The notes under the pieces: generated by a model | Databases searched by the model: none | The model's input: only the letters and a program-made list of their open reading frames with translations | Told to the model about the DNA's origin: nothing | Made by a program: the position numbers and the translations under genes | Assembly: GCF_015207065.1 (NCBI RefSeq) | Contig: NZ_JADEXP010000011.1 | Coordinates: 1 to 43,011, forward strand | Direction of reading: 5' to 3' | DNA length: 43,011 nucleotides | Source: Leptolyngbya cf. ectocarpi LEGE 11479 | Lineage (GTDB): Bacteria > Cyanobacteriota > Cyanobacteriia > Phormidesmidales > Phormidesmidaceae | Shown here: in pieces, positions 1 through 43,011 of the stretch | How the letters are laid out: each line of letters begins with the position of its first letter | Position numbering within the stretch: position 1 is the stretch's first letter

Positions 1-633
1 AATTCCCAGAGCCTTGAGGTAAGGCAACTTTTCACGAATGCCCTGTAGTGTGCCGCCATGGCTTGTATGTGGGGAATTGAGATCATAAGGAACAAACCCC
101 AAACGGTGTCGGTTTTCAACCGTATCTTGGGCAAAACGGTCAATGATTAATGAATAAAATAACCGATTAGCCCAGTCTTGAGGCCCTGAGGAGATGGCAA
201 CAGTTGGCTTGGGGCCATACAGTGCGTGCCCATCCACCACATCTAAGAAAACAGACTCAACTTGTGACATAGACTGGAGTGCCTCATCACACACCATTAA
301 GCGACGGGTGAGCTGACTCGTATGCCTGGCTCCATGGCGATCGTCATAGCCCAGTCGATAACAATAGCCCGTTCCATTAGAGCCAGCTGAAAGGGTGACC
401 GTGAACAGCTTAAAACAGCTTTCTGTGATCCCGACCTCCTGAGCCGCGACACATTGACTCGATTGCTCTCCCTGAGCATTCTGAATCTCCAGGAGAATAT
501 AACCATGAATCGGATAACGAGCTAGCGAGACACCAAATTTTATCTGAATCAACTCGTCACTGCTAAATACCCATTGAAAGGGTGCAACAGCTGACTCGAG
601 ATGAATCTCGCAATACTCTTCAAAGTAACGCAT
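1..633 (-). CDS. GH13 alpha-amylase-family glycoside hydrolase, N-terminal 211 codons (3' end lies beyond the left window edge)
   Basis: Absent from the supplied ORF track because it runs off the edge. The reverse-complement frame from ATG (633..631) is open to position 1: MRYFEEYCEIHLES...PQDWANRLFYSLIIDRFAQD...HGGTLQGIREKLPYLKALGI. The FYxxxxDRF string and GGxxxGIxxKLxYLxxLG(I/V) are the usual opening of an alpha-amylase catalytic barrel. Confidence 0.75.
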   Translation of the reverse strand, partial: MRYFEEYCEIHLESAVAPFQWVFSSDELIQIKFGVSLARYPIHGYILLEIQNAQGEQSSQCVAAQEVGITESCFKLFTVTLSAGSNGTGYCYRLGYDDRHGARHTSQLTRRLMVCDEALQSMSQVESVFLDVVDGHALYGPKPTVAISSGPQDWANRLFYSLIIDRFAQDTVENRHRLGFVPYDLNSPHTSHGGTLQGIREKLPYLKALGI

Positions 634-957
634 AGGGCTCAATTATATACAAAGGCACGAAGCAGCAATTTGGAACTCCGCAACATAATTATTGTCAAGT
701 TGACCTCGCCGTTCCACAGATGAAACTTGCTAATACCCTGTGAGAATATTCCAGAAATTACATAACCGTGAATTCACATAATATTCACTTTCAAGAAAGT
801 TGATCTGAAATAGAGCAACAATCATGCATTTCAGCCCAGCGGCCTTTTATGAGTCTTCTGAATCAACAATATTGTTGGCACAATTTTCGCTAGCGATGCG
901 CTCTCACCTGAAAACTACGCTTTGCCCGCTTAATATTCAAAACCCGAAATTACAATA

Positions 958-1281
958 TCACATCTCTGAAGATTGCCACAAATTGTCATGAATTGCCATA
1001 AGAACTACATTGCCTAACCACAACTCTCGACCATAGCTAATGAATAAGAGGCCTGCAGCAAAAAAGGACACTCGATCTACGGGTATTTCATTTTCGAGCC
1101 AGTCCCTAAACTCTATGAACGTGAAACTGTACCAACAGCTCCATAAATGGGCATCTCTGTAGGTTTTATACTTTCTCACTTTAAAGAAAGACAAAGTGGT
1201 AAAAAATTCACCACTTTGTCCTTTTTGCTGCTTTAATAGTTCTGACTCGTAAATTCCAGGCACTATTACATCGTTATTCAT
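958..1281 (-). CDS. hypothetical small protein (107 aa), Trp/Phe-rich; coding status uncertain
   Basis: Only an open frame in an AT-rich 1.3-kb spacer. I recognise no motif and see no clear ribosome-binding site. Confidence 0.3.
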   Translation of the reverse strand: MNNDVIVPGIYESELLKQQKGQSGEFFTTLSFFKVRKYKTYRDAHLWSCWYSFTFIEFRDWLENEIPVDRVSFFAAGLLFISYGRELWLGNVVLMAIHDNLWQSSEM

Positions 1282-1929
1282 TACCCAAAGACTTATTCGT
1301 TGATTAACGTCTAAGTCACAGCGAATATGTCATATCAAAATCGAATGCGCCGTTGCTGTGTAGATACCGTCATGGCTGCCTTCCAGTAGCACCAAGTCTT
1401 AAGATGCCGAATACCTGCCTAGGAGACTTTGTATATAGGAAAACTAGTATGTAGTATGTGAGTCTGCAAACATCTATTACTAAGTGATCTTTGAGATGAA
1501 GCCTTGCAATTGAAAGGTTTTGACAACTTCTGGCATGAACTGATTCTTCTAACGTTTTTACCTGGGTTCAATATGTATTATTTGCAGTCTATTTGAAAGC
1601 TGCTAAGTAACGCTTGGTCATTTTTTAGCGTGGATTTAAATTCTTTAGCTATACCTGGTAGGCGTTTTTTGTTGATGTTCAGAGGCTGGCTGACATTGTA
1701 ACTTCCTAAATGTAGTTTCTACGTAATTTCCCGGGTGAGTTCATTTAAGCTTTAACTTATATTGTTTTGGTGTCTTCACTTTTGGACATTCGTTTATTTA
1801 GTTCTAGTTTTGGATCTCAACATAGAGGATAGGGTTATTTATGGACGCGCTTAGGGAAAGCTGACTGTTTCGCTCACAGACATTTATTGCGTTTATGCGA
1901 ATTTTACGTAAACGATTTTTATTAGTAGA

Positions 1930-4900
1930 TTGATGAAAATATCAATGGGGCTGAACTCCAGCAAGAACGGTCTGAGTGAGAGCGTTAGAGAGCGGGCTCG
2001 TTGCCAAACTTTGGTAGAGTTGTTGCGGTCTCAAGCTGCTCGGCAGCCTGAGAAAACGGCATATATTTTTCTCCAAGATGGTGAGAGTGAATCGGGTCGC
2101 TTGACCTATTCGGCCTTGGACTGCCAGGCACGTCATATTGCTGCTCAGCTTCAGGCGATCTGTGCTCCTGGTGCTTGTGCTCTCTTGGTATATCCTTCTA
2201 GCCTTGAGTTTATTGCCGCCTTCTTTGGCTGTCTGTATGCCGGTTTAGTGGCGGTGCCTGCCTATCCGCCTCGGGCAAACCAAAATGCGAATCGTCTGCA
2301 GGCAATGTTAGGTGATGCAGGCGCGAGTGTCGTTTTGACGACAACAAAACTTCAACCCCAGCTCCAGTCACGCCTTGAAGAGGACTACGCATCAGTTTTA
2401 TCGCTTCATTGGCTGGCGACCGATGGCAGTCCTGCAAAGCCTCCCCCTGTTTGGCAGGCTCCTGATACTACGGCAACGACGCTAGCCTTTTTGCAATACA
2501 CTTCTGGATCGACCGGTGCCCCCAAAGGAGTGATGCTGAGTCATGGGAATCTAATATATAACGAGCGCATGATTGAGGTAGCCTTTGGCCATACCGATCA
2601 GACTGTTATGGTTAGTTGGTTGCCGCTGCATCATGATATGGGCCTGATTGGCAATGTGCTACAGCCCCTATACTTAGGTATCCCCTGTACTCTGATGCCA
2701 CCTGTGGCCTTCTTGCAAAGGCCAGTGCGGTGGTTACAGGCAATTTCTCGCTATCGGGCAACGACCAGTGGCGCTCCTAATTTTGCCTATGAACTTTGCC
2801 TAAGTCGCATTTCAGCTGAGCAGCGAGCAAACTTAGATTTAAGCAGCTGGGATGTCGCCTACAGTGGGGCGGAGCCAGTGCGCTATGGTACCCTACGACG
2901 GTTTGCTGAGGGGTTTGCAGCTTGCGGGTTCCGTTGGCCATCATTGTATCCGTGCTATGGCATGGCAGAAACTGGTTTGTTGGTGTCGGGGGGCGTAAAA
3001 ACCCAGCCTCCAGTAGTGTTTCCTGCAGAAGGAGAAGCGTTAGCTCAAAACCAGGTAGTCATAGCTAATGAGAGTTCACCTAATCATCAAAGGTCTAATT
3101 GCCAAACGATTGTGGGGTGTGGCCAAACTTGGTTAGAGCAGCAGATTATTATTGTCGATCCTGAGCAGTTAACCCGCTGCCCGCGCGATCAAGTAGGTGA
3201 GATTTGGGTTGCGGGTCCTCATGTTGCCCAGGGCTATTGGCAATGTCCCCAAGAAACCGCAGACACGTTTTATGCCTACACGTCTGACACTGGGGAAGGC
3301 CCCTTTCTGCGGACAGGAGATTTGGGCTTTTTTCAAAATGGTGAACTGTTTGTCACGGGACGGATCAAGGATCTAGTGATCATTCAAGGCCGCAATCACT
3401 ACCCCCAGGATATTGAGCTAACCGTAGAACGAAGTCATCCAGCCTTGCGTGTCTCTGGGGGAGCAGCCTTTGGCATTGAAGTTAATGGTCAAGAACAGTT
3501 AGTCGTAGTTCATGAGGTTGAGCGTCGCTATTTACGCCAGCTGCCATCGGATGAAATTTTTCAGACGATACGACAAGGCGTTTCTGAGCATCATGATTTA
3601 CCGCTGTATGCGGTTCAACTACTCAGGCCCGGCAGTTTGCCAAAAACATCGAGTGGCAAGGTGAAGCGGCGTACTTGTAAAGCTGAGTTTGGACGGGATG
3701 GGTTAAACTCTGTTGCTACCTGGTGCTTAGGTTCAGTTCCTCAGGCCCCAAGTCGAAAGCGTGAGGTGCAGACGGTGGTTACTCCTGGTATTCTCAATGC
3801 TGCAACTATTCGCGATTGGTTGATTGAACAGGTGGCTAGCCAGCTGCATGTCGCTGCCGACGAGATTGATATTCATGAACCCCTGGCACACTATGGCTTA
3901 AGTTCAGCGATCGCTGTTGGTCTATCGGGGCAGCTACAGGATTGGCTGGGTCGGACGGTTTCTCCAGCACTGTTGTACGATTATCCCACCATTGCCAGTT
4001 TGGTTCAGTATTTAGTCAGTGATGCAGTGGCAGTGCCACCACGGCTAGCTCAGGCTCACTCCAGATCTGATGCGCAATCTATGTCCGCTCAGTCAAATGC
4101 CGTTGCCGTCATTGGTGTAGGCTGTCGTTTTCCAGGTGCGCCTAGTCCAGATGCGTTCTGGGAATTATTGCGCACTGGTCAGGATGCTATTGCTCCGGTC
4201 CCCCATCATCGTTGGACGATGGGAGATGGAGGTGCAGCTAACTATTGGGGAGGTTTCTTAAATGGGGTAGATCAGTTTGACGCTGAATTCTTTTCTATTT
4301 CGCCCCGTGAGGCCACCCGTTTGGACCCTCAACAGCGGTTTTTACTGGAGGTGAGTTGGGAGGCATTGGAAAACGCTGGCCTGGCTGCAGAGGCGCTAGC
4401 AGGCACTCAGACAGGCGTATTTGTGGGGATCAGCACTTCAGATTATGGTCATTTACAGCGCCATGACACGGACCAATTAGATGCCTATGTGGGGACCGGA
4501 AGTGCGCTGAGTATGGCCGCTAATCGGCTCTCTTATAGTTTAGATTTGCGGGGCCCCAGTCTGGCGGTTGATACCGCCTGTTCCTCCTCTCTGGTAGCGG
4601 TTCATCAAGCCTGCCAAAGTCTTCGACAGCAAGAATGCTCTCTCGCCCTGGTGGGGGGTGTGAATTTAATGCTGACCCCCGATTTGACAACAGCGTTTTC
4701 GCGGGCTCAGATGATGGCAGCAGATGGTCGTTGTAAGACATTTGATGCCGACGCTGATGGCTACGGGCGGGGTGAAGGATGTGGGGTGGTTGTGCTGAAG
4801 CGGTTGGAGGATGCGATCGCAGACCAAGACACTATACTGTCCGTGATTTTAGGCTCCGCCATTAATCAGGATGGCTGCAGTAATGGCCTGACAGCTCCCA

Positions 4901-7900
4901 ATGGGTTAGCCCAACAAGCTGTGATCGCTCAAGCGATGGCAAACGCTGGAGTGCAACCAGCTCAGGTGAGTTATGTAGAGGCGCATGGCACCGGTACTGC
5001 TCTGGGAGATCCCATTGAGATGGGTGCCCTCAAAGCAGTGCTGATGCAGGGACGAGATCTAAACGCTCCTTGTTGGATTGCATCACTTAAGACCAACATC
5101 GGACATTTAGAAGCCGCTGCAGGTATCGCAGGCTTGATTAAAGGGGTGCTTTCCCTACACCATGAGAAGATTCCACCCCATTTGCACCTCAAGCAGCTAA
5201 ATCCCTACATCAGTTTAGAGGAGACTCCTCTCACCATCCCCACAGTCTTGACAGACTGGCCGAGCGAGACTGGGCGCATTGCCGGGGTCAGTTCCTTTGG
5301 CTTTGGCGGCACCAATGCCCATATTATATTGTCAGATTTCCCTAACTTGATGGTGCCTGGCAATCAAGAGAACGGTAATCAAGAGAGTTCCCCGCCAGAA
5401 CCATCCCACTATCTGCTGACACTATCTGCTAAAGACAATAGTGCACTACGTGCTTTAGCTCAACGATATCGTGAGTATGTGTTTCGTCATCATCCTGAGG
5501 TATCAGTAGCTGATATCTGTTTTAGTGCCCAGACGGGACGATCTCACCTGGTTCATCGTCTGGCGATTGTGCATGACTCATCTGAGCACTTAGGGCAGCA
5601 GCTAGAAGCATTTGTTTGTGGAGAAGAGACCCCTGGCTGTCTAAACAGTATTGGTGAGAGAAAAGCTCAAAAAAACCTTAAAAATCTGTTCAAAATTGGC
5701 TTTCTATTTACCGGTCAAGGGTCTCAGTATGTGGGTATGGGACAACAGCTTTACACCACCCAGCCTGTTTTTCGCCAAGTTCTAGATCAGTGTGCCGAGA
5801 TTTTAGATCCCTGGCTGGATATCCCCTTGTTGAACGTTTTGTACCCTCAGCAATCCCATAGCGGCCCGTCAGCGGCGGCGGATCTGATTCATCAGACCGC
5901 CTACGCACAGCCTGCTCTGTTTGCCTTAGAGTATGCCCTATATCAACTGTGGCGTTCGTGGGGGATTGAAGCCGATGTTGTGATGGGGCACAGCGTCGGT
6001 GAATATGTAGCTGCTTGTGTAGCAGGGGTCTTTAGTCTAGAAGCCGGGTTAAAGCTGATTGTAGCCCGAAGTAGGTTAATGCAGCAGCTACCAGCTGTTG
6101 GAAAGATGGTTTCCCTAATGGCATCGCCAGAGCAGGCTAGAGCAGCTATCTCATCCACGTCTTCGACAGCAGCGGTGGCTATTGCTGCCATTAATGGTCC
6201 CAAAAGTACGGTTGTTTCTGGTAATGCTACCGCCGTACAGTCCTTGGCCGATTACTTTAACAGCCAGGGAATCAAAAGTCGCTTTCTTCAGGTTTCTCAC
6301 GGGTTTCACTCTCCCTTGATGGAACCTATGATCGCGGAGTTTGCTCAGATTGCTCAGCAAATTACCTATGCCCCTCCTCAACTACCCCTGGTTTCCAACG
6401 TCACTGGAGAACTGGCCACTGCTGAGGTTGCAACCCCTGACTATTGGTGTCGTCATATTCTTGCCCCGGTAAACTTTATCGCTGGTATGAGCACTCTGCA
6501 GCAGCAAGGTGTGGAGTGCTTTGTAGAATGTGGACCTCAGCCAATGTTGTTAGGCATGGGGCGGCAGTGTTTATCGGAGGATATGGGAGTCTGGCTGCCT
6601 AGCCTGAGATCAAGAAAAGATGATTGGCAGCAACTGCTCACTAGTCTGGGTGAGTTATACGTGAGAGGTGCAAACGTTGATTGGGTCGGGTTTAACCAGC
6701 ATTACACTCGTCATAAGGTGATGTTGCCCACGTATCCTTTCCAGAGGCAACGATACTGGATTCAAACGTCTGATAGGGGGTCTATAACAAACCCCATGGC
6801 CTCACCCAGTCAAAGTACGTCCATTGTGCACCAGCTAACTCAGGGGAAAACTCAGCAGCTGGCTCAACAGTTGCAGCATACTGGCGCTCTATCCCAAGCC
6901 GAAATGGCTTTAATGCCCAAACTTCTAGACCTGGTAGCTCAACAGCATCAACATCAATTAACCGCAGCCAATGTTCACGATTGGCTGTATCAAGTGCAAT
7001 GGCAATTGTTATCTCCAGCCCGGCTACAGTCTACTGCTGAGCCCAGCCATTGGTTAGTGTTTGCAGACTCAACGGGGGTGGCACCCGTCTTGGCTACTCA
7101 GCTACGACAACGGGGCCATCAGTGCACCCTAGTCTACCAGGCAGAGGATTATCAGCAGCTGGCCCCTGGGACTTATCAGCTTAATCCAGCCAATTCCCAA
7201 TCGTTTGAGAGTCTCTGTCGGGCTGCGATCGCAACCAGCCAACTCCCCTTAAGCCATATCATTCATCTCTGGAGTTTAGATGCTCCATCCAGCGCAGACC
7301 TGACCATCGAGACTTTAGAAAAGTCCCAAGTTCCAGGCTGTGGCAGCGTTCTACACCTGGTGCAGGCTTTAACTAACAATGCTGACATAACGCCCGTTCA
7401 ACTATGGCTTGTAACTCGTGGGAGCCAGTCTGTTCTGTCGTCCCCGACCGCACCATCCCCAACCAAAGCACTTACCATTGCCCAAACTCCACTGTGGGGA
7501 TTGGGTCGCGTCGTCTCGCTAGAACATCCTCAGCTATGGGGGGGGCTGATAGATTTGGACCCTCAGGAGACTCAAGATGAAGTCAGGTTAATGCTTGAGC
7601 AAATTGAATCTCATCTGCCAGAAGAGCACTTAGCGATACGTGCCGGGGCTGTCTATGGTGCCCGATTAGTGCCAAGTCCCTTGCCAGTATCTTCATCCGT
7701 ATGTTTGCGCGCCGATGGCACATATCTAATTACAGGAGGACTAGGAGCCCTGGGTCTTCACACGGCTCAGTGGTTAATAGATAAGGGAGCAAAATATCTA
7801 GTATTAGTCAGTCGTCGTCCTCCAAATGAATCCGCCCAGGCCGCTATTGCTCACCTGCAGCAGCAGGGAACTCAAGTGCTTGCTATGGCAGCGGACGTGT

Positions 7901-8895
7901 CTGTTCAGGCTGATTTGAACAAAGTATTGCAACACATTAAGGCGACTCTTCCGTCTCTAGCAGGAATTATTCATGCTGCTGGAACAGTAGAGATTAAACC
8001 ATTACAACAGATGGAACTTGACCAACTGAAAGCGATAATGCGCCCCAAAGTTTTGGGAGCATGGTTGCTACACCAGCTGACTCAGGAGCAGGAGCTAGAC
8101 TTTTTTATTAGTTTCTCGTCTATTGCAGCAGTATGGGGTTCCTATGGCCAGGCTCACTACAGTGCTGCCAATCATTTTTTAGATGGGTTAGCCCATTATC
8201 GTCAGGCGTTAGGATTAAAGAGTTTTAGTGTCAACTGGGGACCCTGGTCCGATGGTGGCATGTCCGATAAGGTAGTATCTGTCGAGTTACAAAAACGAGG
8301 GGTTAAACCGTTACAACCGGTACAGAATTTGGCGGCTCTAGACCAGATACTTGCCTCTGACAGGACTCAGATAACTGTTACTGATGTTGATTGGAGTTTA
8401 TTTAAACCGCTATACGACTTTGGCAAACAGCGATCGCTTTTAGAGGCTCTAGAGAATTTAGGATTAGCCTCGTCAGTAGCAAATCAGCAAACGGTTATCC
8501 CAAAAAACAATCAACAGGGCGAGCAGATTTTAGCCAGGCTTCAGACAGTAGAAGAGCCCGAAAGATCGGATATTTTAATGCGTCACTTGCAGTCAAAAGT
8601 TGCAACGGTGCTCGGTTTACGCTCCTCTCAATATCCCGATCCTGATAAAGATCTGATCAAATTAGGCATGGATTCTTTGATGGTGGTTGAACTGCAAAAT
8701 TGGTGCCAAAGAGAGCTAGGTATCCACATCCCTATTGTCAAATTTATGCAAGGCGGCAGTCTGAGCGATCTTCTGATTGAGGTGAATCAACAACTGCGAC
8801 AGCTAATAGATGCAGGCTATCCTCAAGACCAAGAGATAAACGCTCAACAATCAATGAATGAGAAGGCTAGTAACTGGATTGAAGTAGAACTATGA
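1930..8895 (+). CDS. Hybrid loading/extension megasynthase: FAAL-ACP-KS-AT-KR-ACP (fatty acid activation plus one malonyl extension, beta-keto reduced)
   Basis: 2321-aa ORF. The track uses TTG 1930; in-frame ATGs at 1933 and 1945 are alternative starts. Ordered motifs: YTSGSTGAPKG (acyl-AMP ligase), HYGLSSA (carrier), DTACSSS / EAHGTGT / NIGHLEAAAG (KS), GHSVGE / HGFHS (AT), GGLGALG / YSAAN (KR), LGMDSL (carrier). No DH, ER or MT motifs. Confidence 0.95.
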   Translation: MMKISMGLNSSKNGLSESVRERARCQTLVELLRSQAARQPEKTAYIFLQDGESESGRLTYSALDCQARHIAAQLQAICAPGACALLVYPSSLEFIAAFFGCLYAGLVAVPAYPPRANQNANRLQAMLGDAGASVVLTTTKLQPQLQSRLEEDYASVLSLHWLATDGSPAKPPPVWQAPDTTATTLAFLQYTSGSTGAPKGVMLSHGNLIYNERMIEVAFGHTDQTVMVSWLPLHHDMGLIGNVLQPLYLGIPCTLMPPVAFLQRPVRWLQAISRYRATTSGAPNFAYELCLSRISAEQRANLDLSSWDVAYSGAEPVRYGTLRRFAEGFAACGFRWPSLYPCYGMAETGLLVSGGVKTQPPVVFPAEGEALAQNQVVIANESSPNHQRSNCQTIVGCGQTWLEQQIIIVDPEQLTRCPRDQVGEIWVAGPHVAQGYWQCPQETADTFYAYTSDTGEGPFLRTGDLGFFQNGELFVTGRIKDLVIIQGRNHYPQDIELTVERSHPALRVSGGAAFGIEVNGQEQLVVVHEVERRYLRQLPSDEIFQTIRQGVSEHHDLPLYAVQLLRPGSLPKTSSGKVKRRTCKAEFGRDGLNSVATWCLGSVPQAPSRKREVQTVVTPGILNAATIRDWLIEQVASQLHVAADEIDIHEPLAHYGLSSAIAVGLSGQLQDWLGRTVSPALLYDYPTIASLVQYLVSDAVAVPPRLAQAHSRSDAQSMSAQSNAVAVIGVGCRFPGAPSPDAFWELLRTGQDAIAPVPHHRWTMGDGGAANYWGGFLNGVDQFDAEFFSISPREATRLDPQQRFLLEVSWEALENAGLAAEALAGTQTGVFVGISTSDYGHLQRHDTDQLDAYVGTGSALSMAANRLSYSLDLRGPSLAVDTACSSSLVAVHQACQSLRQQECSLALVGGVNLMLTPDLTTAFSRAQMMAADGRCKTFDADADGYGRGEGCGVVVLKRLEDAIADQDTILSVILGSAINQDGCSNGLTAPNGLAQQAVIAQAMANAGVQPAQVSYVEAHGTGTALGDPIEMGALKAVLMQGRDLNAPCWIASLKTNIGHLEAAAGIAGLIKGVLSLHHEKIPPHLHLKQLNPYISLEETPLTIPTVLTDWPSETGRIAGVSSFGFGGTNAHIILSDFPNLMVPGNQENGNQESSPPEPSHYLLTLSAKDNSALRALAQRYREYVFRHHPEVSVADICFSAQTGRSHLVHRLAIVHDSSEHLGQQLEAFVCGEETPGCLNSIGERKAQKNLKNLFKIGFLFTGQGSQYVGMGQQLYTTQPVFRQVLDQCAEILDPWLDIPLLNVLYPQQSHSGPSAAADLIHQTAYAQPALFALEYALYQLWRSWGIEADVVMGHSVGEYVAACVAGVFSLEAGLKLIVARSRLMQQLPAVGKMVSLMASPEQARAAISSTSSTAAVAIAAINGPKSTVVSGNATAVQSLADYFNSQGIKSRFLQVSHGFHSPLMEPMIAEFAQIAQQITYAPPQLPLVSNVTGELATAEVATPDYWCRHILAPVNFIAGMSTLQQQGVECFVECGPQPMLLGMGRQCLSEDMGVWLPSLRSRKDDWQQLLTSLGELYVRGANVDWVGFNQHYTRHKVMLPTYPFQRQRYWIQTSDRGSITNPMASPSQSTSIVHQLTQGKTQQLAQQLQHTGALSQAEMALMPKLLDLVAQQHQHQLTAANVHDWLYQVQWQLLSPARLQSTAEPSHWLVFADSTGVAPVLATQLRQRGHQCTLVYQAEDYQQLAPGTYQLNPANSQSFESLCRAAIATSQLPLSHIIHLWSLDAPSSADLTIETLEKSQVPGCGSVLHLVQALTNNADITPVQLWLVTRGSQSVLSSPTAPSPTKALTIAQTPLWGLGRVVSLEHPQLWGGLIDLDPQETQDEVRLMLEQIESHLPEEHLAIRAGAVYGARLVPSPLPVSSSVCLRADGTYLITGGLGALGLHTAQWLIDKGAKYLVLVSRRPPNESAQAAIAHLQQQGTQVLAMAADVSVQADLNKVLQHIKATLPSLAGIIHAAGTVEIKPLQQMELDQLKAIMRPKVLGAWLLHQLTQEQELDFFISFSSIAAVWGSYGQAHYSAANHFLDGLAHYRQALGLKSFSVNWGPWSDGGMSDKVVSVELQKRGVKPLQPVQNLAALDQILASDRTQITVTDVDWSLFKPLYDFGKQRSLLEALENLGLASSVANQQTVIPKNNQQGEQILARLQTVEEPERSDILMRHLQSKVATVLGLRSSQYPDPDKDLIKLGMDSLMVVELQNWCQRELGIHIPIVKFMQGGSLSDLLIEVNQQLRQLIDAGYPQDQEINAQQSMNEKASNWIEVEL
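2008..3690 (+). other. FAAL domain (fatty acyl-AMP ligase)
   Basis: Motifs FLQYTSGSTGAPKGVMLSHGNL, WLPLHHDMGLIG, YGMAETGL, GDLGF...GRIKDLVI..GRN and LPKTSSGKVKR, fused directly to a carrier domain. This is the FAAL architecture rather than a CoA ligase. Confidence 0.9.
3799..4017 (+). other. ACP 1 (loading carrier)
   Basis: LAHYGLSSAIAVGLSGQL. The phosphopantetheine Ser lies in GLSS (about 3901-3906), a variant of GxDS. Confidence 0.8.
4099..5334 (+). other. Ketosynthase (KS)
   Basis: VAVIGVGCRFPGA; active-site Cys in DTACSSSL (codon 4579-4581); EAHGTGTALGDPIE; KTNIGHLEAAAG; GFGGTNAH. Confidence 0.95.
5692..6765 (+). other. Acyltransferase (AT), malonyl-type
   Basis: GFLFTGQGSQYVGMG; catalytic Ser in GHSVGE (codon 5992-5994); HGFHS (6298-6312) at the HAFH/YASH specificity position, closest to the malonyl HAFH form. 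Confidence 0.85.
6976..8265 (+). other. Ketoreductase (structural plus catalytic subdomains), A-type by sequence rules
   Basis: YLITGGLGALG (about 7720-7752). Catalytic Tyr in HYSAAN (8158-8160). Trp eight residues upstream of it (SSIAAVWGSYGQAHY) and no LDD motif (HAAGTVEIKPL) point to an A-type KR, so an L-3-hydroxyl is expected (inference). Confidence 0.8.
8569..8785 (+). other. ACP 2
   Basis: LIKLGMDSLMVVELQN; Ser codon 8674-8676. Confidence 0.9.
8892..8895 (+). promoter_or_regulatory. ATGA stop/start overlap coupling the PKS and NRPS-1 genes
   Basis: The PKS stop TGA (8893-8895) overlaps the NRPS ATG (8892-8894), which suggests translational coupling. Confidence 0.8.
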
Positions 8896-9050
8896 AATTA
8901 GCTGATTTTTTGCAAGATCTATCACTCCAGGGTGTCAAGTTATGGGCAGATGGTGATCGTCTTCGCACGGCTGGTTCTCAGACAGTGTTGACCTCTAATG
9001 TGGTTGAACAGCTCAAGCAACACAAAAGCGCTATCTTGCAGCTGCTCCAC
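8892..9050 (+). other. TubC-type N-terminal docking domain
   Basis: MKLADFLQDLSLQGVKLWADGDRLRTAGSQTVLTSNVVEQLKQHKSAILQLL matches the G(V/I)xLWxxGDxLR...L(T)xxxxxxLxxxKxxILxLL pattern of beta-hairpin docking domains at the N termini of NRPS subunits. Confidence 0.8.
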
Positions 9051-12000
9051 GAGCATCCAAATGTCCTCAACGTTCATCCATTGTCCCATGGTCAACGGGC
9101 GCTTTGGTTTTTGTGGCAGCTAGCCCCAGAAAGTTCTGCGTATAATTTTTCGTTTACAGCACGTATCCATACCGCAATAGATGCGGATACGTGGCGCTCT
9201 CTTTTTCAAATATTAGTTGAGCGCCATTCGATTCTGCGATCTACATTCCCCAATCGTGATGGCGAGCCTTTTCAGCACATTCATCTAAAGCAGGCCGTAG
9301 ATTTCGCTACTATTGATGCATCAACGTGGAGCAATGGACAACTCAATCAAAATCTGATTGCCATCAGCGAAGCTCCGTTTGACCTGGAAACAGAATCTGC
9401 TATGCGAGTAAAATGGATTACTCGCTCGGCCCAAGAGCATGTGTTGCTAATTGTGGCCCACCATATTGTCTTTGATGGTTGGTCGCAGTCTATTCTTTTC
9501 AAAGAACTTGCAACTCTCTATAGAGCTTCCCTGACGGGGAATAACAATGACCATCATACTAGCGCGCACTATTCTAGTAATGGTCATGGCACCAATGGCT
9601 TTAGCACCAATGGTCATAGAATTAATAACAATATTGCTACAGCGCTTGCTCCGCTCGAGCATACCTATCAAGACTATGTAGAGTGGCAAAAATATCTCCT
9701 AGAGAGTGATAAAGGAGAGCAGCTATGGCAGTACTGGCAACAGCAGCTAGCGGGTGATTTACCGATCTTAAATCTACCTACTGACCACCCGCGCCCTCCT
9801 GTAAAAACCTATCGGGGGGCGATGCAGTCCTTTCAGCTAGCGGAGTCTCTCACTCAACACCTGAAAGAATTAGCAAAAACCTCGGGAGTGACTCTTTATG
9901 TGCTTCTGATGGCTGCTTTCCAGATACTGCTACACCGGTATTCTGGTCAAGAAGATATTCTAATAGGATCGCCCTCCCTTGGACGCAGTCAGCTGAAATT
10001 TTCTGAAATTGTGGGCTACTTTGTCGATCCCATGGTTCTCAGGGCGGATCTGTCGGGCAACCCCACGTTTAGCTCATTTTTAACTCAGGTGCGTCAGACA
10101 GTTTTAGATGGTTTAGCCCATCAAGATTATCCGTTTGCTCTGCAGGTAGAACAGCTGCAGCCCCGTCGAGATCCAAGTTACTCACCTATTTTTCAAGCCT
10201 GTTTTACCTATTTGGTGCCACTGCAGGATGCTAAGGGGGAAATTGATTGGGGTGAGCTGGGATTTGAGCCCTTTGAGCTGCCTCGAAACAGGAGTCAGTT
10301 TGACTTGCACTTAGAAATGTCGGAGGTAGATGTCTCTTTGGTTGGAGGGATTGAATATAGCACCGATCTCTTCAACCGAGAGTCAATTGAACGGATGGTG
10401 ACTCATTTCCAAACATTATTAGCTTCAATTGTTGCCAACCCTGAACAGAGGCTAAGGCAGCTTTCCTTGCTGCCAAAGTCAGAATATCAGCAGCAGCTGA
10501 TTGAATGGAATAATACGGTTACATCCTATCCAACAGCGCAATGTATCCACCAGTTGTTTGAAGCTCAGGTGGAGAGAACCCCAACTGCAGTAGCTGTAAA
10601 TTTCAATACGCAGCAGCTTACCTACCAAACATTAAACCAGCGGGCTAATCAGCTAGCTCATTATTTACAGACATTGGGAGTAGGTCCAGAAGTTCTGGTG
10701 GGTATTTACGTAGAGCGCTCCCCCAATATGATGGTGGGATTGTTGGGGATTCTTAAGACTGGGGGAGCCTATGTTCCTCTCGATCCCGGCTACCCAAAAG
10801 AGCGAATAACATACATGCTTCAGGACTCTGCAGCCTCTGTGGTGCTGACTCAGCAAACATTGGTGGCAGATTTACCCGATGTTAGTGCTCAAGTTATTTG
10901 TCTTGACACGGACTGGGCCAAAATTGCTGACGGCAGTGATAAAAATGTTAAAGGTGATGCACAGCCCGCTAATTTGGCCTATGTCATCTACACTTCGGGT
11001 TCTACAGGCCAGCCTAAGGGGGTTGAGATCCTGCATCAAGGGTTAATGAACTACCTGTGCTGGTGTACTCAAACCTATCGTGTTTCCGAGGGGGCGGGTG
11101 CATTAGTTCATTCCTCTATCGGGTTTGATGCGACCATTACCGGCCTATTTTCACCGTTGCTGGTTGGAAAAACGGTCTTTTTACTGCCAGAGGATGAGGG
11201 GATTGAGGGGCTGGCCGCAGCGTTACAGACAGACAACAATTTTAGTTTGGTGAAATTAACACCAGCCCACCTTAAGGCGCTTGGCTCTCTCATTCCGGTA
11301 AAACGCCTAACTCAACAGACGAGGGCCTTAGTGATTGGGGGAGAAGCCTTAGTAAAGGATGTGATTGCTCCCTGGTTGATCCATGCTCCAAATACCCGAT
11401 TAATTAATGAATATGGACCGACGGAAACAGTGGTGGGCTGCTGCATTTATGAAGTTGACTCCTATGAGAGTCTCACAGAGCCTATTCCCATTGGTCGCCC
11501 CATTGCCAATACCAAACTCTATATCTTAGATTCTCAACTACAGCCACTGCCAACAGGTGTTCCAGGAGAATTATGCATCGGTGGAGAGGGTGTAGCTCGC
11601 GGCTATAGAAACCGACCAGAGTTGAGTGCTGAGAAATTTATTAGCAATCCTTTTGGCTCAGGGCGTCTCTATAAGACGGGGGATCTAGCCCGCTATCGCC
11701 CGGATGGCAATGTTGAATATCTGGGTCGAATTGATCATCAGGTAAAGATTCGGGGATTTCGGATTGAATTGGGCGAAATTGAGGCTATCCTCAACGATCA
11801 TGCTCAGCTTCAGCAGGCAGTGGTCATTGCTCGAGAAGATCACACTGGAGATAAACAGCTGGTAGCTTATGTGGTCAGCACATCTTCTCTTATTCCGGAG
11901 GAGCTACGAGATTTTTTGAAGGCACAGTTGCCAGAATATATGGTGCCAGATGTGTTTGTGCAACTGCCAGATTTGCCCCTGACCGCTAATGGAAAAGTTG

Positions 12001-15000
12001 ATCGCAAAGCTCTTCCTGCACCGGAGAGACTATTGACAGATGTTGACGATACTTTTGCTGCTCCCCAAACATCTGAGCAAAAACTGATTGCAACTATTTT
12101 CAGTGATGTTCTCAAGGTTAGTCCTGTGGGACTTCATCAGTCGTTTTTTGAACTGGGGGGGCATTCTTTACTGGCAACTCAGCTGATTGTGCGGTTGCGA
12201 GAGGCTTTTGATGTAGATATTTCCCTGAAGCTTTTATTTGAAGCGTCTACGGTAGAAGGCTTGGCGAGTGCGATCGCAGCTCAAAGCCAGCTAACATCCC
12301 ATTCTAAAAATCTACCTCAGATCCAGCCTGAACCTGAACACATCAACCGTCCCTTTCCCCTCAATGATATTCAGCAAGCCTATTGGCTAGGGCGCGATGC
12401 AAGTTTTGATCTTGGGAATGTTGCCACACAGATTTACATTGAACTTGACTGTCAGGATCTTGACCTAGATCGCTTAGACAAGTCGCTACAACGCCTAATT
12501 CAGCACCATGCGATGCTAAGGGCGGTGATTTTACCAGCCGGTAGTCAGCAGATTTTGCCAGAGGTTCCAACCTATAAAATTGCCATCACCGATCTATCCG
12601 ATCTAGGTACTGAGCGCCAGACTCGTCAGCTTGCCACAATTCGACAAAACCTCTCCCATCGCATGCTCCCAGCCAATCAGTGGCCACTATTTGGCATCAA
12701 AGCTACCCGCTTAGGAGCAAAGAAGACTCGGCTTCATCTTAATTTTGATGCTCTCCTTGCTGATGCAGCCAGTCTGCAGCTTTTAGGGCACCAATGGATA
12801 CAGCTATATAATACTCCCGAAATGGAGTTTTCTACCTTAAAGCTATCGTTTCGAGATTATGTGCTAGCTGAACAGCAGCTACAAACCAGTGAAAAATATC
12901 AACAAGACGAGCACTATTGGTTTTCTCGCCTCGATAGTCTGCCACCAGCCCCTGAACTACCCTTAGCAGTTCAGCCCAATCAGATTGAGAATCCTCGTTT
13001 TCAGCGGCGTAGCTATCGGCTGAATCCAGAGCACTGGCAAATCTTGCAAGTTCGTGGAAAGCAAGCCGATCTGACACCTTCCGGAATCTTATTGGCAGCT
13101 TTTTCTGAAGTCCTAAGTCTATGGAGCCGTCAAGCTCACTTTACGCTAAATCTAACTACATTTAAGCGTTTACCTCTGCATCCCGAAGTCAACGATATCG
13201 TAGGTGATTTCACCTCATTGACACTCTTAGAAGTCGATTTTCGTCAACAGTTAACCTTTGAAGAACGAGCTCGGAGATTACAAAAGCAACTATTTGAAGA
13301 CTTAGATCATTTGCAATGTAACGGTATCCGTGTTTTAAGAGAACTGACACGTCACCATAGCACTCAGAAACAAGTGGCTATGCCAGTGGTCTTCACTAGT
13401 ATTCTTGGACTTCGCTCAGCCAGTGAAACCAGCAATCGTCATGATATTACTGATCTCGGAGAGGTCGCCTATAGTGTTTCTCAAACACCTCAAGTATGGC
13501 TAGACCATCAGGTATCTGAAGACCAAGGCGCTCTTGTCTTTAGCTGGGATACGCTTGAAGCCTTATTTCCAGCAGGCATGATAGATGCAATGTTTGCCAC
13601 CTATTGCAGATGGCTAGAGCAACTGGCTACGGACGAGACGGCTTGGCACCAAACAAGACGGCATCAGCTATTGCCAAAAGCGCAACAGAAGCAGCGAGCT
13701 GAGAGCAATAACACTACAATTCCCATAAGACCGACTCTACTCCAAGAGCTGTTTACAGATCAGCTACCCCAGCGATTTGAACAACCAGCGGTCATCGCGC
13801 CAGACTGTTCTATAACCTATGGACAGCTGGCCCAAATGGCCCAATGCTTAGGCCAAAAGCTTCAGCAACAGGGTGTTCAGAGCAATACCCTAGTAGCTAT
13901 TGTTCTAGAGAAGAGCTGGCTTCAGGTGGTTGCTGTGCTAGGTAGTTTAATATCAGGTGCCGCCTATGTGCCAATTGACCCGCAGCAACCGCGTCAACGC
14001 CAACAGCAGATTTTAGAACAAAGTCAGGCAGAACTGATTATCACCCATAGCAGCTTGATAGACCAGATTGGTGTGGAAGCCAGCCATCAAATATGGGCTT
14101 TAGATCAGCTAGTCACCCTAGGTCAAGCAGAACCTCTGTCCGCCTGGGACTGGGTTCAAAAACCTGACGATCTAGCCTATGTGATTTTCACCTCCGGGTC
14201 CACCGGTAAACCCAAAGGAGTTGCGATCGATCATCGTGGAGCAGTTAATACTCTGCTCGACATCAATCGTCGCTTTTCAGTGACTTCTCAAGACCGAGTT
14301 TTAGCTCTATCAGCTCTCAACTTTGACCTATCCGTATATGACATCTTTGGGATACTAGCAGCCGGTGGCACAATCGTGATGCCTGAACCGCAGCATGTGA
14401 AAGAACCTGCTCACTGGCTGACTCTGATCCGCCAACATCGAATTACGCTTTGGAATACAGTACCGGCTCTAGCTCAAATGCTGGCAGATTATCTCAGTCA
14501 TGAAAAGGCTCCCCTGCCGAGCAGTTTACGCTTAGCGTTGTTAAGTGGAGACTGGTTGCCGTTGGATTTGCCGGGTAAGCTACAGCAGCTGTGGACAGAT
14601 ATCCAGATCAACAGTTTGGGAGGAGCCACAGAGGCCTCTATCTGGTCTATTACCTATCCAATTGATGTTGTAAATCCCGATTGGAAGAGTATTCCCTATG
14701 GAAAACCTCTGGCAAATCAGACATTTGCGGTTTTAAATGATCAATTCGATCCCTGTCCAGTCTGGGTTCCTGGCGACTTATACATTGGTGGCATTGGTCT
14801 AGCGATTGGTTACTGGCAGGACCAAGCCCGTACAGCAGCTAGTTTCATTAACCATCCGGTCACAGGCGAGCGGCTCTACAAAACTGGAGATCTAGGCCGT
14901 TATTTTCCTGATGGCAACATTGAGTTTTTGGGACGCAAAGACTTTCAAGTTAAAATCAGAGGCTTTCGTGTCGAACTGGGAGAGATTGAAGCCACACTCA

Positions 15001-18000
15001 ATCAACATCCTGCTGTTAAGCAAACGGTGGCTAATACTGTTGGAGAGTCTCTGAACCGGCAATTAGTAGCCTACGTTGTGGCTGAATCAGAGTCAGCTGC
15101 AGTTAATCTGGCTGAAGCTCACGATCCAAGTCAATTAGCTGATGTGATTCTCGATCCTGTGGAGCGGATTGAGTTCAAGCTGAGTCAGCCTGGATTAAAG
15201 AATTCTGTGCCCAGCAGTCAGGTCATTCAATTATTAAAACCTGTCTTCGATGGAGACTTAGAACAGCGCTATTTAGTCCGTCAGAGTTATCGCCAATTTG
15301 CCTCAGATTCGCGCTCTCGAGCTTCACTTGAGCAGATGCTAGTGGCGCTGACTCGTTCTGCCTCTGTTTCCAAACCATCTACACTATCTGACACAACAAC
15401 AACGTCTCTTCCCCTGTCTCTAGAAAGCTTATCCAAAACCCTTAGCAGCCTGATGGGATTTTTGATTGAGGGTGCTCCTCTACCCAAATATCTCTATCCC
15501 TCAGCCGGAAACCTTTATCCCGTTCAGCTGTATTTACGTGTTACTGATGGCGCCATTGCCGATGTTGCTGCTGGAGTCTATTATTATCATCCTCTCAACC
15601 ATACTCTAATCAAGCAAAAGGAAGGACGTATTGATTCAGCTGTATCTCTGCCGAAAAAGTTGACTAACCCTGGCGTTGAGCTATTTCTGATCGGACAACT
15701 CCCTGCGATTAAACCTCTATACGGTCGGCTAGCAGATACTTTTTGTGCTCTAGAAGCAGGATATATGCTGGAGGTACTCCGACACACTGCTACAGAGCAA
15801 AACCTCAGTTTTACGATCCCCTCCCGCTCTACTCCAGAGCTAATCCAGGCACTAGGGCTCGATCCTCAGCAGCATTTACCCTTGCTGCAGTGTGTCCTAT
15901 CGTCTCAAGACAGTTCAGCGGTCATGTCCTCTGGATTAGCTCTTAAATCATGGTTTGAGGAGTCGGACCCATTACAGCTATACCTCTACTTGAAGCCAGA
16001 TCACTGGGATGACCTAAAAGGCGGAATGTATCGGTATGATCCTGACTCACAAGCCCTGACGGCGTTATCTAGCGACGCACAGCTGAGCGGGACTATCTAC
16101 GGTGGTAATCAGCCTATTTTCGATCAAGCTAGCTTTAGTCTCTTTTTGGTAGCCCCGTCTGCAAATACACACATTCCAGAGTCCCTGGGCAGTTCTTCTC
16201 GGACAAAAGAACTGCTAAAAGCAGGTATGTGGGGACAAACATTGATGCTTGCAGCCCCCCACCATCAACTGGGGCTGTGTCCTATTGGCTATCTGCCTGA
16301 AAAAGAGATTGTCCATTCACTTCAACTAGAGCGTCATCAGCACGTTGTTCATAGTTTTTTGGGCGGTGGTATTGAGGTAACAGATCGGCAGCAGTGGCTA
16401 GCTTTTTCAACTAAACCGACGGTAGTGACGGCGGCAGAACAGCTGCGCCAGTTCTTACAAGAACGATTACCCGCTTATATGGTCCCTGCCATCTTTATGT
16501 CTATCGAGGCAATCCCTTTAACCGCTAATGGGAAAGTTAATCGCCAAGCCCTCCCTGTTCCTGTTTTAGAAACCGGTGCTCAGCTAGAGTATAGTTCCTT
16601 AAAAACGCCTACCCAGGAAATTATTGCAAATTTGATTGAATCAGTACTGAGAGTTGGTCCCATTGGCCTCCGCGATAACTTCTTTGAACTGGGTGGTGAT
16701 TCTCTGTTAGCAACCCAGCTCATTGTTAGACTACGTGCTGCCTTTGACTTAGAGATTCCTCTACGAAACTTGTTTGAATTTCCGACAGTATTTGAGCTGG
16801 AGCAGCAGATACAGCAGATACGCCAAGAAGACTTGAGGTTAACACTGCCTCCCATTACGCCAGTAGTTCCAAGAGATGGCCAACAATTACCACTATCCTG
16901 GGGACAGGAACGTTTATGTTTTTTAGATCAATTGGAGGGACCCTCAGCTACTTATAACGTACCCGCTGCGGTGCATCTATCTGGTCATCTAAACATAACT
17001 GCTCTAGAGCAGGCATTTAATTACATTGTCCAGCGCCATGAAATTTTAAGAACCCGCTATCCCATAGTAGATGGTTCACCGGTTCAAGAAGTTGTTCCAG
17101 ACATGGCTATAACTCTGATGATACAGCGTCAGGGGAATGACTTGAGCCTAGACGACTGGCAAGCTCGAATAGAGAAAACTATTCAAAAAGAGGCACGAAC
17201 CCCGTTTGACTTGGCGACAGGACCCTTGTTGCGAACTGGTCTTCAGCAATATTCTGACACAGAGTCTGTGTTACTGATTACAATGCATCATATTATTGCT
17301 GATCGCTGGTCCGTCGGTATTTTTGTTCAAGAGATGGCTGAACTCTATCGTGCTTATATCAAGGGCCGGGAGCCGTCTCTTGCTCCGATGGCTATTCAGT
17401 ATGGAGACTATGCCCTGTGGCAGCGACGCTGGTTGCAGGGAACAGTTTTGGAAAAACAGTTGGACTATTGGCTAGAACAGCTGGCTGATATGCCCACTCT
17501 CTTACAGCTACCAACGGACTATCCTCGACCTGCGGTACAGAGCTATCGAGGGGCTCATCACAGTTTTCACCTGAGTCTAGACTTGACCCGGCAACTAGAA
17601 CAGTTTAGTCAGAGGTCGGGGGTAACGTTATTTATGACTCTGTTAGCAGGATTTGGCGTATTGCTTTCTCGCTACAGTGGTCAATCTGATCTATCTATCG
17701 GTTCTCCCATCGCTAATCGAAACCAAGCTGGAATTGAACCTTTAATTGGCTATTTCTCCAATACCCTAGTACTGCGTTTACAGCCTGAAGATGACCTCAG
17801 TTTTACTCAGTTTCTACAACGGGTACGGGAAATGACTCTGGACAGCTATGTCCATCAAGATGTGCCATTTGAGCAGCTGGTAGAGGCATTACAACCGAAG
17901 CGTTCATTAAGTCACGCGCCTTTATTCCAGGTCATGTTTTTGTTGCGTACTGCTCCCCATACGGAGCCTGAAATGCCCGGGCTAATCTTAACCTCGTTAG

Positions 18001-21000
18001 CATCTGATACGCCAACCACAAAGGTTGACTTGACCCTGGCGATGACTGTAACAGACGCTGGTCTAGAATGCAGCTGGCAATACTCCACTGATTTGTTTAA
18101 GTCAGAAACAATAGAGCGGATGTCAGTTCATCTACAGCGATTGCTAGAGTCGGCGGTAACCATGCCAGACCAATCACTGTCTCGCTTGCCACTATTGCAG
18201 GATACGGAACAGTATCAGCTGTTACAGCAATGGAATGATACGGCGGTTGAGCCTTTTCAGCCGCAGTGTATTCATCAGCTCTTTACGACTCAGGTTGCTA
18301 GGGTGCCAACTGCGATCGCAGTAATTTATGAAGGGCAGCAGTTAACCTACCAAGAATTAGATCAACGATCTAATCAGGTCGCTCACTATCTTCGGGCACG
18401 GGGAGTAGAACCAGGCACACTTGTGGGTATTTGCTTGGAACGCTCCCTAGACATGGTGGTGGGGTTGTTGGGGATTCTTAAAGCGGGTGGAGCTTATGTG
18501 CCGCTTGATCCGGGCTATCCTCAAGAGCGGCTGACTTATATGCTACAGGACGCCGCAGTCTCTGTGTTACTGACTCAAGAGAGTCTGAGGAGCGTAGTGC
18601 CGGCTCAAGCGGCTTCAGTGATTTGTTTAGATGCAGACTGGCCCAAAATTGCTAAACATAGTGTGCATTCTATTGAGGGCCCAGTACAAACGGATGATTT
18701 AGCTTATGTGATCTACACCTCTGGGTCTACTGGCACGCCGAAGGGAATTATGATTTCCCATGCCTCGGTCTATAATTACACGACGAGTATTACGGCTGAG
18801 CTAGCCCTAGAAGATTGCCAGAATTTTCTACTGTCGTCCACCCTAGCTGCAGATCTGGGGAATACGGTATTGTGGCCAGCGTTATGTGGAGGCAAGTGCT
18901 TGCATTTGCTAGCTGAGGAGAAAGCGGTTGATGGAGCCCTATTTGCCAATTATCTAACCGACCATGCCATAGATGTGGTCAAAATTGTACCTACTCACTT
19001 GGCCGCTTTGCAGGCAGCCACCAACGTTCAGCATAGAGTCCTACCCCGCAAGCGTTTGATTTTGGGAGGAGACATTACGCGAGTTGCCTGGGTGCAACAG
19101 CTGCAACGGTTAGCACCTGGTTGTTGGATTGTTAATCACTATGGCCCGACAGAAACGACGGTGGGAGTGCTGACCCATCGCTTTCAGACAGAAACGGCTA
19201 CTACTGATCAAGCCAGCCTACCCATTGGCCGACCTCTGGCGAATACACAGATTTACATTTTGGACACTCATTTACAGTCTGTTCCTATCGGTGTAGCTGG
19301 GGAGCTATGCATCGGTGGAGCAGGCTTGGCCCAGGGCTATCTTAATCGCCCAGAACTAACGGCCCAAAAGTTTATTGCTAATCCCTTGATCGATTCTGGG
19401 TTAGCTCGTCTTTATAAAACAGGTGACCTGGCTCGTTACCTGCCAGATGGCACGATTGAATTTCTGGGTCGTATCGATCATCAGGTAAAGGTTCGGGGTT
19501 TTCGAATTGAACTGGGCGAAGTGGAATCGATTTTACTAGGCCATGCTGCTGTGCAACAGGCGGTTGTGGATATTTGGGAAGAGGTTCCTGGTAACAAACG
19601 TCTGATCGCCTACTGGGTGAGTCAGGATCCGACTTTAACACCTGGCAATTTGCGTAGCTGGTTACAGGCAAAACTTCCGGATCATATGGTTCCTGCTGCT
19701 TGTATTCAGTTGGAGACATTGCCTCTGACAAAGAATGGAAAAGTTGACCGACAAGCTCTGCCTACTCCTGATTTAAATAGACCAAAAGGCAACGCTTTTG
19801 CTCCTCCCCAAACAGTGCTCCAATGTCGCCTCGCAGATATCTGGAAACAGGTTCTTAGGATTGATCAGGTTGGTTTACATGATAATTTCTTTACCATTGG
19901 TGGAGACTCTATTCTCAGTATCCAAGTAGTCTCTCGTTCTAGACAGGCTGGGATTGATCTTAAGGCTAAGCAAATTTTTCAGTATCAAACGATTGCTGAA
20001 CTGGCTAGGGTCGTTGACTTCAAGCAAGGTCTAGAGATTCCACAAACACGTGCTAGTGGCCATGTTCCTCTCACGCCGATTCAGACTCGGTTTTTCGCTC
20101 AGAATTGGTCAGAGCCCCATCATTTTAATCAGGCTGTTCTGTTGTCTGTATCCCGTCATCTTAATCTGCAATACTTAGAGGCGGCTTTAGCTACTCTATT
20201 TGAGCACCACGATGCTCTGCGTCTGAGGTATATATTTGAGGAGCAAGAATGGCAGCAAATCTATGGTGATGCGCCAAGTCCATTACCGTTAGAAGTTGTT
20301 GATCTAAGCCACCATCGTAATCGAGAATATCAGTTGAAAGTACTGGCAAGCTTAGCAGACAAGTATCAAGCTAGCCTTAATTTAAATGATAGCTGTTTGA
20401 TGCAGGGGATGTTATTCCAGCTAGGAGACACGCAAGGGACTCCTGAAGCACGTCTGCTATTGATTGTCCACCATTTAGTAGTAGATGGCGTATCTTGGCG
20501 TATTTTGCTGAGTGATCTGGCGTTGGCCTATCACCAAATTGAGCAGGGACAGTCTGTGCAGCTACCGGCTAAGACCAGCTCATTCCAAATATGGTCACAA
20601 CACCTGCAGTCCTACGCCCAGTCCGATGAGTTGCGTCGTCAGATGGAACACTGGTTAAACCAGCCTTGGGCTCGGGTGCAGTCAATGCCAGTCGATTATG
20701 ACCAAAATTTGCATCTGAACCAGGTGGCTAGTCAAGTAACAGTCGATTTTACGTTAAGTCAGACGGAAACTCGTCAGCTGCTGCGTGATGTTCCAGCGGC
20801 TTACAATACTCAGATTAATGATATTTTGTTGACTGCTCTGGTTCAGTGTCTTCAGAGTTGGATGGACAATTCTGTGGTGCTGATTAATCTGGAGGGGCAT
20901 GGTCGTCAGGTTGAATTATTTGAAAACCTCGAAATTTCTCGTACGGTTGGTTGGTTCACTAGCTTGTTCCCAGTTGTTCTGCAATTGCAACCTCAAGCAG

Positions 21001-23861
21001 ATGTGGCTACTGCTATCAAATCGATTAAGGAGCAGCTGCGACAAATACCCAATGCGGGTATTGGGTATGGTATCGCGCGCTATTTGAGTGAAGATTCGGC
21101 CCTTCGTGAACAATTGACGGCGTTACCTGAAGGACAAATCAGTTTTAACTACCTGGGCCAGTTTGATGAGCAATTTGACGGAGGTAGTCAAGCAAGCATA
21201 GCCCATGGAGACGTTGCTATTCCAGCGTTGGGACAGCCAGCTTTGGAGGCGAGTGGTGGAGTACGCAGTCCTCAAGCTCCTCGCTCTCATTTGCTAGATG
21301 TCAGTGCTTTGGTGGTCAAGGAGCGGTTACAGGTGAGCTGGATCTACAGCCGCGAGATCTATGAGCAGGCTACGGTGGAGAGATTGGCCCACCGTTATCA
21401 AGAGGCTTTACAGGGGCTGATTTACCATTGTCTATCTCCAGCTACAGGAGGGTATACACCTTCGGACTTTCCCGGCACCGAGTTGAGTCAAGAGAAGTTG
21501 GATAAACTGTTAGCTACAGTAGGGCAACCTACTGTAGAGAGTATTTATCCCCTGTCTGGCACCCAACAAGGATTATTATTCCATGCTCTTTATACCCCTA
21601 ACTCTGGCGTTTACCTAACTCAAACGGTGGTGACCATTGAGGGAGCCGTGGATGTGATAGCACTAAGGCAAACATGGCAGGCGTTAATGAACCGCCATGG
21701 CTGCTTACGCACTGTCTTTGCATGGGAGACTTTAGATCAACCTCTGCAGATTGTTTGTCCAACGTTTGAATTGCCTTGGACTGAGTTAGATTGGCGCAAT
21801 TTAACCGCGAAATTGCAGGAACAGCAGTTAAATAGTTTGCTGGAGCAACAGCGAGAACAGGGCGTGGATCTTACTCAGGCTCCGGCGATTGCATTACATC
21901 TAATCCAGGTGGCCGATCAGCGGTATCACTTAGTTTGGAGCCATCACCATATTTTGATGGATGGCTGGTGTTTGCCGGTTTTGTTCCAGGAGATGCTGAC
22001 GTTTTATCAAGCCTATCGCGGTGGACACGTCTGCTCTTTAAAGCTCCCTCGGCCTTATCAGGACTATATTCAGTGGTTGCAGCGTCAAGATATGGCGGCA
22101 GCGGATACTTTCTGGAGAGAAATGTTGCAGGGAGTGGAGGCTCCTACACCGTTGCCGTTTGAGCAGTTAGGGCTGCACCATCAGTCTACTGCGGGTTTTG
22201 ATGAGCAGCAGATAGAGTTTTCTCCAGCGTTAACCCAGGCACTGCAAACGTTGGTCCAAGCTCAGGAAATGACCTTGGCTAGCTTTATTCAGGCAGTCTG
22301 GGGGCTGTTGCTCGGTCGCTATAGTGGTGACTTGGATGTGGTATTCGGGGTGACGGTTTCAGGCCGTTCTGGAGAGCTAACCGGGGTAGAAACGATGGTG
22401 GGTTTATTTATCAATACCCTGCCGTTAAGGGTGTCAATGTCCCATGATGAGAAACTGTTGCCTTGGTTACAACGATTACATCGGCGTCAGCTAGAGCTAC
22501 AGAACTATGCCTATAGTGCTTTGGCGGATGTGCAAAAGTTGAGTGATATTGAAGCGGAGATGCCGTTATTTGAGAGCATATTTGTCTTTGAGAATTACCC
22601 GGTAGAAGCAGCTGTACAGGAACAGGCAGCTGCGTTAGGACTATCGTTCACAGGGTTAAGAAATTATGAGCAGACAAGTTATCCGTTGACGTTAACGGCC
22701 ATTCCGGGAGAGCGCCTGCAGCTAACGGTAAGCTATGATACGAGCCGATTTAGTAAGGAGGCGATGGAACGGTTGCTGGGGCATTGGCAGGTGATGTTGG
22801 CTGCGATCGCAGCCAATCCTCATCAGTCTCTCGGCGAGATTCCACTGCTCACGGCGGCGGAGCGTCATCAGCTCTTAGTGCAGTGGAACGATACAACGTT
22901 TGACATTCCCCAAGACAAGTGCATCCACCAACTATTTGAGGCTCAAGCAAGGAAAACCCCCAGCGCCATTGCTGTGGCATTTGAGGATGAACAGCTTAGC
23001 TATGGCCAGCTAGAGGCTCGAGCCAATCAGCTAGCCCATCGCTTACGAGAACTTGGAGTAGAGCCTGAGGTATTAGTTGGACTTTGTGTCGAACGTTCTA
23101 TCCATCTAGTTGTGGGTATGTTAGGCATTCTCAAAGCGGGAGGTGTCTATGTGCCACTGGATTCAACCTATCCCAGTGAGCGTCTGAGCTACATGCTTAA
23201 CGACACGTCTGTGGACATTTTGCTCACTCAGCGTTCTTTAACCGAGCGCTTACCTACAAGCCAAGCCAAGATTATTTACCTGGATGATGATACCGCACTA
23301 TTAACACCATCATCTGATATTTCATCGTATTTAGATTGTTTAGCACAGCCCAGAAACTTGGCCTATGTTATCTACACGTCAGGGTCAACGGGTAAACCCA
23401 AAGGAGCCATGGTTGAACATCTCGGATGTATCAATCACTGCTATGCCAAATGGCACGATCTCTCTTTGACTCATACGGATATTATTGCCCAGACCGCTCC
23501 CATTGGTTTTGATATCTCTGTTTGGCAAACTCTGACAATGTTACTAATTGGTGGCAAGGTTGAAATTATTCAAACCGATACGGTTAGAGATCCAGAACGG
23601 CTTTTTGCAGAAGTGCAGGTGCGAGAAATATCAATTCTCCAAGTTGTACCCTCTCTGTTGAGAATGATGCTGGAAATTTGCGATCGCTCCGGTCCACCAC
23701 AGCTAAAAAATCTTCGTTGGCTAGTGGTGACTGGCGAAGCTTTTCCAACAGAATTACGTGATTGGTGGTTTACTTATTATCCCGATATTCCTCTTGTCAA
23801 TGCCTACGGTCCTGCTGAATGCTCTGATGATGTCACTCATCAATTGATTTACCATCATTAA
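8892..23861 (+). CDS. NRPS-1 (4989 aa): docking / C-A(Asn)-PCP / Cy-A(Cys)[Ox]-PCP / C-A(Asp)-PCP-E / C-A(N-terminal fragment, ends after core A5)
   Basis: The motif series is listed under the domain features. The ORF stops 13 codons after [12 protein letters not shown] (core A5), with no A6-A10 motifs and no carrier for the fourth module. Confidence 0.95.
   Translation: [4989 protein letters not shown]
9072..10470 (+). other. Condensation domain C1 (accepts the 3-hydroxyacyl chain from ACP2)
   Basis: [22 protein letters not shown] (9459-9479); YQDYVEWQ; carries a 34-aa Asn/His/Gly-rich loop insertion (9540-9641). Confidence 0.9.
9576..9620 (+). repeat. Three tandem 15-nt units inside the C1 loop insertion
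   Basis: agtaatggtcatggc / accaatggctttagc / accaatggtcataga encode [15 protein letters not shown]. The string aatggtcat recurs at 9579 and 9609, and accaatgg at 9591 and 9606. Confidence 0.8.
10540..12020 (+). other. Adenylation domain A1, predicted Asn
   Basis: Motifs [68 protein letters not shown]. Stachelhaus positions read by eye: D235 A236 T239 (GFDATIT), K278 (VKLTPA), V299 G301 (LVIGGE), E322 (NEYGPTE), V330 G331 (TETVVG), K517. This gives DATKVGEVGK, the canonical Asn code. Confidence 0.85.
12062..12278 (+). other. PCP1
   Basis: [19 protein letters not shown]; Ser codon 12165-12167. Confidence 0.9.
12345..13640 (+). other. Heterocyclization (Cy) domain
   Basis: [16 protein letters not shown] (Cy1), and DxxxxDxxS in place of HHxxxDG: [11 protein letters not shown] (12746-12772). 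Confidence 0.9.
13745..16560 (+). other. Adenylation domain A2, predicted Cys, interrupted between A8 and A9 by an oxidase insertion
   Basis: [62 protein letters not shown] (A8, about 14950-14990); after the insertion LPAYMVP (A9) and NGKVNR (A10, about 16530). The code read by eye is DLYNLSLIWK, the canonical Cys code. Confidence 0.9.
15150..16380 (+). other. FMN-dependent oxidase (Ox, nitroreductase/SagB-like) insertion for thiazoline to thiazole oxidation; unusually long
   Basis: [10 protein letters not shown], and the NRPS-Ox signature KYxYxSxGxxYPVQ present exactly as [14 protein letters not shown] (about 15485-15526). It is followed by GVYYYHP and ALEAGYML. A second partial repeat of the fold spans about 15965-16378. 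Confidence 0.85.
16599..16812 (+). other. PCP2
   Basis: [19 protein letters not shown]; Ser codon 16701-16703. Confidence 0.9.
16885..18190 (+). other. Condensation domain C3 (LCL-like)
   Basis: [18 protein letters not shown]; active-site motif [10 protein letters not shown] (17285-17311; Arg where HHxxxDG has Gly); [10 protein letters not shown]. Confidence 0.9.
18265..19765 (+). other. Adenylation domain A3, predicted Asp
   Basis: [54 protein letters not shown]. The code read by eye is DLTKIGHVGK versus canonical Asp DLTKVGHIGK (8/10 identical, with V/I swaps). Confidence 0.8.
19804..20016 (+). other. PCP3 (E-domain-partner type)
   Basis: [17 protein letters not shown]; Ser codon 19908-19910. 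GGDSI is the form usually found upstream of epimerization domains. Confidence 0.9.
20060..21440 (+). other. Epimerization (E) domain
   Basis: [26 protein letters not shown] (20469-20510); [15 protein letters not shown]. Confidence 0.9.
21535..22860 (+). other. Condensation domain C4 (DCL type)
   Basis: [16 protein letters not shown] (DCL N-terminal signature); [19 protein letters not shown]. Confidence 0.9.
22925..23858 (+). other. Adenylation domain A4, N-terminal fragment (core A1-A5 only)
   Basis: [14 protein letters not shown] (A1), [11 protein letters not shown] (A2), [16 protein letters not shown] (A3, about 23372-23405), GFDISVWQ (A4), [12 protein letters not shown] (A5, 23799-23834), then [8 protein letters not shown]-stop. 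Pocket residues read by eye: D235 I236 W239 Q278 V299 T301 A322 D330 D331. Confidence 0.9.
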
Positions 23862-23977
23862 CGTGCTCATTTTTTTGAGGCCCTACTCATAACTTGAAAA
23901 AGCATTAGCCACAGCCAAGTTTCTATCAACTATAGAGGCGCGACAATAACGCTTCTAAACAAAATCAAATATTTCTG

Positions 23978-23989
23978 TTTTCTAGAAAA
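23978..23989. promoter_or_regulatory. Perfect 12-bp palindrome TTTTCTAGAAAA upstream of the sbnA-like gene (function unknown)
   Basis: Self-complementary 12-mer in the 170-bp AT-rich spacer. A TATATT hexamer follows at 24011-24016, 16 nt before the ATG. No clear -35 element. Confidence 0.25.
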
Positions 23990-24031
23990 TTTACGTTGTA
24001 ACTCAGTTTTTATATTTGGAGCCTTGCAAAA

Positions 24032-25084
24032 ATGAAAAATATGCCTGACAGCATTACATCACGGCTCGCACCAGACAAGATTACTATTCAACATCGCCGT
24101 TGCGAACCCAGAATTTACAATAATATTACCGAGTTGATTGGCAATACTCCTATCGTTCGGTTAGGTCAAATGTTTTGTGGATACAACATATTAGCAAAAT
24201 TAGAGGGATATAATCCAATTAGCTCTATCAAAGACCGGGTTGCTTTTTATATGCTTAAACGTGCTACAGAACGAGGTTTTATTAGTTCTGACACCGTTAT
24301 TATCGAAAGTACATCAGGTAACTTTGGGCTTGGCATGGCAGCAGCCTGTCAGTTCTATGGGTTAAGGTTTATTGCTGTTGTTGATCCTAAAATTTCTAGA
24401 ATAAATTTGAGATTGTTGGAGCTACGGGGGGCTGAAATTGATATGGTGCGTGAGCCTGATGAAACAGGTAACTATTTATCACGACGCATTCAGCGTATAC
24501 AAGAACTTCGCAAAGAAATACCTGATAGCTTTTGGCCCTGTCAGTATCGTTCACCGGATAACCCTAACGCTCATTATTATGATACTGGTCAGGAAATCAT
24601 CAGCCAGCTGAATGGCCATCCTTTAGATTATTTTTTAGCTTCAGTGAGTACGACAGGCACTATATCAGGGATTAGTCGCCGTCTCAAGGAAGTTTATCCA
24701 CAGCTCCAGGTGATTGGTATTGACGAAGAGGGATCTGCATTATTTGGCGGTCAATCAGGTCCCAGATTTTTAAATGGTATGGGCGCGGGCTATCCGATTC
24801 CAGAGTTGGCAGAAGAAACTCACCGGCAACAAAGCGTCGATCAGATTATTCGCGTGAAGGCCTCTGAAGGTATTGAAGCCTGTAACCAGCTGTTGAAGTG
24901 TGAAGGAGTTATGGCAGGTGGGTCTGGCGGAGCCGTGATTGCTTCTTTGAAAAAACTGTTGCCTAGAATTCCATTAAAAAGTAATGTCCTAGTTATTTTG
25001 CCAGATCGAGGCGAACGATATTTAGATACCTTTTATAACAAACGCTGGGTTGAGGACAATATAGATAACACGAAACAGAAATAA
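24032..25084 (+). CDS. sbnA: PLP-dependent SbnA-like N-(2-amino-2-carboxyethyl)-L-glutamate synthase (cysteine-synthase fold); first step of L-2,3-diaminopropionate synthesis
   Basis: IGNTPIVRL, PLP-Lys in NPISSIKDR, ESTSGNFGLGMA, AVVDPKIS, SVSTTGTISGISRRLKE, ILPDRGERYLD. Long colinear matches to S. aureus SbnA as I recall it (VVDPKIS, DYF.A.VSTTG, ILPDRG.RYLD). GGAG lies 10 nt upstream of the ATG. Confidence 0.88.
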   Translation: MKNMPDSITSRLAPDKITIQHRRCEPRIYNNITELIGNTPIVRLGQMFCGYNILAKLEGYNPISSIKDRVAFYMLKRATERGFISSDTVIIESTSGNFGLGMAAACQFYGLRFIAVVDPKISRINLRLLELRGAEIDMVREPDETGNYLSRRIQRIQELRKEIPDSFWPCQYRSPDNPNAHYYDTGQEIISQLNGHPLDYFLASVSTTGTISGISRRLKEVYPQLQVIGIDEEGSALFGGQSGPRFLNGMGAGYPIPELAEETHRQQSVDQIIRVKASEGIEACNQLLKCEGVMAGGSGGAVIASLKKLLPRIPLKSNVLVILPDRGERYLDTFYNKRWVEDNIDNTKQK

Positions 25085-25159
25085 TGATAAAGGGAGTTTA
25101 TTAGCTTAGTTATATAGCCTTACGTTGTTATCTCAAGTCTAACTATATTAGGTTTTTCT

Positions 25160-26167
25160 ATGGAACGGATTCTCTACCTTAGCCAATCTGATATTAAGCA
25201 ATTAGGCGGTGCATTTTCTCCTCTTTATGTTGAGGCCGTTAGTCAGGCCTTAATTTTACATGCCCAGCAAGATGTTGTTCAACCTTTAAAGCCATATTTG
25301 CGCTGGCGCGGGGACGCTGGACACATTGCTGATCGGATCATTGCTATGCCAGCTTATATCGGTGGCCGTGATCCGGTGGCAGGACTGAAGTGGATCGGTA
25401 GTAAACACGATAATCCAACTAGTCGAGGACTGGAGCGGGCCAGTGCCCTGATCACGCTGAACGACCCTGAATCCCATTATCCCATTGCTGTGATGGAAGG
25501 TAGTCTGGTGAGTGGTATGCGGACAGCGGCGGTGAGTGCGATCGCAACCCGCCATCTAGCCAAGAGCGATTTTAGCCACGTTGCCTGTGTTGGCTGTGGA
25601 GTCATTGGCCGGATGCAGTTATCCACATTGCTAGAACAGTTTCCGTCAATTACAACTATCCACTTATTTGACTTAAATAGCTTAGCGGCTAAACGCTTAG
25701 CAGAGCGTCTCCAACAGCAGTTCCCAAAAACCGAGTTCAAAATCGCAGCGAATGCCGAAGCGGCTGTAGGTAAAGGTGAGGTGGTCATTTTCTGCACCGT
25801 CACTGATAAACCCTACGTTCCCTATAGCTGGTTGCAACCCGGTACGTTTGTCAGTAATGTTTCCATCATGGACTTGCACAAGGAAGTCTTTCTTAAGGCA
25901 GATAAGGTAGTTGTAGACGATTGGGAACAGTCTAACCGCCAAAAGAAGATTATCAATCAGTTAGTACTTGAAGGAAGCTTCTCTCGCGAGCAGCTCCATG
26001 CAGAATTAGGCGAAATTTTGACCCAGCGACGGCCAGGACGAGAATCCAGTGACGAAATTATTGTCCTGAATCCTATGGGCATAGCCATTGAAGATATCGC
26101 CTGCGCCCAAGCCATCTACCAAAAGGCGATCGCAGCTGGTATTGGCACTTGGCTGCCCCTATACTAG
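25160..26167 (+). CDS. sbnB: SbnB-like NAD-dependent ornithine-cyclodeaminase-family dehydrogenase; second step of L-2,3-diaminopropionate synthesis
   Basis: VQPLKPYLR, GHIADRIIAMPAYIGG, GLKWIGSKHDNP, YPIAVMEGSLVSGMRTAAVS, GCGVIG, KADKVVVDDWEQ, INQLVLEG, NPMGIAIEDI. Near-colinear with S. aureus SbnB as I recall it. Confidence 0.9.
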   Translation: MERILYLSQSDIKQLGGAFSPLYVEAVSQALILHAQQDVVQPLKPYLRWRGDAGHIADRIIAMPAYIGGRDPVAGLKWIGSKHDNPTSRGLERASALITLNDPESHYPIAVMEGSLVSGMRTAAVSAIATRHLAKSDFSHVACVGCGVIGRMQLSTLLEQFPSITTIHLFDLNSLAAKRLAERLQQQFPKTEFKIAANAEAAVGKGEVVIFCTVTDKPYVPYSWLQPGTFVSNVSIMDLHKEVFLKADKVVVDDWEQSNRQKKIINQLVLEGSFSREQLHAELGEILTQRRPGRESSDEIIVLNPMGIAIEDIACAQAIYQKAIAAGIGTWLPLY

Positions 26168-26251
26168 TCCTCTCCTACATGATTTTTTCCTACCTAACCG
26201 CTAACTCACAAATGCTTTCTGTTCATCATAAATAATTGCCAAGCCAATTCC

Positions 26252-26835
26252 ATGAAATTTAGAACTGTTCCTGTTGGACGACCGGTTATCAACACCCAGA
26301 TCTACATCCTTGATACCTATCTCAATCTTGTTCCTGTGGGTATCGAAGGCGAACTATATGTGGCGGGTGTAGGTGTGGGTCGAGGTTATCTCAATCGTTC
26401 AGGGCTAACAGATGAACGATTTATCCCCAATCCATTTTCGACTATAAATGATTTAAACCATAGTCGTCTTTACAAGACGGGCGATCGAGCCCGCTATCTG
26501 CCTAACGGCACCATTGAATTTCTCGGGCGTATCGATCACCAGGTCAAGGTGCGAGGATTTCGTATTGAACTGGGCGAAATCGAAGCCGCTTTATTAAGTC
26601 ATTCCCATGTGCAGCAAGCTGTTGTTATTGATCGCGAAGACAATCTTGGTGACAAACGACTGGTTGCCTATATGGTGTGTGAAGCTCCCTTGCCTGCTTG
26701 CTCCACAAATTGGTCCGAATTTCTGAAAGCGCAGCTGCCAAGTCATATGATTCCCAGTGCTTTTGTCGAACTAGAGGCTTTGCCTCTAACCCCTAACGGC
26801 AAACTTGATCGACGGGCACTGCCAATGCCAGACAC
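26252..26835 (+). other. Adenylation domain A4, C-terminal fragment (core A6-A10)
   Basis: GELYVAGVGVGRGYLNR (A6), YKTGDRARYLPNG (A7), GRIDHQVKVRGFRIELGEIE (A8), LPSHMIPSAF (A9), NGKLDRRAL (A10, supplies K517). Confidence 0.9.
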
Positions 26836-29800
26836 TGACTTGAGAGAGGCTGCTAATTTTGTTGCTCCTCGCACACCAACAGAAGAAATTACCGCCGATA
26901 TTTTTGCAGCTGTATTGGGACTAGAGACTATCGGTATTCACAGCAATTTCTTTGAATTTGGCGGTCATTCTCTCTTAGCAACGCAAGCAATATCAAAGTT
27001 GCGCGGGGCATTTCAGGTGGAACTACCCTTGAGAGATTTGTTTGAAGCACCGACAGTGGCTGAGTTGGATCAGCGTATTCATCAAGCCCTGACCTGTGAG
27101 CAATCGCAACATAAGCTTGTTCCCATTACAGCTATTTCCCGAGAGAAGAGCTTTCCATTTCCACTTAGCTGGTCTCAAGAAAGACTGTGGTTTCTAAATC
27201 AGTTAGAAGGAGCCAGCAGGGCTTACAACATTCCCATAGTGCTGAAAGTTGAGGGCTCTCTTAATCTAGATGCGTTGGCATGGGCAATGCAGAGCGTAGC
27301 TGAACGTCACGAGATTCTGCGCACTACCTTTCACAATCCAGATGGGCAGCCGATACAGATCGTTTCTCCAACTGCTGCATGCTCAATTCCATTGGAAGAC
27401 TTCACAACAGTTCCAATGGAACAGCAACAGGATAGGGTGCACCAACGCATTCATCAAGCAGCAACAACTCCCTTTAATCTGACCGAGGGGCCTCTGTTGC
27501 GTATAAGCCTGTTGCATCTATTCGAAAAATCCTACGTTTTACTATTAGTTTTTCACCACAGCATCTTTGATGCCTGGTCAGGTGAGGTGTTTGTTCGAGA
27601 ATTAACGACATTTTATCAAGTCTATCAGTCACAGCCAGCGAAGGTTTCTCCCTTTCCCCCCCTGACTCATCAGTATGGTGACTATGCCTACTGGCAACGC
27701 CAGCATCTGAACGTTGTCTTAGAGCCTCAACTCAAGTACTGGCAACAGCATCTGTCGGGCACTTTGCCAGCTTTAAATTTCCCCACAGACTATCCTCAGT
27801 CAGCCCAACCCGAATATCAAGGAGCCCGATGTTCTCGACAGCTATCAGTCTCATTAAGCACGGCACTGAAAACCTTATGTCGAGAAGAAGACGTCACGCT
27901 ATTTATGGCCCTACTAGCCGCACTAAACCTGTTGCTAGCTCGCCATACCGATCAGACAGACATCATCATAGGAGCGCCAATTGCTGGACGCCAACATCCA
28001 GGCACTGAAAACTTGATTGGTTTCTTTGTCAATCTATTACCCCTACGTATTGATTTATCAGAGATCATTACATTTCGAGAGTTACTGGCTCATGTGCGTG
28101 ACGTAACGTTGGCAGCTTACAGCAATCAGGATGTCCCCTTTGAAAAGCTGGTGGAGGTTTTACAACCAGAACGTGCTCTAAATCGTCATCCTGTTTTTGA
28201 TGTCATGCTAAATTTTCTCCAGACTTCCATGGCCCCTCCCAAGGTGAGTGGTTTGGAGCTAACTCCTTTAGAAATGCCGGATATGGCTTCTAAATTTTGG
28301 CTGACGTTACATGTAAGAGAACAAGAAAATTGTCTTCAGTTAGAACTAGCATATCGCCAATCACTGTTTTCAGCAGAGCGGATGGAAATTTTTCTAGCTC
28401 AGTTTGAAACACTGTTAGAGCAGATTGTATCGATGCCTAATCAGGCCGTACATCGGTATTCACTTCTGGTTGCTAACCCTCCGTGGAAACTGCCAGATCC
28501 GAGTGTTCCCTTGGTCGAATCCCCGTTTGAGCCCGTTTCAGCTTTAGTCATGGCTCAAGTGCGAAAGCACCCTGACAAGACTGCCATTACTCAGGCTGGA
28601 CAGTGCTGGACGTACCAAGATCTAATGGCTGAGGCGACTCGCGTTGCCGATCGACTGATCGACACTGGCGCACAGTCAGGCGATGTGGTGGCTGTATATG
28701 GAGAGCGAAACTTTGAATTCATTTCCAGTATCCTTGGCATATTCCTGAGTGGAACTGTACTGCTTACTCTAGATTCCAATTTACCAGAACAACGGCTGCG
28801 ACTGATGGTAGAGCAGGCTAAGGTTCGCTATTTGGTGATACTAGATAATGATCTGCCCAGACAATGGGTTCCCGATCCGGTTCACCTGTTAATGGAGAAG
28901 CCCACAGTAAAATCTCAGCAGACCGCTGTCAAGTCTGCGGCTATGGTTTCTGTGCAGATGTCTTCTTTACCTCAGGTTAAGGGCGATGATCCAGCCTATA
29001 TATTCTTCACCTCGGGTAGTACGGGTATTCCCAAAGGAGTGCTAGGTCTACATAAGGGTATTTCTCACTTCGTCAATTGGCAGCGAGATACCTTTGAGGT
29101 TGGCAGTGAGGATCGGGTTGCTCAGCTGATCCGTTTATCTTTTGATGCACTACTGCGAGATATTTTCTTACCGTTGACAAGCGGTGCGACTTTATGTCTG
29201 CCGACTGAGGATGAGTTGAGTCGCGATCGCATCTTACATTGGCTAGAACAAGAGAATATTTCTATTCTTCACACAGTACCTACAGTCGCCCAGTTCTGGA
29301 TAGCCAATGCTCCGAATATCATCAAGTTACCCGCTCTGCGACTCGCCTTTTTCTCCGGCGAGCCCCTAACCGCAAATTTCATTAGCCAATGGCGGCAAAC
29401 GTTTACCCCAGCCCATAATCTTATTAATCTTTATGGTGCTACAGAGACCACCATGGTTAAAACCTACTATCTAGTGCCTCAGCATCTACGTCCAGGCAGC
29501 CAGCCAGCAGGTTGGCCTCTGCCCCAAACCCAAACTTGGGTATTACGTGATAACGATCAACCCTGTGGCATTGGAGAAGTTGGCCAAATTGTCGTACGCA
29601 CACCGTTTCGTACCTTGGGATATATCAATGCAGATTCTGGTCAACCACCTTGCTTTAGACCAAATCCTTTCCGCTACGATCCTGATGACTTAGTCTACGA
29701 CACAGGCGATCGAGGACGATTTTTACCAGATGGCAGCCTGGAGGTATTAGGTCGTTTAGATAGTCAACTCAAAATCCGAGGTGTGCGCATTCAACCTGGA

Positions 29801-30445
29801 GAAATTGAGGCAATTCTGAATCAAGATTCAGACATTGATCAAAGTGTAGTCGTTGCCCGTCCTGATGCTAAAGGAGAGAATGTCCTGATAGCTTATCTGG
29901 TTCCTCGCCATCAGACTGACATCGATCGGCACCAGCTGCACAACTCTCTATTTCAACGCTTGCCTGTCTATTTAATTCCTACTACCTATGTAATTTTGGA
30001 CACACTTCCTCTAACACCCAGTGGAAAGGTTGATCGTAGCGCTCTCCCGATTCCGGACCTCAGTATCAGTACTCTCTCTACTCAGATTCCCCCACGTACG
30101 CCAACAGAGATTAGTTTGGTTGAAATTGTTGCTAACATTCTCAGGCTTGACACTGTAGGTATTTACGATAACTTCTTTGCTCTAGGGGGACATTCTTTGC
30201 AAGCGAGTCAGGTGATTGCCTATATCCAGCAAACCTTTGGAATAAAGCTACCCCTGCGCTCACTTTTTGAAGAGCCGACAGTTGCAGCGCTTGCCAAAAT
30301 GATAGACATCTATCAAGAAAAAGGAAACACAAATGCGGCATCAACTACGCCAATTCCTAAACGGTCACGACGACGAGTAAAACGCTCAGCCGAAGGAACG
30401 CTGATTATACCGGCTCAGCTCAAGCAAGAGCTACAGGATAATTGA
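26252..30445 (+). CDS. NRPS-2 (1397 aa): A(C-terminal fragment, core A6-A10)-PCP / C-A(DARH-type)-PCP
   Basis: Starts MKFRTVPVGRPVINTQIYILD, the segment that in intact A domains follows about 20 residues after YGPTE. The in-frame region upstream is closed by TAA at 26195-26197 and has no earlier ATG. No N-terminal docking or C domain. Confidence 0.92.
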   Translation: MKFRTVPVGRPVINTQIYILDTYLNLVPVGIEGELYVAGVGVGRGYLNRSGLTDERFIPNPFSTINDLNHSRLYKTGDRARYLPNGTIEFLGRIDHQVKVRGFRIELGEIEAALLSHSHVQQAVVIDREDNLGDKRLVAYMVCEAPLPACSTNWSEFLKAQLPSHMIPSAFVELEALPLTPNGKLDRRALPMPDTDLREAANFVAPRTPTEEITADIFAAVLGLETIGIHSNFFEFGGHSLLATQAISKLRGAFQVELPLRDLFEAPTVAELDQRIHQALTCEQSQHKLVPITAISREKSFPFPLSWSQERLWFLNQLEGASRAYNIPIVLKVEGSLNLDALAWAMQSVAERHEILRTTFHNPDGQPIQIVSPTAACSIPLEDFTTVPMEQQQDRVHQRIHQAATTPFNLTEGPLLRISLLHLFEKSYVLLLVFHHSIFDAWSGEVFVRELTTFYQVYQSQPAKVSPFPPLTHQYGDYAYWQRQHLNVVLEPQLKYWQQHLSGTLPALNFPTDYPQSAQPEYQGARCSRQLSVSLSTALKTLCREEDVTLFMALLAALNLLLARHTDQTDIIIGAPIAGRQHPGTENLIGFFVNLLPLRIDLSEIITFRELLAHVRDVTLAAYSNQDVPFEKLVEVLQPERALNRHPVFDVMLNFLQTSMAPPKVSGLELTPLEMPDMASKFWLTLHVREQENCLQLELAYRQSLFSAERMEIFLAQFETLLEQIVSMPNQAVHRYSLLVANPPWKLPDPSVPLVESPFEPVSALVMAQVRKHPDKTAITQAGQCWTYQDLMAEATRVADRLIDTGAQSGDVVAVYGERNFEFISSILGIFLSGTVLLTLDSNLPEQRLRLMVEQAKVRYLVILDNDLPRQWVPDPVHLLMEKPTVKSQQTAVKSAAMVSVQMSSLPQVKGDDPAYIFFTSGSTGIPKGVLGLHKGISHFVNWQRDTFEVGSEDRVAQLIRLSFDALLRDIFLPLTSGATLCLPTEDELSRDRILHWLEQENISILHTVPTVAQFWIANAPNIIKLPALRLAFFSGEPLTANFISQWRQTFTPAHNLINLYGATETTMVKTYYLVPQHLRPGSQPAGWPLPQTQTWVLRDNDQPCGIGEVGQIVVRTPFRTLGYINADSGQPPCFRPNPFRYDPDDLVYDTGDRGRFLPDGSLEVLGRLDSQLKIRGVRIQPGEIEAILNQDSDIDQSVVVARPDAKGENVLIAYLVPRHQTDIDRHQLHNSLFQRLPVYLIPTTYVILDTLPLTPSGKVDRSALPIPDLSISTLSTQIPPRTPTEISLVEIVANILRLDTVGIYDNFFALGGHSLQASQVIAYIQQTFGIKLPLRSLFEEPTVAALAKMIDIYQEKGNTNAASTTPIPKRSRRRVKRSAEGTLIIPAQLKQELQDN
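26867..27080 (+). other. PCP4
   Basis: FFEFGGHSLLATQAISKLR; Ser codon 26969-26971. Confidence 0.9.
27155..28465 (+). other. Condensation domain C5 (LCL-like)
   Basis: FPLSWSQERLWFLNQLEG; VFHHSIFDAWS (27554-27580; Ala where HHxxxDG has Gly); HQYGDYAYWQ. Confidence 0.9.
28545..30053 (+). other. Adenylation domain A5, divergent; DARH-type pocket (candidate side-chain-carboxyl activation of Asp, McyB2-like)
   Basis: PAYIFFTSGSTGIPKG; SFDALLRD; ILHTVPT; AFFSGEP; NLYGATETTMV; YDTGD; KIRGVRIQPGEIE; PSGKVDR. The code read by eye is DARHFSLMVK. Confidence 0.6.
30092..30306 (+). other. PCP5
   Basis: FFALGGHSLQASQVIAYIQ; Ser codon 30194-30196. Confidence 0.9.
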
Positions 30446-30486
30446 GTATGCCACTGGATTACAGCATCAATTTTAAAGCTATAGGT

Positions 30487-30493
30487 AAGGAGG
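30487..30493 (+). promoter_or_regulatory. Shine-Dalgarno AAGGAGG for the racemase gene
   Basis: AAGGAGG lies 6 nt upstream of TTG 30500. This supports the non-ATG start used in the ORF track. Confidence 0.7.
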
Positions 30494-30499
30494 GCTAGT

Positions 30500-31231
30500 T
30501 TGAGTTATTTCCACTCCCTATCAAGACTGGATTTCCTAGGCATTCTGGGGGGTATGGGTCCGTTAGCCTCTGCTGAATTTCTCAAGACTATTTATGAATA
30601 CAGTCTGACGGGGGAGTCTGAGCAGGAATCACCCAGGGTTGTAGTATATTCTGATCCCACATTACCTGATAGAACTCAAATACTTTTGAGTGGCGAAAGT
30701 GAACCATTACTGAGTAAGCTTATCGAAGCATTACATCAGCTGAGTGAACTCAAAGCAAGAAGAATAATCATCTGTTGCGTTACGTCTCACTATCTACTTG
30801 CCAAACTTCCTGCTGACTTGCAAGAACGCATTATTTGTCTGGTAGACATTATTCTCAGTAATATTATTGAGCAAAAAAAAAAGCATCTTTTACTCTGTAC
30901 AACAGGTACCCGTCGGCTCAAGATATTTTCACAGCATCCCCTATGGGGCCAGGCTAAGGAGTACATTATACTGCCAGATGATTCGGATCAACAGACTGTA
31001 CATAACATGATATACCAAATTAAAACTAACGGTATATCAATACCGGTCGCGTATCAGCATGCAGAGTGTTTAGCCATGAAATACAATGCTGATTCGGTCA
31101 TTGCTGGCTGTACAGAACTACATTTATTAAGTAAGTTTTCTATAAATGGGGGTGAGTTTCAAGCAAAACAAGATATTCAGATTACCTTTTTCGATCCTTT
31201 AGTGCATATTGCTCAAAGCCTTGCGTCGTGA
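30500..31231 (+). CDS. Asp/Glu/hydantoin-racemase-family protein, aspartate-racemase-like (McyF-like)
   Basis: LGILGGMGPLASAEFLKTIYE at the N terminus. Two catalytic-Cys contexts: IICCVTSHYLL and IAGCTELHLL (GCTE). About 240 aa, typical of PLP-independent two-Cys racemases. Confidence 0.8.
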   Translation: MSYFHSLSRLDFLGILGGMGPLASAEFLKTIYEYSLTGESEQESPRVVVYSDPTLPDRTQILLSGESEPLLSKLIEALHQLSELKARRIIICCVTSHYLLAKLPADLQERIICLVDIILSNIIEQKKKHLLLCTTGTRRLKIFSQHPLWGQAKEYIILPDDSDQQTVHNMIYQIKTNGISIPVAYQHAECLAMKYNADSVIAGCTELHLLSKFSINGGEFQAKQDIQITFFDPLVHIAQSLAS

Positions 31232-31241
31232 CCTCTAACAA

Positions 31242-32273
31242 ATGAAAAAATCTAAGCCATCTATAGCCTCCATCAATGTTGAAAAAGTTAAGTTGGGATA
31301 TCTACAAGTAGATCAACAGCCCCCTTTAGTCATAGAGCCGACTAGTGACGATCTGGATTTAGTATCCTGGGCCAATGATAACCAGGGGCTTATAGAAAGC
31401 CAGCTTGACACCTATGGTGCTCTTCTATTTCGAGGCTTTAAGCTACCTTCTCCAACCACTATGTTAGAACAATTCGCACTGACAAATTGTTCAGATCTAT
31501 TTGACGACAATGGCGAGCATCCCCGTGAAGCCTTAGGTAGTAAAGTTTATACTCCTGTTTTTTATCCCAACGACAAGAAGATTTTCTGGCACAACGAGAA
31601 CTCGTTTAATCGGCGTTCGCCCATGAGAATTTGGTTTTGCTGTCTACAACCATCAGAGCAAGGAGGAGAGACTCCTATTGTTGATAGCCGTGAAGTCTAT
31701 AACCTAATCGATCCTGAAATTAGATCAGAATTTGAGCAAAAACAAATAAAGTATATCCGCAATTACAATCCGCAACTAGGACTTTCTTGGCAAAAGATTT
31801 TTCAAACAACTGATAAAAAAGAAGTTGAAGAAAAATGCAAAGATAATCTAATGTCGTTTGAATGGAAAGAAGGGGATCGTCTGCAGACAACCTGCATTCG
31901 TCCATCGGTGGTGAAACATCCAAGGACAGGTGAAAAGTCGTGGTTTAATCAGGCACAACATTGGCATTTATACTTTCTAGATCCAATTACCCGTGAGGTT
32001 TTTTCGTCGTCTTTTTCTGAAGATGAGCTACCACGTAACTGTTGCTATGGTGATGGATCGCCTATTCCAGATGCTGTTATGGAAGCTGTCGAAAAGGTAT
32101 ATCAGAAGCTGGAGATCAGTTTCTCCTGGCAGAAAGAAGATATCTTGATGCTAGATAATATCCTTATGGCCCACGCTCGTAATCCGTTTGTTGGAGAAAG
32201 AAAGCTCTTAGTGACGATGGGGAAAACGTTTCAATATGATCATTGTACTACTGCTCAAGACAATGCGCCTTAA
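31242..32273 (+). CDS. TauD/TfdA / clavaminate-synthase-like Fe(II)/2-oxoglutarate oxygenase; candidate Asp/Asn beta-hydroxylase
   Basis: YGALLFRGF; HxE metal motif in FWHNENSF; distal His/Arg in LMAHARNPF. About 340 aa and positioned inside an NRPS operon, as for SyrP/AsnO-type amino-acid beta-hydroxylases. Confidence 0.75.
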   Translation: MKKSKPSIASINVEKVKLGYLQVDQQPPLVIEPTSDDLDLVSWANDNQGLIESQLDTYGALLFRGFKLPSPTTMLEQFALTNCSDLFDDNGEHPREALGSKVYTPVFYPNDKKIFWHNENSFNRRSPMRIWFCCLQPSEQGGETPIVDSREVYNLIDPEIRSEFEQKQIKYIRNYNPQLGLSWQKIFQTTDKKEVEEKCKDNLMSFEWKEGDRLQTTCIRPSVVKHPRTGEKSWFNQAQHWHLYFLDPITREVFSSSFSEDELPRNCCYGDGSPIPDAVMEAVEKVYQKLEISFSWQKEDILMLDNILMAHARNPFVGERKLLVTMGKTFQYDHCTTAQDNAP

Positions 32274-32365
32274 AAACCTGAATTTATCCCGTGATTAGTT
32301 TATTCTCTAGTTCAGTACTTGTTGTTTAGCCATTCCTTTAGTCTAAGTACTTTTAGTTTAGCGTT

Positions 32366-35300
32366 ATGACACTTTCAGCAGTTTCGGAAGACGTTTACAT
32401 TTATCCGTTATCTTTTGCTCAAGAGCATCTCTGGTTTTTGCAACAGGCAAACCCAGAGAGCGTAGCCTACAATATGACTTACGCGCTCCGCCTGCAAGGC
32501 AATCTGAATGTGTCAGCATTAGAGTGTGCTATTCAAACTATCTACACACGTCATGAAACCCTGCGCACCAGTATTGAAATGGTCGATGGCTTTGCCATGC
32601 AGGTCATTTCTCCAGCTGTTGCTATGTCTCTTCCTTTTATCGATCTGAGCACCCTTTCCTCAACTGATGCTATGGGCGAGGTAAAGCGGTTAGCCATTGA
32701 TCAAGAAACAACCTGCTTTAATCTAGCTCAAGAGGTCCTAATCCGAGTTCAGCTGTTACGATTGGCGGACACTGATCATGTACTGTTGCTAACGCTACAC
32801 CATATTATTGCAGATGGCTGGTCTATTGGTATAATTATTCAAGAGACTTCTACATTGTATTCAGCATATTTCCAGGGCAAGCCACCTGCGCTACCTGAAC
32901 TGCCGATTCAATATGGAGATTTTTCAGATTGGCAGCGTGATTGGTTGTCAGGCCCCGTTCTTCAGAAACTGCTCACCTATTGGACTAGTCAATTAGCTGG
33001 CGTACCTACATTACTAGAATTGCCTAGCGATCGCACGTACCCGGCAATCCGAACGGCTCAAGGTCGTACCGAAAAGTTTGTTGTTGATCCAACTTTAGCT
33101 CTGCAGCTCAAAACATTAGCTCAACGGCAGCAGGTGACTTTGTTTATGTTACTGTTGGCTGCATTTGGCACCCTGTTGTTTCGTTATAGTGAGCAGCAAG
33201 ATATGGTGATTGGTACGTCGATTGCCAATCGTACCCGGCCAGAATTTGAGCCATTAATCGGCTTTTTTGTGAATACGTTAGCTTTAAGACTCCAGTTTCA
33301 AGAGATTTCAACATTTCAAGATCTCTTAGATCAGGTGCGTCAAGTAAGTTTGGGTGCTTATGAACATCAGGATTTACCCTTTGCCCATGTGGTTGAAGCA
33401 CTTGATTTGGAGCGATCGCTGAGCCATAGTCCTCTAGTTCAGGTTATGTTTCTACTGCAGAATGCTTCTAGTGAGCAGTTAGAATTGCCAGGGCTAACGC
33501 TATCTTCCCTTGAGTTTGAAGAAACAAGAGCCAGATTTGATCTTACCCTGTCAGTGCAAGAAACAGCTGCGGGGCTGCAGGGGCAATGGGAATACAGTAC
33601 CGATCTATTTGAAGCAGAGACTATTCGTCGTATGATCGTTCACTTTCATACGCTCCTAGAAGGCATTGTTGATAATCCTCAAGAACTGCTGGATCAGCTA
33701 CCACTGTTGCCAAAACCAGAGTCTCAGAAGTTATTAAAAGAGTGGAACGATACGGCTGTTGATTATCCCAAAGAGCGTTGTATCCACCAGCTTTTTGAAG
33801 CCCAGGTAGAGAAAACTCCAAAGGCAGTTGCTGTTGAATTTAATACTCAGCAGCTGACTTACGAGGTATTGAATCAGCGGGCTAATCAACTGGCACGTTA
33901 TCTGCAAACTGTGGGAGTTGGGCCGGAGATCTTAGTAGGGATTTGTGTTGAAAGATCCCTTGATATGATAGTGGGCTTGTTAGGAATTCTCAAGGCAGGG
34001 GGGGGCTATGTTCCCATGGATCCTAGCTATCCTAAGAAACGTCTGATCTACATGTTGCAAGATTCTGCAGCATCAGTTTTGTTGACTCAACAAAAAATAC
34101 AAGAGAGTTTCTCTCAGTCAGGTGTTCATACAATCTGCCTCGATTTAGACTGGCCTAAAATTGCTGACCATGGGAGTGGCAATGTTGAGAGTACTATTAA
34201 CTCCAACAACTTGGCCTATGTTATTTATACCTCCGGCTCCACAGGAAAACCGAAAGGAGTTGAGGTTATCCATCAAGGTTTGACTAACTATCTATGCTGG
34301 TGTGTTCAACACTATGATATTGCCAGGGGATCTGGGGCACTAGTTCATACTCCGCTTGGATTCGATGCAACTATTACGGGACTCTTTTCTCCTCTTTTGG
34401 TGGGTCGAACAGTATTTTTACTCCCAGAGGATCAGGGGATCAGCGCCTTGGCAGGCGCTTTACAGCAGGGAAATAATTTTAGTTTAGTTAAGTTGACACC
34501 CGCTCATCTAAAGCTTCTTAGTTCTCTTATTCCAGCGGAAAAACTAGCTCAACAGGCACACGTTTTTGTGATTGGCGGAGAAGCCTTGATGAAAGACATG
34601 ATTTCTCCCTGGTTGACCCATGCTCCAAATACAAGACTGATCAATGAATATGGGCCAACTGAAACTGTGGTTGGATGCTGTATTTACGAGGCTAATGCCC
34701 ATAAAGCTTTAGCAGATCTGATTCCTATCGGTCGTCCTATTGCCAATACTCAACTCTATATTTTAGATTCTCGGCTACACCCTTTACCTATTGGGGCTGT
34801 GGGAGAATTATACATAGGTGGAGACGGGGTAGCCCGAGGGTATCGGGGGTTGCCAGAACTAAGTGCTGAGAAGTTTATGGCTAACCCCTTTGGGTTAGGT
34901 CGTCTTTACAGGACGGGAGATCTAGCTCGCTATTTGCCTGATGGAAATGTTGAATTCCTCGGACGTATTGACAATAGCGTGAAGCTTCGGGGTTTTCGGA
35001 TTGAATTAGGAGAGATTGAAGCGGTTCTGTCTGCCCATCCTCATATCCAACAAGTCAGCGTAATTGTTCGAGAAGATCACCCAGAGGACAAGCGGCTAGT
35101 CGCCTATGTGGTGAACCAACATATACAGCTCTCCTCAATAGAGCTACGTGACTTTCTCAAGGCTCAGCTGCCTGATTACATGTTGCCTAATACTTTTATG
35201 CAACTGGACGCTTTACCCCTGACTCCTAATGGTAAAGTCGATCGAAATGCCTTGCCCTCACCGGAAAGCCTGTCGGGACCATCCCGTGTATCGACTCCGC

Positions 35301-36340
35301 CTCGCAATCAGATGGAATTAAAACTGGCCCGCATTTGGTCAGACGTGCTCAAGGTAGATCAGATCGGGATGGAGGATGATTTCTTTGAATTGGGAGGTCA
35401 TTCTCTGATAGCGCTGGCTCTGATGGCACGCATTAAGGAAATGTTAGGCTACACACTACCGTTCAATACTCTGTTTCAAGAAGCAACCATTGAACAGCAA
35501 GCTATGCTTTTGGAGCAAAACGTTGATCCGCAGGCATGGACTCCTTTGACACCTCTACAACCCCAGGGTAGTCACCCTCCCTTATTCTTGATTCATCCTG
35601 GCGGTGGAAGTGTGCTGTGTTACCAGAGACTGATGCCATATTTAGGTCAGCAAAGAGCACTTTATGGGCTAGAAACAAGGGGGTTCATTCCAGGGCAGTC
35701 CCCACGCACGAGTATTGAAGCGATGGCCACAGACTACATTCAATCTATCCAAGTGTTACAGCCTACCGGGCCTTATCACTTGGCTGGCTGGTGTTTGGGA
35801 GGAATGATTGCCTGGGAGGTTGCACAGCAACTGATGATCCAGGGGCAACACGTTTCTCGTCTCATCTTTATTGATGTTAATTCGTCAATGGCGGGTGATC
35901 AAATTCCTGAGCCGACCGATTTACTGGCGGGTATGGTTGGTCAAGCTTTAGACTTATCTGCAGTTGATCTAGAGGTGCTGACTAAACATTTGCAGTCTAT
36001 GAATTGGGAGGATCAGCTTGCCTATGTTATCTCAGAGGCAGAACATCGAAATTTTCCGCTCAGTCCAGGGTTTGGGATGGCGCAATTGGACAGTATTGTG
36101 CAAATTAGGCGGGGGCACATTCAGGCTGCACAGAGCTATGTGCCTAAGCCTTATCCGGGTGAGGTAGTCCTACTACAAGCTGAGGGGGGAGTTGCCGCAC
36201 GGGCTGATGATCCTACGCTTGGCTGGCAGGCTTTAGCTCAGAAGACAACGCTTCACTGGGTTCCTGGAAATCATTTATCTATGATGCGAGAACCCCATGT
36301 CAAAGTGCTGGGGCAATACTTCAAGAAATATTTAGATTAA
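32366..36340 (+). CDS. NRPS-3 (1324 aa): C-A(Asn)-PCP-TE, terminal module
   Basis: See the domain features. It begins directly with the C domain (MTLSAVSEDVYIYPLSFAQEHLWF). Confidence 0.95.
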   Translation: MTLSAVSEDVYIYPLSFAQEHLWFLQQANPESVAYNMTYALRLQGNLNVSALECAIQTIYTRHETLRTSIEMVDGFAMQVISPAVAMSLPFIDLSTLSSTDAMGEVKRLAIDQETTCFNLAQEVLIRVQLLRLADTDHVLLLTLHHIIADGWSIGIIIQETSTLYSAYFQGKPPALPELPIQYGDFSDWQRDWLSGPVLQKLLTYWTSQLAGVPTLLELPSDRTYPAIRTAQGRTEKFVVDPTLALQLKTLAQRQQVTLFMLLLAAFGTLLFRYSEQQDMVIGTSIANRTRPEFEPLIGFFVNTLALRLQFQEISTFQDLLDQVRQVSLGAYEHQDLPFAHVVEALDLERSLSHSPLVQVMFLLQNASSEQLELPGLTLSSLEFEETRARFDLTLSVQETAAGLQGQWEYSTDLFEAETIRRMIVHFHTLLEGIVDNPQELLDQLPLLPKPESQKLLKEWNDTAVDYPKERCIHQLFEAQVEKTPKAVAVEFNTQQLTYEVLNQRANQLARYLQTVGVGPEILVGICVERSLDMIVGLLGILKAGGGYVPMDPSYPKKRLIYMLQDSAASVLLTQQKIQESFSQSGVHTICLDLDWPKIADHGSGNVESTINSNNLAYVIYTSGSTGKPKGVEVIHQGLTNYLCWCVQHYDIARGSGALVHTPLGFDATITGLFSPLLVGRTVFLLPEDQGISALAGALQQGNNFSLVKLTPAHLKLLSSLIPAEKLAQQAHVFVIGGEALMKDMISPWLTHAPNTRLINEYGPTETVVGCCIYEANAHKALADLIPIGRPIANTQLYILDSRLHPLPIGAVGELYIGGDGVARGYRGLPELSAEKFMANPFGLGRLYRTGDLARYLPDGNVEFLGRIDNSVKLRGFRIELGEIEAVLSAHPHIQQVSVIVREDHPEDKRLVAYVVNQHIQLSSIELRDFLKAQLPDYMLPNTFMQLDALPLTPNGKVDRNALPSPESLSGPSRVSTPPRNQMELKLARIWSDVLKVDQIGMEDDFFELGGHSLIALALMARIKEMLGYTLPFNTLFQEATIEQQAMLLEQNVDPQAWTPLTPLQPQGSHPPLFLIHPGGGSVLCYQRLMPYLGQQRALYGLETRGFIPGQSPRTSIEAMATDYIQSIQVLQPTGPYHLAGWCLGGMIAWEVAQQLMIQGQHVSRLIFIDVNSSMAGDQIPEPTDLLAGMVGQALDLSAVDLEVLTKHLQSMNWEDQLAYVISEAEHRNFPLSPGFGMAQLDSIVQIRRGHIQAAQSYVPKPYPGEVVLLQAEGGVAARADDPTLGWQALAQKTTLHWVPGNHLSMMREPHVKVLGQYFKKYLD
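32393..33720 (+). other. Condensation domain C6 (LCL-like)
   Basis: YPLSFAQEHLWFLQQ; LHHIIADGWS (32806-32832); IQYGDFSDWQ. Confidence 0.9.
33790..35263 (+). other. Adenylation domain A6, predicted Asn (close paralog of A1)
   Basis: LAYVIYTSGSTGKPKG; GFDATITGLF; VKLTPAHL; FVIGGEA; NEYGPTETVVGCC; NGKVDR. The code read by eye is DATKVGEVGK (Asn), identical to A1. Confidence 0.85.
35299..35516 (+). other. PCP6
   Basis: FFELGGHSLIALALMARIK; Ser codon 35402-35404. Confidence 0.9.
35539..36337 (+). other. Type I thioesterase with Cys nucleophile
   Basis: PLFLIHPGGGSVLCY. The nucleophile elbow is LAGWCLGG, with TGT (Cys) at 35792-35794 where GxSxG is expected. Also LIFIDV (Asp) and VPGNHLSMM (His). 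Confidence 0.9.
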
Positions 36341-36483
36341 ACCGATGAGACCTGAAACAAGCTGCTCAAAATGGACGGCGATTTGATTGCGACAATGATT
36401 CTGGTTTTTAACCCTAATAAAGATCAGCAAATCAACAACGTAGCTGATTTACAGTAAAAGAATATGTCTGACTATTATCAACG

Positions 36484-37854
36484 ATGACAGAGAAACTATT
36501 AACAGCCACAGAAAAGCCAATTGCCAAGGGCATGGGTGTATTTATATCCATTTGGCTGGGGTCATTTGTCTCGTTAATGGGTAAGCGCTTAACTAGCTTT
36601 GCTTTGAATATTTGGATTCTCCAAACGACGGACTCGATCAATTTCTACACACTGGGAGTTTTGATTACAACATTACCGGCTCTTTTTTTAGCTCCTTTTT
36701 TCGGTAGCTTAGTCGATCGCTGGCCACGGCGGTGGGTAATGATCATTTCTGAGATTGGGTCTGGCCTATGTATTTTGGCCCTTGCCCTTTTGTTTATTAT
36801 GGACTCCTTAAAGCTCTGGCATTTATTCGTTTTGACAGGGCTCAATGCTGCTTTTATAGAAGTGGATACGCTGGCGTTTCAGTCTGCTGTTAGTTTGATT
36901 GTGCCGTCAGAAGAGTTACCTCGTGCAAGTGGGTTTACTCTCTTGGGTTCGGCTATTGCTCGACTGCTAGCTCCTGTTTTAGCTGGAGCTTTAATAGTCA
37001 TTATTCAGATACAGGGTATTTTACTAATTGATTGCGCTAGTTTTTTTATGGGTCTAATCCCCTTGCTTTTGTTCCGATTACCAGAAGTAGATATAGCGTT
37101 GCTCGAGGGTGATAAAGAACATATTTCTCTAGGAGCGCAGCTCAATCAGGGGTGGACGTATTTAACTAGTCAATCAGGACTGTTTAGCTTAATGACGCTA
37201 CGAGCAGTTTATACATTTGTCTCTACAGCTGGAATTCTGTTATTTGTTCCTATGCTGCTAAAGTTGACCACGCCTGTGGCTTTGGGGAGTTCTATGTTTG
37301 TTGTGGGTCTGGGGGGCGTAGTTGGAGGAGTTTTGATGGGGACTTGGGCTAATCGTCAAGAACAACTCATGCCATTAGTATTTGGCTGTATGTTTTTTAC
37401 CAGTTTGGCGGCGATCGCAAGTGGATTACGCCCATCTTTGGGGCTCATTATAGCTGCAGCATTTTTCTTCCTCTTGAATTTTCCTCTAATTACAGGGTCT
37501 ATTCAGGTTATTTTTCAGAGGCAGGTATCCCCTGAACTGCAGGGACGTATTTTTGCCCTGAGTAATGCGTTTGTTGCGATCGCAACTATTGCTGCAATTG
37601 TCTTTAGCTCCGTGGTGGATCAGCTTCTAGAACCAATGATGATTTTTGAAGGACCCTGGGCCAACGGAATTGGCCAAATTATTGGTACTGGACCAGGTCG
37701 AGGCATTGGCTTAATGTACATTATGCTAGGCGTAATGACTATGCTAATCACCATAATTGCTTATCAACATGTACCCTTGGTAAATATTGAGCAAGAAACT
37801 GAAATCTACAGTCAACCTTGCCTCGCACTCTCCGATTTAGACGTAACAAAGTAG
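36484..37854 (+). CDS. MFS transporter, EntS-like / MFS_3 family (probable product exporter)
   Basis: 456 aa, hydrophobic throughout (about 12 helices). The loop 2-3 motif GSLVDRWPRRWVM matches the GxxxDRxxRR signature of this exporter family. Confidence 0.8.
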   Translation: MTEKLLTATEKPIAKGMGVFISIWLGSFVSLMGKRLTSFALNIWILQTTDSINFYTLGVLITTLPALFLAPFFGSLVDRWPRRWVMIISEIGSGLCILALALLFIMDSLKLWHLFVLTGLNAAFIEVDTLAFQSAVSLIVPSEELPRASGFTLLGSAIARLLAPVLAGALIVIIQIQGILLIDCASFFMGLIPLLLFRLPEVDIALLEGDKEHISLGAQLNQGWTYLTSQSGLFSLMTLRAVYTFVSTAGILLFVPMLLKLTTPVALGSSMFVVGLGGVVGGVLMGTWANRQEQLMPLVFGCMFFTSLAAIASGLRPSLGLIIAAAFFFLLNFPLITGSIQVIFQRQVSPELQGRIFALSNAFVAIATIAAIVFSSVVDQLLEPMMIFEGPWANGIGQIIGTGPGRGIGLMYIMLGVMTMLITIIAYQHVPLVNIEQETEIYSQPCLALSDLDVTK

Positions 37855-37945
37855 CAAGCTTCCAGTGGAAATCAAGATTGTACTGACGCAGCTCTTTAAG
37901 GCAAGTATTTGGCAAACAAACCTATGATTACAGTAAGTATAGATC

Positions 37946-40405
37946 ATGAATCTTACTATTAGCCCTGGACACAGGGCAAGAATAGGTGCTGTTGTTGGCG
38001 TTTTTGTACCTGTACTCATGCTCATGGGATACTGCGGTACTCTACTTTTGAGGACACGGTGGGGAATCTTTTTTGATGCCGTGATCAGCGTCCTTATTAG
38101 CGCTATTGCAGTTGCTCTTCTCAGTGGCACTATTGCACTTATAATTGTTTTCCTTACGAAGCTACCTCGTCTTTTCAGCAGTTATTTGGCTAGTGCATGG
38201 CTGGCCCTGCTATTGCTTCTCAATGATTCACCTGTGGCTAATCTTCCTCTAGCCACAGCGATAGTATTAGCCCTGGCCTTGTTGGGCGGCGCTATCGCGA
38301 TGGTTACATCTCCAAATTTTATAACAATTCGCCTTTCTCAAAAGATATTACTAGGTGTTGTCTTATCTACTACAGCTGCGACCTCATTAGGCTGCTTTAT
38401 CTGGCTTATAGCTCCGGGTACCGCCCAAGAACTGTTGCCAATGGACATGGGGTATCACCCAGTACTGCAGGCACTTGAGGCTCCCAATCCAGCCAAATTA
38501 GGTTCCTACAAGGTGAAGACACTCACCTATGGTAGTGGTGAGGACTGGCGTACAGAGTTTGGTCATGGTGCGCAACTCAGAACGCAACCAGTTGATGGCA
38601 GCGCTTTTTTGAATTCACCTCAAGGGTGGATTGGAAATCTAACCGGTTTACATCTGTTTGATGGATGGTTCCAATTGGTTCGGCAACGCTATTGGGGATT
38701 CGATCGCAGCAATCTTCCCCTCAACGGTCGAGTTTGGTATCCAGAAGGCGAAGGGAAATTTCCTTTAGTCTTGGTTGTCCACGGAAACCATCTTATGCGT
38801 GAGTACTCAGATCCTGGTTATGCTTACCTAGGAGAACTGTTAGCTAGTCGTGGATACATTTTTATTTCAATAGATGAGAATTTTCTAAATAGTGATTGGT
38901 CAAACGACTATAAAAAAGAGAATGAAGCCCGCGGATGGCTAATGCTCGAACACCTCAACGTATGGCGATCATGGAATACAGAAATTGGCAATCCTTTTTA
39001 TCAAAAGGTAGACTTGGATAGAATCTCCTTAATGGGGCATTCACGGGGGGGTGAAGCTATTAATTTTGCAGTAGCGTTTAATCATCTTCAATACTATCCC
39101 AACGATGCAAACGTAAAGTTTGACTACGGTTTTAATATCAGATCTATCGTAGCTATTGCCCCGGTTGACTTCCAATCCTTCTACCAATCTGCCCCACTAG
39201 AAGATATCAACTATCTTGTGCTACAAGGAACCCATGATGCCGATGTTTTTCGCTTTTTAGGAGACCGACAGTACAAACGGGTCAAGTTTACTAAAAAAAA
39301 CTATAGGTTCAAGTCCTCGATCTATATTTATCGGGCAAATCATGGGCAATTTAACACTGTCTGGGGTAATCGAGATCGGATACTGCCCTATGGTTACTCC
39401 TTGAATACCAAACCTCTGCTCACGGGAGAAGAACAACGACAAATCGCAAAAGTCTACATCAGTGCATTTCTTGATACTACCCTTAAAGATGAAGAGGTTT
39501 ATCTGCCAATCTTTCACGACTATAGGCTAGCCGCCGACTGGTTGCCAAAAACACATTACATTAGTCGCTTTGAAGACTCACGTACACACATTGTTAGCGA
39601 TTTTGATGAAGATATCGATCTTACAACTACAAGTATAAACGGCGGTAGCCAAGTGGGTGAAAATCTTAGAGTTTGGACGGAAAAAGATCTTGGGTTCCGC
39701 ATAAGTAATACCAAACGCCAAAACCAGGCTGTTTATCTTGGCTGGGAATATAATGAGGCAGATAGAGATTGGATTAGAACAGATAGTTCAAGTCCTAGCA
39801 TTGGCGCCATGAGAGATATTCAGCCAGCCAGCTATACCATTACTCTTCCTAGCAATTTCAGGACTCAATGGCCGATAAACTCAAGTTCATCGCTGACGTT
39901 CTCCCTTGCTGATGTGAATAAAAAATCTGCTCTGTTCTACGGTTCAGATGCTGCAGATGTGGAGTCAGCTACAATACTTGACTCAAAAAAAGATAAGCAG
40001 ACTTATAAAAGTATAGAGACAAAAGGTATAGAGACAGACGAATCTGAGAATCGACCGGAAGAGATAGAAAAAAGAACCAAAATACCTATCGATTTCACCA
40101 TTGAAGTGGAAGATCTAAACGAGCAAACCGCAGCTCTTCCTCTCAGTAAAATTGCAAGTTTACTACCCCCACTCAAAGCGAAGTTTACACGATATAGACC
40201 CTGGGAAAAGAGATATGGCTTCTCCAGTGAGTCTGTCCTGCAGACTATTGAAATCCCAATGTTTGATTTCCTAGAGGTTAATGGACAATTTAACCCTAGC
40301 CAGATTAAGGCGATCCGCTTTCGATTTGACCGCGTCTCTGTAGGGATGATTATTCTAGATGAAGTGGGGATCCGTTTGACTCAGTCAACAATGCTCCCTA
40401 CCTAG
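37946..40405 (+). CDS. Membrane-anchored alpha/beta hydrolase (chlorophyllase / PAF-acetylhydrolase-like) with an uncharacterised C-terminal region
   Basis: The N-terminal 170 aa holds about 5 hydrophobic helices. Then PLVLVVHGNH, the nucleophile elbow LMGHSRGGEA (Ser codon 39041-39043), LQGTHDADV and YRANHGQFN. The last 330 aa or so have no motif I recognise and include a Lys/Glu-rich linker (KKDKQTYKSIETKGIETDESENRPEEIEKRTK). Confidence 0.65.
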   Translation: MNLTISPGHRARIGAVVGVFVPVLMLMGYCGTLLLRTRWGIFFDAVISVLISAIAVALLSGTIALIIVFLTKLPRLFSSYLASAWLALLLLLNDSPVANLPLATAIVLALALLGGAIAMVTSPNFITIRLSQKILLGVVLSTTAATSLGCFIWLIAPGTAQELLPMDMGYHPVLQALEAPNPAKLGSYKVKTLTYGSGEDWRTEFGHGAQLRTQPVDGSAFLNSPQGWIGNLTGLHLFDGWFQLVRQRYWGFDRSNLPLNGRVWYPEGEGKFPLVLVVHGNHLMREYSDPGYAYLGELLASRGYIFISIDENFLNSDWSNDYKKENEARGWLMLEHLNVWRSWNTEIGNPFYQKVDLDRISLMGHSRGGEAINFAVAFNHLQYYPNDANVKFDYGFNIRSIVAIAPVDFQSFYQSAPLEDINYLVLQGTHDADVFRFLGDRQYKRVKFTKKNYRFKSSIYIYRANHGQFNTVWGNRDRILPYGYSLNTKPLLTGEEQRQIAKVYISAFLDTTLKDEEVYLPIFHDYRLAADWLPKTHYISRFEDSRTHIVSDFDEDIDLTTTSINGGSQVGENLRVWTEKDLGFRISNTKRQNQAVYLGWEYNEADRDWIRTDSSSPSIGAMRDIQPASYTITLPSNFRTQWPINSSSSLTFSLADVNKKSALFYGSDAADVESATILDSKKDKQTYKSIETKGIETDESENRPEEIEKRTKIPIDFTIEVEDLNEQTAALPLSKIASLLPPLKAKFTRYRPWEKRYGFSSESVLQTIEIPMFDFLEVNGQFNPSQIKAIRFRFDRVSVGMIILDEVGIRLTQSTMLPT

Positions 40406-43011
40406 CCAGATAGTCGGATCTCGGAGCCGTTTTCCGTTTTGATGACATCAATGCGAGTCTGAAACGCTTCGCGAAAATGGGGCATATGGGTGACCGTTAG
40501 GATGCAGGCAAAATCTGGTGCGATCGCATTGATCGCCGCAATCAACCGATCGCAGCCTGCCTGATCCTGGGTACCAAACCCCTCATCAATAATCAACATC
40601 TGCAGTGCTAGACCCGACCACTGCGCCAACAGTCGAGCCAGGGCCAGCCGAATCGCAAAATTTACTCGAAATGCTTCCCCTCCGGAGTAGGTTTCATAGG
40701 GGCGCGTTCCCTGGGTATCCGCAATCAAAATATCCAGGGTGTCGATCAGCTTTTTGCGCCCCGAACGCTGGGTGACAAACTGGACATGGAGCTGGTGGGC
40801 ACTCAGACGACCGAGAAGTTGGTTTGTTTCTGCCTCTAGCTGGGGTAGCAGATTTTCAATCATCAGGGCCTGAATACCGTTTTTGCCAAAGGCCTGCTGC
40901 AGTTCCTGATGGACCCGCAGCTGATGCTGATAGCTGTGGAGCTGCTGCCGCTGTTGGTCCGTCTGCTGCTGCAGGTCGTCTAACTGCTGGAGCTGCTGTT
41001 CTAAACGACCTAGCTGAGAGAGCTGCTGTTCTCGCTGGGTCTGATGTTGACCGATAGTGACCTCCAGCTGTTGGATCTCGTCGGTAACATCGGGGAGTAC
41101 GGTGGCTTCTGTTTCGGCAATCTGCTGCTGGAGGCGGTCGTATTGCTGCTGTTGTTCAGTTTGGGCGGTGGTTAGCTCATGCTGGCGCTGCTCCAGGTCA
41201 GGCAGTGTGGTCCGGGCCTGCTGTAGTGCCTGATATCGTAGCTGCCAGGGCTGCATTGTGTGCAGCTGGCTGCGGAGCTGCTGGTGTTGATCAGGACAGT
41301 AATCTAAATCTGCTAGGGTTTTCTCCAGGTGCAACAGGTCAGGTGAGGAGGGCCGGTTTAGCTGCGATCGCAATTCCCCTAGGGTCTTTTCAACCTCAGG
41401 CTTTTCTGCAGATAGTCTCTCTAACCGCTGCTTTGCCTGACTGAGTTCAGCCTGTTTAAATTCTGCCCAGCGTAACTTTTCCACCTGGTTACGCACCAGG
41501 GCATGGTCCCTCTCGTCATATCCCAGCGTCGTTAGCTGCTGTTCTAGCTGCTGATATTCCTGCTGTAGCTCGGTTGCATAGTTGCCCGAATCTAAACACT
41601 GTTCTAAATGTTGTCGTTCTTGTTCTAAGGCTTCCAGCTGAGTCTGGGCCTCTGCGGATGAGGAGAGGTGTGCCTGTAGAGCCCCTTGTTCCTGTAGTAT
41701 GACTCCATAGTGCTCTAGTTCTGTCTCCAGCTGTCGATACTCCCGCCGCAGCACCTGAATTTCACGCTGAGAAGTGGTCAACTGTTCACGAATCACCCAC
41801 AGACGCTGCTGTAGTATCTCTCGCTCCTGTTGCAGCTGGGCCACAACCTGAGGCCCATGGTCTGCCAACGGACGCTCACACAGTGGACAGGGGGCCTCCG
41901 GCTGAGCTAGGAGCGCCAGCCGCTGATCCAGCTGGATTAGCTGTTGTTCAGTCTGCCGCTGTTCAGTCTGGAGTTGGGCCATAAAGTCTCGCCGTTCCTG
42001 TCCTTTTTGACGAACCTGGACCTGATAAGCCCGGCGCTGCTCTAGATAGGAGAGCTGATGCTGTACCTCTGTCAGGTTTTGGGATAACTCCGGTCGCTGT
42101 TGGATAGTAAGGGTGGCTTGGGTTTGACTAATGGCTTCTAAGCGGGCTTCCAAACGGGCTGATGCTTGTTTTAACCGCGTGTGTATTTGCTGATGCCGCT
42201 GCTGGAGCGGGGTGACTTCCATCTGCCGCTGGTCTAGGGTCTGCAGCTGGCGGCGGGCAGTCTGCAGCTGGTTGATGCTAGCTGTCACCGTTGCCTGCTG
42301 ACTCAGAACATGGTGAAGTTCTGCTATGGTTTCCTCGATTGAGGATAGCTTTAGCTCCAACCGACCAATACTAGTTTGCAACGTAGTTCGCCTTTGCTGT
42401 TCCTGGGCTTGTAGGGCAACATATTGAGTTTTAATTTGCTGATACTGCCGAAATTTTTGGGCACAGTCTTCCTCTGAGCGCTGCAGCTGTTGCAGCTGGG
42501 CATAGCCGGTTTCGATTTCAGAGGCCGCCGCTAACTCCGCTTGCAGCGTTTGGCACTGTTGCTTGAGATGCTGTAGCTCTGAGTGGCGCTGCTGCTGACT
42601 CTGGTGCAAATGCTCAAGGCGTTGTCTGGCTGTTTGGAGTGACTGTTGCTGTTGCTGCCGCTGCTGCTGTTGTTGCTGTAGCTGATCTCGCTGCTGTTGG
42701 AGTGTTTGTTGCTGCTGCTGATCGTGGGTAGTCTGCTGCTGGAGCGTTTGATAGTGGGTTGCGATCGCACTCCGCTCCGCCAGCTGCTCCTCTGCCTGGA
42801 GCAGGGAAGCTGTCAGCACCTTCATCTCAGCCTGATAGTCCCGTCCCCGCTCCCGAGCCTTCTCCACCAAACGATCATATTGACTAAGCTTTAGCAGATC
42901 TGCCAAAATCTGCTTGCGCTCGCCAGGACGTTTCAGCATAAACTCATCCGCCCGCCCCTGCCGCAGATAGGCCGAATGGATAAACGTATCGTAGTCTACC
43001 TTGAGATGCTG
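40402..43011 (-). CDS. sbcC: SbcC/Rad50-family DNA-repair ATPase, C-terminal 869 codons (5' end beyond the right window edge)
   Basis: The frame stays open upstream of the track's Met (42939) to the window edge: QHLKVDYDTFIHSAYLRQGRADEFMLKRPGERKQIL (the SbcC xDYxTFxxSxxLxQGxFxxFL block). There is a long Gln-rich coiled coil and a CxxC zinc hook, EAPCPLCERPL (41878-41889). Also the ABC signature YSGGEAFRV, Walker B MLIIDEGFG, and an H-loop TVTHM. Confidence 0.85.
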   Translation of the reverse strand, partial: QHLKVDYDTFIHSAYLRQGRADEFMLKRPGERKQILADLLKLSQYDRLVEKARERGRDYQAEMKVLTASLLQAEEQLAERSAIATHYQTLQQQTTHDQQQQQTLQQQRDQLQQQQQQRQQQQQSLQTARQRLEHLHQSQQQRHSELQHLKQQCQTLQAELAAASEIETGYAQLQQLQRSEEDCAQKFRQYQQIKTQYVALQAQEQQRRTTLQTSIGRLELKLSSIEETIAELHHVLSQQATVTASINQLQTARRQLQTLDQRQMEVTPLQQRHQQIHTRLKQASARLEARLEAISQTQATLTIQQRPELSQNLTEVQHQLSYLEQRRAYQVQVRQKGQERRDFMAQLQTEQRQTEQQLIQLDQRLALLAQPEAPCPLCERPLADHGPQVVAQLQQEREILQQRLWVIREQLTTSQREIQVLRREYRQLETELEHYGVILQEQGALQAHLSSSAEAQTQLEALEQERQHLEQCLDSGNYATELQQEYQQLEQQLTTLGYDERDHALVRNQVEKLRWAEFKQAELSQAKQRLERLSAEKPEVEKTLGELRSQLNRPSSPDLLHLEKTLADLDYCPDQHQQLRSQLHTMQPWQLRYQALQQARTTLPDLEQRQHELTTAQTEQQQQYDRLQQQIAETEATVLPDVTDEIQQLEVTIGQHQTQREQQLSQLGRLEQQLQQLDDLQQQTDQQRQQLHSYQHQLRVHQELQQAFGKNGIQALMIENLLPQLEAETNQLLGRLSAHQLHVQFVTQRSGRKKLIDTLDILIADTQGTRPYETYSGGEAFRVNFAIRLALARLLAQWSGLALQMLIIDEGFGTQDQAGCDRLIAAINAIAPDFACILTVTHMPHFREAFQTRIDVIKTENGSEIRLSG

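Follow-up and report, generated by a model that had tools for sequence, protein, structure and literature searches.

A predicted FAAL-PKS/NRPS lipopeptide cluster with a split diaminopropionate adenylation domain in the marine cyanobacterium Leptolyngbya cf. ectocarpi LEGE 11479

Organization of the cluster and its first modules

In the marine cyanobacterium Leptolyngbya cf. ectocarpi LEGE 11479, a cultured and publicly held strain, we analysed a window of 43,011 nucleotides (the whole stretch of DNA under study), which covers nearly the entire 43-kb contig. Pfam, motif and specificity-code analysis identified a co-directional FAAL-PKS/NRPS cluster of 36 kb at positions 1930-37854 of the + strand, on which all features described below are located. 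Between the contig end and ORF A lie 1.9 kb of non-coding DNA, and sbcC flanks the cluster on the other side. An earlier note on this DNA had proposed a domain order, which Pfam, motifs and specificity codes reproduced exactly on this strand and at the same positions; the racemase, oxygenase and MFS genes it had named were also found, as a McyF-like racemase, a TauD protein and an MFS transporter. All elements of a hybrid FAAL-PKS/NRPS lipopeptide system were present according to Pfam and motifs, namely loading by FAAL and ACP, a KS-AT-KR-ACP extension, colinear C-A-PCP modules and a terminal release domain. The multidomain ORFs of the cluster run uninterrupted for about 34 kb, which rules out a chance origin.

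ORF A (1930-8895; Pfam) encodes the loading and PKS protein. By Pfam it comprises a FAAL (2026-3705; AMP-binding/FAAL), a first ACP (3814-4014; PP-binding), a KS with the motifs DTACSS and EAHGTG (4096-5190), an AT with GHSVG and HGFH (5701-6675), a KR (7717-8253) and a second ACP (8593-8802). HGFH is a malonyl-type variant of HAFH, and the KR is A-type, with Trp kept and LDD absent. A fatty acid would thus be adenylated by the FAAL and then loaded on the ACP, and the KS-AT-KR-ACP part would add one malonyl unit with reduction, giving a 3-hydroxyacyl chain.

ORF B (8892-23861) encodes an NRPS with a TubC docking domain, C-A-PCP, Cy-A-Ox-PCP, C-A-PCP-E, a C domain and an A fragment. The TubC_N docking domain (8904-9053; Pfam) precedes module 1, C-A-PCP (9069-12275; Pfam), whose Stachelhaus code DATKVGEVCK indicates Asn. 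Module 2, Cy-A-Ox-PCP (12354-16805; Pfam, motifs), carries the Cys code DLYNLSLISK and the Cy motifs DALLADAAS, LPPAP, GDFT and QTPQVWLD. An FMN oxidase (Ox core 16092-16349) sits inside its A domain, between A8 and A10; it matches the Nitroreductase family of Pfam, and its motifs RQSYRQF and YPSAG fit RxSxRxF and YPSAG. Module 2 is predicted to make a thiazole. We take its Cy-A-Ox-PCP order and the A8-A10 insertion of Ox to match the thiazole modules of the epothilone EpoB and bleomycin type, where the donor is acetyl or beta-Ala, whereas the LEGE 11479 donor would be N-acyl-Asn. An N-acyl-D-Asn prodrug of the ClbN/ClbP type was also considered and rejected: module 1 has no E domain, its carbonyl is used by the next Cy, and the 819-aa membrane hydrolase adjoining the cluster has an alpha/beta-hydrolase fold, not an S12 one.

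Module 3, C-A-PCP-E (16884-21446; Pfam), shows the Asp code DLTKIGHVVK, and its E domain has the motifs HHLVVDGVS, TVGWFT and NYLG. The Asn, Cys and Asp codes of the modules are canonical. The C domain of module 4 (21537-22877; DCL-like, motif HHHILMDGWC) follows this E domain and shares 26-29% identity with the other four C domains, which share 34-48% with one another; it is an outlier, as would be expected for the DCL type.

A split adenylation domain with nested sbnA and sbnB

The A domain of module 4 is encoded in two parts, as the earlier note had claimed and our profile matches confirmed. The N-terminal part (22935-23858) includes A1-A5 and the code residues DIWQVTADD, covers positions 1-328 of the 384 of the AMP-binding profile, and ends with ORF B in ...NAYGPAECSDDVTHQLIYHH and a stop. 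The C-terminal part (26252-26803) includes A6-A10 with Lys517, which completes the code DIWQVTADDK, and covers profile positions 341-384 and AMP-binding_C. It opens ORF C (26252-30445), which starts with MKFRTVPVGRP and continues with the PCP of module 4 (26897-27067; PP-binding) and a C-A-PCP module. A5 is the last motif before the break and A6 the first after it; the two parts abut at positions 328 and 341 of the Pfam profile, and no residues are missing. Two genes are nested between the halves: sbnA (24032-25084; TIGR03945) encodes the PLP enzyme for the first step of L-2,3-diaminopropionate (Dap) synthesis, and sbnB (25160-26167; TIGR03944) encodes the NAD-dependent second step. Both products score above the NCBIfam equivalog cut-offs (SbnA, 351.3 bits vs 349.95; SbnB, 403.2 bits vs 326.9). 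The SbnA/SbnB pathway is known from staphyloferrin B and also from L-alanosine (PMC8264950).

In the usual cyanobacterial layout (Scytonematopsis, Aetokthonos, Tolypothrix and others), sbnAB stands beside an intact NRPS A domain with the code DIWE[LI]TADDK; it precedes the NRPS gene in four loci and follows it in one. The LEGE 11479 genes, in contrast, are nested in the A domain itself. The LEGE 11479 SbnA shares 33-40% identity with the SbnA of those genomes and about 50% with Firmicute SbnA. In other genomes, five of the six A domains with the code DIWE[LI]TADDK had sbnAB within 6 kb, compared with none of the 71 A domains with other codes. Dap as the predicted substrate of module 4 is supported because sbnA and sbnB are nested in its A domain and because the code DIW[E/Q]xTADDK co-occurs with sbnAB.

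Apart from LEGE 11479, the split was found only in a metagenomic locus (L001), which shows the same break point, stop and start (MKFRTVPVGRP). Compared with this locus, dN/dS was 0.12 for the A(N) half, 0.15 for the A(C) half, 0.09 for sbnA and 0.05 for sbnB, at dS of 0.6-0.7 for the two halves, and of 0.6-0.8 in their comparison with sbnA and sbnB; purifying selection acts on both halves of the Dap A domain no less strongly than on these two genes. In addition, a single continuous block of 3989 nt (window 22865-26838), which stops just past A10, has 83% DNA identity to the metagenomic locus. Its flanks have only about 65% identity, with saturated dS, which suggests that A(N)-sbnA-sbnB-A(C) travels as one conserved, exchangeable cassette. 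Immediately downstream of it, the metagenomic locus shows several frame changes, which assembly errors or decay could explain.

Split A domains are not without precedent. The A domain of corallorazine lies on two genes, Crz1 and Crz2, and is active only with both proteins (PMC11342130). LEGE 11479 resembles it in having one A domain encoded by two genes; however, the Crz split separates Acore (with a methyltransferase) from Asub at A8/A9 on adjacent genes, whereas the LEGE 11479 split is at A5/A6 with sbnA and sbnB in between, and a corallorazine-type split was rejected on the position of the break and on the two intervening genes. Corallorazine is the sole experimentally shown split A domain. 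A break at A5/A6 has no demonstrated precedent, and in a sample of 120 related A domains that were readable past the site, not one was split. These observations, together with the frame changes of the metagenomic locus, would suit a decaying cluster, in which the sbnA-sbnB insertion broke module 4 and the line stalls or makes a truncated acyl-Asn-thiazole-D-Asp. We consider such decay improbable, given the purifying selection on both halves, the break point, stop and start kept in two loci, the junction without missing residues and the remaining approximately 34 kb of intact ORFs; moreover, no repeats or mobile-element scars were found at the flanks of the sbnA-sbnB insert. An AlphaFold model of the joined halves, of moderate confidence overall (pLDDT 72) and weak near the junction, suggests that the cut site may be a beta-hairpin turn. 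For a functional module 4, the two halves, on the polypeptides of ORF B and ORF C, would have to reassemble non-covalently, with Dap supplied in situ by SbnA and SbnB. We hold it slightly better than an even chance that the A domain, cut in its large subdomain at A5/A6, does so, and that its halves with sbnA and sbnB form a self-contained specificity and precursor cassette recombining between assembly lines.

Module 5, tailoring and release

Module 5, C-A-PCP (27161-30304; Pfam), has the Stachelhaus code DARHFSLMVK, which is identical in eight relatives, several of which adjoin a racemase. Here the gene of a McyF-like Asp racemase (30500-31231; Pfam Asp_Glu_race) starts 55 nt past the end of ORF C, and McyF is its top PDB match and best solved relative (E 1e-42). 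The likeness to microcystin, in which D-iso-Asp or D-erythro-beta-methyl-iso-Asp is incorporated by the McyF racemase and the second A domain of McyB (McyB-A2), includes both the racemase and its position beside the module. The prefix DARH is, as we assume, the signature of McyB-A2, and its Arg and His could presumably bind the alpha-carboxylate and so leave the carboxyl of the side chain to be adenylated; the remainder of the code, FSLMVK, differs from that of McyB-A2. A literature search on DARH-type or McyB codes returned no match. Residue 5 would be D-Asp from the racemase, probably joined via its beta-carboxyl.

A stand-alone Fe/2OG beta-hydroxylase of the TauD family (31242-32273; Pfam TauD) follows and shares 60% identity with the stand-alone TauD of a Nostoc NRPS cluster that includes FetB and Fur. 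This closest homologue in Nostoc adjoins a separate C-like partner, which the LEGE 11479 TauD does not have. The enzyme may hydroxylate one carrier-bound Asp or Asn.

ORF D (32366-36340; Pfam, motifs) encodes C-A-PCP-TE. Its module 6 (32399-35503; Pfam) repeats the Asn code DATKVGEVCK, and its TE (35579-36322) has the active site GWCLG with the catalytic Cys1143 (35792-35794), in agreement with the Cys thioesterase noted earlier. AB3403 of Acinetobacter baumannii (PDB 4ZXH) has the same C-A-PCP-TE layout and size, and its TE, the best PDB match to that of ORF D (E 2.8e-32), shares the GWCxGG Cys nucleophile. The nearest TE relatives of ORF D all bear Cys, as do 27 of the nearest 150 TE representatives (18%), and by this comparison the Cys-TE is less exotic than the earlier note implied. 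The terminal modules of the nearest Cys-TE relatives have the codes DVGEVGSICK and DLFNNCLVYK, which are Orn/Lys-like or Ala-like.

Ring formation by ObiF (beta-lactone) and SulM (beta-lactam) requires Cys. The catalytic Cys, and the TauD gene directly upstream of the terminal Asn module, might therefore suggest a strained four-membered ring, a beta-lactone formed from a C-terminal beta-hydroxy-Asn. We regard this as very unlikely, since the best solved TE relative is AB3403, which also uses Cys, ObiF gave no match at E<=0.01, Cys is found in nearly a fifth of the representatives, and the terminal modules of the closest Cys-TE relatives are not beta-hydroxy. A TE of the ObiF/SulM type was likewise rejected: only the Cys fits, no ObiF affinity was seen at E<=0.01 in the PDB, and the nearest Cys-TE relatives end in DVGEVGSICK or DLFNNCLVYK modules. 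The Cys thioesterase would rather hydrolyse or macrocyclise the chain to release it, and an EntS/Mef-like MFS efflux transporter (36484-37854; Pfam, NCBIfam) may export the product.

Predicted product and its possible role

Six NRPS modules would extend the 3-hydroxyacyl chain by Asn, Cys (converted to thiazole), Asp (converted to D), L-2,3-diaminopropionate, an acidic DARH-type residue and Asn. The colinear reading given earlier (3-hydroxyacyl, Asn, thiazole, D-Asp, Dap, a DARH or iso-Asp-type residue, Asn and a Cys-TE) was thereby reproduced independently. As a whole, we favour, with a probability of roughly 0.6, an intact orphan FAAL-PKS/NRPS cluster that makes an acidic lipo-hexapeptide, with Dap made in situ and a split A domain.

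The claim that the cluster matches no known compound family held within the databases and literature searched. Among 5.8 billion proteins, no homologue exceeded 61% identity for ORF C or 55% for ORF D, and 61% was the highest ORF-level identity found anywhere for the cluster. We found no paper on the LEGE 11479 cluster and no described compound or close cluster match; the cyanochelin B and C, lusichelin and fatuamide clusters all differ.

The closest characterised system is, as judged from sequence, that of cyanochelin B, on plasmid 2 of Leptolyngbya sp. NIES-3755 (AP017310.1; PMC12628792), yet its defining features were not found. ORF A has 55% identity over 1609 aa to CcsA (BAU16016), the Cy-A(Cys) of module 2 has 53% to BAU16014, and the TauD protein has 45% to its NRPS-fused hydroxylase; both clusters also have an Asp module with an E domain (code DLTKIGHVGK in cyanochelin B vs DLTKIGHVVK), an MFS gene, a co-directional layout and a Leptolyngbyaceae host. 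The other modules show a generic NRPS level of 30-45% identity. In contrast, the PKS part of the cyanochelin B cluster comprises two genes and includes a C-methyltransferase and an oxygenase. That cluster has no Ox domain and makes a methyl-thiazoline rather than a thiazole; it contains modules for Phe, Gly and Ser, has a separate hydroxylase for each of its two beta-OH-Asp modules, uses reductive release and has an adjacent TonB-type transporter cassette. It lacks Dap, sbnAB, the racemase and DARH module, Asn and a Cys-TE. Two beta-OH-Asp residues, from two Asp modules with a TauD-type hydroxylase for each, are characteristic of the cyanochelin family, but LEGE 11479 has one TauD and one canonical Asp code, and its terminal modules have Asn codes.

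An amphiphilic metal-binding compound, with a logic akin to that of the cyanochelins, would be the most likely single role, a tentative assignment to which we give slightly less than even odds. The siderophore role is weakened because no TonB-dependent receptor or Fur gene is on the 43-kb contig, whose only transport gene is that of the MFS protein, the scan of the contig for Fur boxes gave chance level with no excess, and only one hydroxylase and one canonical Asp module are present. The same assembly line might instead make a bioactive lipopeptide that is no siderophore, for instance an antibiotic, a cytotoxin or a surfactant, which the Cys-TE might macrocyclise via the free Dap amine or the acyl 3-hydroxyl; we see this as possible, with the odds clearly against it. 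The lack of iron-uptake and regulation genes and of a Fur-box excess on the contig would agree with such a product. Beta-OH-Asp hydroxylases also occur in non-metallophore lipopeptides, turnercyclamycin being a false positive (PMC12971057), and relatives with the same DARH module and a TE of the Cys-TE clade bear aminotransferase (beta-amino-fatty-acid) starts and JmjC/PhyH tailoring, with no iron genes. However, the closest relatives of the TauD, FAAL-PKS and Cy parts sit in cyanochelin-type or FetB/Fur-linked clusters, the contig ends so near to ORF A that transport genes could sit elsewhere in the genome, and a ring closed by Dap would span three residues only.

The predicted scaffold of acyl-Asn-thiazole, D-Asp, Dap, an iso-Asp-type residue and Asn has no described counterpart, and the prediction is directly testable with the available strain. 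If true, the Dap A domain would add to corallorazine a second kind of functional split A domain, with a different mechanism; being kept as two pieces at a new site together with precursor genes, it would give NRPS enzymology a new split point found in nature, serve as a natural template in plug-in engineering of NRPS and provide a concrete case of module-plus-supply exchange. In addition, the cluster would constitute a dedicated Dap sink in a marine Leptolyngbya, which bears on the debate over Dap as a BMAA precursor in cyanobacteria (PMC9414260).

Gene layout and domain order of the cluster

The window covers almost all of a 43,012-bp contig from Leptolyngbya cf. ectocarpi LEGE 11479; ORF C, ORF D and SbnA are each 100% identical to NCBI proteins from this strain. 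Ten large + strand ORFs occupy 1930-40405. Facing them is sbcC, a convergent gene truncated at the contig end, and the AT-rich stretch upstream of ORF A (1-1929) contained no ORF longer than 107 aa and no Rfam match. The left border is putative rather than proven because the contig ends within this stretch.

Pfam profiles and core motifs recovered all domains that the earlier note had listed, in the order it had claimed, and its overall reading was judged sound and its observation real. ORF A (1930-8895) encodes FAAL-ACP-KS-AT-KR-ACP, in which the catalytic motifs of the KS are intact, the AT carries GHSVG...HGFH, a malonyl-type variant of HAFH, and the KR has the Trp typical of A-type domains and no LDD motif. 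ORF B (8892-23861; 4989 aa) was scanned with profiles whole and in segments and searched for core motifs. It comprises a TubC-type docking region, C-A-PCP, Cy-A-PCP with an oxidase, C-A-PCP-E, a fifth C domain and an A-domain fragment; the nitroreductase-like oxidase of module 2 sits between A8 and A10. The fragment ends at position 328 of the 384 of the Pfam AMP-binding profile, and ORF C (26252-30445) starts from position 341, followed by AMP-binding_C, PCP and C-A-PCP. ORF D (32366-36340) encodes C-A-PCP-TE, with GWCLG as the nucleophile elbow. Specificity codes taken by alignment to GrsA-PheA were DATKVGEVCK for modules 1 and 6 (both Asn), DLYNLSLISK for module 2 (Cys), DLTKIGHVVK for module 3 (Asp), DIWQVTADDK for module 4 (Dap) and DARHFSLMVK for module 5 (probable iso-Asp type). 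The C domain after the E domain is an outlier, sharing 26-29% identity with the other four, which share 34-48% among themselves, and this fits a putative DCL type. In addition, the first C domain (window ~9555-9660, ORF B aa ~222-255) contains an Asn-, His- and Gly-rich insertion of ~35 residues (GNNNDHHTSAHYSSNGHGTNGFSTNGHRINNN), ~25 residues downstream of its HHIVFDG motif, and its Pfam match is broken in two.

Between the synthetase genes lie sbnA (24032-25084) and sbnB (25160-26167), both of which score higher than the NCBIfam equivalog cut-offs, a racemase closest among solved structures to McyF (E 1e-42), and a TauD-family dioxygenase; an MFS exporter accompanies these non-synthetase genes. 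An exact-sequence look-up of the TauD ORF gave no match, and its start codon was probably called differently. The MFS gene is followed after 92 nt by the gene for an 819-aa protein (37946-40405, +), in which several transmembrane helices at the N-terminus precede an alpha/beta-hydrolase core (GHSRGG) and an unassigned C-terminal domain of ~300 aa. The protein matched no NCBIfam family, and among solved structures it is closest to a 'protein-asparaginase' (9xg1, E 8e-17). This protein could act on an Asn-rich product, its tie to the cluster being one of position.

Relatives of the synthetases and the thioesterase

An orphan hybrid cluster is in itself of a well-known kind; no described counterpart was found, and the literature search returned no publication on the LEGE 11479 cluster. 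The earlier note had failed to match the architecture to a known family, and this held up, as no close synthetase homologue was detected and the cyanochelin B, lusichelin and fatuamide clusters all differ. The closest characterised cluster is that of cyanochelin B (AP017310.1), with which identity is 55% for ORF A (against CcsA), 53% for the Cy-A(Cys) region and 45% for TauD (against the fused hydroxylase). The defining traits of cyanochelins, however, are two beta-OH-Asp residues and an uptake cassette next to the cluster; provision for neither was seen on the window contig. The lusichelin cluster (polythiazol(in)e-polyketide) and the salicylate-primed fatuamide cluster follow unrelated logic.

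The first scan of genome contigs with ORF C returned no relative; its best relatives were a metagenome locus, L001 (61% identity), and a Symploca MAG (60%). For ORF D the best relative reached 55% over partial length, and the homologue search yielded mainly generic two-module NRPSs and no close relative. The building blocks nevertheless recur as a mosaic among clusters. Code DARHFSLMVK is identical in eight other cyanobacterial NRPSs; the module adjoins a racemase in two relatives (L001 and another locus, L013) and a PhyH gene in L013 and L011, and in locus L002, where the code is DARHFAFLVK, it adjoins an Asp/Arg hydroxylase. L013 (ENA ERZ26696514, a 2.5-Mb contig) and L011 (GCA_035298905.1) have the DARHFSLMVK module and the Cys-TE clade in common with the window. 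They start with a PKS aminotransferase and a FAAL-PKS, respectively, also carry PhyH and JmjC hydroxylases and an Acyl_transf_3/SGNH gene, and look like members of a mosaic family of undescribed lipopeptide clusters.

The five nearest representatives of the TE all have Cys and come from clusters with a DARHFSLMVK module or from the L001 family; among the nearest 150, the residue is Cys in 27 and Ser in 120. AB3403, the closest solved structure, is likewise a Cys enzyme, and ObiF was not detected among the solved-structure matches. The Cys is therefore a trait of this clade rather than a sign of four-membered-ring formation. The last modules of the TE relatives are Orn/Lys-like or Ala-like, and ring release of the ObiF/SulM type was rejected on this ground and for lack of ObiF affinity. 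A ClbP-type N-acyl-Asn prodrug was also rejected, as module 1 has no E domain and the 819-aa hydrolase has an alpha/beta fold, not S12.

Predicted product and function

From the enzymes observed and their order, the colinear product is predicted to be 3-hydroxyacyl-Asn-(thiazole-4-carbonyl)-D-Asp-Dap-X-Asn, in which X would most likely be D-Asp, supplied by the racemase and linked via its side-chain carboxyl. One Asp or Asn would be beta-hydroxylated while on the carrier protein. As to the site, the position of the TauD gene speaks for the terminal Asn module and the analogy with cyanochelin CcsK/CcsL for the Asp-E module. The Cys-TE may release the product by hydrolysis or cyclisation, and the MFS pump would export it.

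We put the probability that the product is an amphiphilic metallophore at about 40-45%. Such a role is suggested by a start resembling that of the cyanochelins, by the lineage of the hydroxylase and by the donor groups (carboxylate, amine and thiazole). The best plasmid-borne relative of TauD (60% identity), also a stand-alone enzyme, comes from an NRPS cluster of Nostoc that includes FetB and Fur genes. Counting against a metallophore, the contig holds no uptake or Fur elements; matches to the Fur-box consensus across the window stayed at shuffle level, with none upstream of ORF A. Some other bioactive lipopeptide in place of a metallophore is a somewhat less likely alternative.

The split adenylation domain and its nested Dap genes

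The A domain of module 4 is divided between two genes. ORF B ends with ...NAYGPAECSDDVTHQLIYHH*, ORF C starts with MKFRTVPVGRPVINTQIYILD, and alignment to PheA indicated zero residues missing across the split; the cut lies ~13 residues past motif A5 and ahead of A6, with sbnA and sbnB filling the 2.4-kb gap. In L001 (an ENA metagenome contig, ERZ26696392 contig_88) the stop and the two genes are the same, as is the restart, MKFRTVPVGRPIINT. Window 22865-26838 and L001 align in a single block of 3989 nt with 83% identity, which ends just past A10, whereas the modules around this cassette share ~65%. Against L001, dN/dS (Nei-Gojobori) was 0.12 for the N-terminal half, 0.09 for sbnA, 0.05 for sbnB and 0.15 for the C-terminal half. 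Together with the conserved break, these values indicate that both halves are maintained as working coding sequence, which speaks against a stalled or decaying assembly line, a reading held to be improbable. Just downstream of the cassette, the PCP-C region of L001 (4100-5256) shows several reading-frame changes, which may stem from errors in long-read assembly or from a recent decay of the L001 cluster. The value of dS was 0.6-0.8 across both halves, sbnA and sbnB, and saturated (>2.4) for the neighbouring module 5 A domain and the racemase. The cassette thus appears to share a later common ancestor with L001 than its flanks do, a sign that it has been exchanged as one unit. The sbnAB insert is bordered neither by convincing direct or inverted repeats nor by scars of mobile elements.

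Several searches provided evidence that the split arrangement is rare. Among 5.8 billion proteins, no other SbnA exceeded 65% identity save that on one 1.6-kb fragment (L014; 90% identical), too short to reveal whether the domain is split. The restart motif MKFRTVPVGRP, searched for as degenerate DNA in JGI metagenomes, had 0 matches, and a scan for Dap/Dab-type A5-region motifs gave 122 matches at 120 loci, scored as 120 reading through, 2 ending at a contig edge and 0 split. The corallorazine A domain, which its authors called the first such report, was the only experimentally shown split A domain found in the literature (PMC11342130). It is split at A8/A9 between adjacent genes, whereas the window split falls between A5 and A6 with sbnA-sbnB intervening. 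An AlphaFold model of the concatenated halves (mean pLDDT 72, below 60 at the junction, from an alignment of 5 sequences only) is only suggestive of a cut at the turn between two strands of a hairpin.

The Dap assignment of module 4 has support beyond the nested sbnAB alone. Scanning one genome per species with the joined A domain returned 77 loci, all with unsplit A domains and none above 53% identity. Code DIWE[LI]TADDK occurred at 6 of these, 5 with sbnA/sbnB within 6 kb, against 0 of the 71 loci with other codes, which argues that this code family tracks Dap supply. The literature on cyanobacterial SbnA/B-NRPS links and A-domain codes yielded no product or cluster description. At L015, L019, L027, L033 and L034, sbnA-sbnB adjoin, rather than sit inside, the NRPS gene with this code, downstream in L033 and upstream in the other four; in L015 and L019 this gene begins directly with the A domain. 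One of the five records is labelled Rhizobium sp. MAG and may be a binning error. The nearest SbnA relatives outside the cassette (60-65% identity) are on metagenome contigs L003-L006 (e.g., L003 6442-9680), in compact sbnA-sbnB-Haem_oxygenas_2 (heme-oxygenase-like oxidase) operons without NRPS, which look like a small Dap-derived pathway.

What sets this cluster apart is its split A domain with Dap genes nested inside, which is conserved, under selection and apparently mobile.

Follow-up and report, generated by a model that had tools for sequence, protein, structure and literature searches.

In Leptolyngbya cf. ectocarpi LEGE 11479, an NRPS adenylation (A) domain is divided between core motifs A5 and A6 into two polypeptides, with two complete genes for L-2,3-diaminopropionate (L-Dap) synthesis nested in the gap. 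Because the break persists in related gene clusters, the split probably reflects a functional arrangement and not damage.

Organization of the split module

The window is the whole 43,011-nucleotide stretch of this strain's contig that was analyzed. The following features were assigned, in the order NRPS1, sbnA, sbnB and NRPS2 across the split:

1930..8895, +: loading and PKS protein within this cluster, domain order FAAL-ACP-KS-AT-KR-ACP (Pfam)
8892..23861, +: NRPS1, 4989 aa (ORF list, Pfam, motif map), identical to MBE9065558.1
21530..22847, +: C domain belonging to the split module, with HHILMDG at aa 4352, start approximate (motif map, Pfam Condensation stretches)
22848..23861, +: N-terminal A piece, 337 aa (motifs, AF2, dN/dS 0.05–0.12)
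23862..24031, +: 170-bp spacer, NRPS1 to sbnA
24032..25084, +: sbnA, 350 aa, PLP enzyme, first step of L-Dap synthesis (PF00291, TIGR03945)
25160..26167, +: sbnB, 335 aa, NAD-dependent dehydrogenase of the ornithine-cyclodeaminase family, second L-Dap step (PF02423, TIGR03944)
26168..26251, +: 84-bp spacer ahead of the NRPS2 start codon
26252..30445, +: NRPS2, 1397 aa, C-terminal A piece, PCP, C, A, PCP, identical to MBE9065561.1
26252..26836, +: C-terminal A piece, ~195 aa (motifs, shared start, dN/dS 0.09–0.17)
26897..27067, +: PCP of the split module, GGHSL (motif; Pfam PP-binding at aa 216–272)
30500..36340, +: remainder of the assembly line (Pfam, NCBIfam), comprising an Asp/Glu-type racemase (30500–31231), a TauD-family dioxygenase (31242–32273) and NRPS3, C-A-PCP-TE (32366–36340)

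By Pfam and motif map, NRPS1 comprises a TubC_N dock, C-A-PCP, Cy-A(Ox)-PCP, C-A-PCP-E, a C domain and the N-terminal piece of its fourth A domain. The Ox domain placed in module 2 by the first-pass annotation was indeed found between A8 and A10 (nitroreductase Pfam match, aa 2401–2486). The coordinates and sequences given there for the A5–A6 break also hold. NRPS1 stops 13 residues past the A5 motif YGPAE and NRPS2 starts, in a different reading frame and 2390 bp further on, 7 residues ahead of VGRP; neither protein carries a pseudogene flag in the NCBI annotation, whose boundaries are identical. The N-terminal piece holds A3, A4 (FDISVW) and A5 (NAYGPAE) together with the complete set of nine pocket positions (235–331; putative code DIWQVTADD), its last strand being model residues 330–334 (AF2), and the C-terminal piece holds A6, A7 (YKTGD), A8 and A10 (NGKLDR, K184). 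The condensation domain of the split module lies on NRPS1 and its acceptor PCP on NRPS2, in cis with the C-terminal half of the A domain. The putative A-piece interface is the only visible link between the two proteins.

Both gap genes, earlier labelled sbnA-like and sbnB-like, reached equivalog cut-offs (NCBIfam), with 351.3 bits for SbnA against TIGR03945 (cut-off 349.95) and 403.2 bits for SbnB against TIGR03944 (cut-off 326.9). In comparison with the copies in relative L001, sbnA showed a dN/dS of 0.086 and sbnB 93% identity. The gap carries the genes making the likely substrate of the A domain that they interrupt. The reported lack of A-domain remnants was borne out, as neither A-domain nor transaminase remnants were present in any of the three gap spacers (tblastn E all >0.2; six-frame reading empty), and the 170-bp spacer showed no terminator-like site or Rfam match. 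No ATG, GTG or TTG occurs between the NRPS2 start and the in-frame stop 18 codons upstream.

Completeness of the joined domain

The split domain has 13+7 = 20 residues between YGPxE and (I/V)GRP, compared with 21 in A1 and 23 in A3 of the same protein, counts from which it had been concluded that nothing was deleted. The counts stand, but in the NAYGP[TA]ECSDDVTH clade, to which the split domain belongs, intact members have 22–23 residues and make a better yardstick for loop length. Given these lengths and the gap-free alignment of the joined halves with LgrA module 2, no more than about 2 loop residues are missing. Modeling of the joined halves gave an entire A domain (pLDDT 93.5), and the junction falls in a predicted coil.

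Conservation of the break and its origin

A search for the same split across genera, as proposed earlier, showed it to be conserved in the cyanobacterial genera Leptolyngbya and Symploca and in metagenome contigs. Independent assemblies show the stop and the start at the same positions, on which ground an assembly artefact was rejected, and the NRPS2 start is shared with L001, L002, L003–L008, L010 and L013. The gap is again filled by sbnAB in one metagenome contig; in Symploca sp. SIO2C1 (L013) it retains only a 37-residue relic from the sbnB C-terminus. In a sister group, an EctB-type diaminobutyrate transaminase gene takes the place of sbnAB. For the N-terminal half, the closest relative of the split-domain clade is one continuous ORF into which this transaminase is fused in frame, at the loop where the others are broken.

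These data bear on whether a recent disruptive insertion split the domain, which the first-pass annotation had left possible while preferring a working two-piece enzyme. Such an insertion is now very unlikely: at least four separate cluster types or assemblies retain the break, purifying selection acts on both halves (dN/dS 0.05–0.17) at saturating synonymous divergence (dS 0.7–2.4), and the split domains group in a single clade that spans two kinds of cargo. The same evidence supports the two-piece reading, best explained by non-covalent association of the pieces, which would yield an A domain for L-Dap.

Relation to known split and interrupted domains

The closest known cases are Crz1/Crz2 and the in-frame interrupted A domains (a2–a3, a6–a7, a8–a9). 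In-frame interruptions had been taken as confined to A2–A3 or A8–A10; they are also described at a6–a7 (PMC8341866). Likewise, the statement that no break inside the large N-terminal subdomain was known to yield two proteins is qualified by Crz1/Crz2, one split A domain reported to be functional (PMC11342130), although that break lies at A8–A9 and has no nested genes, in contrast to the A5–A6 break described here.

An adenylation domain carried by two proteins

The fourth adenylation (A) domain of the cluster is carried by two polypeptides, an N piece with the A3-A5 half at the C-terminus of NRPS1 (22848-23861) and a C piece with the A6-A10 half at the N-terminus of NRPS2 (26252-26836), and two complete genes are nested in the 2390-bp gap between them. 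The genes and spacers are as follows.

Genes and spacers of the cluster (window coordinates)
1930-8895, forward strand: ORF1, loading/PKS protein; FAAL-ACP-KS-AT-KR-ACP
8892-23861, forward strand: NRPS1, 4989 aa; dock-C-A-PCP, Cy-A(Ox)-PCP, C-A-PCP-E, C, N piece of A; stop codon at 23859-23861, 13 residues past A5
Spacer NRPS1/sbnA: 170 bp
24032-25084: PLP enzyme gene (sbnA), 350 aa
Spacer sbnA/sbnB: 75 bp
25160-26167: ornithine-cyclodeaminase-family gene (sbnB), 335 aa
Spacer sbnB/NRPS2: 84 bp
26252-30445, forward strand: NRPS2, new start at 26252; C piece of A (A6, A7, A8, A10), PCP, then C-A-PCP
Downstream of NRPS2: Asp/Glu-type racemase, TauD dioxygenase, NRPS3 (C-A-PCP-TE), MFS transporter

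The ORF map and the sequence agree at every position with the gene layout described in the first-pass annotation. Its residue counts between YGPxE and (I/V)GRP, 20 in the split domain vs. 21 and 23 in the A1 and A3 domains of the same protein, were reproduced, and the spacers of the gap, in which it had seen no A-domain remnant, indeed hold none that is recognizable, nor any remnant of a transaminase. Intact A domains of the clade sharing the motif NAYGP[TA]ECSDDVTH have 22-23 residues in the A5-A6 loop as compared with the 20 of the split domain. Core motifs A3 to A10 follow one another in order, with A3, A4 and A5 on NRPS1 and A6, A7, A8 and A10, including the catalytic Lys, on NRPS2, where Pfam recognizes two AMP-binding stretches and AMP-binding_C. 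The usual A-domain feature of a single continuous polypeptide is absent, the two halves being parted by a stop codon, a gap, a new start and a change of reading frame between NRPS1 and NRPS2; the NCBI entries MBE9065558.1 and MBE9065561.1 have boundaries identical to those of both NRPS proteins. The C domain of the split module lies on NRPS1 and the acceptor PCP on NRPS2. The break ends without an added docking peptide, and no docking element other than the split-domain interface itself was visible at the NRPS1/NRPS2 junction. No terminator-like sites were seen in the spacers, as in an operon, and flanking repeats, terminators, promoters and Rfam families around the gap did not rise above background.

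When the halves were joined, an AF2 model was obtained with a pLDDT of 93.5 and a pTM of 0.92, values that describe a fused chain, for which the alignment of intact homologues would produce the fold regardless of whether the chains associate. The junction (residues 337/338) falls in a coil between the strands at 330-334 and 346-348, with a local pLDDT of 97-98. The closest PDB match to the model was EntF (TM 0.91, rmsd 2.3 Å), and the alignment of the joined halves with the A domain of LgrA module 2 (A2) was gapless. The modeled A-domain fold thus appears complete in both subdomains, with no element missing once the halves are joined, association of the chains being a separate matter.

All nine side-chain pocket positions from 235 to 331 are located on the N piece. 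With PheA numbering anchored on the core motifs, where D235 was confirmed by the range of the 1AMU match and positions 278, 299 and 301 follow from motif anchoring alone, the pocket of the sbnAB-carrying group reads D-I-W-Q-V-T-A-D-D. That of the related loci L004, L019 and L024 (described below) reads D-I-W-Q-L-T-A-D-D and that of L002 D-I-W-E-L-T-A-D-D, with Asp-Asp at positions 330 and 331 in all members. This pair would suit a cationic substrate with a side-chain amine. DIWELTADDK is a putative code for L-2,4-diaminobutyrate (Dab) in Pseudomonas lipopeptide synthetases, a string that gave no match in the literature searched.

The product of the first nested gene reached the NCBIfam equivalog SbnA (TIGR03945) with 351.3 bits, barely over the cut-off of 349.95, and that of the second reached SbnB (TIGR03944) with 403.2 bits against a cut-off of 326.9. 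Being adjacent and both at equivalog level, the two genes constitute an SbnA/SbnB pair; they have their own starts and stops, i.e. are not fused in frame to the A domain, and share 72-75% identity with free sbnB genes of cyanobacteria. Specificity of the split domain for L-2,3-diaminopropionate (Dap) is suggested by this gene neighborhood together with the charge of the pocket. Free sbnA-sbnB pairs with 72-75% identity were observed in six cyanobacterial loci (L025-L030; an Oculatellaceae MAG, Aphanizomenon sp. and others); in every case a PF14518 haem-oxygenase-like gene and a transporter come next, and no NRPS is nearby. These sbnA-sbnB-PF14518 loci may encode an undescribed route to a small Dap-derived molecule.

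In the rest of the cluster every domain keeps its catalytic motifs; those of the second NRPS2 A domain (28550-30000) are complete although unusual (NLYGATE, YDTGD, GRLDSQLKIRGVRIQPGEIE and SGKVDR), and variant C-domain active-site motifs occur in NRPS1 (HHIIADR, aa 2799, window 17286-17306) and NRPS2 (HHSIFDA, aa 435, window 27554-27574). Directly after the MFS transporter, 37946-40405 encodes a protein of 819 aa without an NCBIfam match, in which aa 261-409 weakly resemble a chlorophyllase/PETase-like hydrolase; the protein may act on the lipopeptide as an acyl hydrolase. The cluster probably extends no further than the gene of an SbcC/Rad50-like protein (845 aa) at 40402-42939, which lies on the opposite (minus) strand. 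Cyanochelin was considered as the cluster product and rejected, the papers on cyanochelin B and C making no mention of Dap, sbnAB or a split; no paper on the LEGE 11479 cluster came up when full texts were searched for the strain.

The break in related loci

The first-pass annotation had preferred a working two-piece A domain over decay and had proposed a search for the same split in other clusters. That search was run, and the break recurs in independent assemblies; together with the selection and phylogeny described here, the conserved break backs the preference. Relatives were found as homologues of the first 290 aa of NRPS2, several of which begin at the identical point.

Located features in the related loci
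L013:3641-3861 (JAAHGL010000143.1), minus strand: gap of 221 bp in Symploca sp. SIO2C1
L002:5357-8270: IS element (DUF4277 + DDE_Tnp_1) and Cupin_8/JmjC gene in the gap
L019:3637-14477 (JGI Ga0233403_10000319): one uninterrupted ORF of more than 3600 aa
L024, around 7439 (JGI Ga0233403_10001685), minus strand: A domain of the L019 type without transaminase

In L001, a 77-84% identical relative on an ENA metagenome contig, the upstream NRPS ends in ...DDVTHHLIYH and a stop codon, followed by sbnA, sbnB and the start of the C piece. This locus has one module more than the window, and past the C piece five reading-frame changes occur within 1.2 kb (L001:4050-5200), attributable either to long-read indel noise or to decay. 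The NCBI MAG of Symploca sp. SIO2C1 (L013), matched in a scan of representative genomes for the start-junction pattern, has an upstream NRPS ending in ...DDVTHHLIYHSGYP and a stop, and a downstream NRPS beginning at the matching point, with both ORFs open across the 8 kb examined. Its short gap retains the last 37 codons of sbnB as a relic (tblastn E = 5e-12). Formerly, therefore, sbnAB was present here; sbnA and most of sbnB have been deleted, and the split was kept.

A second group carries a different gene in the gap. In six JGI samples (L003-L008) a giant PKS/NRPS ends in ...DDVTLHPIYHTEN and a stop, a single 423-aa ectB-type gene starts 5 bases further on, and this is followed by a free-standing 283-aa protein consisting of the C piece and PCP (starting MKLKTIPVGRP) and, next, by a protein that combines a TubC_N dock with a C domain. 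Locus L002 ends in the same way, with a C piece starting MRFKTVPIGRP and a gap of 4.7 kb that holds a 425-aa gene of the ectB type besides the IS element and the Cupin_8/JmjC gene; the upstream NRPS of this locus has a 30-residue low-complexity tail (…ENDNQSRENDNQSRGQ). The 423-425-aa gap product of these loci is an EctB-type L-2,4-diaminobutyrate:2-oxoglutarate transaminase (TIGR02407, 600-608 bits, cut-off 552), so that judging by family the cargo would produce Dap (SbnA/SbnB) in one group and Dab (EctB) in the other. A matching C-piece start was also present in L010, downstream of an ORF cut by the contig end, the C piece and PCP measuring 301 aa, and L009 holds a truncated C-A(N) ORF with nothing downstream. 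In the free-standing C piece and PCP of L010 (P0009, L010:816-1721) the A7 motif reads YKTDD, not YKTGD. Across nearly all members, the catalytic motifs A3, A4, A5, A7, A8 and the A10 Lys are retained in both halves.

The arrangement is rare, the start-junction pattern having matched one cyanobacterium (Symploca) among the representative genomes; a further match in a Planctomycetaceae MAG lay outside any ORF and was a chance match. The metagenome scan with the same pattern gave no match, in a collection apparently without the JGI samples known to carry the junction, and a representative-protein search with the C piece was uninformative as giant multi-module NRPSs were ranked by summed scores. 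Short A-domain ORFs of other phyla (P0057 in L011, P0046 in L031 and P0131 in L032) come from frameshift-ridden assemblies and do not represent this split. Neither does P0087, from a high-GC NRPS (L033:3090-3160), in which a single in-frame TAG replaces the Glu of A5 (NTYGPT-stop-TTVE), which is either an ordinary nonsense mutation or due to sequencing error.

An in-frame counterpart was recovered in a metagenome scan for DNA encoding a 13-residue motif, which otherwise returned mostly intact domains of other, mainly high-GC organisms. Two contigs of one sample, L019 and L024, stood out. The long ORF of L019 has the Pfam order AMP-binding, Aminotran_3, AMP-binding, AMP-binding_C and PP-binding; after A5 and ahead of VPIG, i.e. 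at A5-A6, it encodes in frame a complete class-III aminotransferase of EctB-like type. Unlike the window, L019 thus has an in-frame interrupted A domain. The transaminase is 69% identical to the free ectB of L002 and L004. In L024 the A5-A6 loop measures 47 residues and still contains "IFTK", from the N-terminus of the transaminase, along with the C-side linker seen in L019; the loop looks like a deletion scar.

Trees were built for the two pieces, by neighbor joining in the case of the N piece, and a clade of all split domains was recovered in 86/100 bootstraps (N piece) and 62/100 (C piece). The sbnAB sub-clade was recovered with values of 87 (N piece) and 83 (C piece) and the ectB sub-clade with 82 and 90, respectively. 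For the N piece, L019 and L024 were sister to the split clade (99/100), all nested within the intact clade, as compared with the C-piece tree, in which they did not adjoin it (4/100). Mosaic evolution of A domains is known, and the difference between the two trees fits it; as the C-piece tree lacks the link to L019 and L024, a history from in-frame to split, one of two possible orders, would find support in the N piece only.

In comparisons among the window, L001 and Symploca, which are separated by dS values of 0.7-2.4, the N piece gave dN/dS values of 0.05-0.12 and the C piece 0.09-0.17, and sbnA (0.086) and sbnB (0.054) were similar to the A-domain halves in this respect. Since all three lineages are split and show low dN/dS, both halves have been maintained long after the break arose.

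A probable working two-piece domain and its alternatives

The explanation that we consider probable is that of a naturally split A domain, inherited as such, that works as a non-covalent heterodimer, loads Dap and doubles as a docking contact. The N piece at the C-terminus of NRPS1 would supply the ATP P-loop (A3), A4, A5 and the entire side-chain pocket, and the C piece at the N-terminus of NRPS2 the A6-A7 part of the large subdomain, the A8-A10 small subdomain with the catalytic Lys, and the PCP. The cut is predicted to lie in a surface coil between two beta-strands; as nothing structural is missing there, the two chains could pack along the internal interface of the domain itself. We infer that the reconstituted domain would most likely adenylate Dap provided by the nested SbnA and SbnB, and that Dap would then be loaded on the PCP of NRPS2. 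With the C domain and the PCP of the module on different proteins, the split interface would be the one place where the two synthetases visibly dock. As to origin, the arrangement would be inherited, the A5-A6 loop having served in this A-domain lineage as a cargo site for precursor-supply enzymes; the occupant would be an EctB-type Dab transaminase, in frame or as a free gene, and sbnAB in the Leptolyngbya branch.

A bolder extension, which we put forward tentatively and are inclined to doubt, is that this diamino-acid lineage keeps its A5-A6 loop as a dedicated site for cargo, so that the pocket half and the genes for its substrate travel as one cassette and, after fission, the two-chain domain replaces a docking pair. 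The cargo would then be found fused (L019), nested as free genes (ectB, ectB with the JmjC gene, or sbnAB) or lost again (L024 and Symploca).

The halves might instead be kept without adenylating, the N piece being vestigial or structural, the PCP loaded in trans or the module skipped, and the C piece serving in docking or in presenting the PCP. The break does carry no dedicated docking sequence, and the split persists in Symploca after the loss of sbnAB, so that supply genes can be uncoupled from the domain; set against these points, purifying selection acts on both pieces, the catalytic motifs are conserved in nearly all members, the Asp-Asp pocket fits the diamino-acid cargo of both sub-clades, and there is no free-standing A domain within the window, which makes such a role unlikely. 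Very unlikely, too, is a disruptive insertion of sbnAB or a predecessor that inactivated the A domain and left a cluster of pseudogenes not yet eroded. The truncated ORF of L009, the frame changes of L001, the loss of sbnAB in Symploca and the rarity of the arrangement would all agree with decay, but lineages at dS 0.7-2.4 share the break and have dN/dS near 0.1 in each half, some 35 kb of ORFs in the window are intact and the split clade is monophyletic with two types of cargo. An accidental break would look different, as in L033 with its plain in-frame TAG in A5.

Excision elements inside genes (nifD, fdxN, hupL) and the split-intein DnaE are found in cyanobacteria, so that mechanisms exist by which the A domain might be rejoined before use, whether by DNA excision, by splicing of an RNA intron carrying sbnAB or by protein trans-splicing; neither kind of element is indicated in the window, and we regard rejoining as highly improbable. 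The gap contains sbnA and sbnB and no recombinase gene, no direct repeats beyond chance matches flank it, and no Rfam intron or other RNA family was matched in 23600-26500 at E values up to 1. The NRPS ORFs are in different frames, and Symploca has the same stop and start around its 221-bp relic gap. N- and C-intein segments were not found at the break, where the two ends sum to 20 loop residues with no extra sequence; the joined length already equals that of an intact loop and leaves no room for intein halves. Finally, false breaks do arise in noisy assemblies elsewhere (L011, L031 and L032), but nothing of the kind was found for the window contig: the same architecture is present in independent ENA, JGI (six samples) and NCBI MAG assemblies, and a 2.39-kb insert with two complete conserved genes is no indel error, so that an assembly or sequencing artefact is hardly conceivable.

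Significance and comparison with known systems

A domains are the gatekeepers of NRPSs, and engineering seeks points at which they can be cut, swapped or interrupted, to which a conserved break inside the large subdomain would add one, with all pocket residues to one side of it and the mobile catalytic half to the other. If the reading of the A5-A6 loop as a dedicated cargo site holds true, such a cut site has already been validated by nature and might serve for splitting NRPSs and for exchanging specificity along with the supply of precursor. The break would further show that the internal interface of an A domain is able to join two megasynthetases where COM or docking domains are absent. Precursor genes nested or fused at the same loop would tie substrate supply to selection, an arrangement not found described in the literature searched. 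Domain-based annotation pipelines will label such modules incomplete or broken. The cluster also offers a lead to a predicted, uncharacterized Dap-containing lipopeptide in LEGE 11479, as well as to relatives containing Dab.

By their equivalog scores the nested genes belong with SbnA and SbnB of the L-Dap pathway of staphyloferrin B. Free cyanobacterial sbnAB genes, in contrast, have ordinary gene neighbors, e.g. in the sbnA-sbnB-PF14518 triad, and do not lie within a domain-coding region. With the nifD, fdxN and hupL elements and the DnaE split intein, the window shares a coding region parted by kilobases; the recombinase, repeats and intein or intron signatures of those systems are absent and the frames differ, so that the A-domain parts are most likely never joined covalently.

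The one split A domain found in the literature searched is that of Crz1/Crz2 in the corallorazine NRPS of Corallococcus coralloides, which is encoded on two ORFs, is active only when both proteins are mixed and was presented by its authors as the first of its kind to be documented experimentally (PMC11342130). Here as in Crz, one A domain extends over two ORFs of one cluster, and the split parts the C domain and A core of the module from the PCP-bearing protein. In Crz the break comes after an N-methyltransferase embedded around A8-A9, so that one chain keeps the whole large subdomain (PMC11342130), unlike the break in the window, which lies inside the large subdomain at A5-A6. The Crz ORFs are adjacent with nothing between them, as opposed to the 2.39 kb of precursor-supply genes nested here, and the activity of Crz is experimental (PMC11342130), whereas the domain in the window is known from its sequence and a model. 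The split described here is also conserved across a clade with an in-frame sister form, unlike that of Crz.

Interrupted A domains likewise carry a foreign enzyme segment in a loop, with the fold maintained around the insert, and L019 is exactly such a case. In MtaG, a monooxygenase is located at A4-A5. In the interrupted A domains described, M, Ox or KR domains are embedded in frame at a2-a3, a6-a7 or a8-a9, and the survey of M domains lists a2-a3, a8-a9 and a6-a7, with no a5-a6 site and no transaminase (PMC8341866); an interrupted A domain with precursor-making cargo at a5-a6 was not found in the literature searched. The window differs from these in its site (a5-a6), in a cargo that would make the substrate (EctB in relatives, SbnA/SbnB here) where theirs tailors the bound residue, and in that cargo and A domain are translated apart, the latter as two chains. 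What is new with respect to the known split and interrupted A domains is thus the A5-A6 site, the nesting of precursor-supply genes within it, and a conserved clade with an in-frame sister.

Follow-up and report, generated by a model that had tools for sequence, protein, structure and literature searches.

The most likely substrate of an adenylation (A) domain that is split between two nonribosomal peptide synthetases (NRPS) is, judging from its sequence and gene context, L-2,3-diaminopropionate (L-Dap), destined for a cyanobacterial lipopeptide. The two pieces are best read as a functional A domain that would be rebuilt in trans and would activate L-Dap.

Layout of the split adenylation domain

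Within the window, representing the whole analysed stretch of 43,011 nt, the ORF list places NRPS-A (4,989 aa) at 8892-23861 with its stop at 23859-23861, and the next NRPS, NRPS-B, at 26252-30445. The gap between the A-domain pieces is occupied by sbnA and sbnB. The features are as follows:

21537..22877, +, condensation domain in the final module of NRPS-A (Pfam PF00668, 500-aa slices of NRPS-A)
22857..23861, +, A-domain piece 1, C-terminus of NRPS-A: C-A linker, A1-A5, stop TAA 23859-23861 (PF00501, motifs, alignment)
23511..23525, +, code residues D235 (23511-13), I236 (23514-16) and W239 (23523-25) in GFDISVWQ, motif A4
23640..23642, +, code residue Q278 in ILQVVPS (alignment)
23724..23732, +, code residues V299 (23724-26) and T301 (23730-32) in LVVTGEA
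23802..23831, +, code residues A322 (23802-04), D330 (23826-28) and D331 (23829-31), motif A5 and the following strand
23862..24031, +, 170-nt spacer from piece 1 to sbnA, alignable to the spacer of L004 (second contig, see below)
24032..25084, +, sbnA, PLP-dependent enzyme, predicted step 1 of L-Dap synthesis (PF00291, TIGR03945)
25160..26167, +, sbnB, ornithine-cyclodeaminase-family dehydrogenase, predicted step 2 of L-Dap synthesis (PF02423, TIGR03944)
26168..26251, +, 84-nt spacer from sbnB to the NRPS-B start (locus comparison)
26252..26838, +, A-domain piece 2, N-terminus of NRPS-B: start ATG, A6-A10 (motifs, LgrA A2 alignment)
26801..26803, +, code residue K517 in NGKLDR, motif A10, on NRPS-B (alignment)
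26897..27067, +, carrier (T) domain, NRPS-B residues 216-272 (PF00550; FGGHSLL motif)
26969-26971, +, phosphopantetheine-carrying Ser of this T domain (FGGHSLL motif)

The ten core motifs are all intact, piece 1 carrying A1-A5 and piece 2 carrying A6-A10, and the Pfam AMP-binding match (PF00501) on piece 1 covers profile positions 1-328 of 384. The fused domain is colinear with LgrA A2, without a gap at the junction, and therefore nothing is missing or duplicated at the break. An earlier note had proposed that the invariant lysine is supplied in trans, which is correct but understated, since piece 2 provides all of A6-A10, comprising the hinge, the entire small subdomain and the part of the core that consists mostly of beta-strands. 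The split A domain would load its amino acid onto the T domain of NRPS-B, and the condensation domain would couple this amino acid to the upstream peptide.

Recurrence of the split

The same split was found in a second contig (L004, 83% nucleotide identity, the common block running to about position 26838). A Symploca MAG shares it too, with only a 3' sbnB remnant left. Piece 1 ends at three slightly different codons in the three loci (IYHH-stop, IYH-stop and IYHSGYP-stop), and piece 2 restarts with the same 11-residue stretch in all of them, its start region ATGAAATTTAGAACTGTTCC being nearly invariant; the stop codon is thus no sequencing slip. The dN/dS is about 0.13 for each A-domain half, and the split has been maintained by selection. 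The copies of sbnA and sbnB in the window share 86% and 93% amino acid identity with those of the second contig (dN/dS 0.086 and 0.054, respectively). In the 170-nt spacer (23862..24031), the stretch directly before the sbnA start is more conserved, and neither promoter-like nor terminator-like sites are in excess there.

Substrate: diaminopropionate or diaminobutyrate

When the two pieces were conceptually joined and aligned to GrsA-PheA with MAFFT (the reference reading DAWTIAAICK at its own ten canonical positions), they gave the code DIWQVTADDK, with nine of ten residues at the C-terminus of NRPS-A and K517 alone on NRPS-B, as the earlier note had read it. The same residues, including D330 and D331, occupied the same positions in HMMER alignments to PvdL and SulM A3 chains. 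The proposal that this acidic pair suits a short cationic side chain agrees with the L-Dap-bound crystal structure of SulM A3, in which the eighth and ninth code residues, both Asp and corresponding to D330/D331 here, lie 2.8 and 2.6 Å from the beta-amine (PMC12042044). In the same work, Glu at position 4 of SulM A3 was described as possibly redundant, and among homologues position 2 is Ile and, in several cases, position 4 is Gln (PMC12042044).

The code of the Dab-activating domain of PvdL, given in the earlier note as DIWELTADDK and 8/10 identical to the present code, could be verified from PDB chains 9lcq and 9up2 (the latter entitled 'PvdL-E2-C3-A3-PCP3'), which read FDISVWQ, VLESVPS, MLPTGEA and a fourth, 11-residue stretch, with an E domain upstream. 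Dab and Dap are therefore not separable by the code alone, and linkage to sbnAB is also seen in loci whose code is identical to that of PvdL. Gene context, on which the earlier assignment to Dap was based, favours Dap over Dab, because sbnA (351.3 bits against the NCBI equivalog cut-off of 349.95 for TIGR03945) and sbnB (403.2 against 326.9 bits for TIGR03944) both pass as L-Dap synthesis genes, and because they are nested inside the A domain and inherited with it. Furthermore, the neighbours that recur most often in 82 related loci are SbnA-like and SbnB-like genes, no Dab-type aminotransferase family being recurrent among these loci, and the main ORFs of the window yielded no Dab gene, both pointing in the same direction.

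This natural split of an A domain, with the biosynthesis genes of its most likely substrate wedged between the halves, is rare. Only one experimentally shown split A domain was found in the searchable literature, its break lying between A8 and A9, in contrast to the break between A5 and A6 described here, a site that represents a possible cutting point when engineering such enzymes.

An adenylation domain encoded on two consecutive synthetases

As deduced from its gene content, the 43-kb window carries a lipopeptide gene cluster of the cyanobacterial type, encoded on the plus strand. It starts with a fatty-acyl-AMP ligase/PKS gene, which is followed by the genes of the non-ribosomal peptide synthetases (NRPSs) and accessory enzymes.

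Genes of the predicted lipopeptide cluster (window positions, strand, product, and domains)
1930-8895, plus strand, fatty-acyl-AMP ligase/PKS with the domains FAAL-ACP-KS-AT-KR-ACP
8892-23861, plus strand, NRPS-A (4,989 aa) with TubC-type docking domain, C-A1-T, Cy-A2-Ox-T, C-A3-T-E, and C-A4 (truncated)
24032-25084, plus strand, sbnA-like gene, PLP enzyme
25160-26167, plus strand, sbnB-like gene, ornithine-cyclodeaminase (OCD) family
26252-30445, plus strand, NRPS-B (1,397 aa) with the remainder of A4, T, and C-A5-T
30500-31231, plus strand, racemase of the Asp/Glu-racemase family
31242-32273, plus strand, dioxygenase of the TauD family
32366-36340, plus strand, NRPS-C with C-A6-T-TE
36484-37854, plus strand, MFS transporter

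Alignment to GrsA-PheA yielded the specificity code DATKVGEVCK for both A1 and A6, DLYNLSLI.. for A2, DLTKIGHVVK for A3, and DARHFSLMVK for A5. Judging by published codes, A1 and A6 are presumably Asn-like, A2 Cys-like, and A3 Asp-like, and A5 received no label. The pocket of A5, featuring Arg239 and His278, would suit an acidic rather than a cationic side chain.

The fourth adenylation (A) domain is distributed over two proteins. NRPS-A terminates thirteen residues past motif A5 (NAYGPAE), with its stop codon at 23859-61, and NRPS-B restarts at position 26252, just ahead of motif A6, two genes (2.4 kb) being located in between. All ten core motifs are intact and in order, A1-A5 residing on NRPS-A and A6-A10 on NRPS-B, and both Asp235 and Lys517 are present. 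After conceptual fusion, the domain is colinear with intact A domains (LgrA A2 residue by residue, GrsA, and others) and free of gaps at the junction; A4 is not the single polypeptide expected of an NRPS A domain. The part ending NRPS-A (piece 1) contains the P-loop, the alpha-amine-binding Asp235, and the entire side-chain pocket, including Asp330/Asp331. The part opening NRPS-B (piece 2) contributes a mostly beta-strand core portion, the hinge as well as the small subdomain, and Lys517, and is directly followed by the carrier domain.

The code obtained for the fused domain by MAFFT alignment to GrsA-PheA is DIWQVTADDK, nine residues being encoded at 23511-23831 (NRPS-A) and K517 at 26801-26803 (NRPS-B). 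The GrsA sequence used is validated as a reference, since it returned DAWTIAAICK at positions 235-517. The earlier note had read the same code, distributed as nine plus one residues over the two proteins, and turned out to be correct in every detail. Its assumption that K517 comes from the second protein also holds, but has to be amended insofar as NRPS-B brings all of A6-A10, far beyond the lysine.

The genes sbnA and sbnB lie on the same strand as the NRPS genes, and the spacers between the consecutive genes measure 170, 75, and 84 nt. Promoter- and terminator-like sites in the gap occurred in counts no different from those in shuffled sequences, no Rfam family was found in the window, and a repeat search at the gap returned no flanking direct or inverted repeats marking a mobile element. 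Based on these results and the short spacers, the region from NRPS-A to NRPS-B likely represents a single operon.

A structure model of the fused domain was calculated with AF2 from a 23-sequence alignment (pLDDT 87.8, pTM 0.87); it replaced a single-sequence prediction that was useless (pLDDT 38.6). In the alignment-based model, the junction between fused residues 337 and 338 falls into the loop connecting strands 330-334 and 346-348. Piece 1 is modeled as alpha/beta, and residues 338-442 of piece 2 are mostly beta apart from a single short helix, with the small subdomain coming next, indicating that the cut parts the pocket-bearing alpha/beta core from the mostly beta-strand core. Foldseek comparisons of the model with solved NRPS A domains reached TM values of up to 0.91, and for A3 of the sulfazecin synthetase SulM a target-normalised TM of 0.92 with a superposition of 2.1 Å was obtained.

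With a probability of roughly 0.6, we are dealing with one A domain that is encoded in two pieces on consecutive NRPSs, is reassembled, and activates L-2,3-diaminopropionate (L-Dap); physical reassembly, activity, and the use of Dap over L-2,4-diaminobutyrate (Dab) are what we infer. The two pieces would associate non-covalently, probably via pairing of the strands flanking the break, which could hold the halves together, and a working A domain would thereby be rebuilt. The rebuilt domain would adenylate L-Dap, its beta-amine being held by Asp330/Asp331 as in SulM A3, and load Dap onto the carrier domain of NRPS-B. The association of piece 1 and piece 2 may at the same time provide the contact through which NRPS-A and NRPS-B dock, a role suggested by the fact that no separate docking domain was detected at their junction, the one of the TubC type being located at the N-terminus of NRPS-A.

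Substrate of the split domain

The sbnA product passed the cut-off of the equivalog model TIGR03945 by only 1.4 bits (351.3 vs. 349.95), which is marginal, and the sbnB product clearly passed that of TIGR03944 (403.2 vs. 326.9). Both genes are adjacent and co-oriented on the plus strand, 75 nt apart. In staphyloferrin B biosynthesis, SbnA and SbnB make L-Dap from O-phospho-L-serine and L-glutamate.

In the L-Dap-bound crystal structure of SulM A3 (9N1U/9N1V), the Asp residues at code positions 8 and 9 hold the beta-amine at 2.8 and 2.6 Å, the Glu at position 4 possibly being redundant according to the authors; all SulM A3 homologues found in that study feature Ile at position 2, and several feature Gln at position 4 (PMC12042044). 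D330 and D331 of the window align with Asp2443 and Asp2444 of SulM in the HMMER alignment to the 9n1u chain, and the placement of this pair at 330/331 in the earlier note is thus confirmed both directly and by the alignment to GrsA. With Asp at positions 8 and 9 and I236, W239, and Q278 at positions 2-4, the domain exhibits the sequence features of the 'mode 3' pocket, and the previous suggestion that the acidic pair suits a short cationic side chain fits the SulM A3 structure (PMC12042044). SulM A3 shares with the window domain Asp235, Lys517, the Asp pair of code positions 8 and 9, Trp at position 3, Ala at position 7, and Val/Ile at position 2. In contrast to the window domain, it is a continuous domain within SulM, its code DVWEMNADD matches in 6/10 positions including K517, and it reads TEASDD after motif A5, where the window clade reads ECSDD.

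Among PDB entries, the best match for the pocket region was PvdL (9lcq and 9up2) with 115 bits, SulM A3 scoring 90 bits. The A domain of these PvdL chains reads DIWELTADD and is preceded by an E domain (E = 1e-99 with the E domain of the window), and the title of entry 9up2 is 'PvdL-E2-C3-A3-PCP3'. PvdL possesses one E domain, located after the Tyr module, so that the A domain in 9lcq/9up2 is the Dab domain of PvdL. The E-domain query settled the identity of the construct; PvdL was not among the best 60 matches listed for a PDB query with the FAAL domain of the window. The PvdL Dab code DIWELTADDK, which had been quoted in the earlier note, could thus be read from the PDB chains and proved right, being identical to the window code in 8/10 positions. 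The PvdL domain also has the same motif-A5 stretch, but is continuous and features E278 and L299, where the window has Q and V. Moreover, Dab for PvdL is made by the aminotransferase PvdH, whereas a PvdH-like gene is absent from the main ORFs of the window, which has sbnAB instead. No paper was returned by full-text literature searches with DIWQVTADDK, DIWELTADDK, or variant code strings, whether of ten or of 7-8 residues. Since the clade holds a proven Dab domain, and its relative SulM A3 is proven for Dap, the ten-residue code cannot separate the two substrates.

To place the domain in a wider genomic context, 80 metagenome loci of the 'ECSDD' A-domain clade were fetched by means of the clade motifs F[DN]IS[VI]WQ and N[AT]YG[PA][TA]ECS. 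SbnA/B-like genes were found within the fetched flanks of 17 of these 80 loci. Clustering of all non-megasynthase ORFs from 82 loci without prior labels revealed PALP/SbnA-like (17) and OCD/SbnB-like (15) proteins as the top two real families, two larger spurious groups (NRPS fragments and antisense ORFs) being set aside. The next families with a Pfam match were TauD (6), acyl-CoA dehydrogenase (6), HAD (5), and thioesterase (5). Among the neighbours in the 82 loci, class-III aminotransferases, representing the usual route to Dab, did not form a recurrent family. In L015, a locus of Chamaesiphon polymorphus (PVWO01000351.1) with the code DIWELTADD, and in L016, another clade locus, an SbnB-like gene is located directly beside the clade A domain. 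The exact PvdL code is present in three sbnAB-linked loci (L015, L018, and L096), which again indicates that it has no discriminating power. When the pocket region was analysed in a neighbour-joining tree, the branches nearest to the cyanobacterial clade were mostly sbnAB-linked (L092, L044, L090, L015, L018, and L022), and PvdL was placed elsewhere; comprising approximately 146 residues, this tree is weakly informative.

The split domain may alternatively be functional but activate Dab, or be promiscuous for short diamino acids, with the SbnA/SbnB product serving another step. The 8/10 identity to the PvdL code and the higher score of the pocket region for PvdL than for SulM A3 are in line with this explanation, which nevertheless appears unlikely given the genomic context. 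A Dab-type gene (PvdH/EctB-like class-III aminotransferase) is absent among the main ORFs of the 43-kb window, and the sbn genes of the window and of the related locus L004 are nested inside the domain and inherited with it, while the flanks differ. The exact PvdL code, which occurs in the three sbnAB-linked loci, does not discriminate between the two substrates. The pocket of A5, the sole other unlabelled A domain, likewise argues against the use of Dab, as its Arg and His residues should favor an acidic side chain. L-Dap, which had been named as the most likely substrate in the earlier note, is therefore supported by the nested sbnAB genes, the clade-wide association, and the lack of a Dab gene among the main ORFs, and its activation by the split domain is predicted with good, though not full, confidence.

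The A domains with the exact PvdL code in L015 (1-2469) and L018 (10001-13430) are located directly after or before SbnA/SbnB-like genes; code-based predictors would probably call them Dab domains, although their context points to Dap. A Pseudomonas syringae protein (P0149) considered as a possible Dab domain was dismissed, as its code, read by eye, is of the Ser type. The next-closest cyanobacterial SbnB homologues (71-75% aa identity; L005-L009) reside outside NRPS clusters. Those of L005-L008 (Oculatellaceae and Aphanizomenon) belong to a conserved PALP / OCD / Haem_oxygenase_2 trio, and that of L009 is accompanied by two ATP-grasp genes and a methyltransferase, arrangements suggestive of further roles of Dap in cyanobacteria that are as yet undescribed. 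The homologues with ~75% identity have non-NRPS contexts and no bearing on the split.

Recurrence, age, and selective constraint of the split

The same gene order, i.e., A piece 1, sbnA, sbnB, and A piece 2, was found in L004, a contig from another sample (ENA ERZ26696392). Positions 8-3973 of L004 and 22865-26838 of the window form one colinear block of 83% nucleotide identity, spacers included, and the identity drops to approximately 65% directly past A10 and in the flanks. At the protein level, sbnA and sbnB of L004 are 86% and 93% identical to those of the window, and piece 1 of L004 ends with '...DDVTHHLIYH*'. A third split locus, L011, was detected in a genome scan of Symploca sp. SIO2C1. 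Here, piece 1 ends with '...IYHSGYP*', piece 2 begins about 220 nt further on, and the gap retains the final ~110 nt of sbnB, sbnA and most of sbnB evidently having been deleted later. This remnant indicates that the nested arrangement is older than the divergence of the three lineages. In total, split loci with a partner piece numbered only three (window, L004, and L011), all from independent assemblies and with differing stop positions.

Outside the split domain, L011 differs considerably from the window. The C+A stretch ending its upstream ORF is ~48% identical to the window counterpart, whereas the A piece alone reaches 75%; the region downstream of the split domain is T-E-C, and the C, T, and E domains on either side lack orthology to their window counterparts. 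Judging by these comparisons, the split domain recombines as a single unit in its entirety. The A1-A10 region with sbnAB or its remnant represents the sole part shared by the window, L004, and L011 (9455-11265).

Unsplit relatives are L010 (Symploca; code DIWQVTADD) and L013 (Calothrix rhizosoleniae; code DIWQSTADD), and the more distant metagenome relatives were unsplit without exception (80/80). The Symploca sp. SIO2C1 MAG holds both an unsplit (L010, 9455-11032) and a split copy (L011, 9455-11265). The N pieces of these copies are 85% and the C pieces 76% identical, the divergence beginning exactly after 'DDVTHH', i.e., at the split loop. This pattern looks like a subdomain exchange with the split site as its boundary, and hints that piece 1 may be able to act as a subdomain exchange unit.

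Two further loci, L001 (147-1529) and L012 (209-10465), have a stop in the same loop and the code DIWQSTADD, their ends reading 'LYPVYYKQQ*' or 'LYPVYYSEVM*'; no partner piece was found nearby in either of them. They look like remnants or rearrangements, which suggests that clusters of this kind also decay or rearrange. In L001, a short relic, the C domain is truncated, and the next gene of L012 (10809-18863) encodes a toxin-complex-like protein of 2,684 aa that contains VRP1 and eight hemopexin repeats. Despite this, comparison of L001 and L012 yielded a dN/dS value of 0.115. In L004, at least five frame changes within 1.2 kb disrupt the T and C domains immediately downstream of the split A domain (4100-5260), the rest of the 30-kb contig being open; these frameshifts may reflect either a local long-read assembly error or recent decay at a recombination junction.

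Several candidates were removed in the course of the analysis. A 320-aa A fragment (P0131) looked split, but was discarded because it resides on a long-read contig crowded with fragmented NRPS ORFs. P0002 and P0003 were ruled out as unsplit orthologues, as they represent the next module, the true L004 counterpart being split. A search of the representative library for proteins starting at A6, with piece 2 plus the T domain as query, returned a list dominated by giant multi-module NRPSs with summed scores.

Both halves of the domain are under purifying selection between two split loci. Between the window and L004, dN/dS was 0.13 for piece 1 (dS 0.71) and 0.14 for piece 2 (dS 0.65), and the values for sbnA and sbnB were 0.086 and 0.054, respectively. 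Compared to L011, each half yielded 0.08, a value obtained with saturated dS. Furthermore, the three loci share the opening 20 nt of piece 2 (ATGAAATTTAGAACTGTTCC) without any difference in spite of their divergence, as expected of a real start site.

These values also bear on the question of whether the break is a disabling lesion, i.e., whether insertion of sbnAB killed the module, so that the cluster is inactive or decaying or the module is skipped. Such a loss is conceivable in view of the rarity of the split, the frameshifts just downstream of the split domain in L004, the loss of sbnA and most of sbnB in L011, the short relic L001, and the end of L012 at the split loop beside an unrelated toxin-like gene. 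However, dN/dS values of approximately 0.13-0.14 on both halves at a dS of about 0.7 and of 0.08 against L011, catalytic motifs that are all intact, the nucleotide-conserved start region of piece 2 in three loci, and a split older than the divergence of the three lineages make a dead module improbable. An assembly or sequencing artefact, such as a chimeric contig or a false stop, is hardly credible, and the same applies to a joining of the halves by an intron or a split intein. The quality of the window and L004 assemblies may be limited, and cyanobacteria do carry split inteins. Nevertheless, three independent assemblies feature the same architecture with stops at different positions, and spacers and genes are colinear across 4 kb. 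Absence of Rfam families from the window means that no known group I or II intron is present. Likewise, no intein halves were found at the junction, and the pieces abut without extra residues at either end of the break, which leaves no room for them.

Relation to known systems and implications

In the searchable literature, Crz1/Crz2 (2024) from corallorazine biosynthesis was the sole natural case of a split A domain with experimental support that we found. This A domain is encoded on two genes, A9-A10 being placed on the following ORF, behind the embedded methyltransferase. Only mixing of the two proteins restored activity, which the authors claim to be the first experimental report of its kind (PMC11342130). 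Both systems have an A domain spread over two ORFs, with A10 and Lys517 on the second. However, the Crz break follows A8 (A8/A9), at the natural boundary between the core and the small subdomain, and the genes are adjacent, whereas the window domain is broken between A5 and A6 within the large core subdomain, lacks a methyltransferase, and has two precursor-supply genes in the gap. Interrupted A domains differ from the window domain as well, since they stay one polypeptide and the latter is two.

Dap synthase gene pairs beside NRPS genes are known from staphyloferrin B (sbnAB) and viomycin (VioB/VioK) biosynthesis. Like these, the window features an adjacent pair of a PLP enzyme and an OCD-family dehydrogenase, which would feed Dap to a secondary-metabolite pathway. 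SbnA/SbnB-type pairs are usually neighbours of the synthetase genes (L015, L016, and L018 are examples), whereas the window pair lies within the coding span of the A domain that is the most likely consumer of its product.

Acore segments have been described as the usual exchange units in cyanobacterial NRPS recombination, one reading frame being kept and the small subdomain usually remaining native (Baunach et al. 2021, PMC8097286). Here, too, an A domain or part of its core represents the recombination unit, but the shared block comprises A1-A10 plus two extra genes. New features are the split within the core, the nested precursor genes, and the retention under selection, whereas the Asp-Asp diamino-acid pocket was already known.

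Tentatively, and with odds somewhat below even, the split A domain and the nested sbnA-sbnB pair could be regarded as a self-contained 'make-and-activate' L-Dap cassette that has moved between cyanobacterial assembly lines, the A5/A6 loop being both a tolerated splitting site and a docking interface. If true, this would provide a new cut point, already tested by evolution, for assembling NRPSs from individual parts, and would exemplify how genes for precursor supply can hitch-hike inside the very domain that consumes the precursor. In non-ribosomal peptide synthesis, A domains act as gatekeepers and represent the main engineering target. Provided that the A5/A6 split works, it would mean that the pocket-bearing alpha/beta part and the beta-rich part with the small subdomain are able to fold on their own and come together again. 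In that case, split or modular NRPS designs would gain a new candidate site for cutting, and docking between two megasynthases could be taken over by a catalytic domain that is reconstituted from its pieces.

Our results would also extend the 'mode 3' pocket, previously described for sulfazecin only, to a large clade of environmental sequences, in which roughly one fifth of the loci have SbnA/B-like genes in the fetched flanks. In addition, SbnA/SbnB-derived Dap would be placed in a cyanobacterial lipopeptide pathway, which bears on the debated origin of 2,3-Dap, a proposed BMAA precursor, in cyanobacteria.

Regarding the remainder of the cluster, the code of A5 on NRPS-B (window 28550-30050) was found by eye to be the same in P0002 of L004 and near-identical in P0003 of Symploca. 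The gene for the Asp/Glu-family racemase follows NRPS-B, which has no E domain, leading to the guess that the A5 residue is D-configured and acidic; an acidic A5 substrate might perhaps be supplied by the racemase encoded just downstream. Both the racemase (30500-31231) and the TauD dioxygenase (31242-32273) genes are located between NRPS-B and NRPS-C. Combined with the FAAL-PKS start, the thiazole-type Cy-Ox module, and A domains of the Asp- and Asn-like types, they suggest a beta-hydroxy-Asp/Asn lipopeptide siderophore of the cyanochelin kind. The MFS exporter gene is adjoined by an ORF on the plus strand (37946-40405; 819 aa) without NCBIfam match. Its product shows a weak match to chlorophyllase/PETase-like alpha/beta-hydrolases at residues ~260-410, and may act as an acyl hydrolase or esterase for the lipopeptide.

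Follow-up and report, generated by a model that had tools for sequence, protein, structure and literature searches.

A cysteine nucleophile in the terminal thioesterase of a cyanobacterial lipopeptide assembly line, and its possible role in product release

Described thioesterases with a cysteine nucleophile

Cysteine accounts for about 2% of the nucleophiles of known thioesterases (TEs) (PMC13288461). Cys-type TEs have been studied as cyclisation catalysts in papers on ObiF, SulM, BulbE and MacB that span 2019 to 2026, and the characterised members all depend on the thiol for ring closure. In the TEs of ObiF and SulM, which group with type II TEs, the catalytic Asp has moved to the loop after β7 (PMC11298585, PMC6668435); these enzymes make four-membered rings from the C-terminal residue, and Ser cannot stand in for Cys (reportedly so in SulM-TE). 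MacB-TE and BulbE-TE keep the Asp in its canonical place, at Cys89/Asp116 and Cys961/Asp988, 27 residues past the nucleophile in each (PMC13288461, PMC11536411). MacB-TE shares 90.6% identity with PmxB-TE and forms a macrolactam through the side-chain amine of Dab4; its C89S variant only hydrolyses (PMC13288461). BulbE-TE, from a marine gammaproteobacterium, closes a 15-atom indolylamide macrolactam through the indole nitrogen of a Trp, and its C961S variant hydrolyses (PMC11536411).

The solved structure nearest to the TE studied here is that of AB3403 (PDB 4zxh/4zxi; ABBFA_003403 from Acinetobacter baumannii), which combines a Cys nucleophile with an Asp in the canonical place (PMC11298585). 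AB3403 belongs to a long-lid lineage together with Pks13, FAS, the skyllamycin TE and the TE described below. The enzyme is uncharacterised and therefore provides no functional precedent; the lineage has a crystal structure without known chemistry.

The terminal thioesterase and its catalytic triad

We analysed a window of 43,011 nucleotides (the whole stretch of DNA, from Leptolyngbya cf. ectocarpi LEGE 11479), in which the terminal NRPS gene of an assembly line ends in a TE. The gene has the following features.

32366-36340, forward strand: terminal NRPS gene, 1324 aa, C-A-PCP-TE (ORF list, translation, Pfam)
32399-33736, forward strand: C domain (Pfam, domain coordinates)
33794-35236, forward strand: A domain of module 6 (Pfam, domain coordinates)
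35306-35515, forward strand: PCP6, aa 986-1046 (PF00550)
35402-35404, forward strand: phosphopantetheine attachment site Ser1013 of PCP6, motif ELGGHSLIAL (motif, PF00550), the peptidyl thioester donor to the TE
35537-36337, forward strand: TE domain, 267 aa as modelled (Pfam, AlphaFold2)
35792-35794, forward strand: nucleophile Cys1143 (TGT) in the elbow GWCLGG, aligned to the Cys of GWCFGG in AB3403
35873-35875, forward strand: triad Asp1170 in LIFIDV (AB3403 alignment, model)
36272-36274, forward strand: triad His1303 in VPGNHLS, the PGNH loop (AB3403 alignment, model)

As in type I NRPS and PKS TEs, the PF00975 match directly follows the last carrier domain (94.7 bits against a cut-off of 26.4; aa 1072-1319, nt 35579-36322). 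The AlphaFold2 model (pLDDT 96.4, pTM 0.93) has an α/β-hydrolase topology with a lid of four helices, residues 126-200. A preliminary description of this DNA had placed the start of the domain at 35539, which is one base off the frame and yields stops on translation; the frame needs 35537 or 35540.

Positions 35780-35800 read ttggctggctggtgtttggga, which in the frame of the ORF at 32366-36340 translates to HLAGWCLGGMIAWEV. In the model, the nucleophile (Cys86 in TE numbering) sits between a strand (80-85) and a helix (87-101), the arrangement of a G-x-Nuc-x-G elbow. Asp1170 follows Cys1143 by 27 residues, the same spacing as in MacB-TE and BulbE-TE, and lies after β6 in the canonical 'position I', where it closes strand 106-112 as Asp113 of the model. 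The His (246 in the model) is in the loop past the last strand, 234-242. The acid column of the alignment holds Asp in 109 of 113 homologues, and the His column holds His in 112 of 113. Asp is kept in 71% of Cys TEs versus 99% of Ser TEs; this fits a lesser importance of the acid in Cys TEs, in agreement with the activity retained by the MacB D116S variant. The preliminary reading of codon 1143 as Cys in place of Ser, with Asp and His in their usual places, thus holds against the AB3403 triad. We regard the domain as very probably a working type I NRPS TE of the long-lid lineage, in which Cys1143 replaces Ser and Asp1170 and His1303 are canonical.

AB3403 is both the best PDB sequence match (E 2.7e-32; profile E 7.6e-44) and the best fold match (TM 0.85) of the TE. 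The two proteins share the C-A-PCP-TE layout (1320 and 1324 aa), the Cys, the Asp after β6 and the long lid. They differ in that the Foldseek identity is only about 28%, AB3403 carries Asn at the position of a lid histidine, His1251, described below, and its host is proteobacterial rather than cyanobacterial. In the tree, the TE groups with cyanobacterial Cys TEs, and the AB3403-like TEs of loci L066 and L076, which have the lid Asn, form a separate run of Cys.

The preliminary description had compared the TE with ObiF and SulM. They share the Cys nucleophile with the TE, and the SulM pathway, like this cluster, uses 2,3-diaminopropionate (Dap). However, with their relocated Asp and type II-like character they belong to another lineage, and neither is among the best 60 of 73 PDB profile matches (E<=10) or the 50 best fold matches. 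ObiF has a RifR-like triad, in which the Asp has moved and Gly takes the canonical acid site, where this TE has Asp1170. None of the SulM-type features that we looked for, as defined in PMC11298585, appears to be present: the Asp is at position I instead of II, the nucleophile is flanked as Trp-Cys-Leu instead of Gln-Cys-Asn, and the Dap-type code is found in module 4 of six instead of the last A domain. The code of the terminal module, DATKVGEVCK, matches nine of ten residues of DATKVGEVGK, a predicted Asn code (PMC3547906 Table 2), and the predicted specificity is Asn-type. A sulfotransferase domain was not found when the 11 long ORFs of the window were compared with Pfam, and the cluster could run past the window. 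The earlier expectation that a sulfazecin-style β-lactam is unlikely is therefore supported.

Distribution of the cysteine and of a lid histidine

In a HMMER search, which is unbiased for the elbow residue and is the basis of our frequency estimate, 14-19% of the 150 cluster representatives nearest to the TE carry Cys; a genome scan gave 19 of 83, a count biased upward because GWC was part of one of the two patterns searched for. In a tree of 247 TE domains, the nested clades around the window TE have Cys in 5 of 5, 11 of 12 and 17 of 21 members, the last clade being mostly cyanobacterial. Cys-TEs had been called uncommon beforehand, which is correct globally and does not apply locally, where Cys is frequent among the nearest relatives and forms the majority in the TE's own clade. 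The Cys TE sits in a lineage where Cys is common, and is a useful lead and no surprise.

The Cys is kept across a clade spanning 37-68% identity, in which the nearest relatives, at 68%, are Symploca MAGs. The codons of the flanking Gly (GGC/GGT/GGG) and Leu (TTG/CTG) drift synonymously in these relatives, and the Cys codon is always TGT or TGC. A fixed Cys amid synonymous drift, in a clade rich in Cys, argues that the residue is under selection. The same data bear on the notion that TGT was miscalled for TCT, one base away, or that the TE is inactive. Cys occupies this site in independent assemblies of relatives (including L001, L082, L083, L002-L005 and L007), the triad and the confidently modelled fold are intact, and the ORF is without interruption, so that we consider this reading effectively refuted.

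A different view is that Cys is a near-neutral swap for Ser in this lineage and that the TE releases, by hydrolysis, a linear lipopeptide that is rich in carboxylates and may be a siderophore. Switching between the two residues is indeed frequent, with about 18 state changes on the tree, several of them single tips, and Cys and Ser lie one nucleotide apart, since Ser is encoded by TCN in 61 of 64 cases at this site. The retention of Cys in the clade argues for selection and thus against neutrality. In addition, the Ser variants of ObiF, MacB-TE and BulbE-TE mainly or only hydrolyse, and a purely hydrolytic enzyme would have no evident need for Cys. We consider hydrolytic release possible, if on balance doubtful.

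One further residue co-varies with the Cys nucleophile.

36116-36118, forward strand: lid-helix His1251 (TE residue 194) in RRGHIQAAQ

Of 43 Cys TEs, 65% have His at this position; among 200 Ser TEs, which usually carry Asn, the figure is 10%. The His is invariant in an alignment of seven Cys sequences. A match of His1251 to Asn1640 of Pks13 was discarded, as the pairing hinges on gap placement in the alignment. We speculate that Cys became fixed together with the change from Asn to His1251 in the mainly cyanobacterial long-lid clade, and that His1251 is catalytic, for example as a base for the incoming nucleophile, enabling an unusual release such as a strained macrolactam of 10 or 11 ring atoms through Dap or self-cyclisation of a C-terminal (hydroxy)Asn; this scenario is distinctly improbable in our estimate.

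Predicted lipopeptide and its release

Upstream and downstream of the terminal NRPS gene, the window contains the following features of the assembly line.

1930-8895, forward strand: FAAL-ACP-KS-AT-KR-ACP loading and PKS gene, ORF1 (Pfam)
22935-23861, forward strand: N-terminal half of the module-4 (Dap-type) A domain (phmmer, A positions 1-291)
24032-25084, forward strand: sbnA-like gene (TIGR03945, 351.3 bits against a cut-off of 349.95)
25160-26167, forward strand: sbnB-like gene (TIGR03944, 403.2 bits against a cut-off of 326.9)
26252-26803, forward strand: C-terminal half of the module-4 A domain (A positions 310-481)
31242-32273, forward strand: TauD-family dioxygenase, directly upstream of the terminal module (PF02668, 140 bits)
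36484-37854, forward strand: MFS_1/MFS_3 (EntS-like) exporter gene, directly downstream of the TE (Pfam, NCBIfam)

ORF1 has a KR, and a DH was not found in it with Pfam; the predicted starter is accordingly a 3-hydroxyacyl group, a candidate O-nucleophile. The SbnA and SbnB assignments made earlier are genuine, both scores lying above the NCBIfam equivalog cut-offs, and the two enzymes are predicted to supply Dap, the only free-amine building block predicted for this line. With both halves joined, the module-4 code reads DIWQVTADDK, acidic at code positions 330 and 331, from which we infer a Dap-type module.

The Dap-activating A domain is encoded in two parts, with sbnA and sbnB nested between them. 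Its N-terminal half ends a 4989-aa NRPS and its C-terminal half begins the next NRPS gene (26252-30445), and the alignment to intact A domains runs unbroken over the split.

The domain after module 3, considered as the 'interface' domain of a hydroxylase, is an epimerase by its motifs HHLVVDGVSW and EGHGR. The module-5 code, DARHFSLMVK, may specify D-isoAsp, as suggested by McyB module 2 and by an adjacent racemase gene. The TauD enzyme is possibly a β-hydroxylase of Asn or Asp; its only PDB matches at E<=1e-5 are 1y0z and 9yut, and AsnO and VioC were not found among them. The predicted chain is 3-hydroxyacyl-Asn-thiazole-D-Asp-Dap-X-Asn. A product could not be assigned from the literature on cyanobacterial Dap/thiazole lipopeptides or on these A-domain codes.

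We hypothesize that the TE releases this chain by macrolactam formation. Transthioesterification would first transfer the hexapeptidyl chain from PCP6 onto Cys1143, so that the acyl-enzyme is a thioester and not an oxoester. Intramolecular aminolysis by the β-amine of Dap4, the sole free amine predicted, would then release a macrolactam with 10 or 11 atoms in its ring and an acylated tripeptide tail. According to work cited in PMC11536411, a thioester is far more reactive than an oxoester to amines and about equally reactive to water. Because the thioester favours amines, and exchange of Cys for Ser has turned cyclisation into hydrolysis in all Cys TEs tested to date, aminolysis is the most likely form of release; we put forward closure by Dap4 tentatively, as an inference from these properties.

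The preliminary description had suggested a macrolactam or a macrolactone, with the Dap amine or the 3-hydroxyl as nucleophile, and both are plausible. By analogy, the precedents with a canonical Asp that it had not mentioned, PmxB/MacB-TE with a Dab amine and BulbE-TE with an indole nitrogen, would favour an amine over a hydroxyl. MacB/PmxB-TE shares with our proposal the Cys-Asp-His triad and an N-acylated lipopeptide substrate with a diamino acid, whose amine closes the ring in MacB; that ring runs from Dab4 to residue 10 and contains seven residues, whereas the ring proposed here would contain three. BulbE-TE likewise combines a Cys nucleophile and an Asp after β6 with an N-nucleophile, a macrolactam product and a hydrolysing Ser variant, but differs in the type of nitrogen, the ring size and the host. 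Both have shorter lids, with the His 129 (MacB-TE) and 136 (BulbE-TE) residues past the Cys compared with 160 in the window TE, and are therefore analogues rather than close relatives; the comparison is one of published residue spacing.

Several points count against the Dap4 macrolactam. A ring of 10 or 11 members is small and strained. Ser TEs make macrolactams too, and Cys is no proof of cyclisation. To our knowledge, the product has not been described for any member of the long-lid Cys clade, and the loci L007 of Moorena producens 3L and L029 of Symploca provide gene context without one. We also found no clean link between Cys TEs and diamino-acid modules in the A codes of 34 loci, in which clusters are cut off at 10 kb and basic residues occur with Ser TEs as well. 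The carboxylate-rich peptide, the TauD enzyme and the EntS-like exporter resemble what is seen for linear siderophores such as the cyanochelins.

This resemblance speaks for the hydrolytic alternative: a thiazole module, codes for Asp and Asn, the TauD enzyme and an MFS exporter of EntS type together give the cluster a siderophore-like look. The pairing of the TE and MFS genes is kept in the closest relatives (L001, L082 and L083). In architecture alone, cyanochelin-type clusters are similar in having a FAAL starter, a heterocyclising module, a D-amino acid and TauD at the terminal module, with modules split between ORFs and precursor-supply genes within the NRPS row, and cyanochelin C itself is a linear acyl-peptide with a FAAL starter, a heterocycle and β-OH-Asp (bioRxiv 10.64898/2026.07.24.740629). 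Cyanochelin C differs, however, in its reductive release and in lacking Dap, and a transporter cassette is not seen in the window. No gene for siderophore uptake, such as one for a TonB-dependent receptor, was found within the window, which argues against hydrolytic release of a siderophore.

The other obvious nucleophile is the 3-hydroxyl on the fatty acyl starter once the PKS has extended it, and attack of this hydroxyl on the Cys thioester would give a macrolactone enclosing all six residues. The predicted starter supports this route. In L001, the closest related cluster (TE 66% identical), the lipid-loading protein has an aminotransferase instead of the KR, which suggests that a heteroatom at the β-position of the fatty acid closes the ring in that family; by analogy, this would point to the 3-hydroxyl here, and so away from Dap4. 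Exchange of Ser for Cys in the Pik TE improved macrolactonisation, as cited in PMC6668435 and PMC13288461. On the other hand, most lipodepsipeptides use ordinary Ser TEs for hydroxyl nucleophiles, the gain from a thioester holds for amines and not for oxygen nucleophiles (PMC11536411), and the relatives have no known structure. We regard the macrolactone as unlikely.

Finally, the C-terminal residue could cyclise on itself on a scaffold unrelated to ObiF and SulM, giving a succinimide from the Asn6 side chain, or a β-lactone if TauD hydroxylates Asn6. The Asn-type terminal code and the position of the TauD gene next to the terminal module are in line with this, as are the service of the cyanochelin C TauD to the last residue and the Asn-type terminal modules that precede the Cys TEs of L029 and L069. 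However, the Asp is not relocated; its canonical position is reported to hinder ObiF-type chemistry (PMC6668435), and the SulM-type features are absent as described above. The terminal residues of Cys-TE relatives are diverse (Orn, Pro, Phe, Asn and Gly; Orn, Pro or Phe in the closest), which argues against a single rule of terminal-residue self-cyclisation. Such self-cyclisation is thus very unlikely.

Our preferred reading, aminolysis of the Cys1143 thioester by the Dap4 amine, would extend a known theme and overturn nothing. The assembly line has a readable module order, largely predictable specificities, and one obvious amine and one obvious hydroxyl nucleophile, which makes it a tractable system for the role of Cys, and of the co-varying lid His, in the long-lid lineage.

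The terminal thioesterase and its triad

The window holds a co-directional row of genes (1930-37854), as defined by the ORF list, Pfam matches and domain coordinates.

Genes of the row
1930-8895, + strand: loading/PKS gene (ORF1), FAAL-ACP-KS-AT-KR-ACP
8892-23861, + strand: NRPS, 4989 aa
24032-25084, + strand: SbnA-like, NCBIfam equivalog cut-off passed
25160-26167, + strand: SbnB-like, NCBIfam equivalog cut-off passed
26252-30445, + strand: NRPS
30500-31231, + strand: Asp/Glu-type racemase
31242-32273, + strand: TauD-family dioxygenase
32366-36340, + strand: NRPS, C-A-PCP-TE (ORF8)
36484-37854, + strand: MFS exporter (MFS_3/MFS_1, EntS-like), directly downstream of the TE gene

ORF8 ends in a thioesterase (TE) domain (Pfam PF00975, aa 1072-1319, 94.7 bits) with the nucleophile elbow HLAGWCLGGMIAWEV. 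The Cys nucleophile in GWCLGG that the preliminary description reported is present in the sequence and in the ORF8 frame, where TGT at 35792-35794 is codon 1143; the domain start that it placed at 35539 misses this frame by one base, which leaves the Cys assignment unaffected. The ORF list contains no overlapping antisense ORF of at least 100 aa in the TE region. Further downstream, an 819-aa ORF (37946-40405) has only a weak Pfam match to chlorophyllase/PETase-like alpha/beta-hydrolases (aa 261-409), and no NCBIfam family matched it.

Among PDB sequences searched with phmmer, the TE of AB3403, a C-A-PCP-TE termination module from Acinetobacter baumannii (4zxh), aligns end to end with the window TE (E 2.7e-32), and its elbow, GWCFGG, likewise contains Cys. 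Asp1170 (LIFIDV) and His1303 (PGNH) match AB3403 residues in this alignment. In an AlphaFold2 model of the TE (113-sequence alignment, pLDDT 96.4), Cys86 (TE numbering, Cys1143 of ORF8) sits between strand 80-85 and helix 87-101, Asp113 ends strand 106-112, His246 comes after strand 234-242, and residues 126-200 form a four-helix lid. The triad columns of the TE alignment hold Asp in 109/113 and His in 112/113 sequences. As far as sequence and fold topology go, the alignment and the model therefore confirm the expected Cys-Asp-His triad with normal Asp and His. Together they show a complete, conserved Cys-Asp-His TE of an AB3403-like lineage, situated after PCP6 (the carrier domain of module 6) and predicted to be functional.

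Conservation of the cysteine nucleophile

An exhaustive HMMER search yielded 38,316 TE relatives at E<=0.001. Among the best 150 cluster representatives, the elbow residue is Cys in 24/168 full-length domain matches and in 38/203 matches covering the elbow. A profile search of 90% clusters gave Cys in 12/113, the nearest matches again being the Cys ones. The earlier statement that Cys TEs are uncommon thus holds globally, with a share of about 2% among known TEs (PMC13288461), but not in the neighbourhood of the window TE. The genome-scan tally of 19/83 Cys is biased, since GWC was part of one search pattern.

A neighbour-joining tree was built from 247 domains. In it, Cys occurs in 5/5, 11/12 and 17/21 members of the nested clades around the window TE, which include representatives from Symploca, Nostoc, Rhizonema, Moorena producens 3L and a Nostocaceae MAG. 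Close relatives keep Cys while the flanking Gly and Leu codons vary synonymously. On these sequence grounds, the clade counts and the synonymous drift around a retained Cys, the residue is not an error but a feature that a mostly cyanobacterial clade has conserved. That TGT lies one base from TCT is the sole point in favour of an artefact, which the conservation within the clade makes exceedingly improbable. The whole tree requires about 18 changes between Cys and Ser; the Ser codon at this site is TCN in 61/64 loci, a single substitution away from TGY.

Among the top-scoring relatives, many have at least two TE domains per protein, often with Cys in both (P0011, P0014, P0022, P0028, P0029, P0031, P0130). 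The second triad is degenerate in some of them, for instance in P0014, where PPKRRH replaces the His loop.

His1251 of ORF8 (TE residue 194, 36116-36118) lies in the last lid helix. Cys TEs have His at this position in 65% of cases vs 10% for Ser TEs (mostly Asn), percentages that are inflated by shared ancestry, and some neighbouring Ser sequences likewise have His. In tree order, His-194 goes with Cys in the 15-sequence Cys run of the window, in an adjacent pair of homologues (P0010/L002) and in three or more further Cys runs; Asn is retained in AB3403 and in isolated Cys tips. We take residue 194 to correspond, probably, to the groove-lining Asn1640 of Pks13, by an alignment that is gap-ambiguous. 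We regard the co-occurrence of lid His1251 with Cys in these sequences as a lead.

Predicted product and related clusters

A-domain codes were extracted by alignment to a segment of GrsA, whose reference code DAWTIAAICK was recovered correctly.

Predicted substrates of the six modules
Module 1: DATKVGEVCK, Asn type
Module 2: DLYNLSLISK, Cys; Cy domain and embedded nitroreductase-type oxidase
Module 3: DLTKIGHVVK, Asp; true E domain directly after it (HHLVVDGVSW, EGHGR)
Module 4: DIWQVTADDK, acidic code positions; adjoins sbnA/sbnB
Module 5 (27161-30445): DARHFSLMVK, possibly D-acidic residue
Module 6: DATKVGEVCK, Asn type

The code of modules 1 and 6 is identical at 9/10 positions to DATKVGEVGK, a predicted Asn code (PMC3547906). 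A thiazole is predicted from the Cy domain and oxidase of module 2, and Dap from the acidic code positions of module 4 together with the adjacent sbnA/sbnB. The unusual code of module 5 recurs unchanged in the related loci L001 and L002. Next to the terminal NRPS gene, the window, L001 and L084 have a gene for an Asp/Glu-family racemase. Code and racemase possibly indicate direct loading of a D-acidic amino acid, perhaps supplied by the racemase. The A domain of module 5 is divergent, with ATETTM replacing PTE. The C domain of module 3 (16890-18224) reads HHIIADRWS, with Arg in place of the Gly of the core motif HHxxxDG; both His and the Asp of the motif are intact.

Module 4 has its Dap-type A domain divided between two genes (halves at 22935-23861 and 26252-26803); the break falls in the loop that joins core motifs A5 and A6, and sbnA/sbnB (24032-26167) lie in between. 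The first gene ends with NAYGPAECSDDVTHQLIYHH before its stop, the next begins MKFRTVPVGRP, and no residues are missing between the halves. The break point is identical in L084 (3-4116), where sbnA/sbnB are again nested, and in L086 (5743-8852), where the nested gene encodes an EctB-type diaminobutyrate transaminase (599.6 bits vs a cut-off of 552.2). Thus, the genes that interrupt diamino-acid A domains appear to be those for synthesis of the very amino acid that the domain activates.

The exporter gene lies directly 3' of the Cys-TE gene both in the window and in its three closest relatives, L001 (23730-25064), L082 (948-2258) and L083 (1661-3019). This pairing, the common DARHFSLMVK code and the racemase gene suggest that these loci belong to one family of orphan lipopeptide clusters.

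Chain release and characterized cysteine thioesterases

The window TE had been likened to ObiF (obafluorin) and SulM (sulfazecin). In ObiF1 and SulM, the catalytic Asp is found one strand further on, an arrangement shared with the type II TEs RifR and RedJ, and AB3403, the only other structurally characterized Cys TE, keeps the canonical Asp (PMC6668435, PMC11298585). Unlike ObiF1 and SulM, the window TE has its Asp at the canonical position. Neither protein is among the best 60 of 73 PDB profile matches (E<=10) or the best 50 Foldseek matches, the top one being 4zxh (TM 0.85), and as a statement on lineage the comparison does not hold. SulM-like beta-lactam TEs are characterized by Asp at position II, a Gln-Cys-Asn motif and an Arg-rich pocket, and their clusters encode a sulfotransferase and use Dap in the terminal module (PMC11298585). 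Each of these features that we examined is absent for the window TE; a sulfazecin-type lactam is therefore not expected, as had been anticipated for a single reason.

MacB-TE (triad Cys89/Asp116/His218), which shares 90.6% identity with PmxB-TE from the polymyxin pathway, closes a macrolactam via the Dab4 side-chain amine; its C89S variant hydrolyses only, and D116S is active (PMC13288461). BulbE-TE (Cys961/Asp988/His1097, Asp after beta6) acylates an indole nitrogen, and C961S leads to hydrolysis; an acyl-enzyme linked as a thioester undergoes aminolysis far more readily than one linked as an oxoester, the two being about equally prone to hydrolysis (PMC11536411). The Cys-to-Asp spacing is 27 residues in all three TEs, whereas Cys-to-His is +129 in MacB-TE and +136 in BulbE-TE vs +160 in the window TE. 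MacB-TE and BulbE-TE have shorter lids and are therefore analogues, not demonstrated close relatives.

Cys TEs conserve the triad acid (35873-35875) less strictly than Ser TEs: it is Asp in 71% vs 99%, and the Cys TEs otherwise have Glu, Asn, Gln or Gly there. This is consistent with a thiol nucleophile depending less on the acid, and parallels the retained activity of MacB-TE D116S.

In the proposed mechanism, the peptidyl chain would move to Cys1143 as a thioester and would be released by an intramolecular nucleophile. Candidates are the beta-amine of Dap4 and the 3-hydroxyl of the acyl starter, which is expected to be a 3-hydroxyacyl group because Pfam finds a KR and no DH in ORF1; a less obvious one is the terminal Asn, with its side chain or, should this residue be a target of the TauD enzyme, with its beta-hydroxyl. 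By analogy, we tentatively favour release as a Dap4 macrolactam, because of the thioester-aminolysis rationale and the polymyxin/macolacin precedent; against it speak the small size that its ring would have, at 10 or 11 atoms, and the lack of a known product for any clade member. Hydrolysis to a linear acid, which we consider somewhat unlikely, would be in line with the frequent Ser/Cys switching, the siderophore-like composition and the linear cyanochelins. In L001, whose TE is 66% identical, the lipid-loading protein has an aminotransferase where the window has the KR, which points to the lipid beta-heteroatom as the ring-closing site and speaks for closure through the 3-hydroxyl as a macrolactone, an outcome that we consider distinctly unlikely. 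Self-cyclization of the terminal residue, for which the Asn-type terminal module and the TauD gene directly upstream speak, is very improbable.

AB3403 should replace ObiF and SulM as the reference for homology, and PmxB/MacB-TE and BulbE-TE should serve for mechanism. The window TE is a Cys-type TE in a lineage that has a structure, yet no known chemistry.
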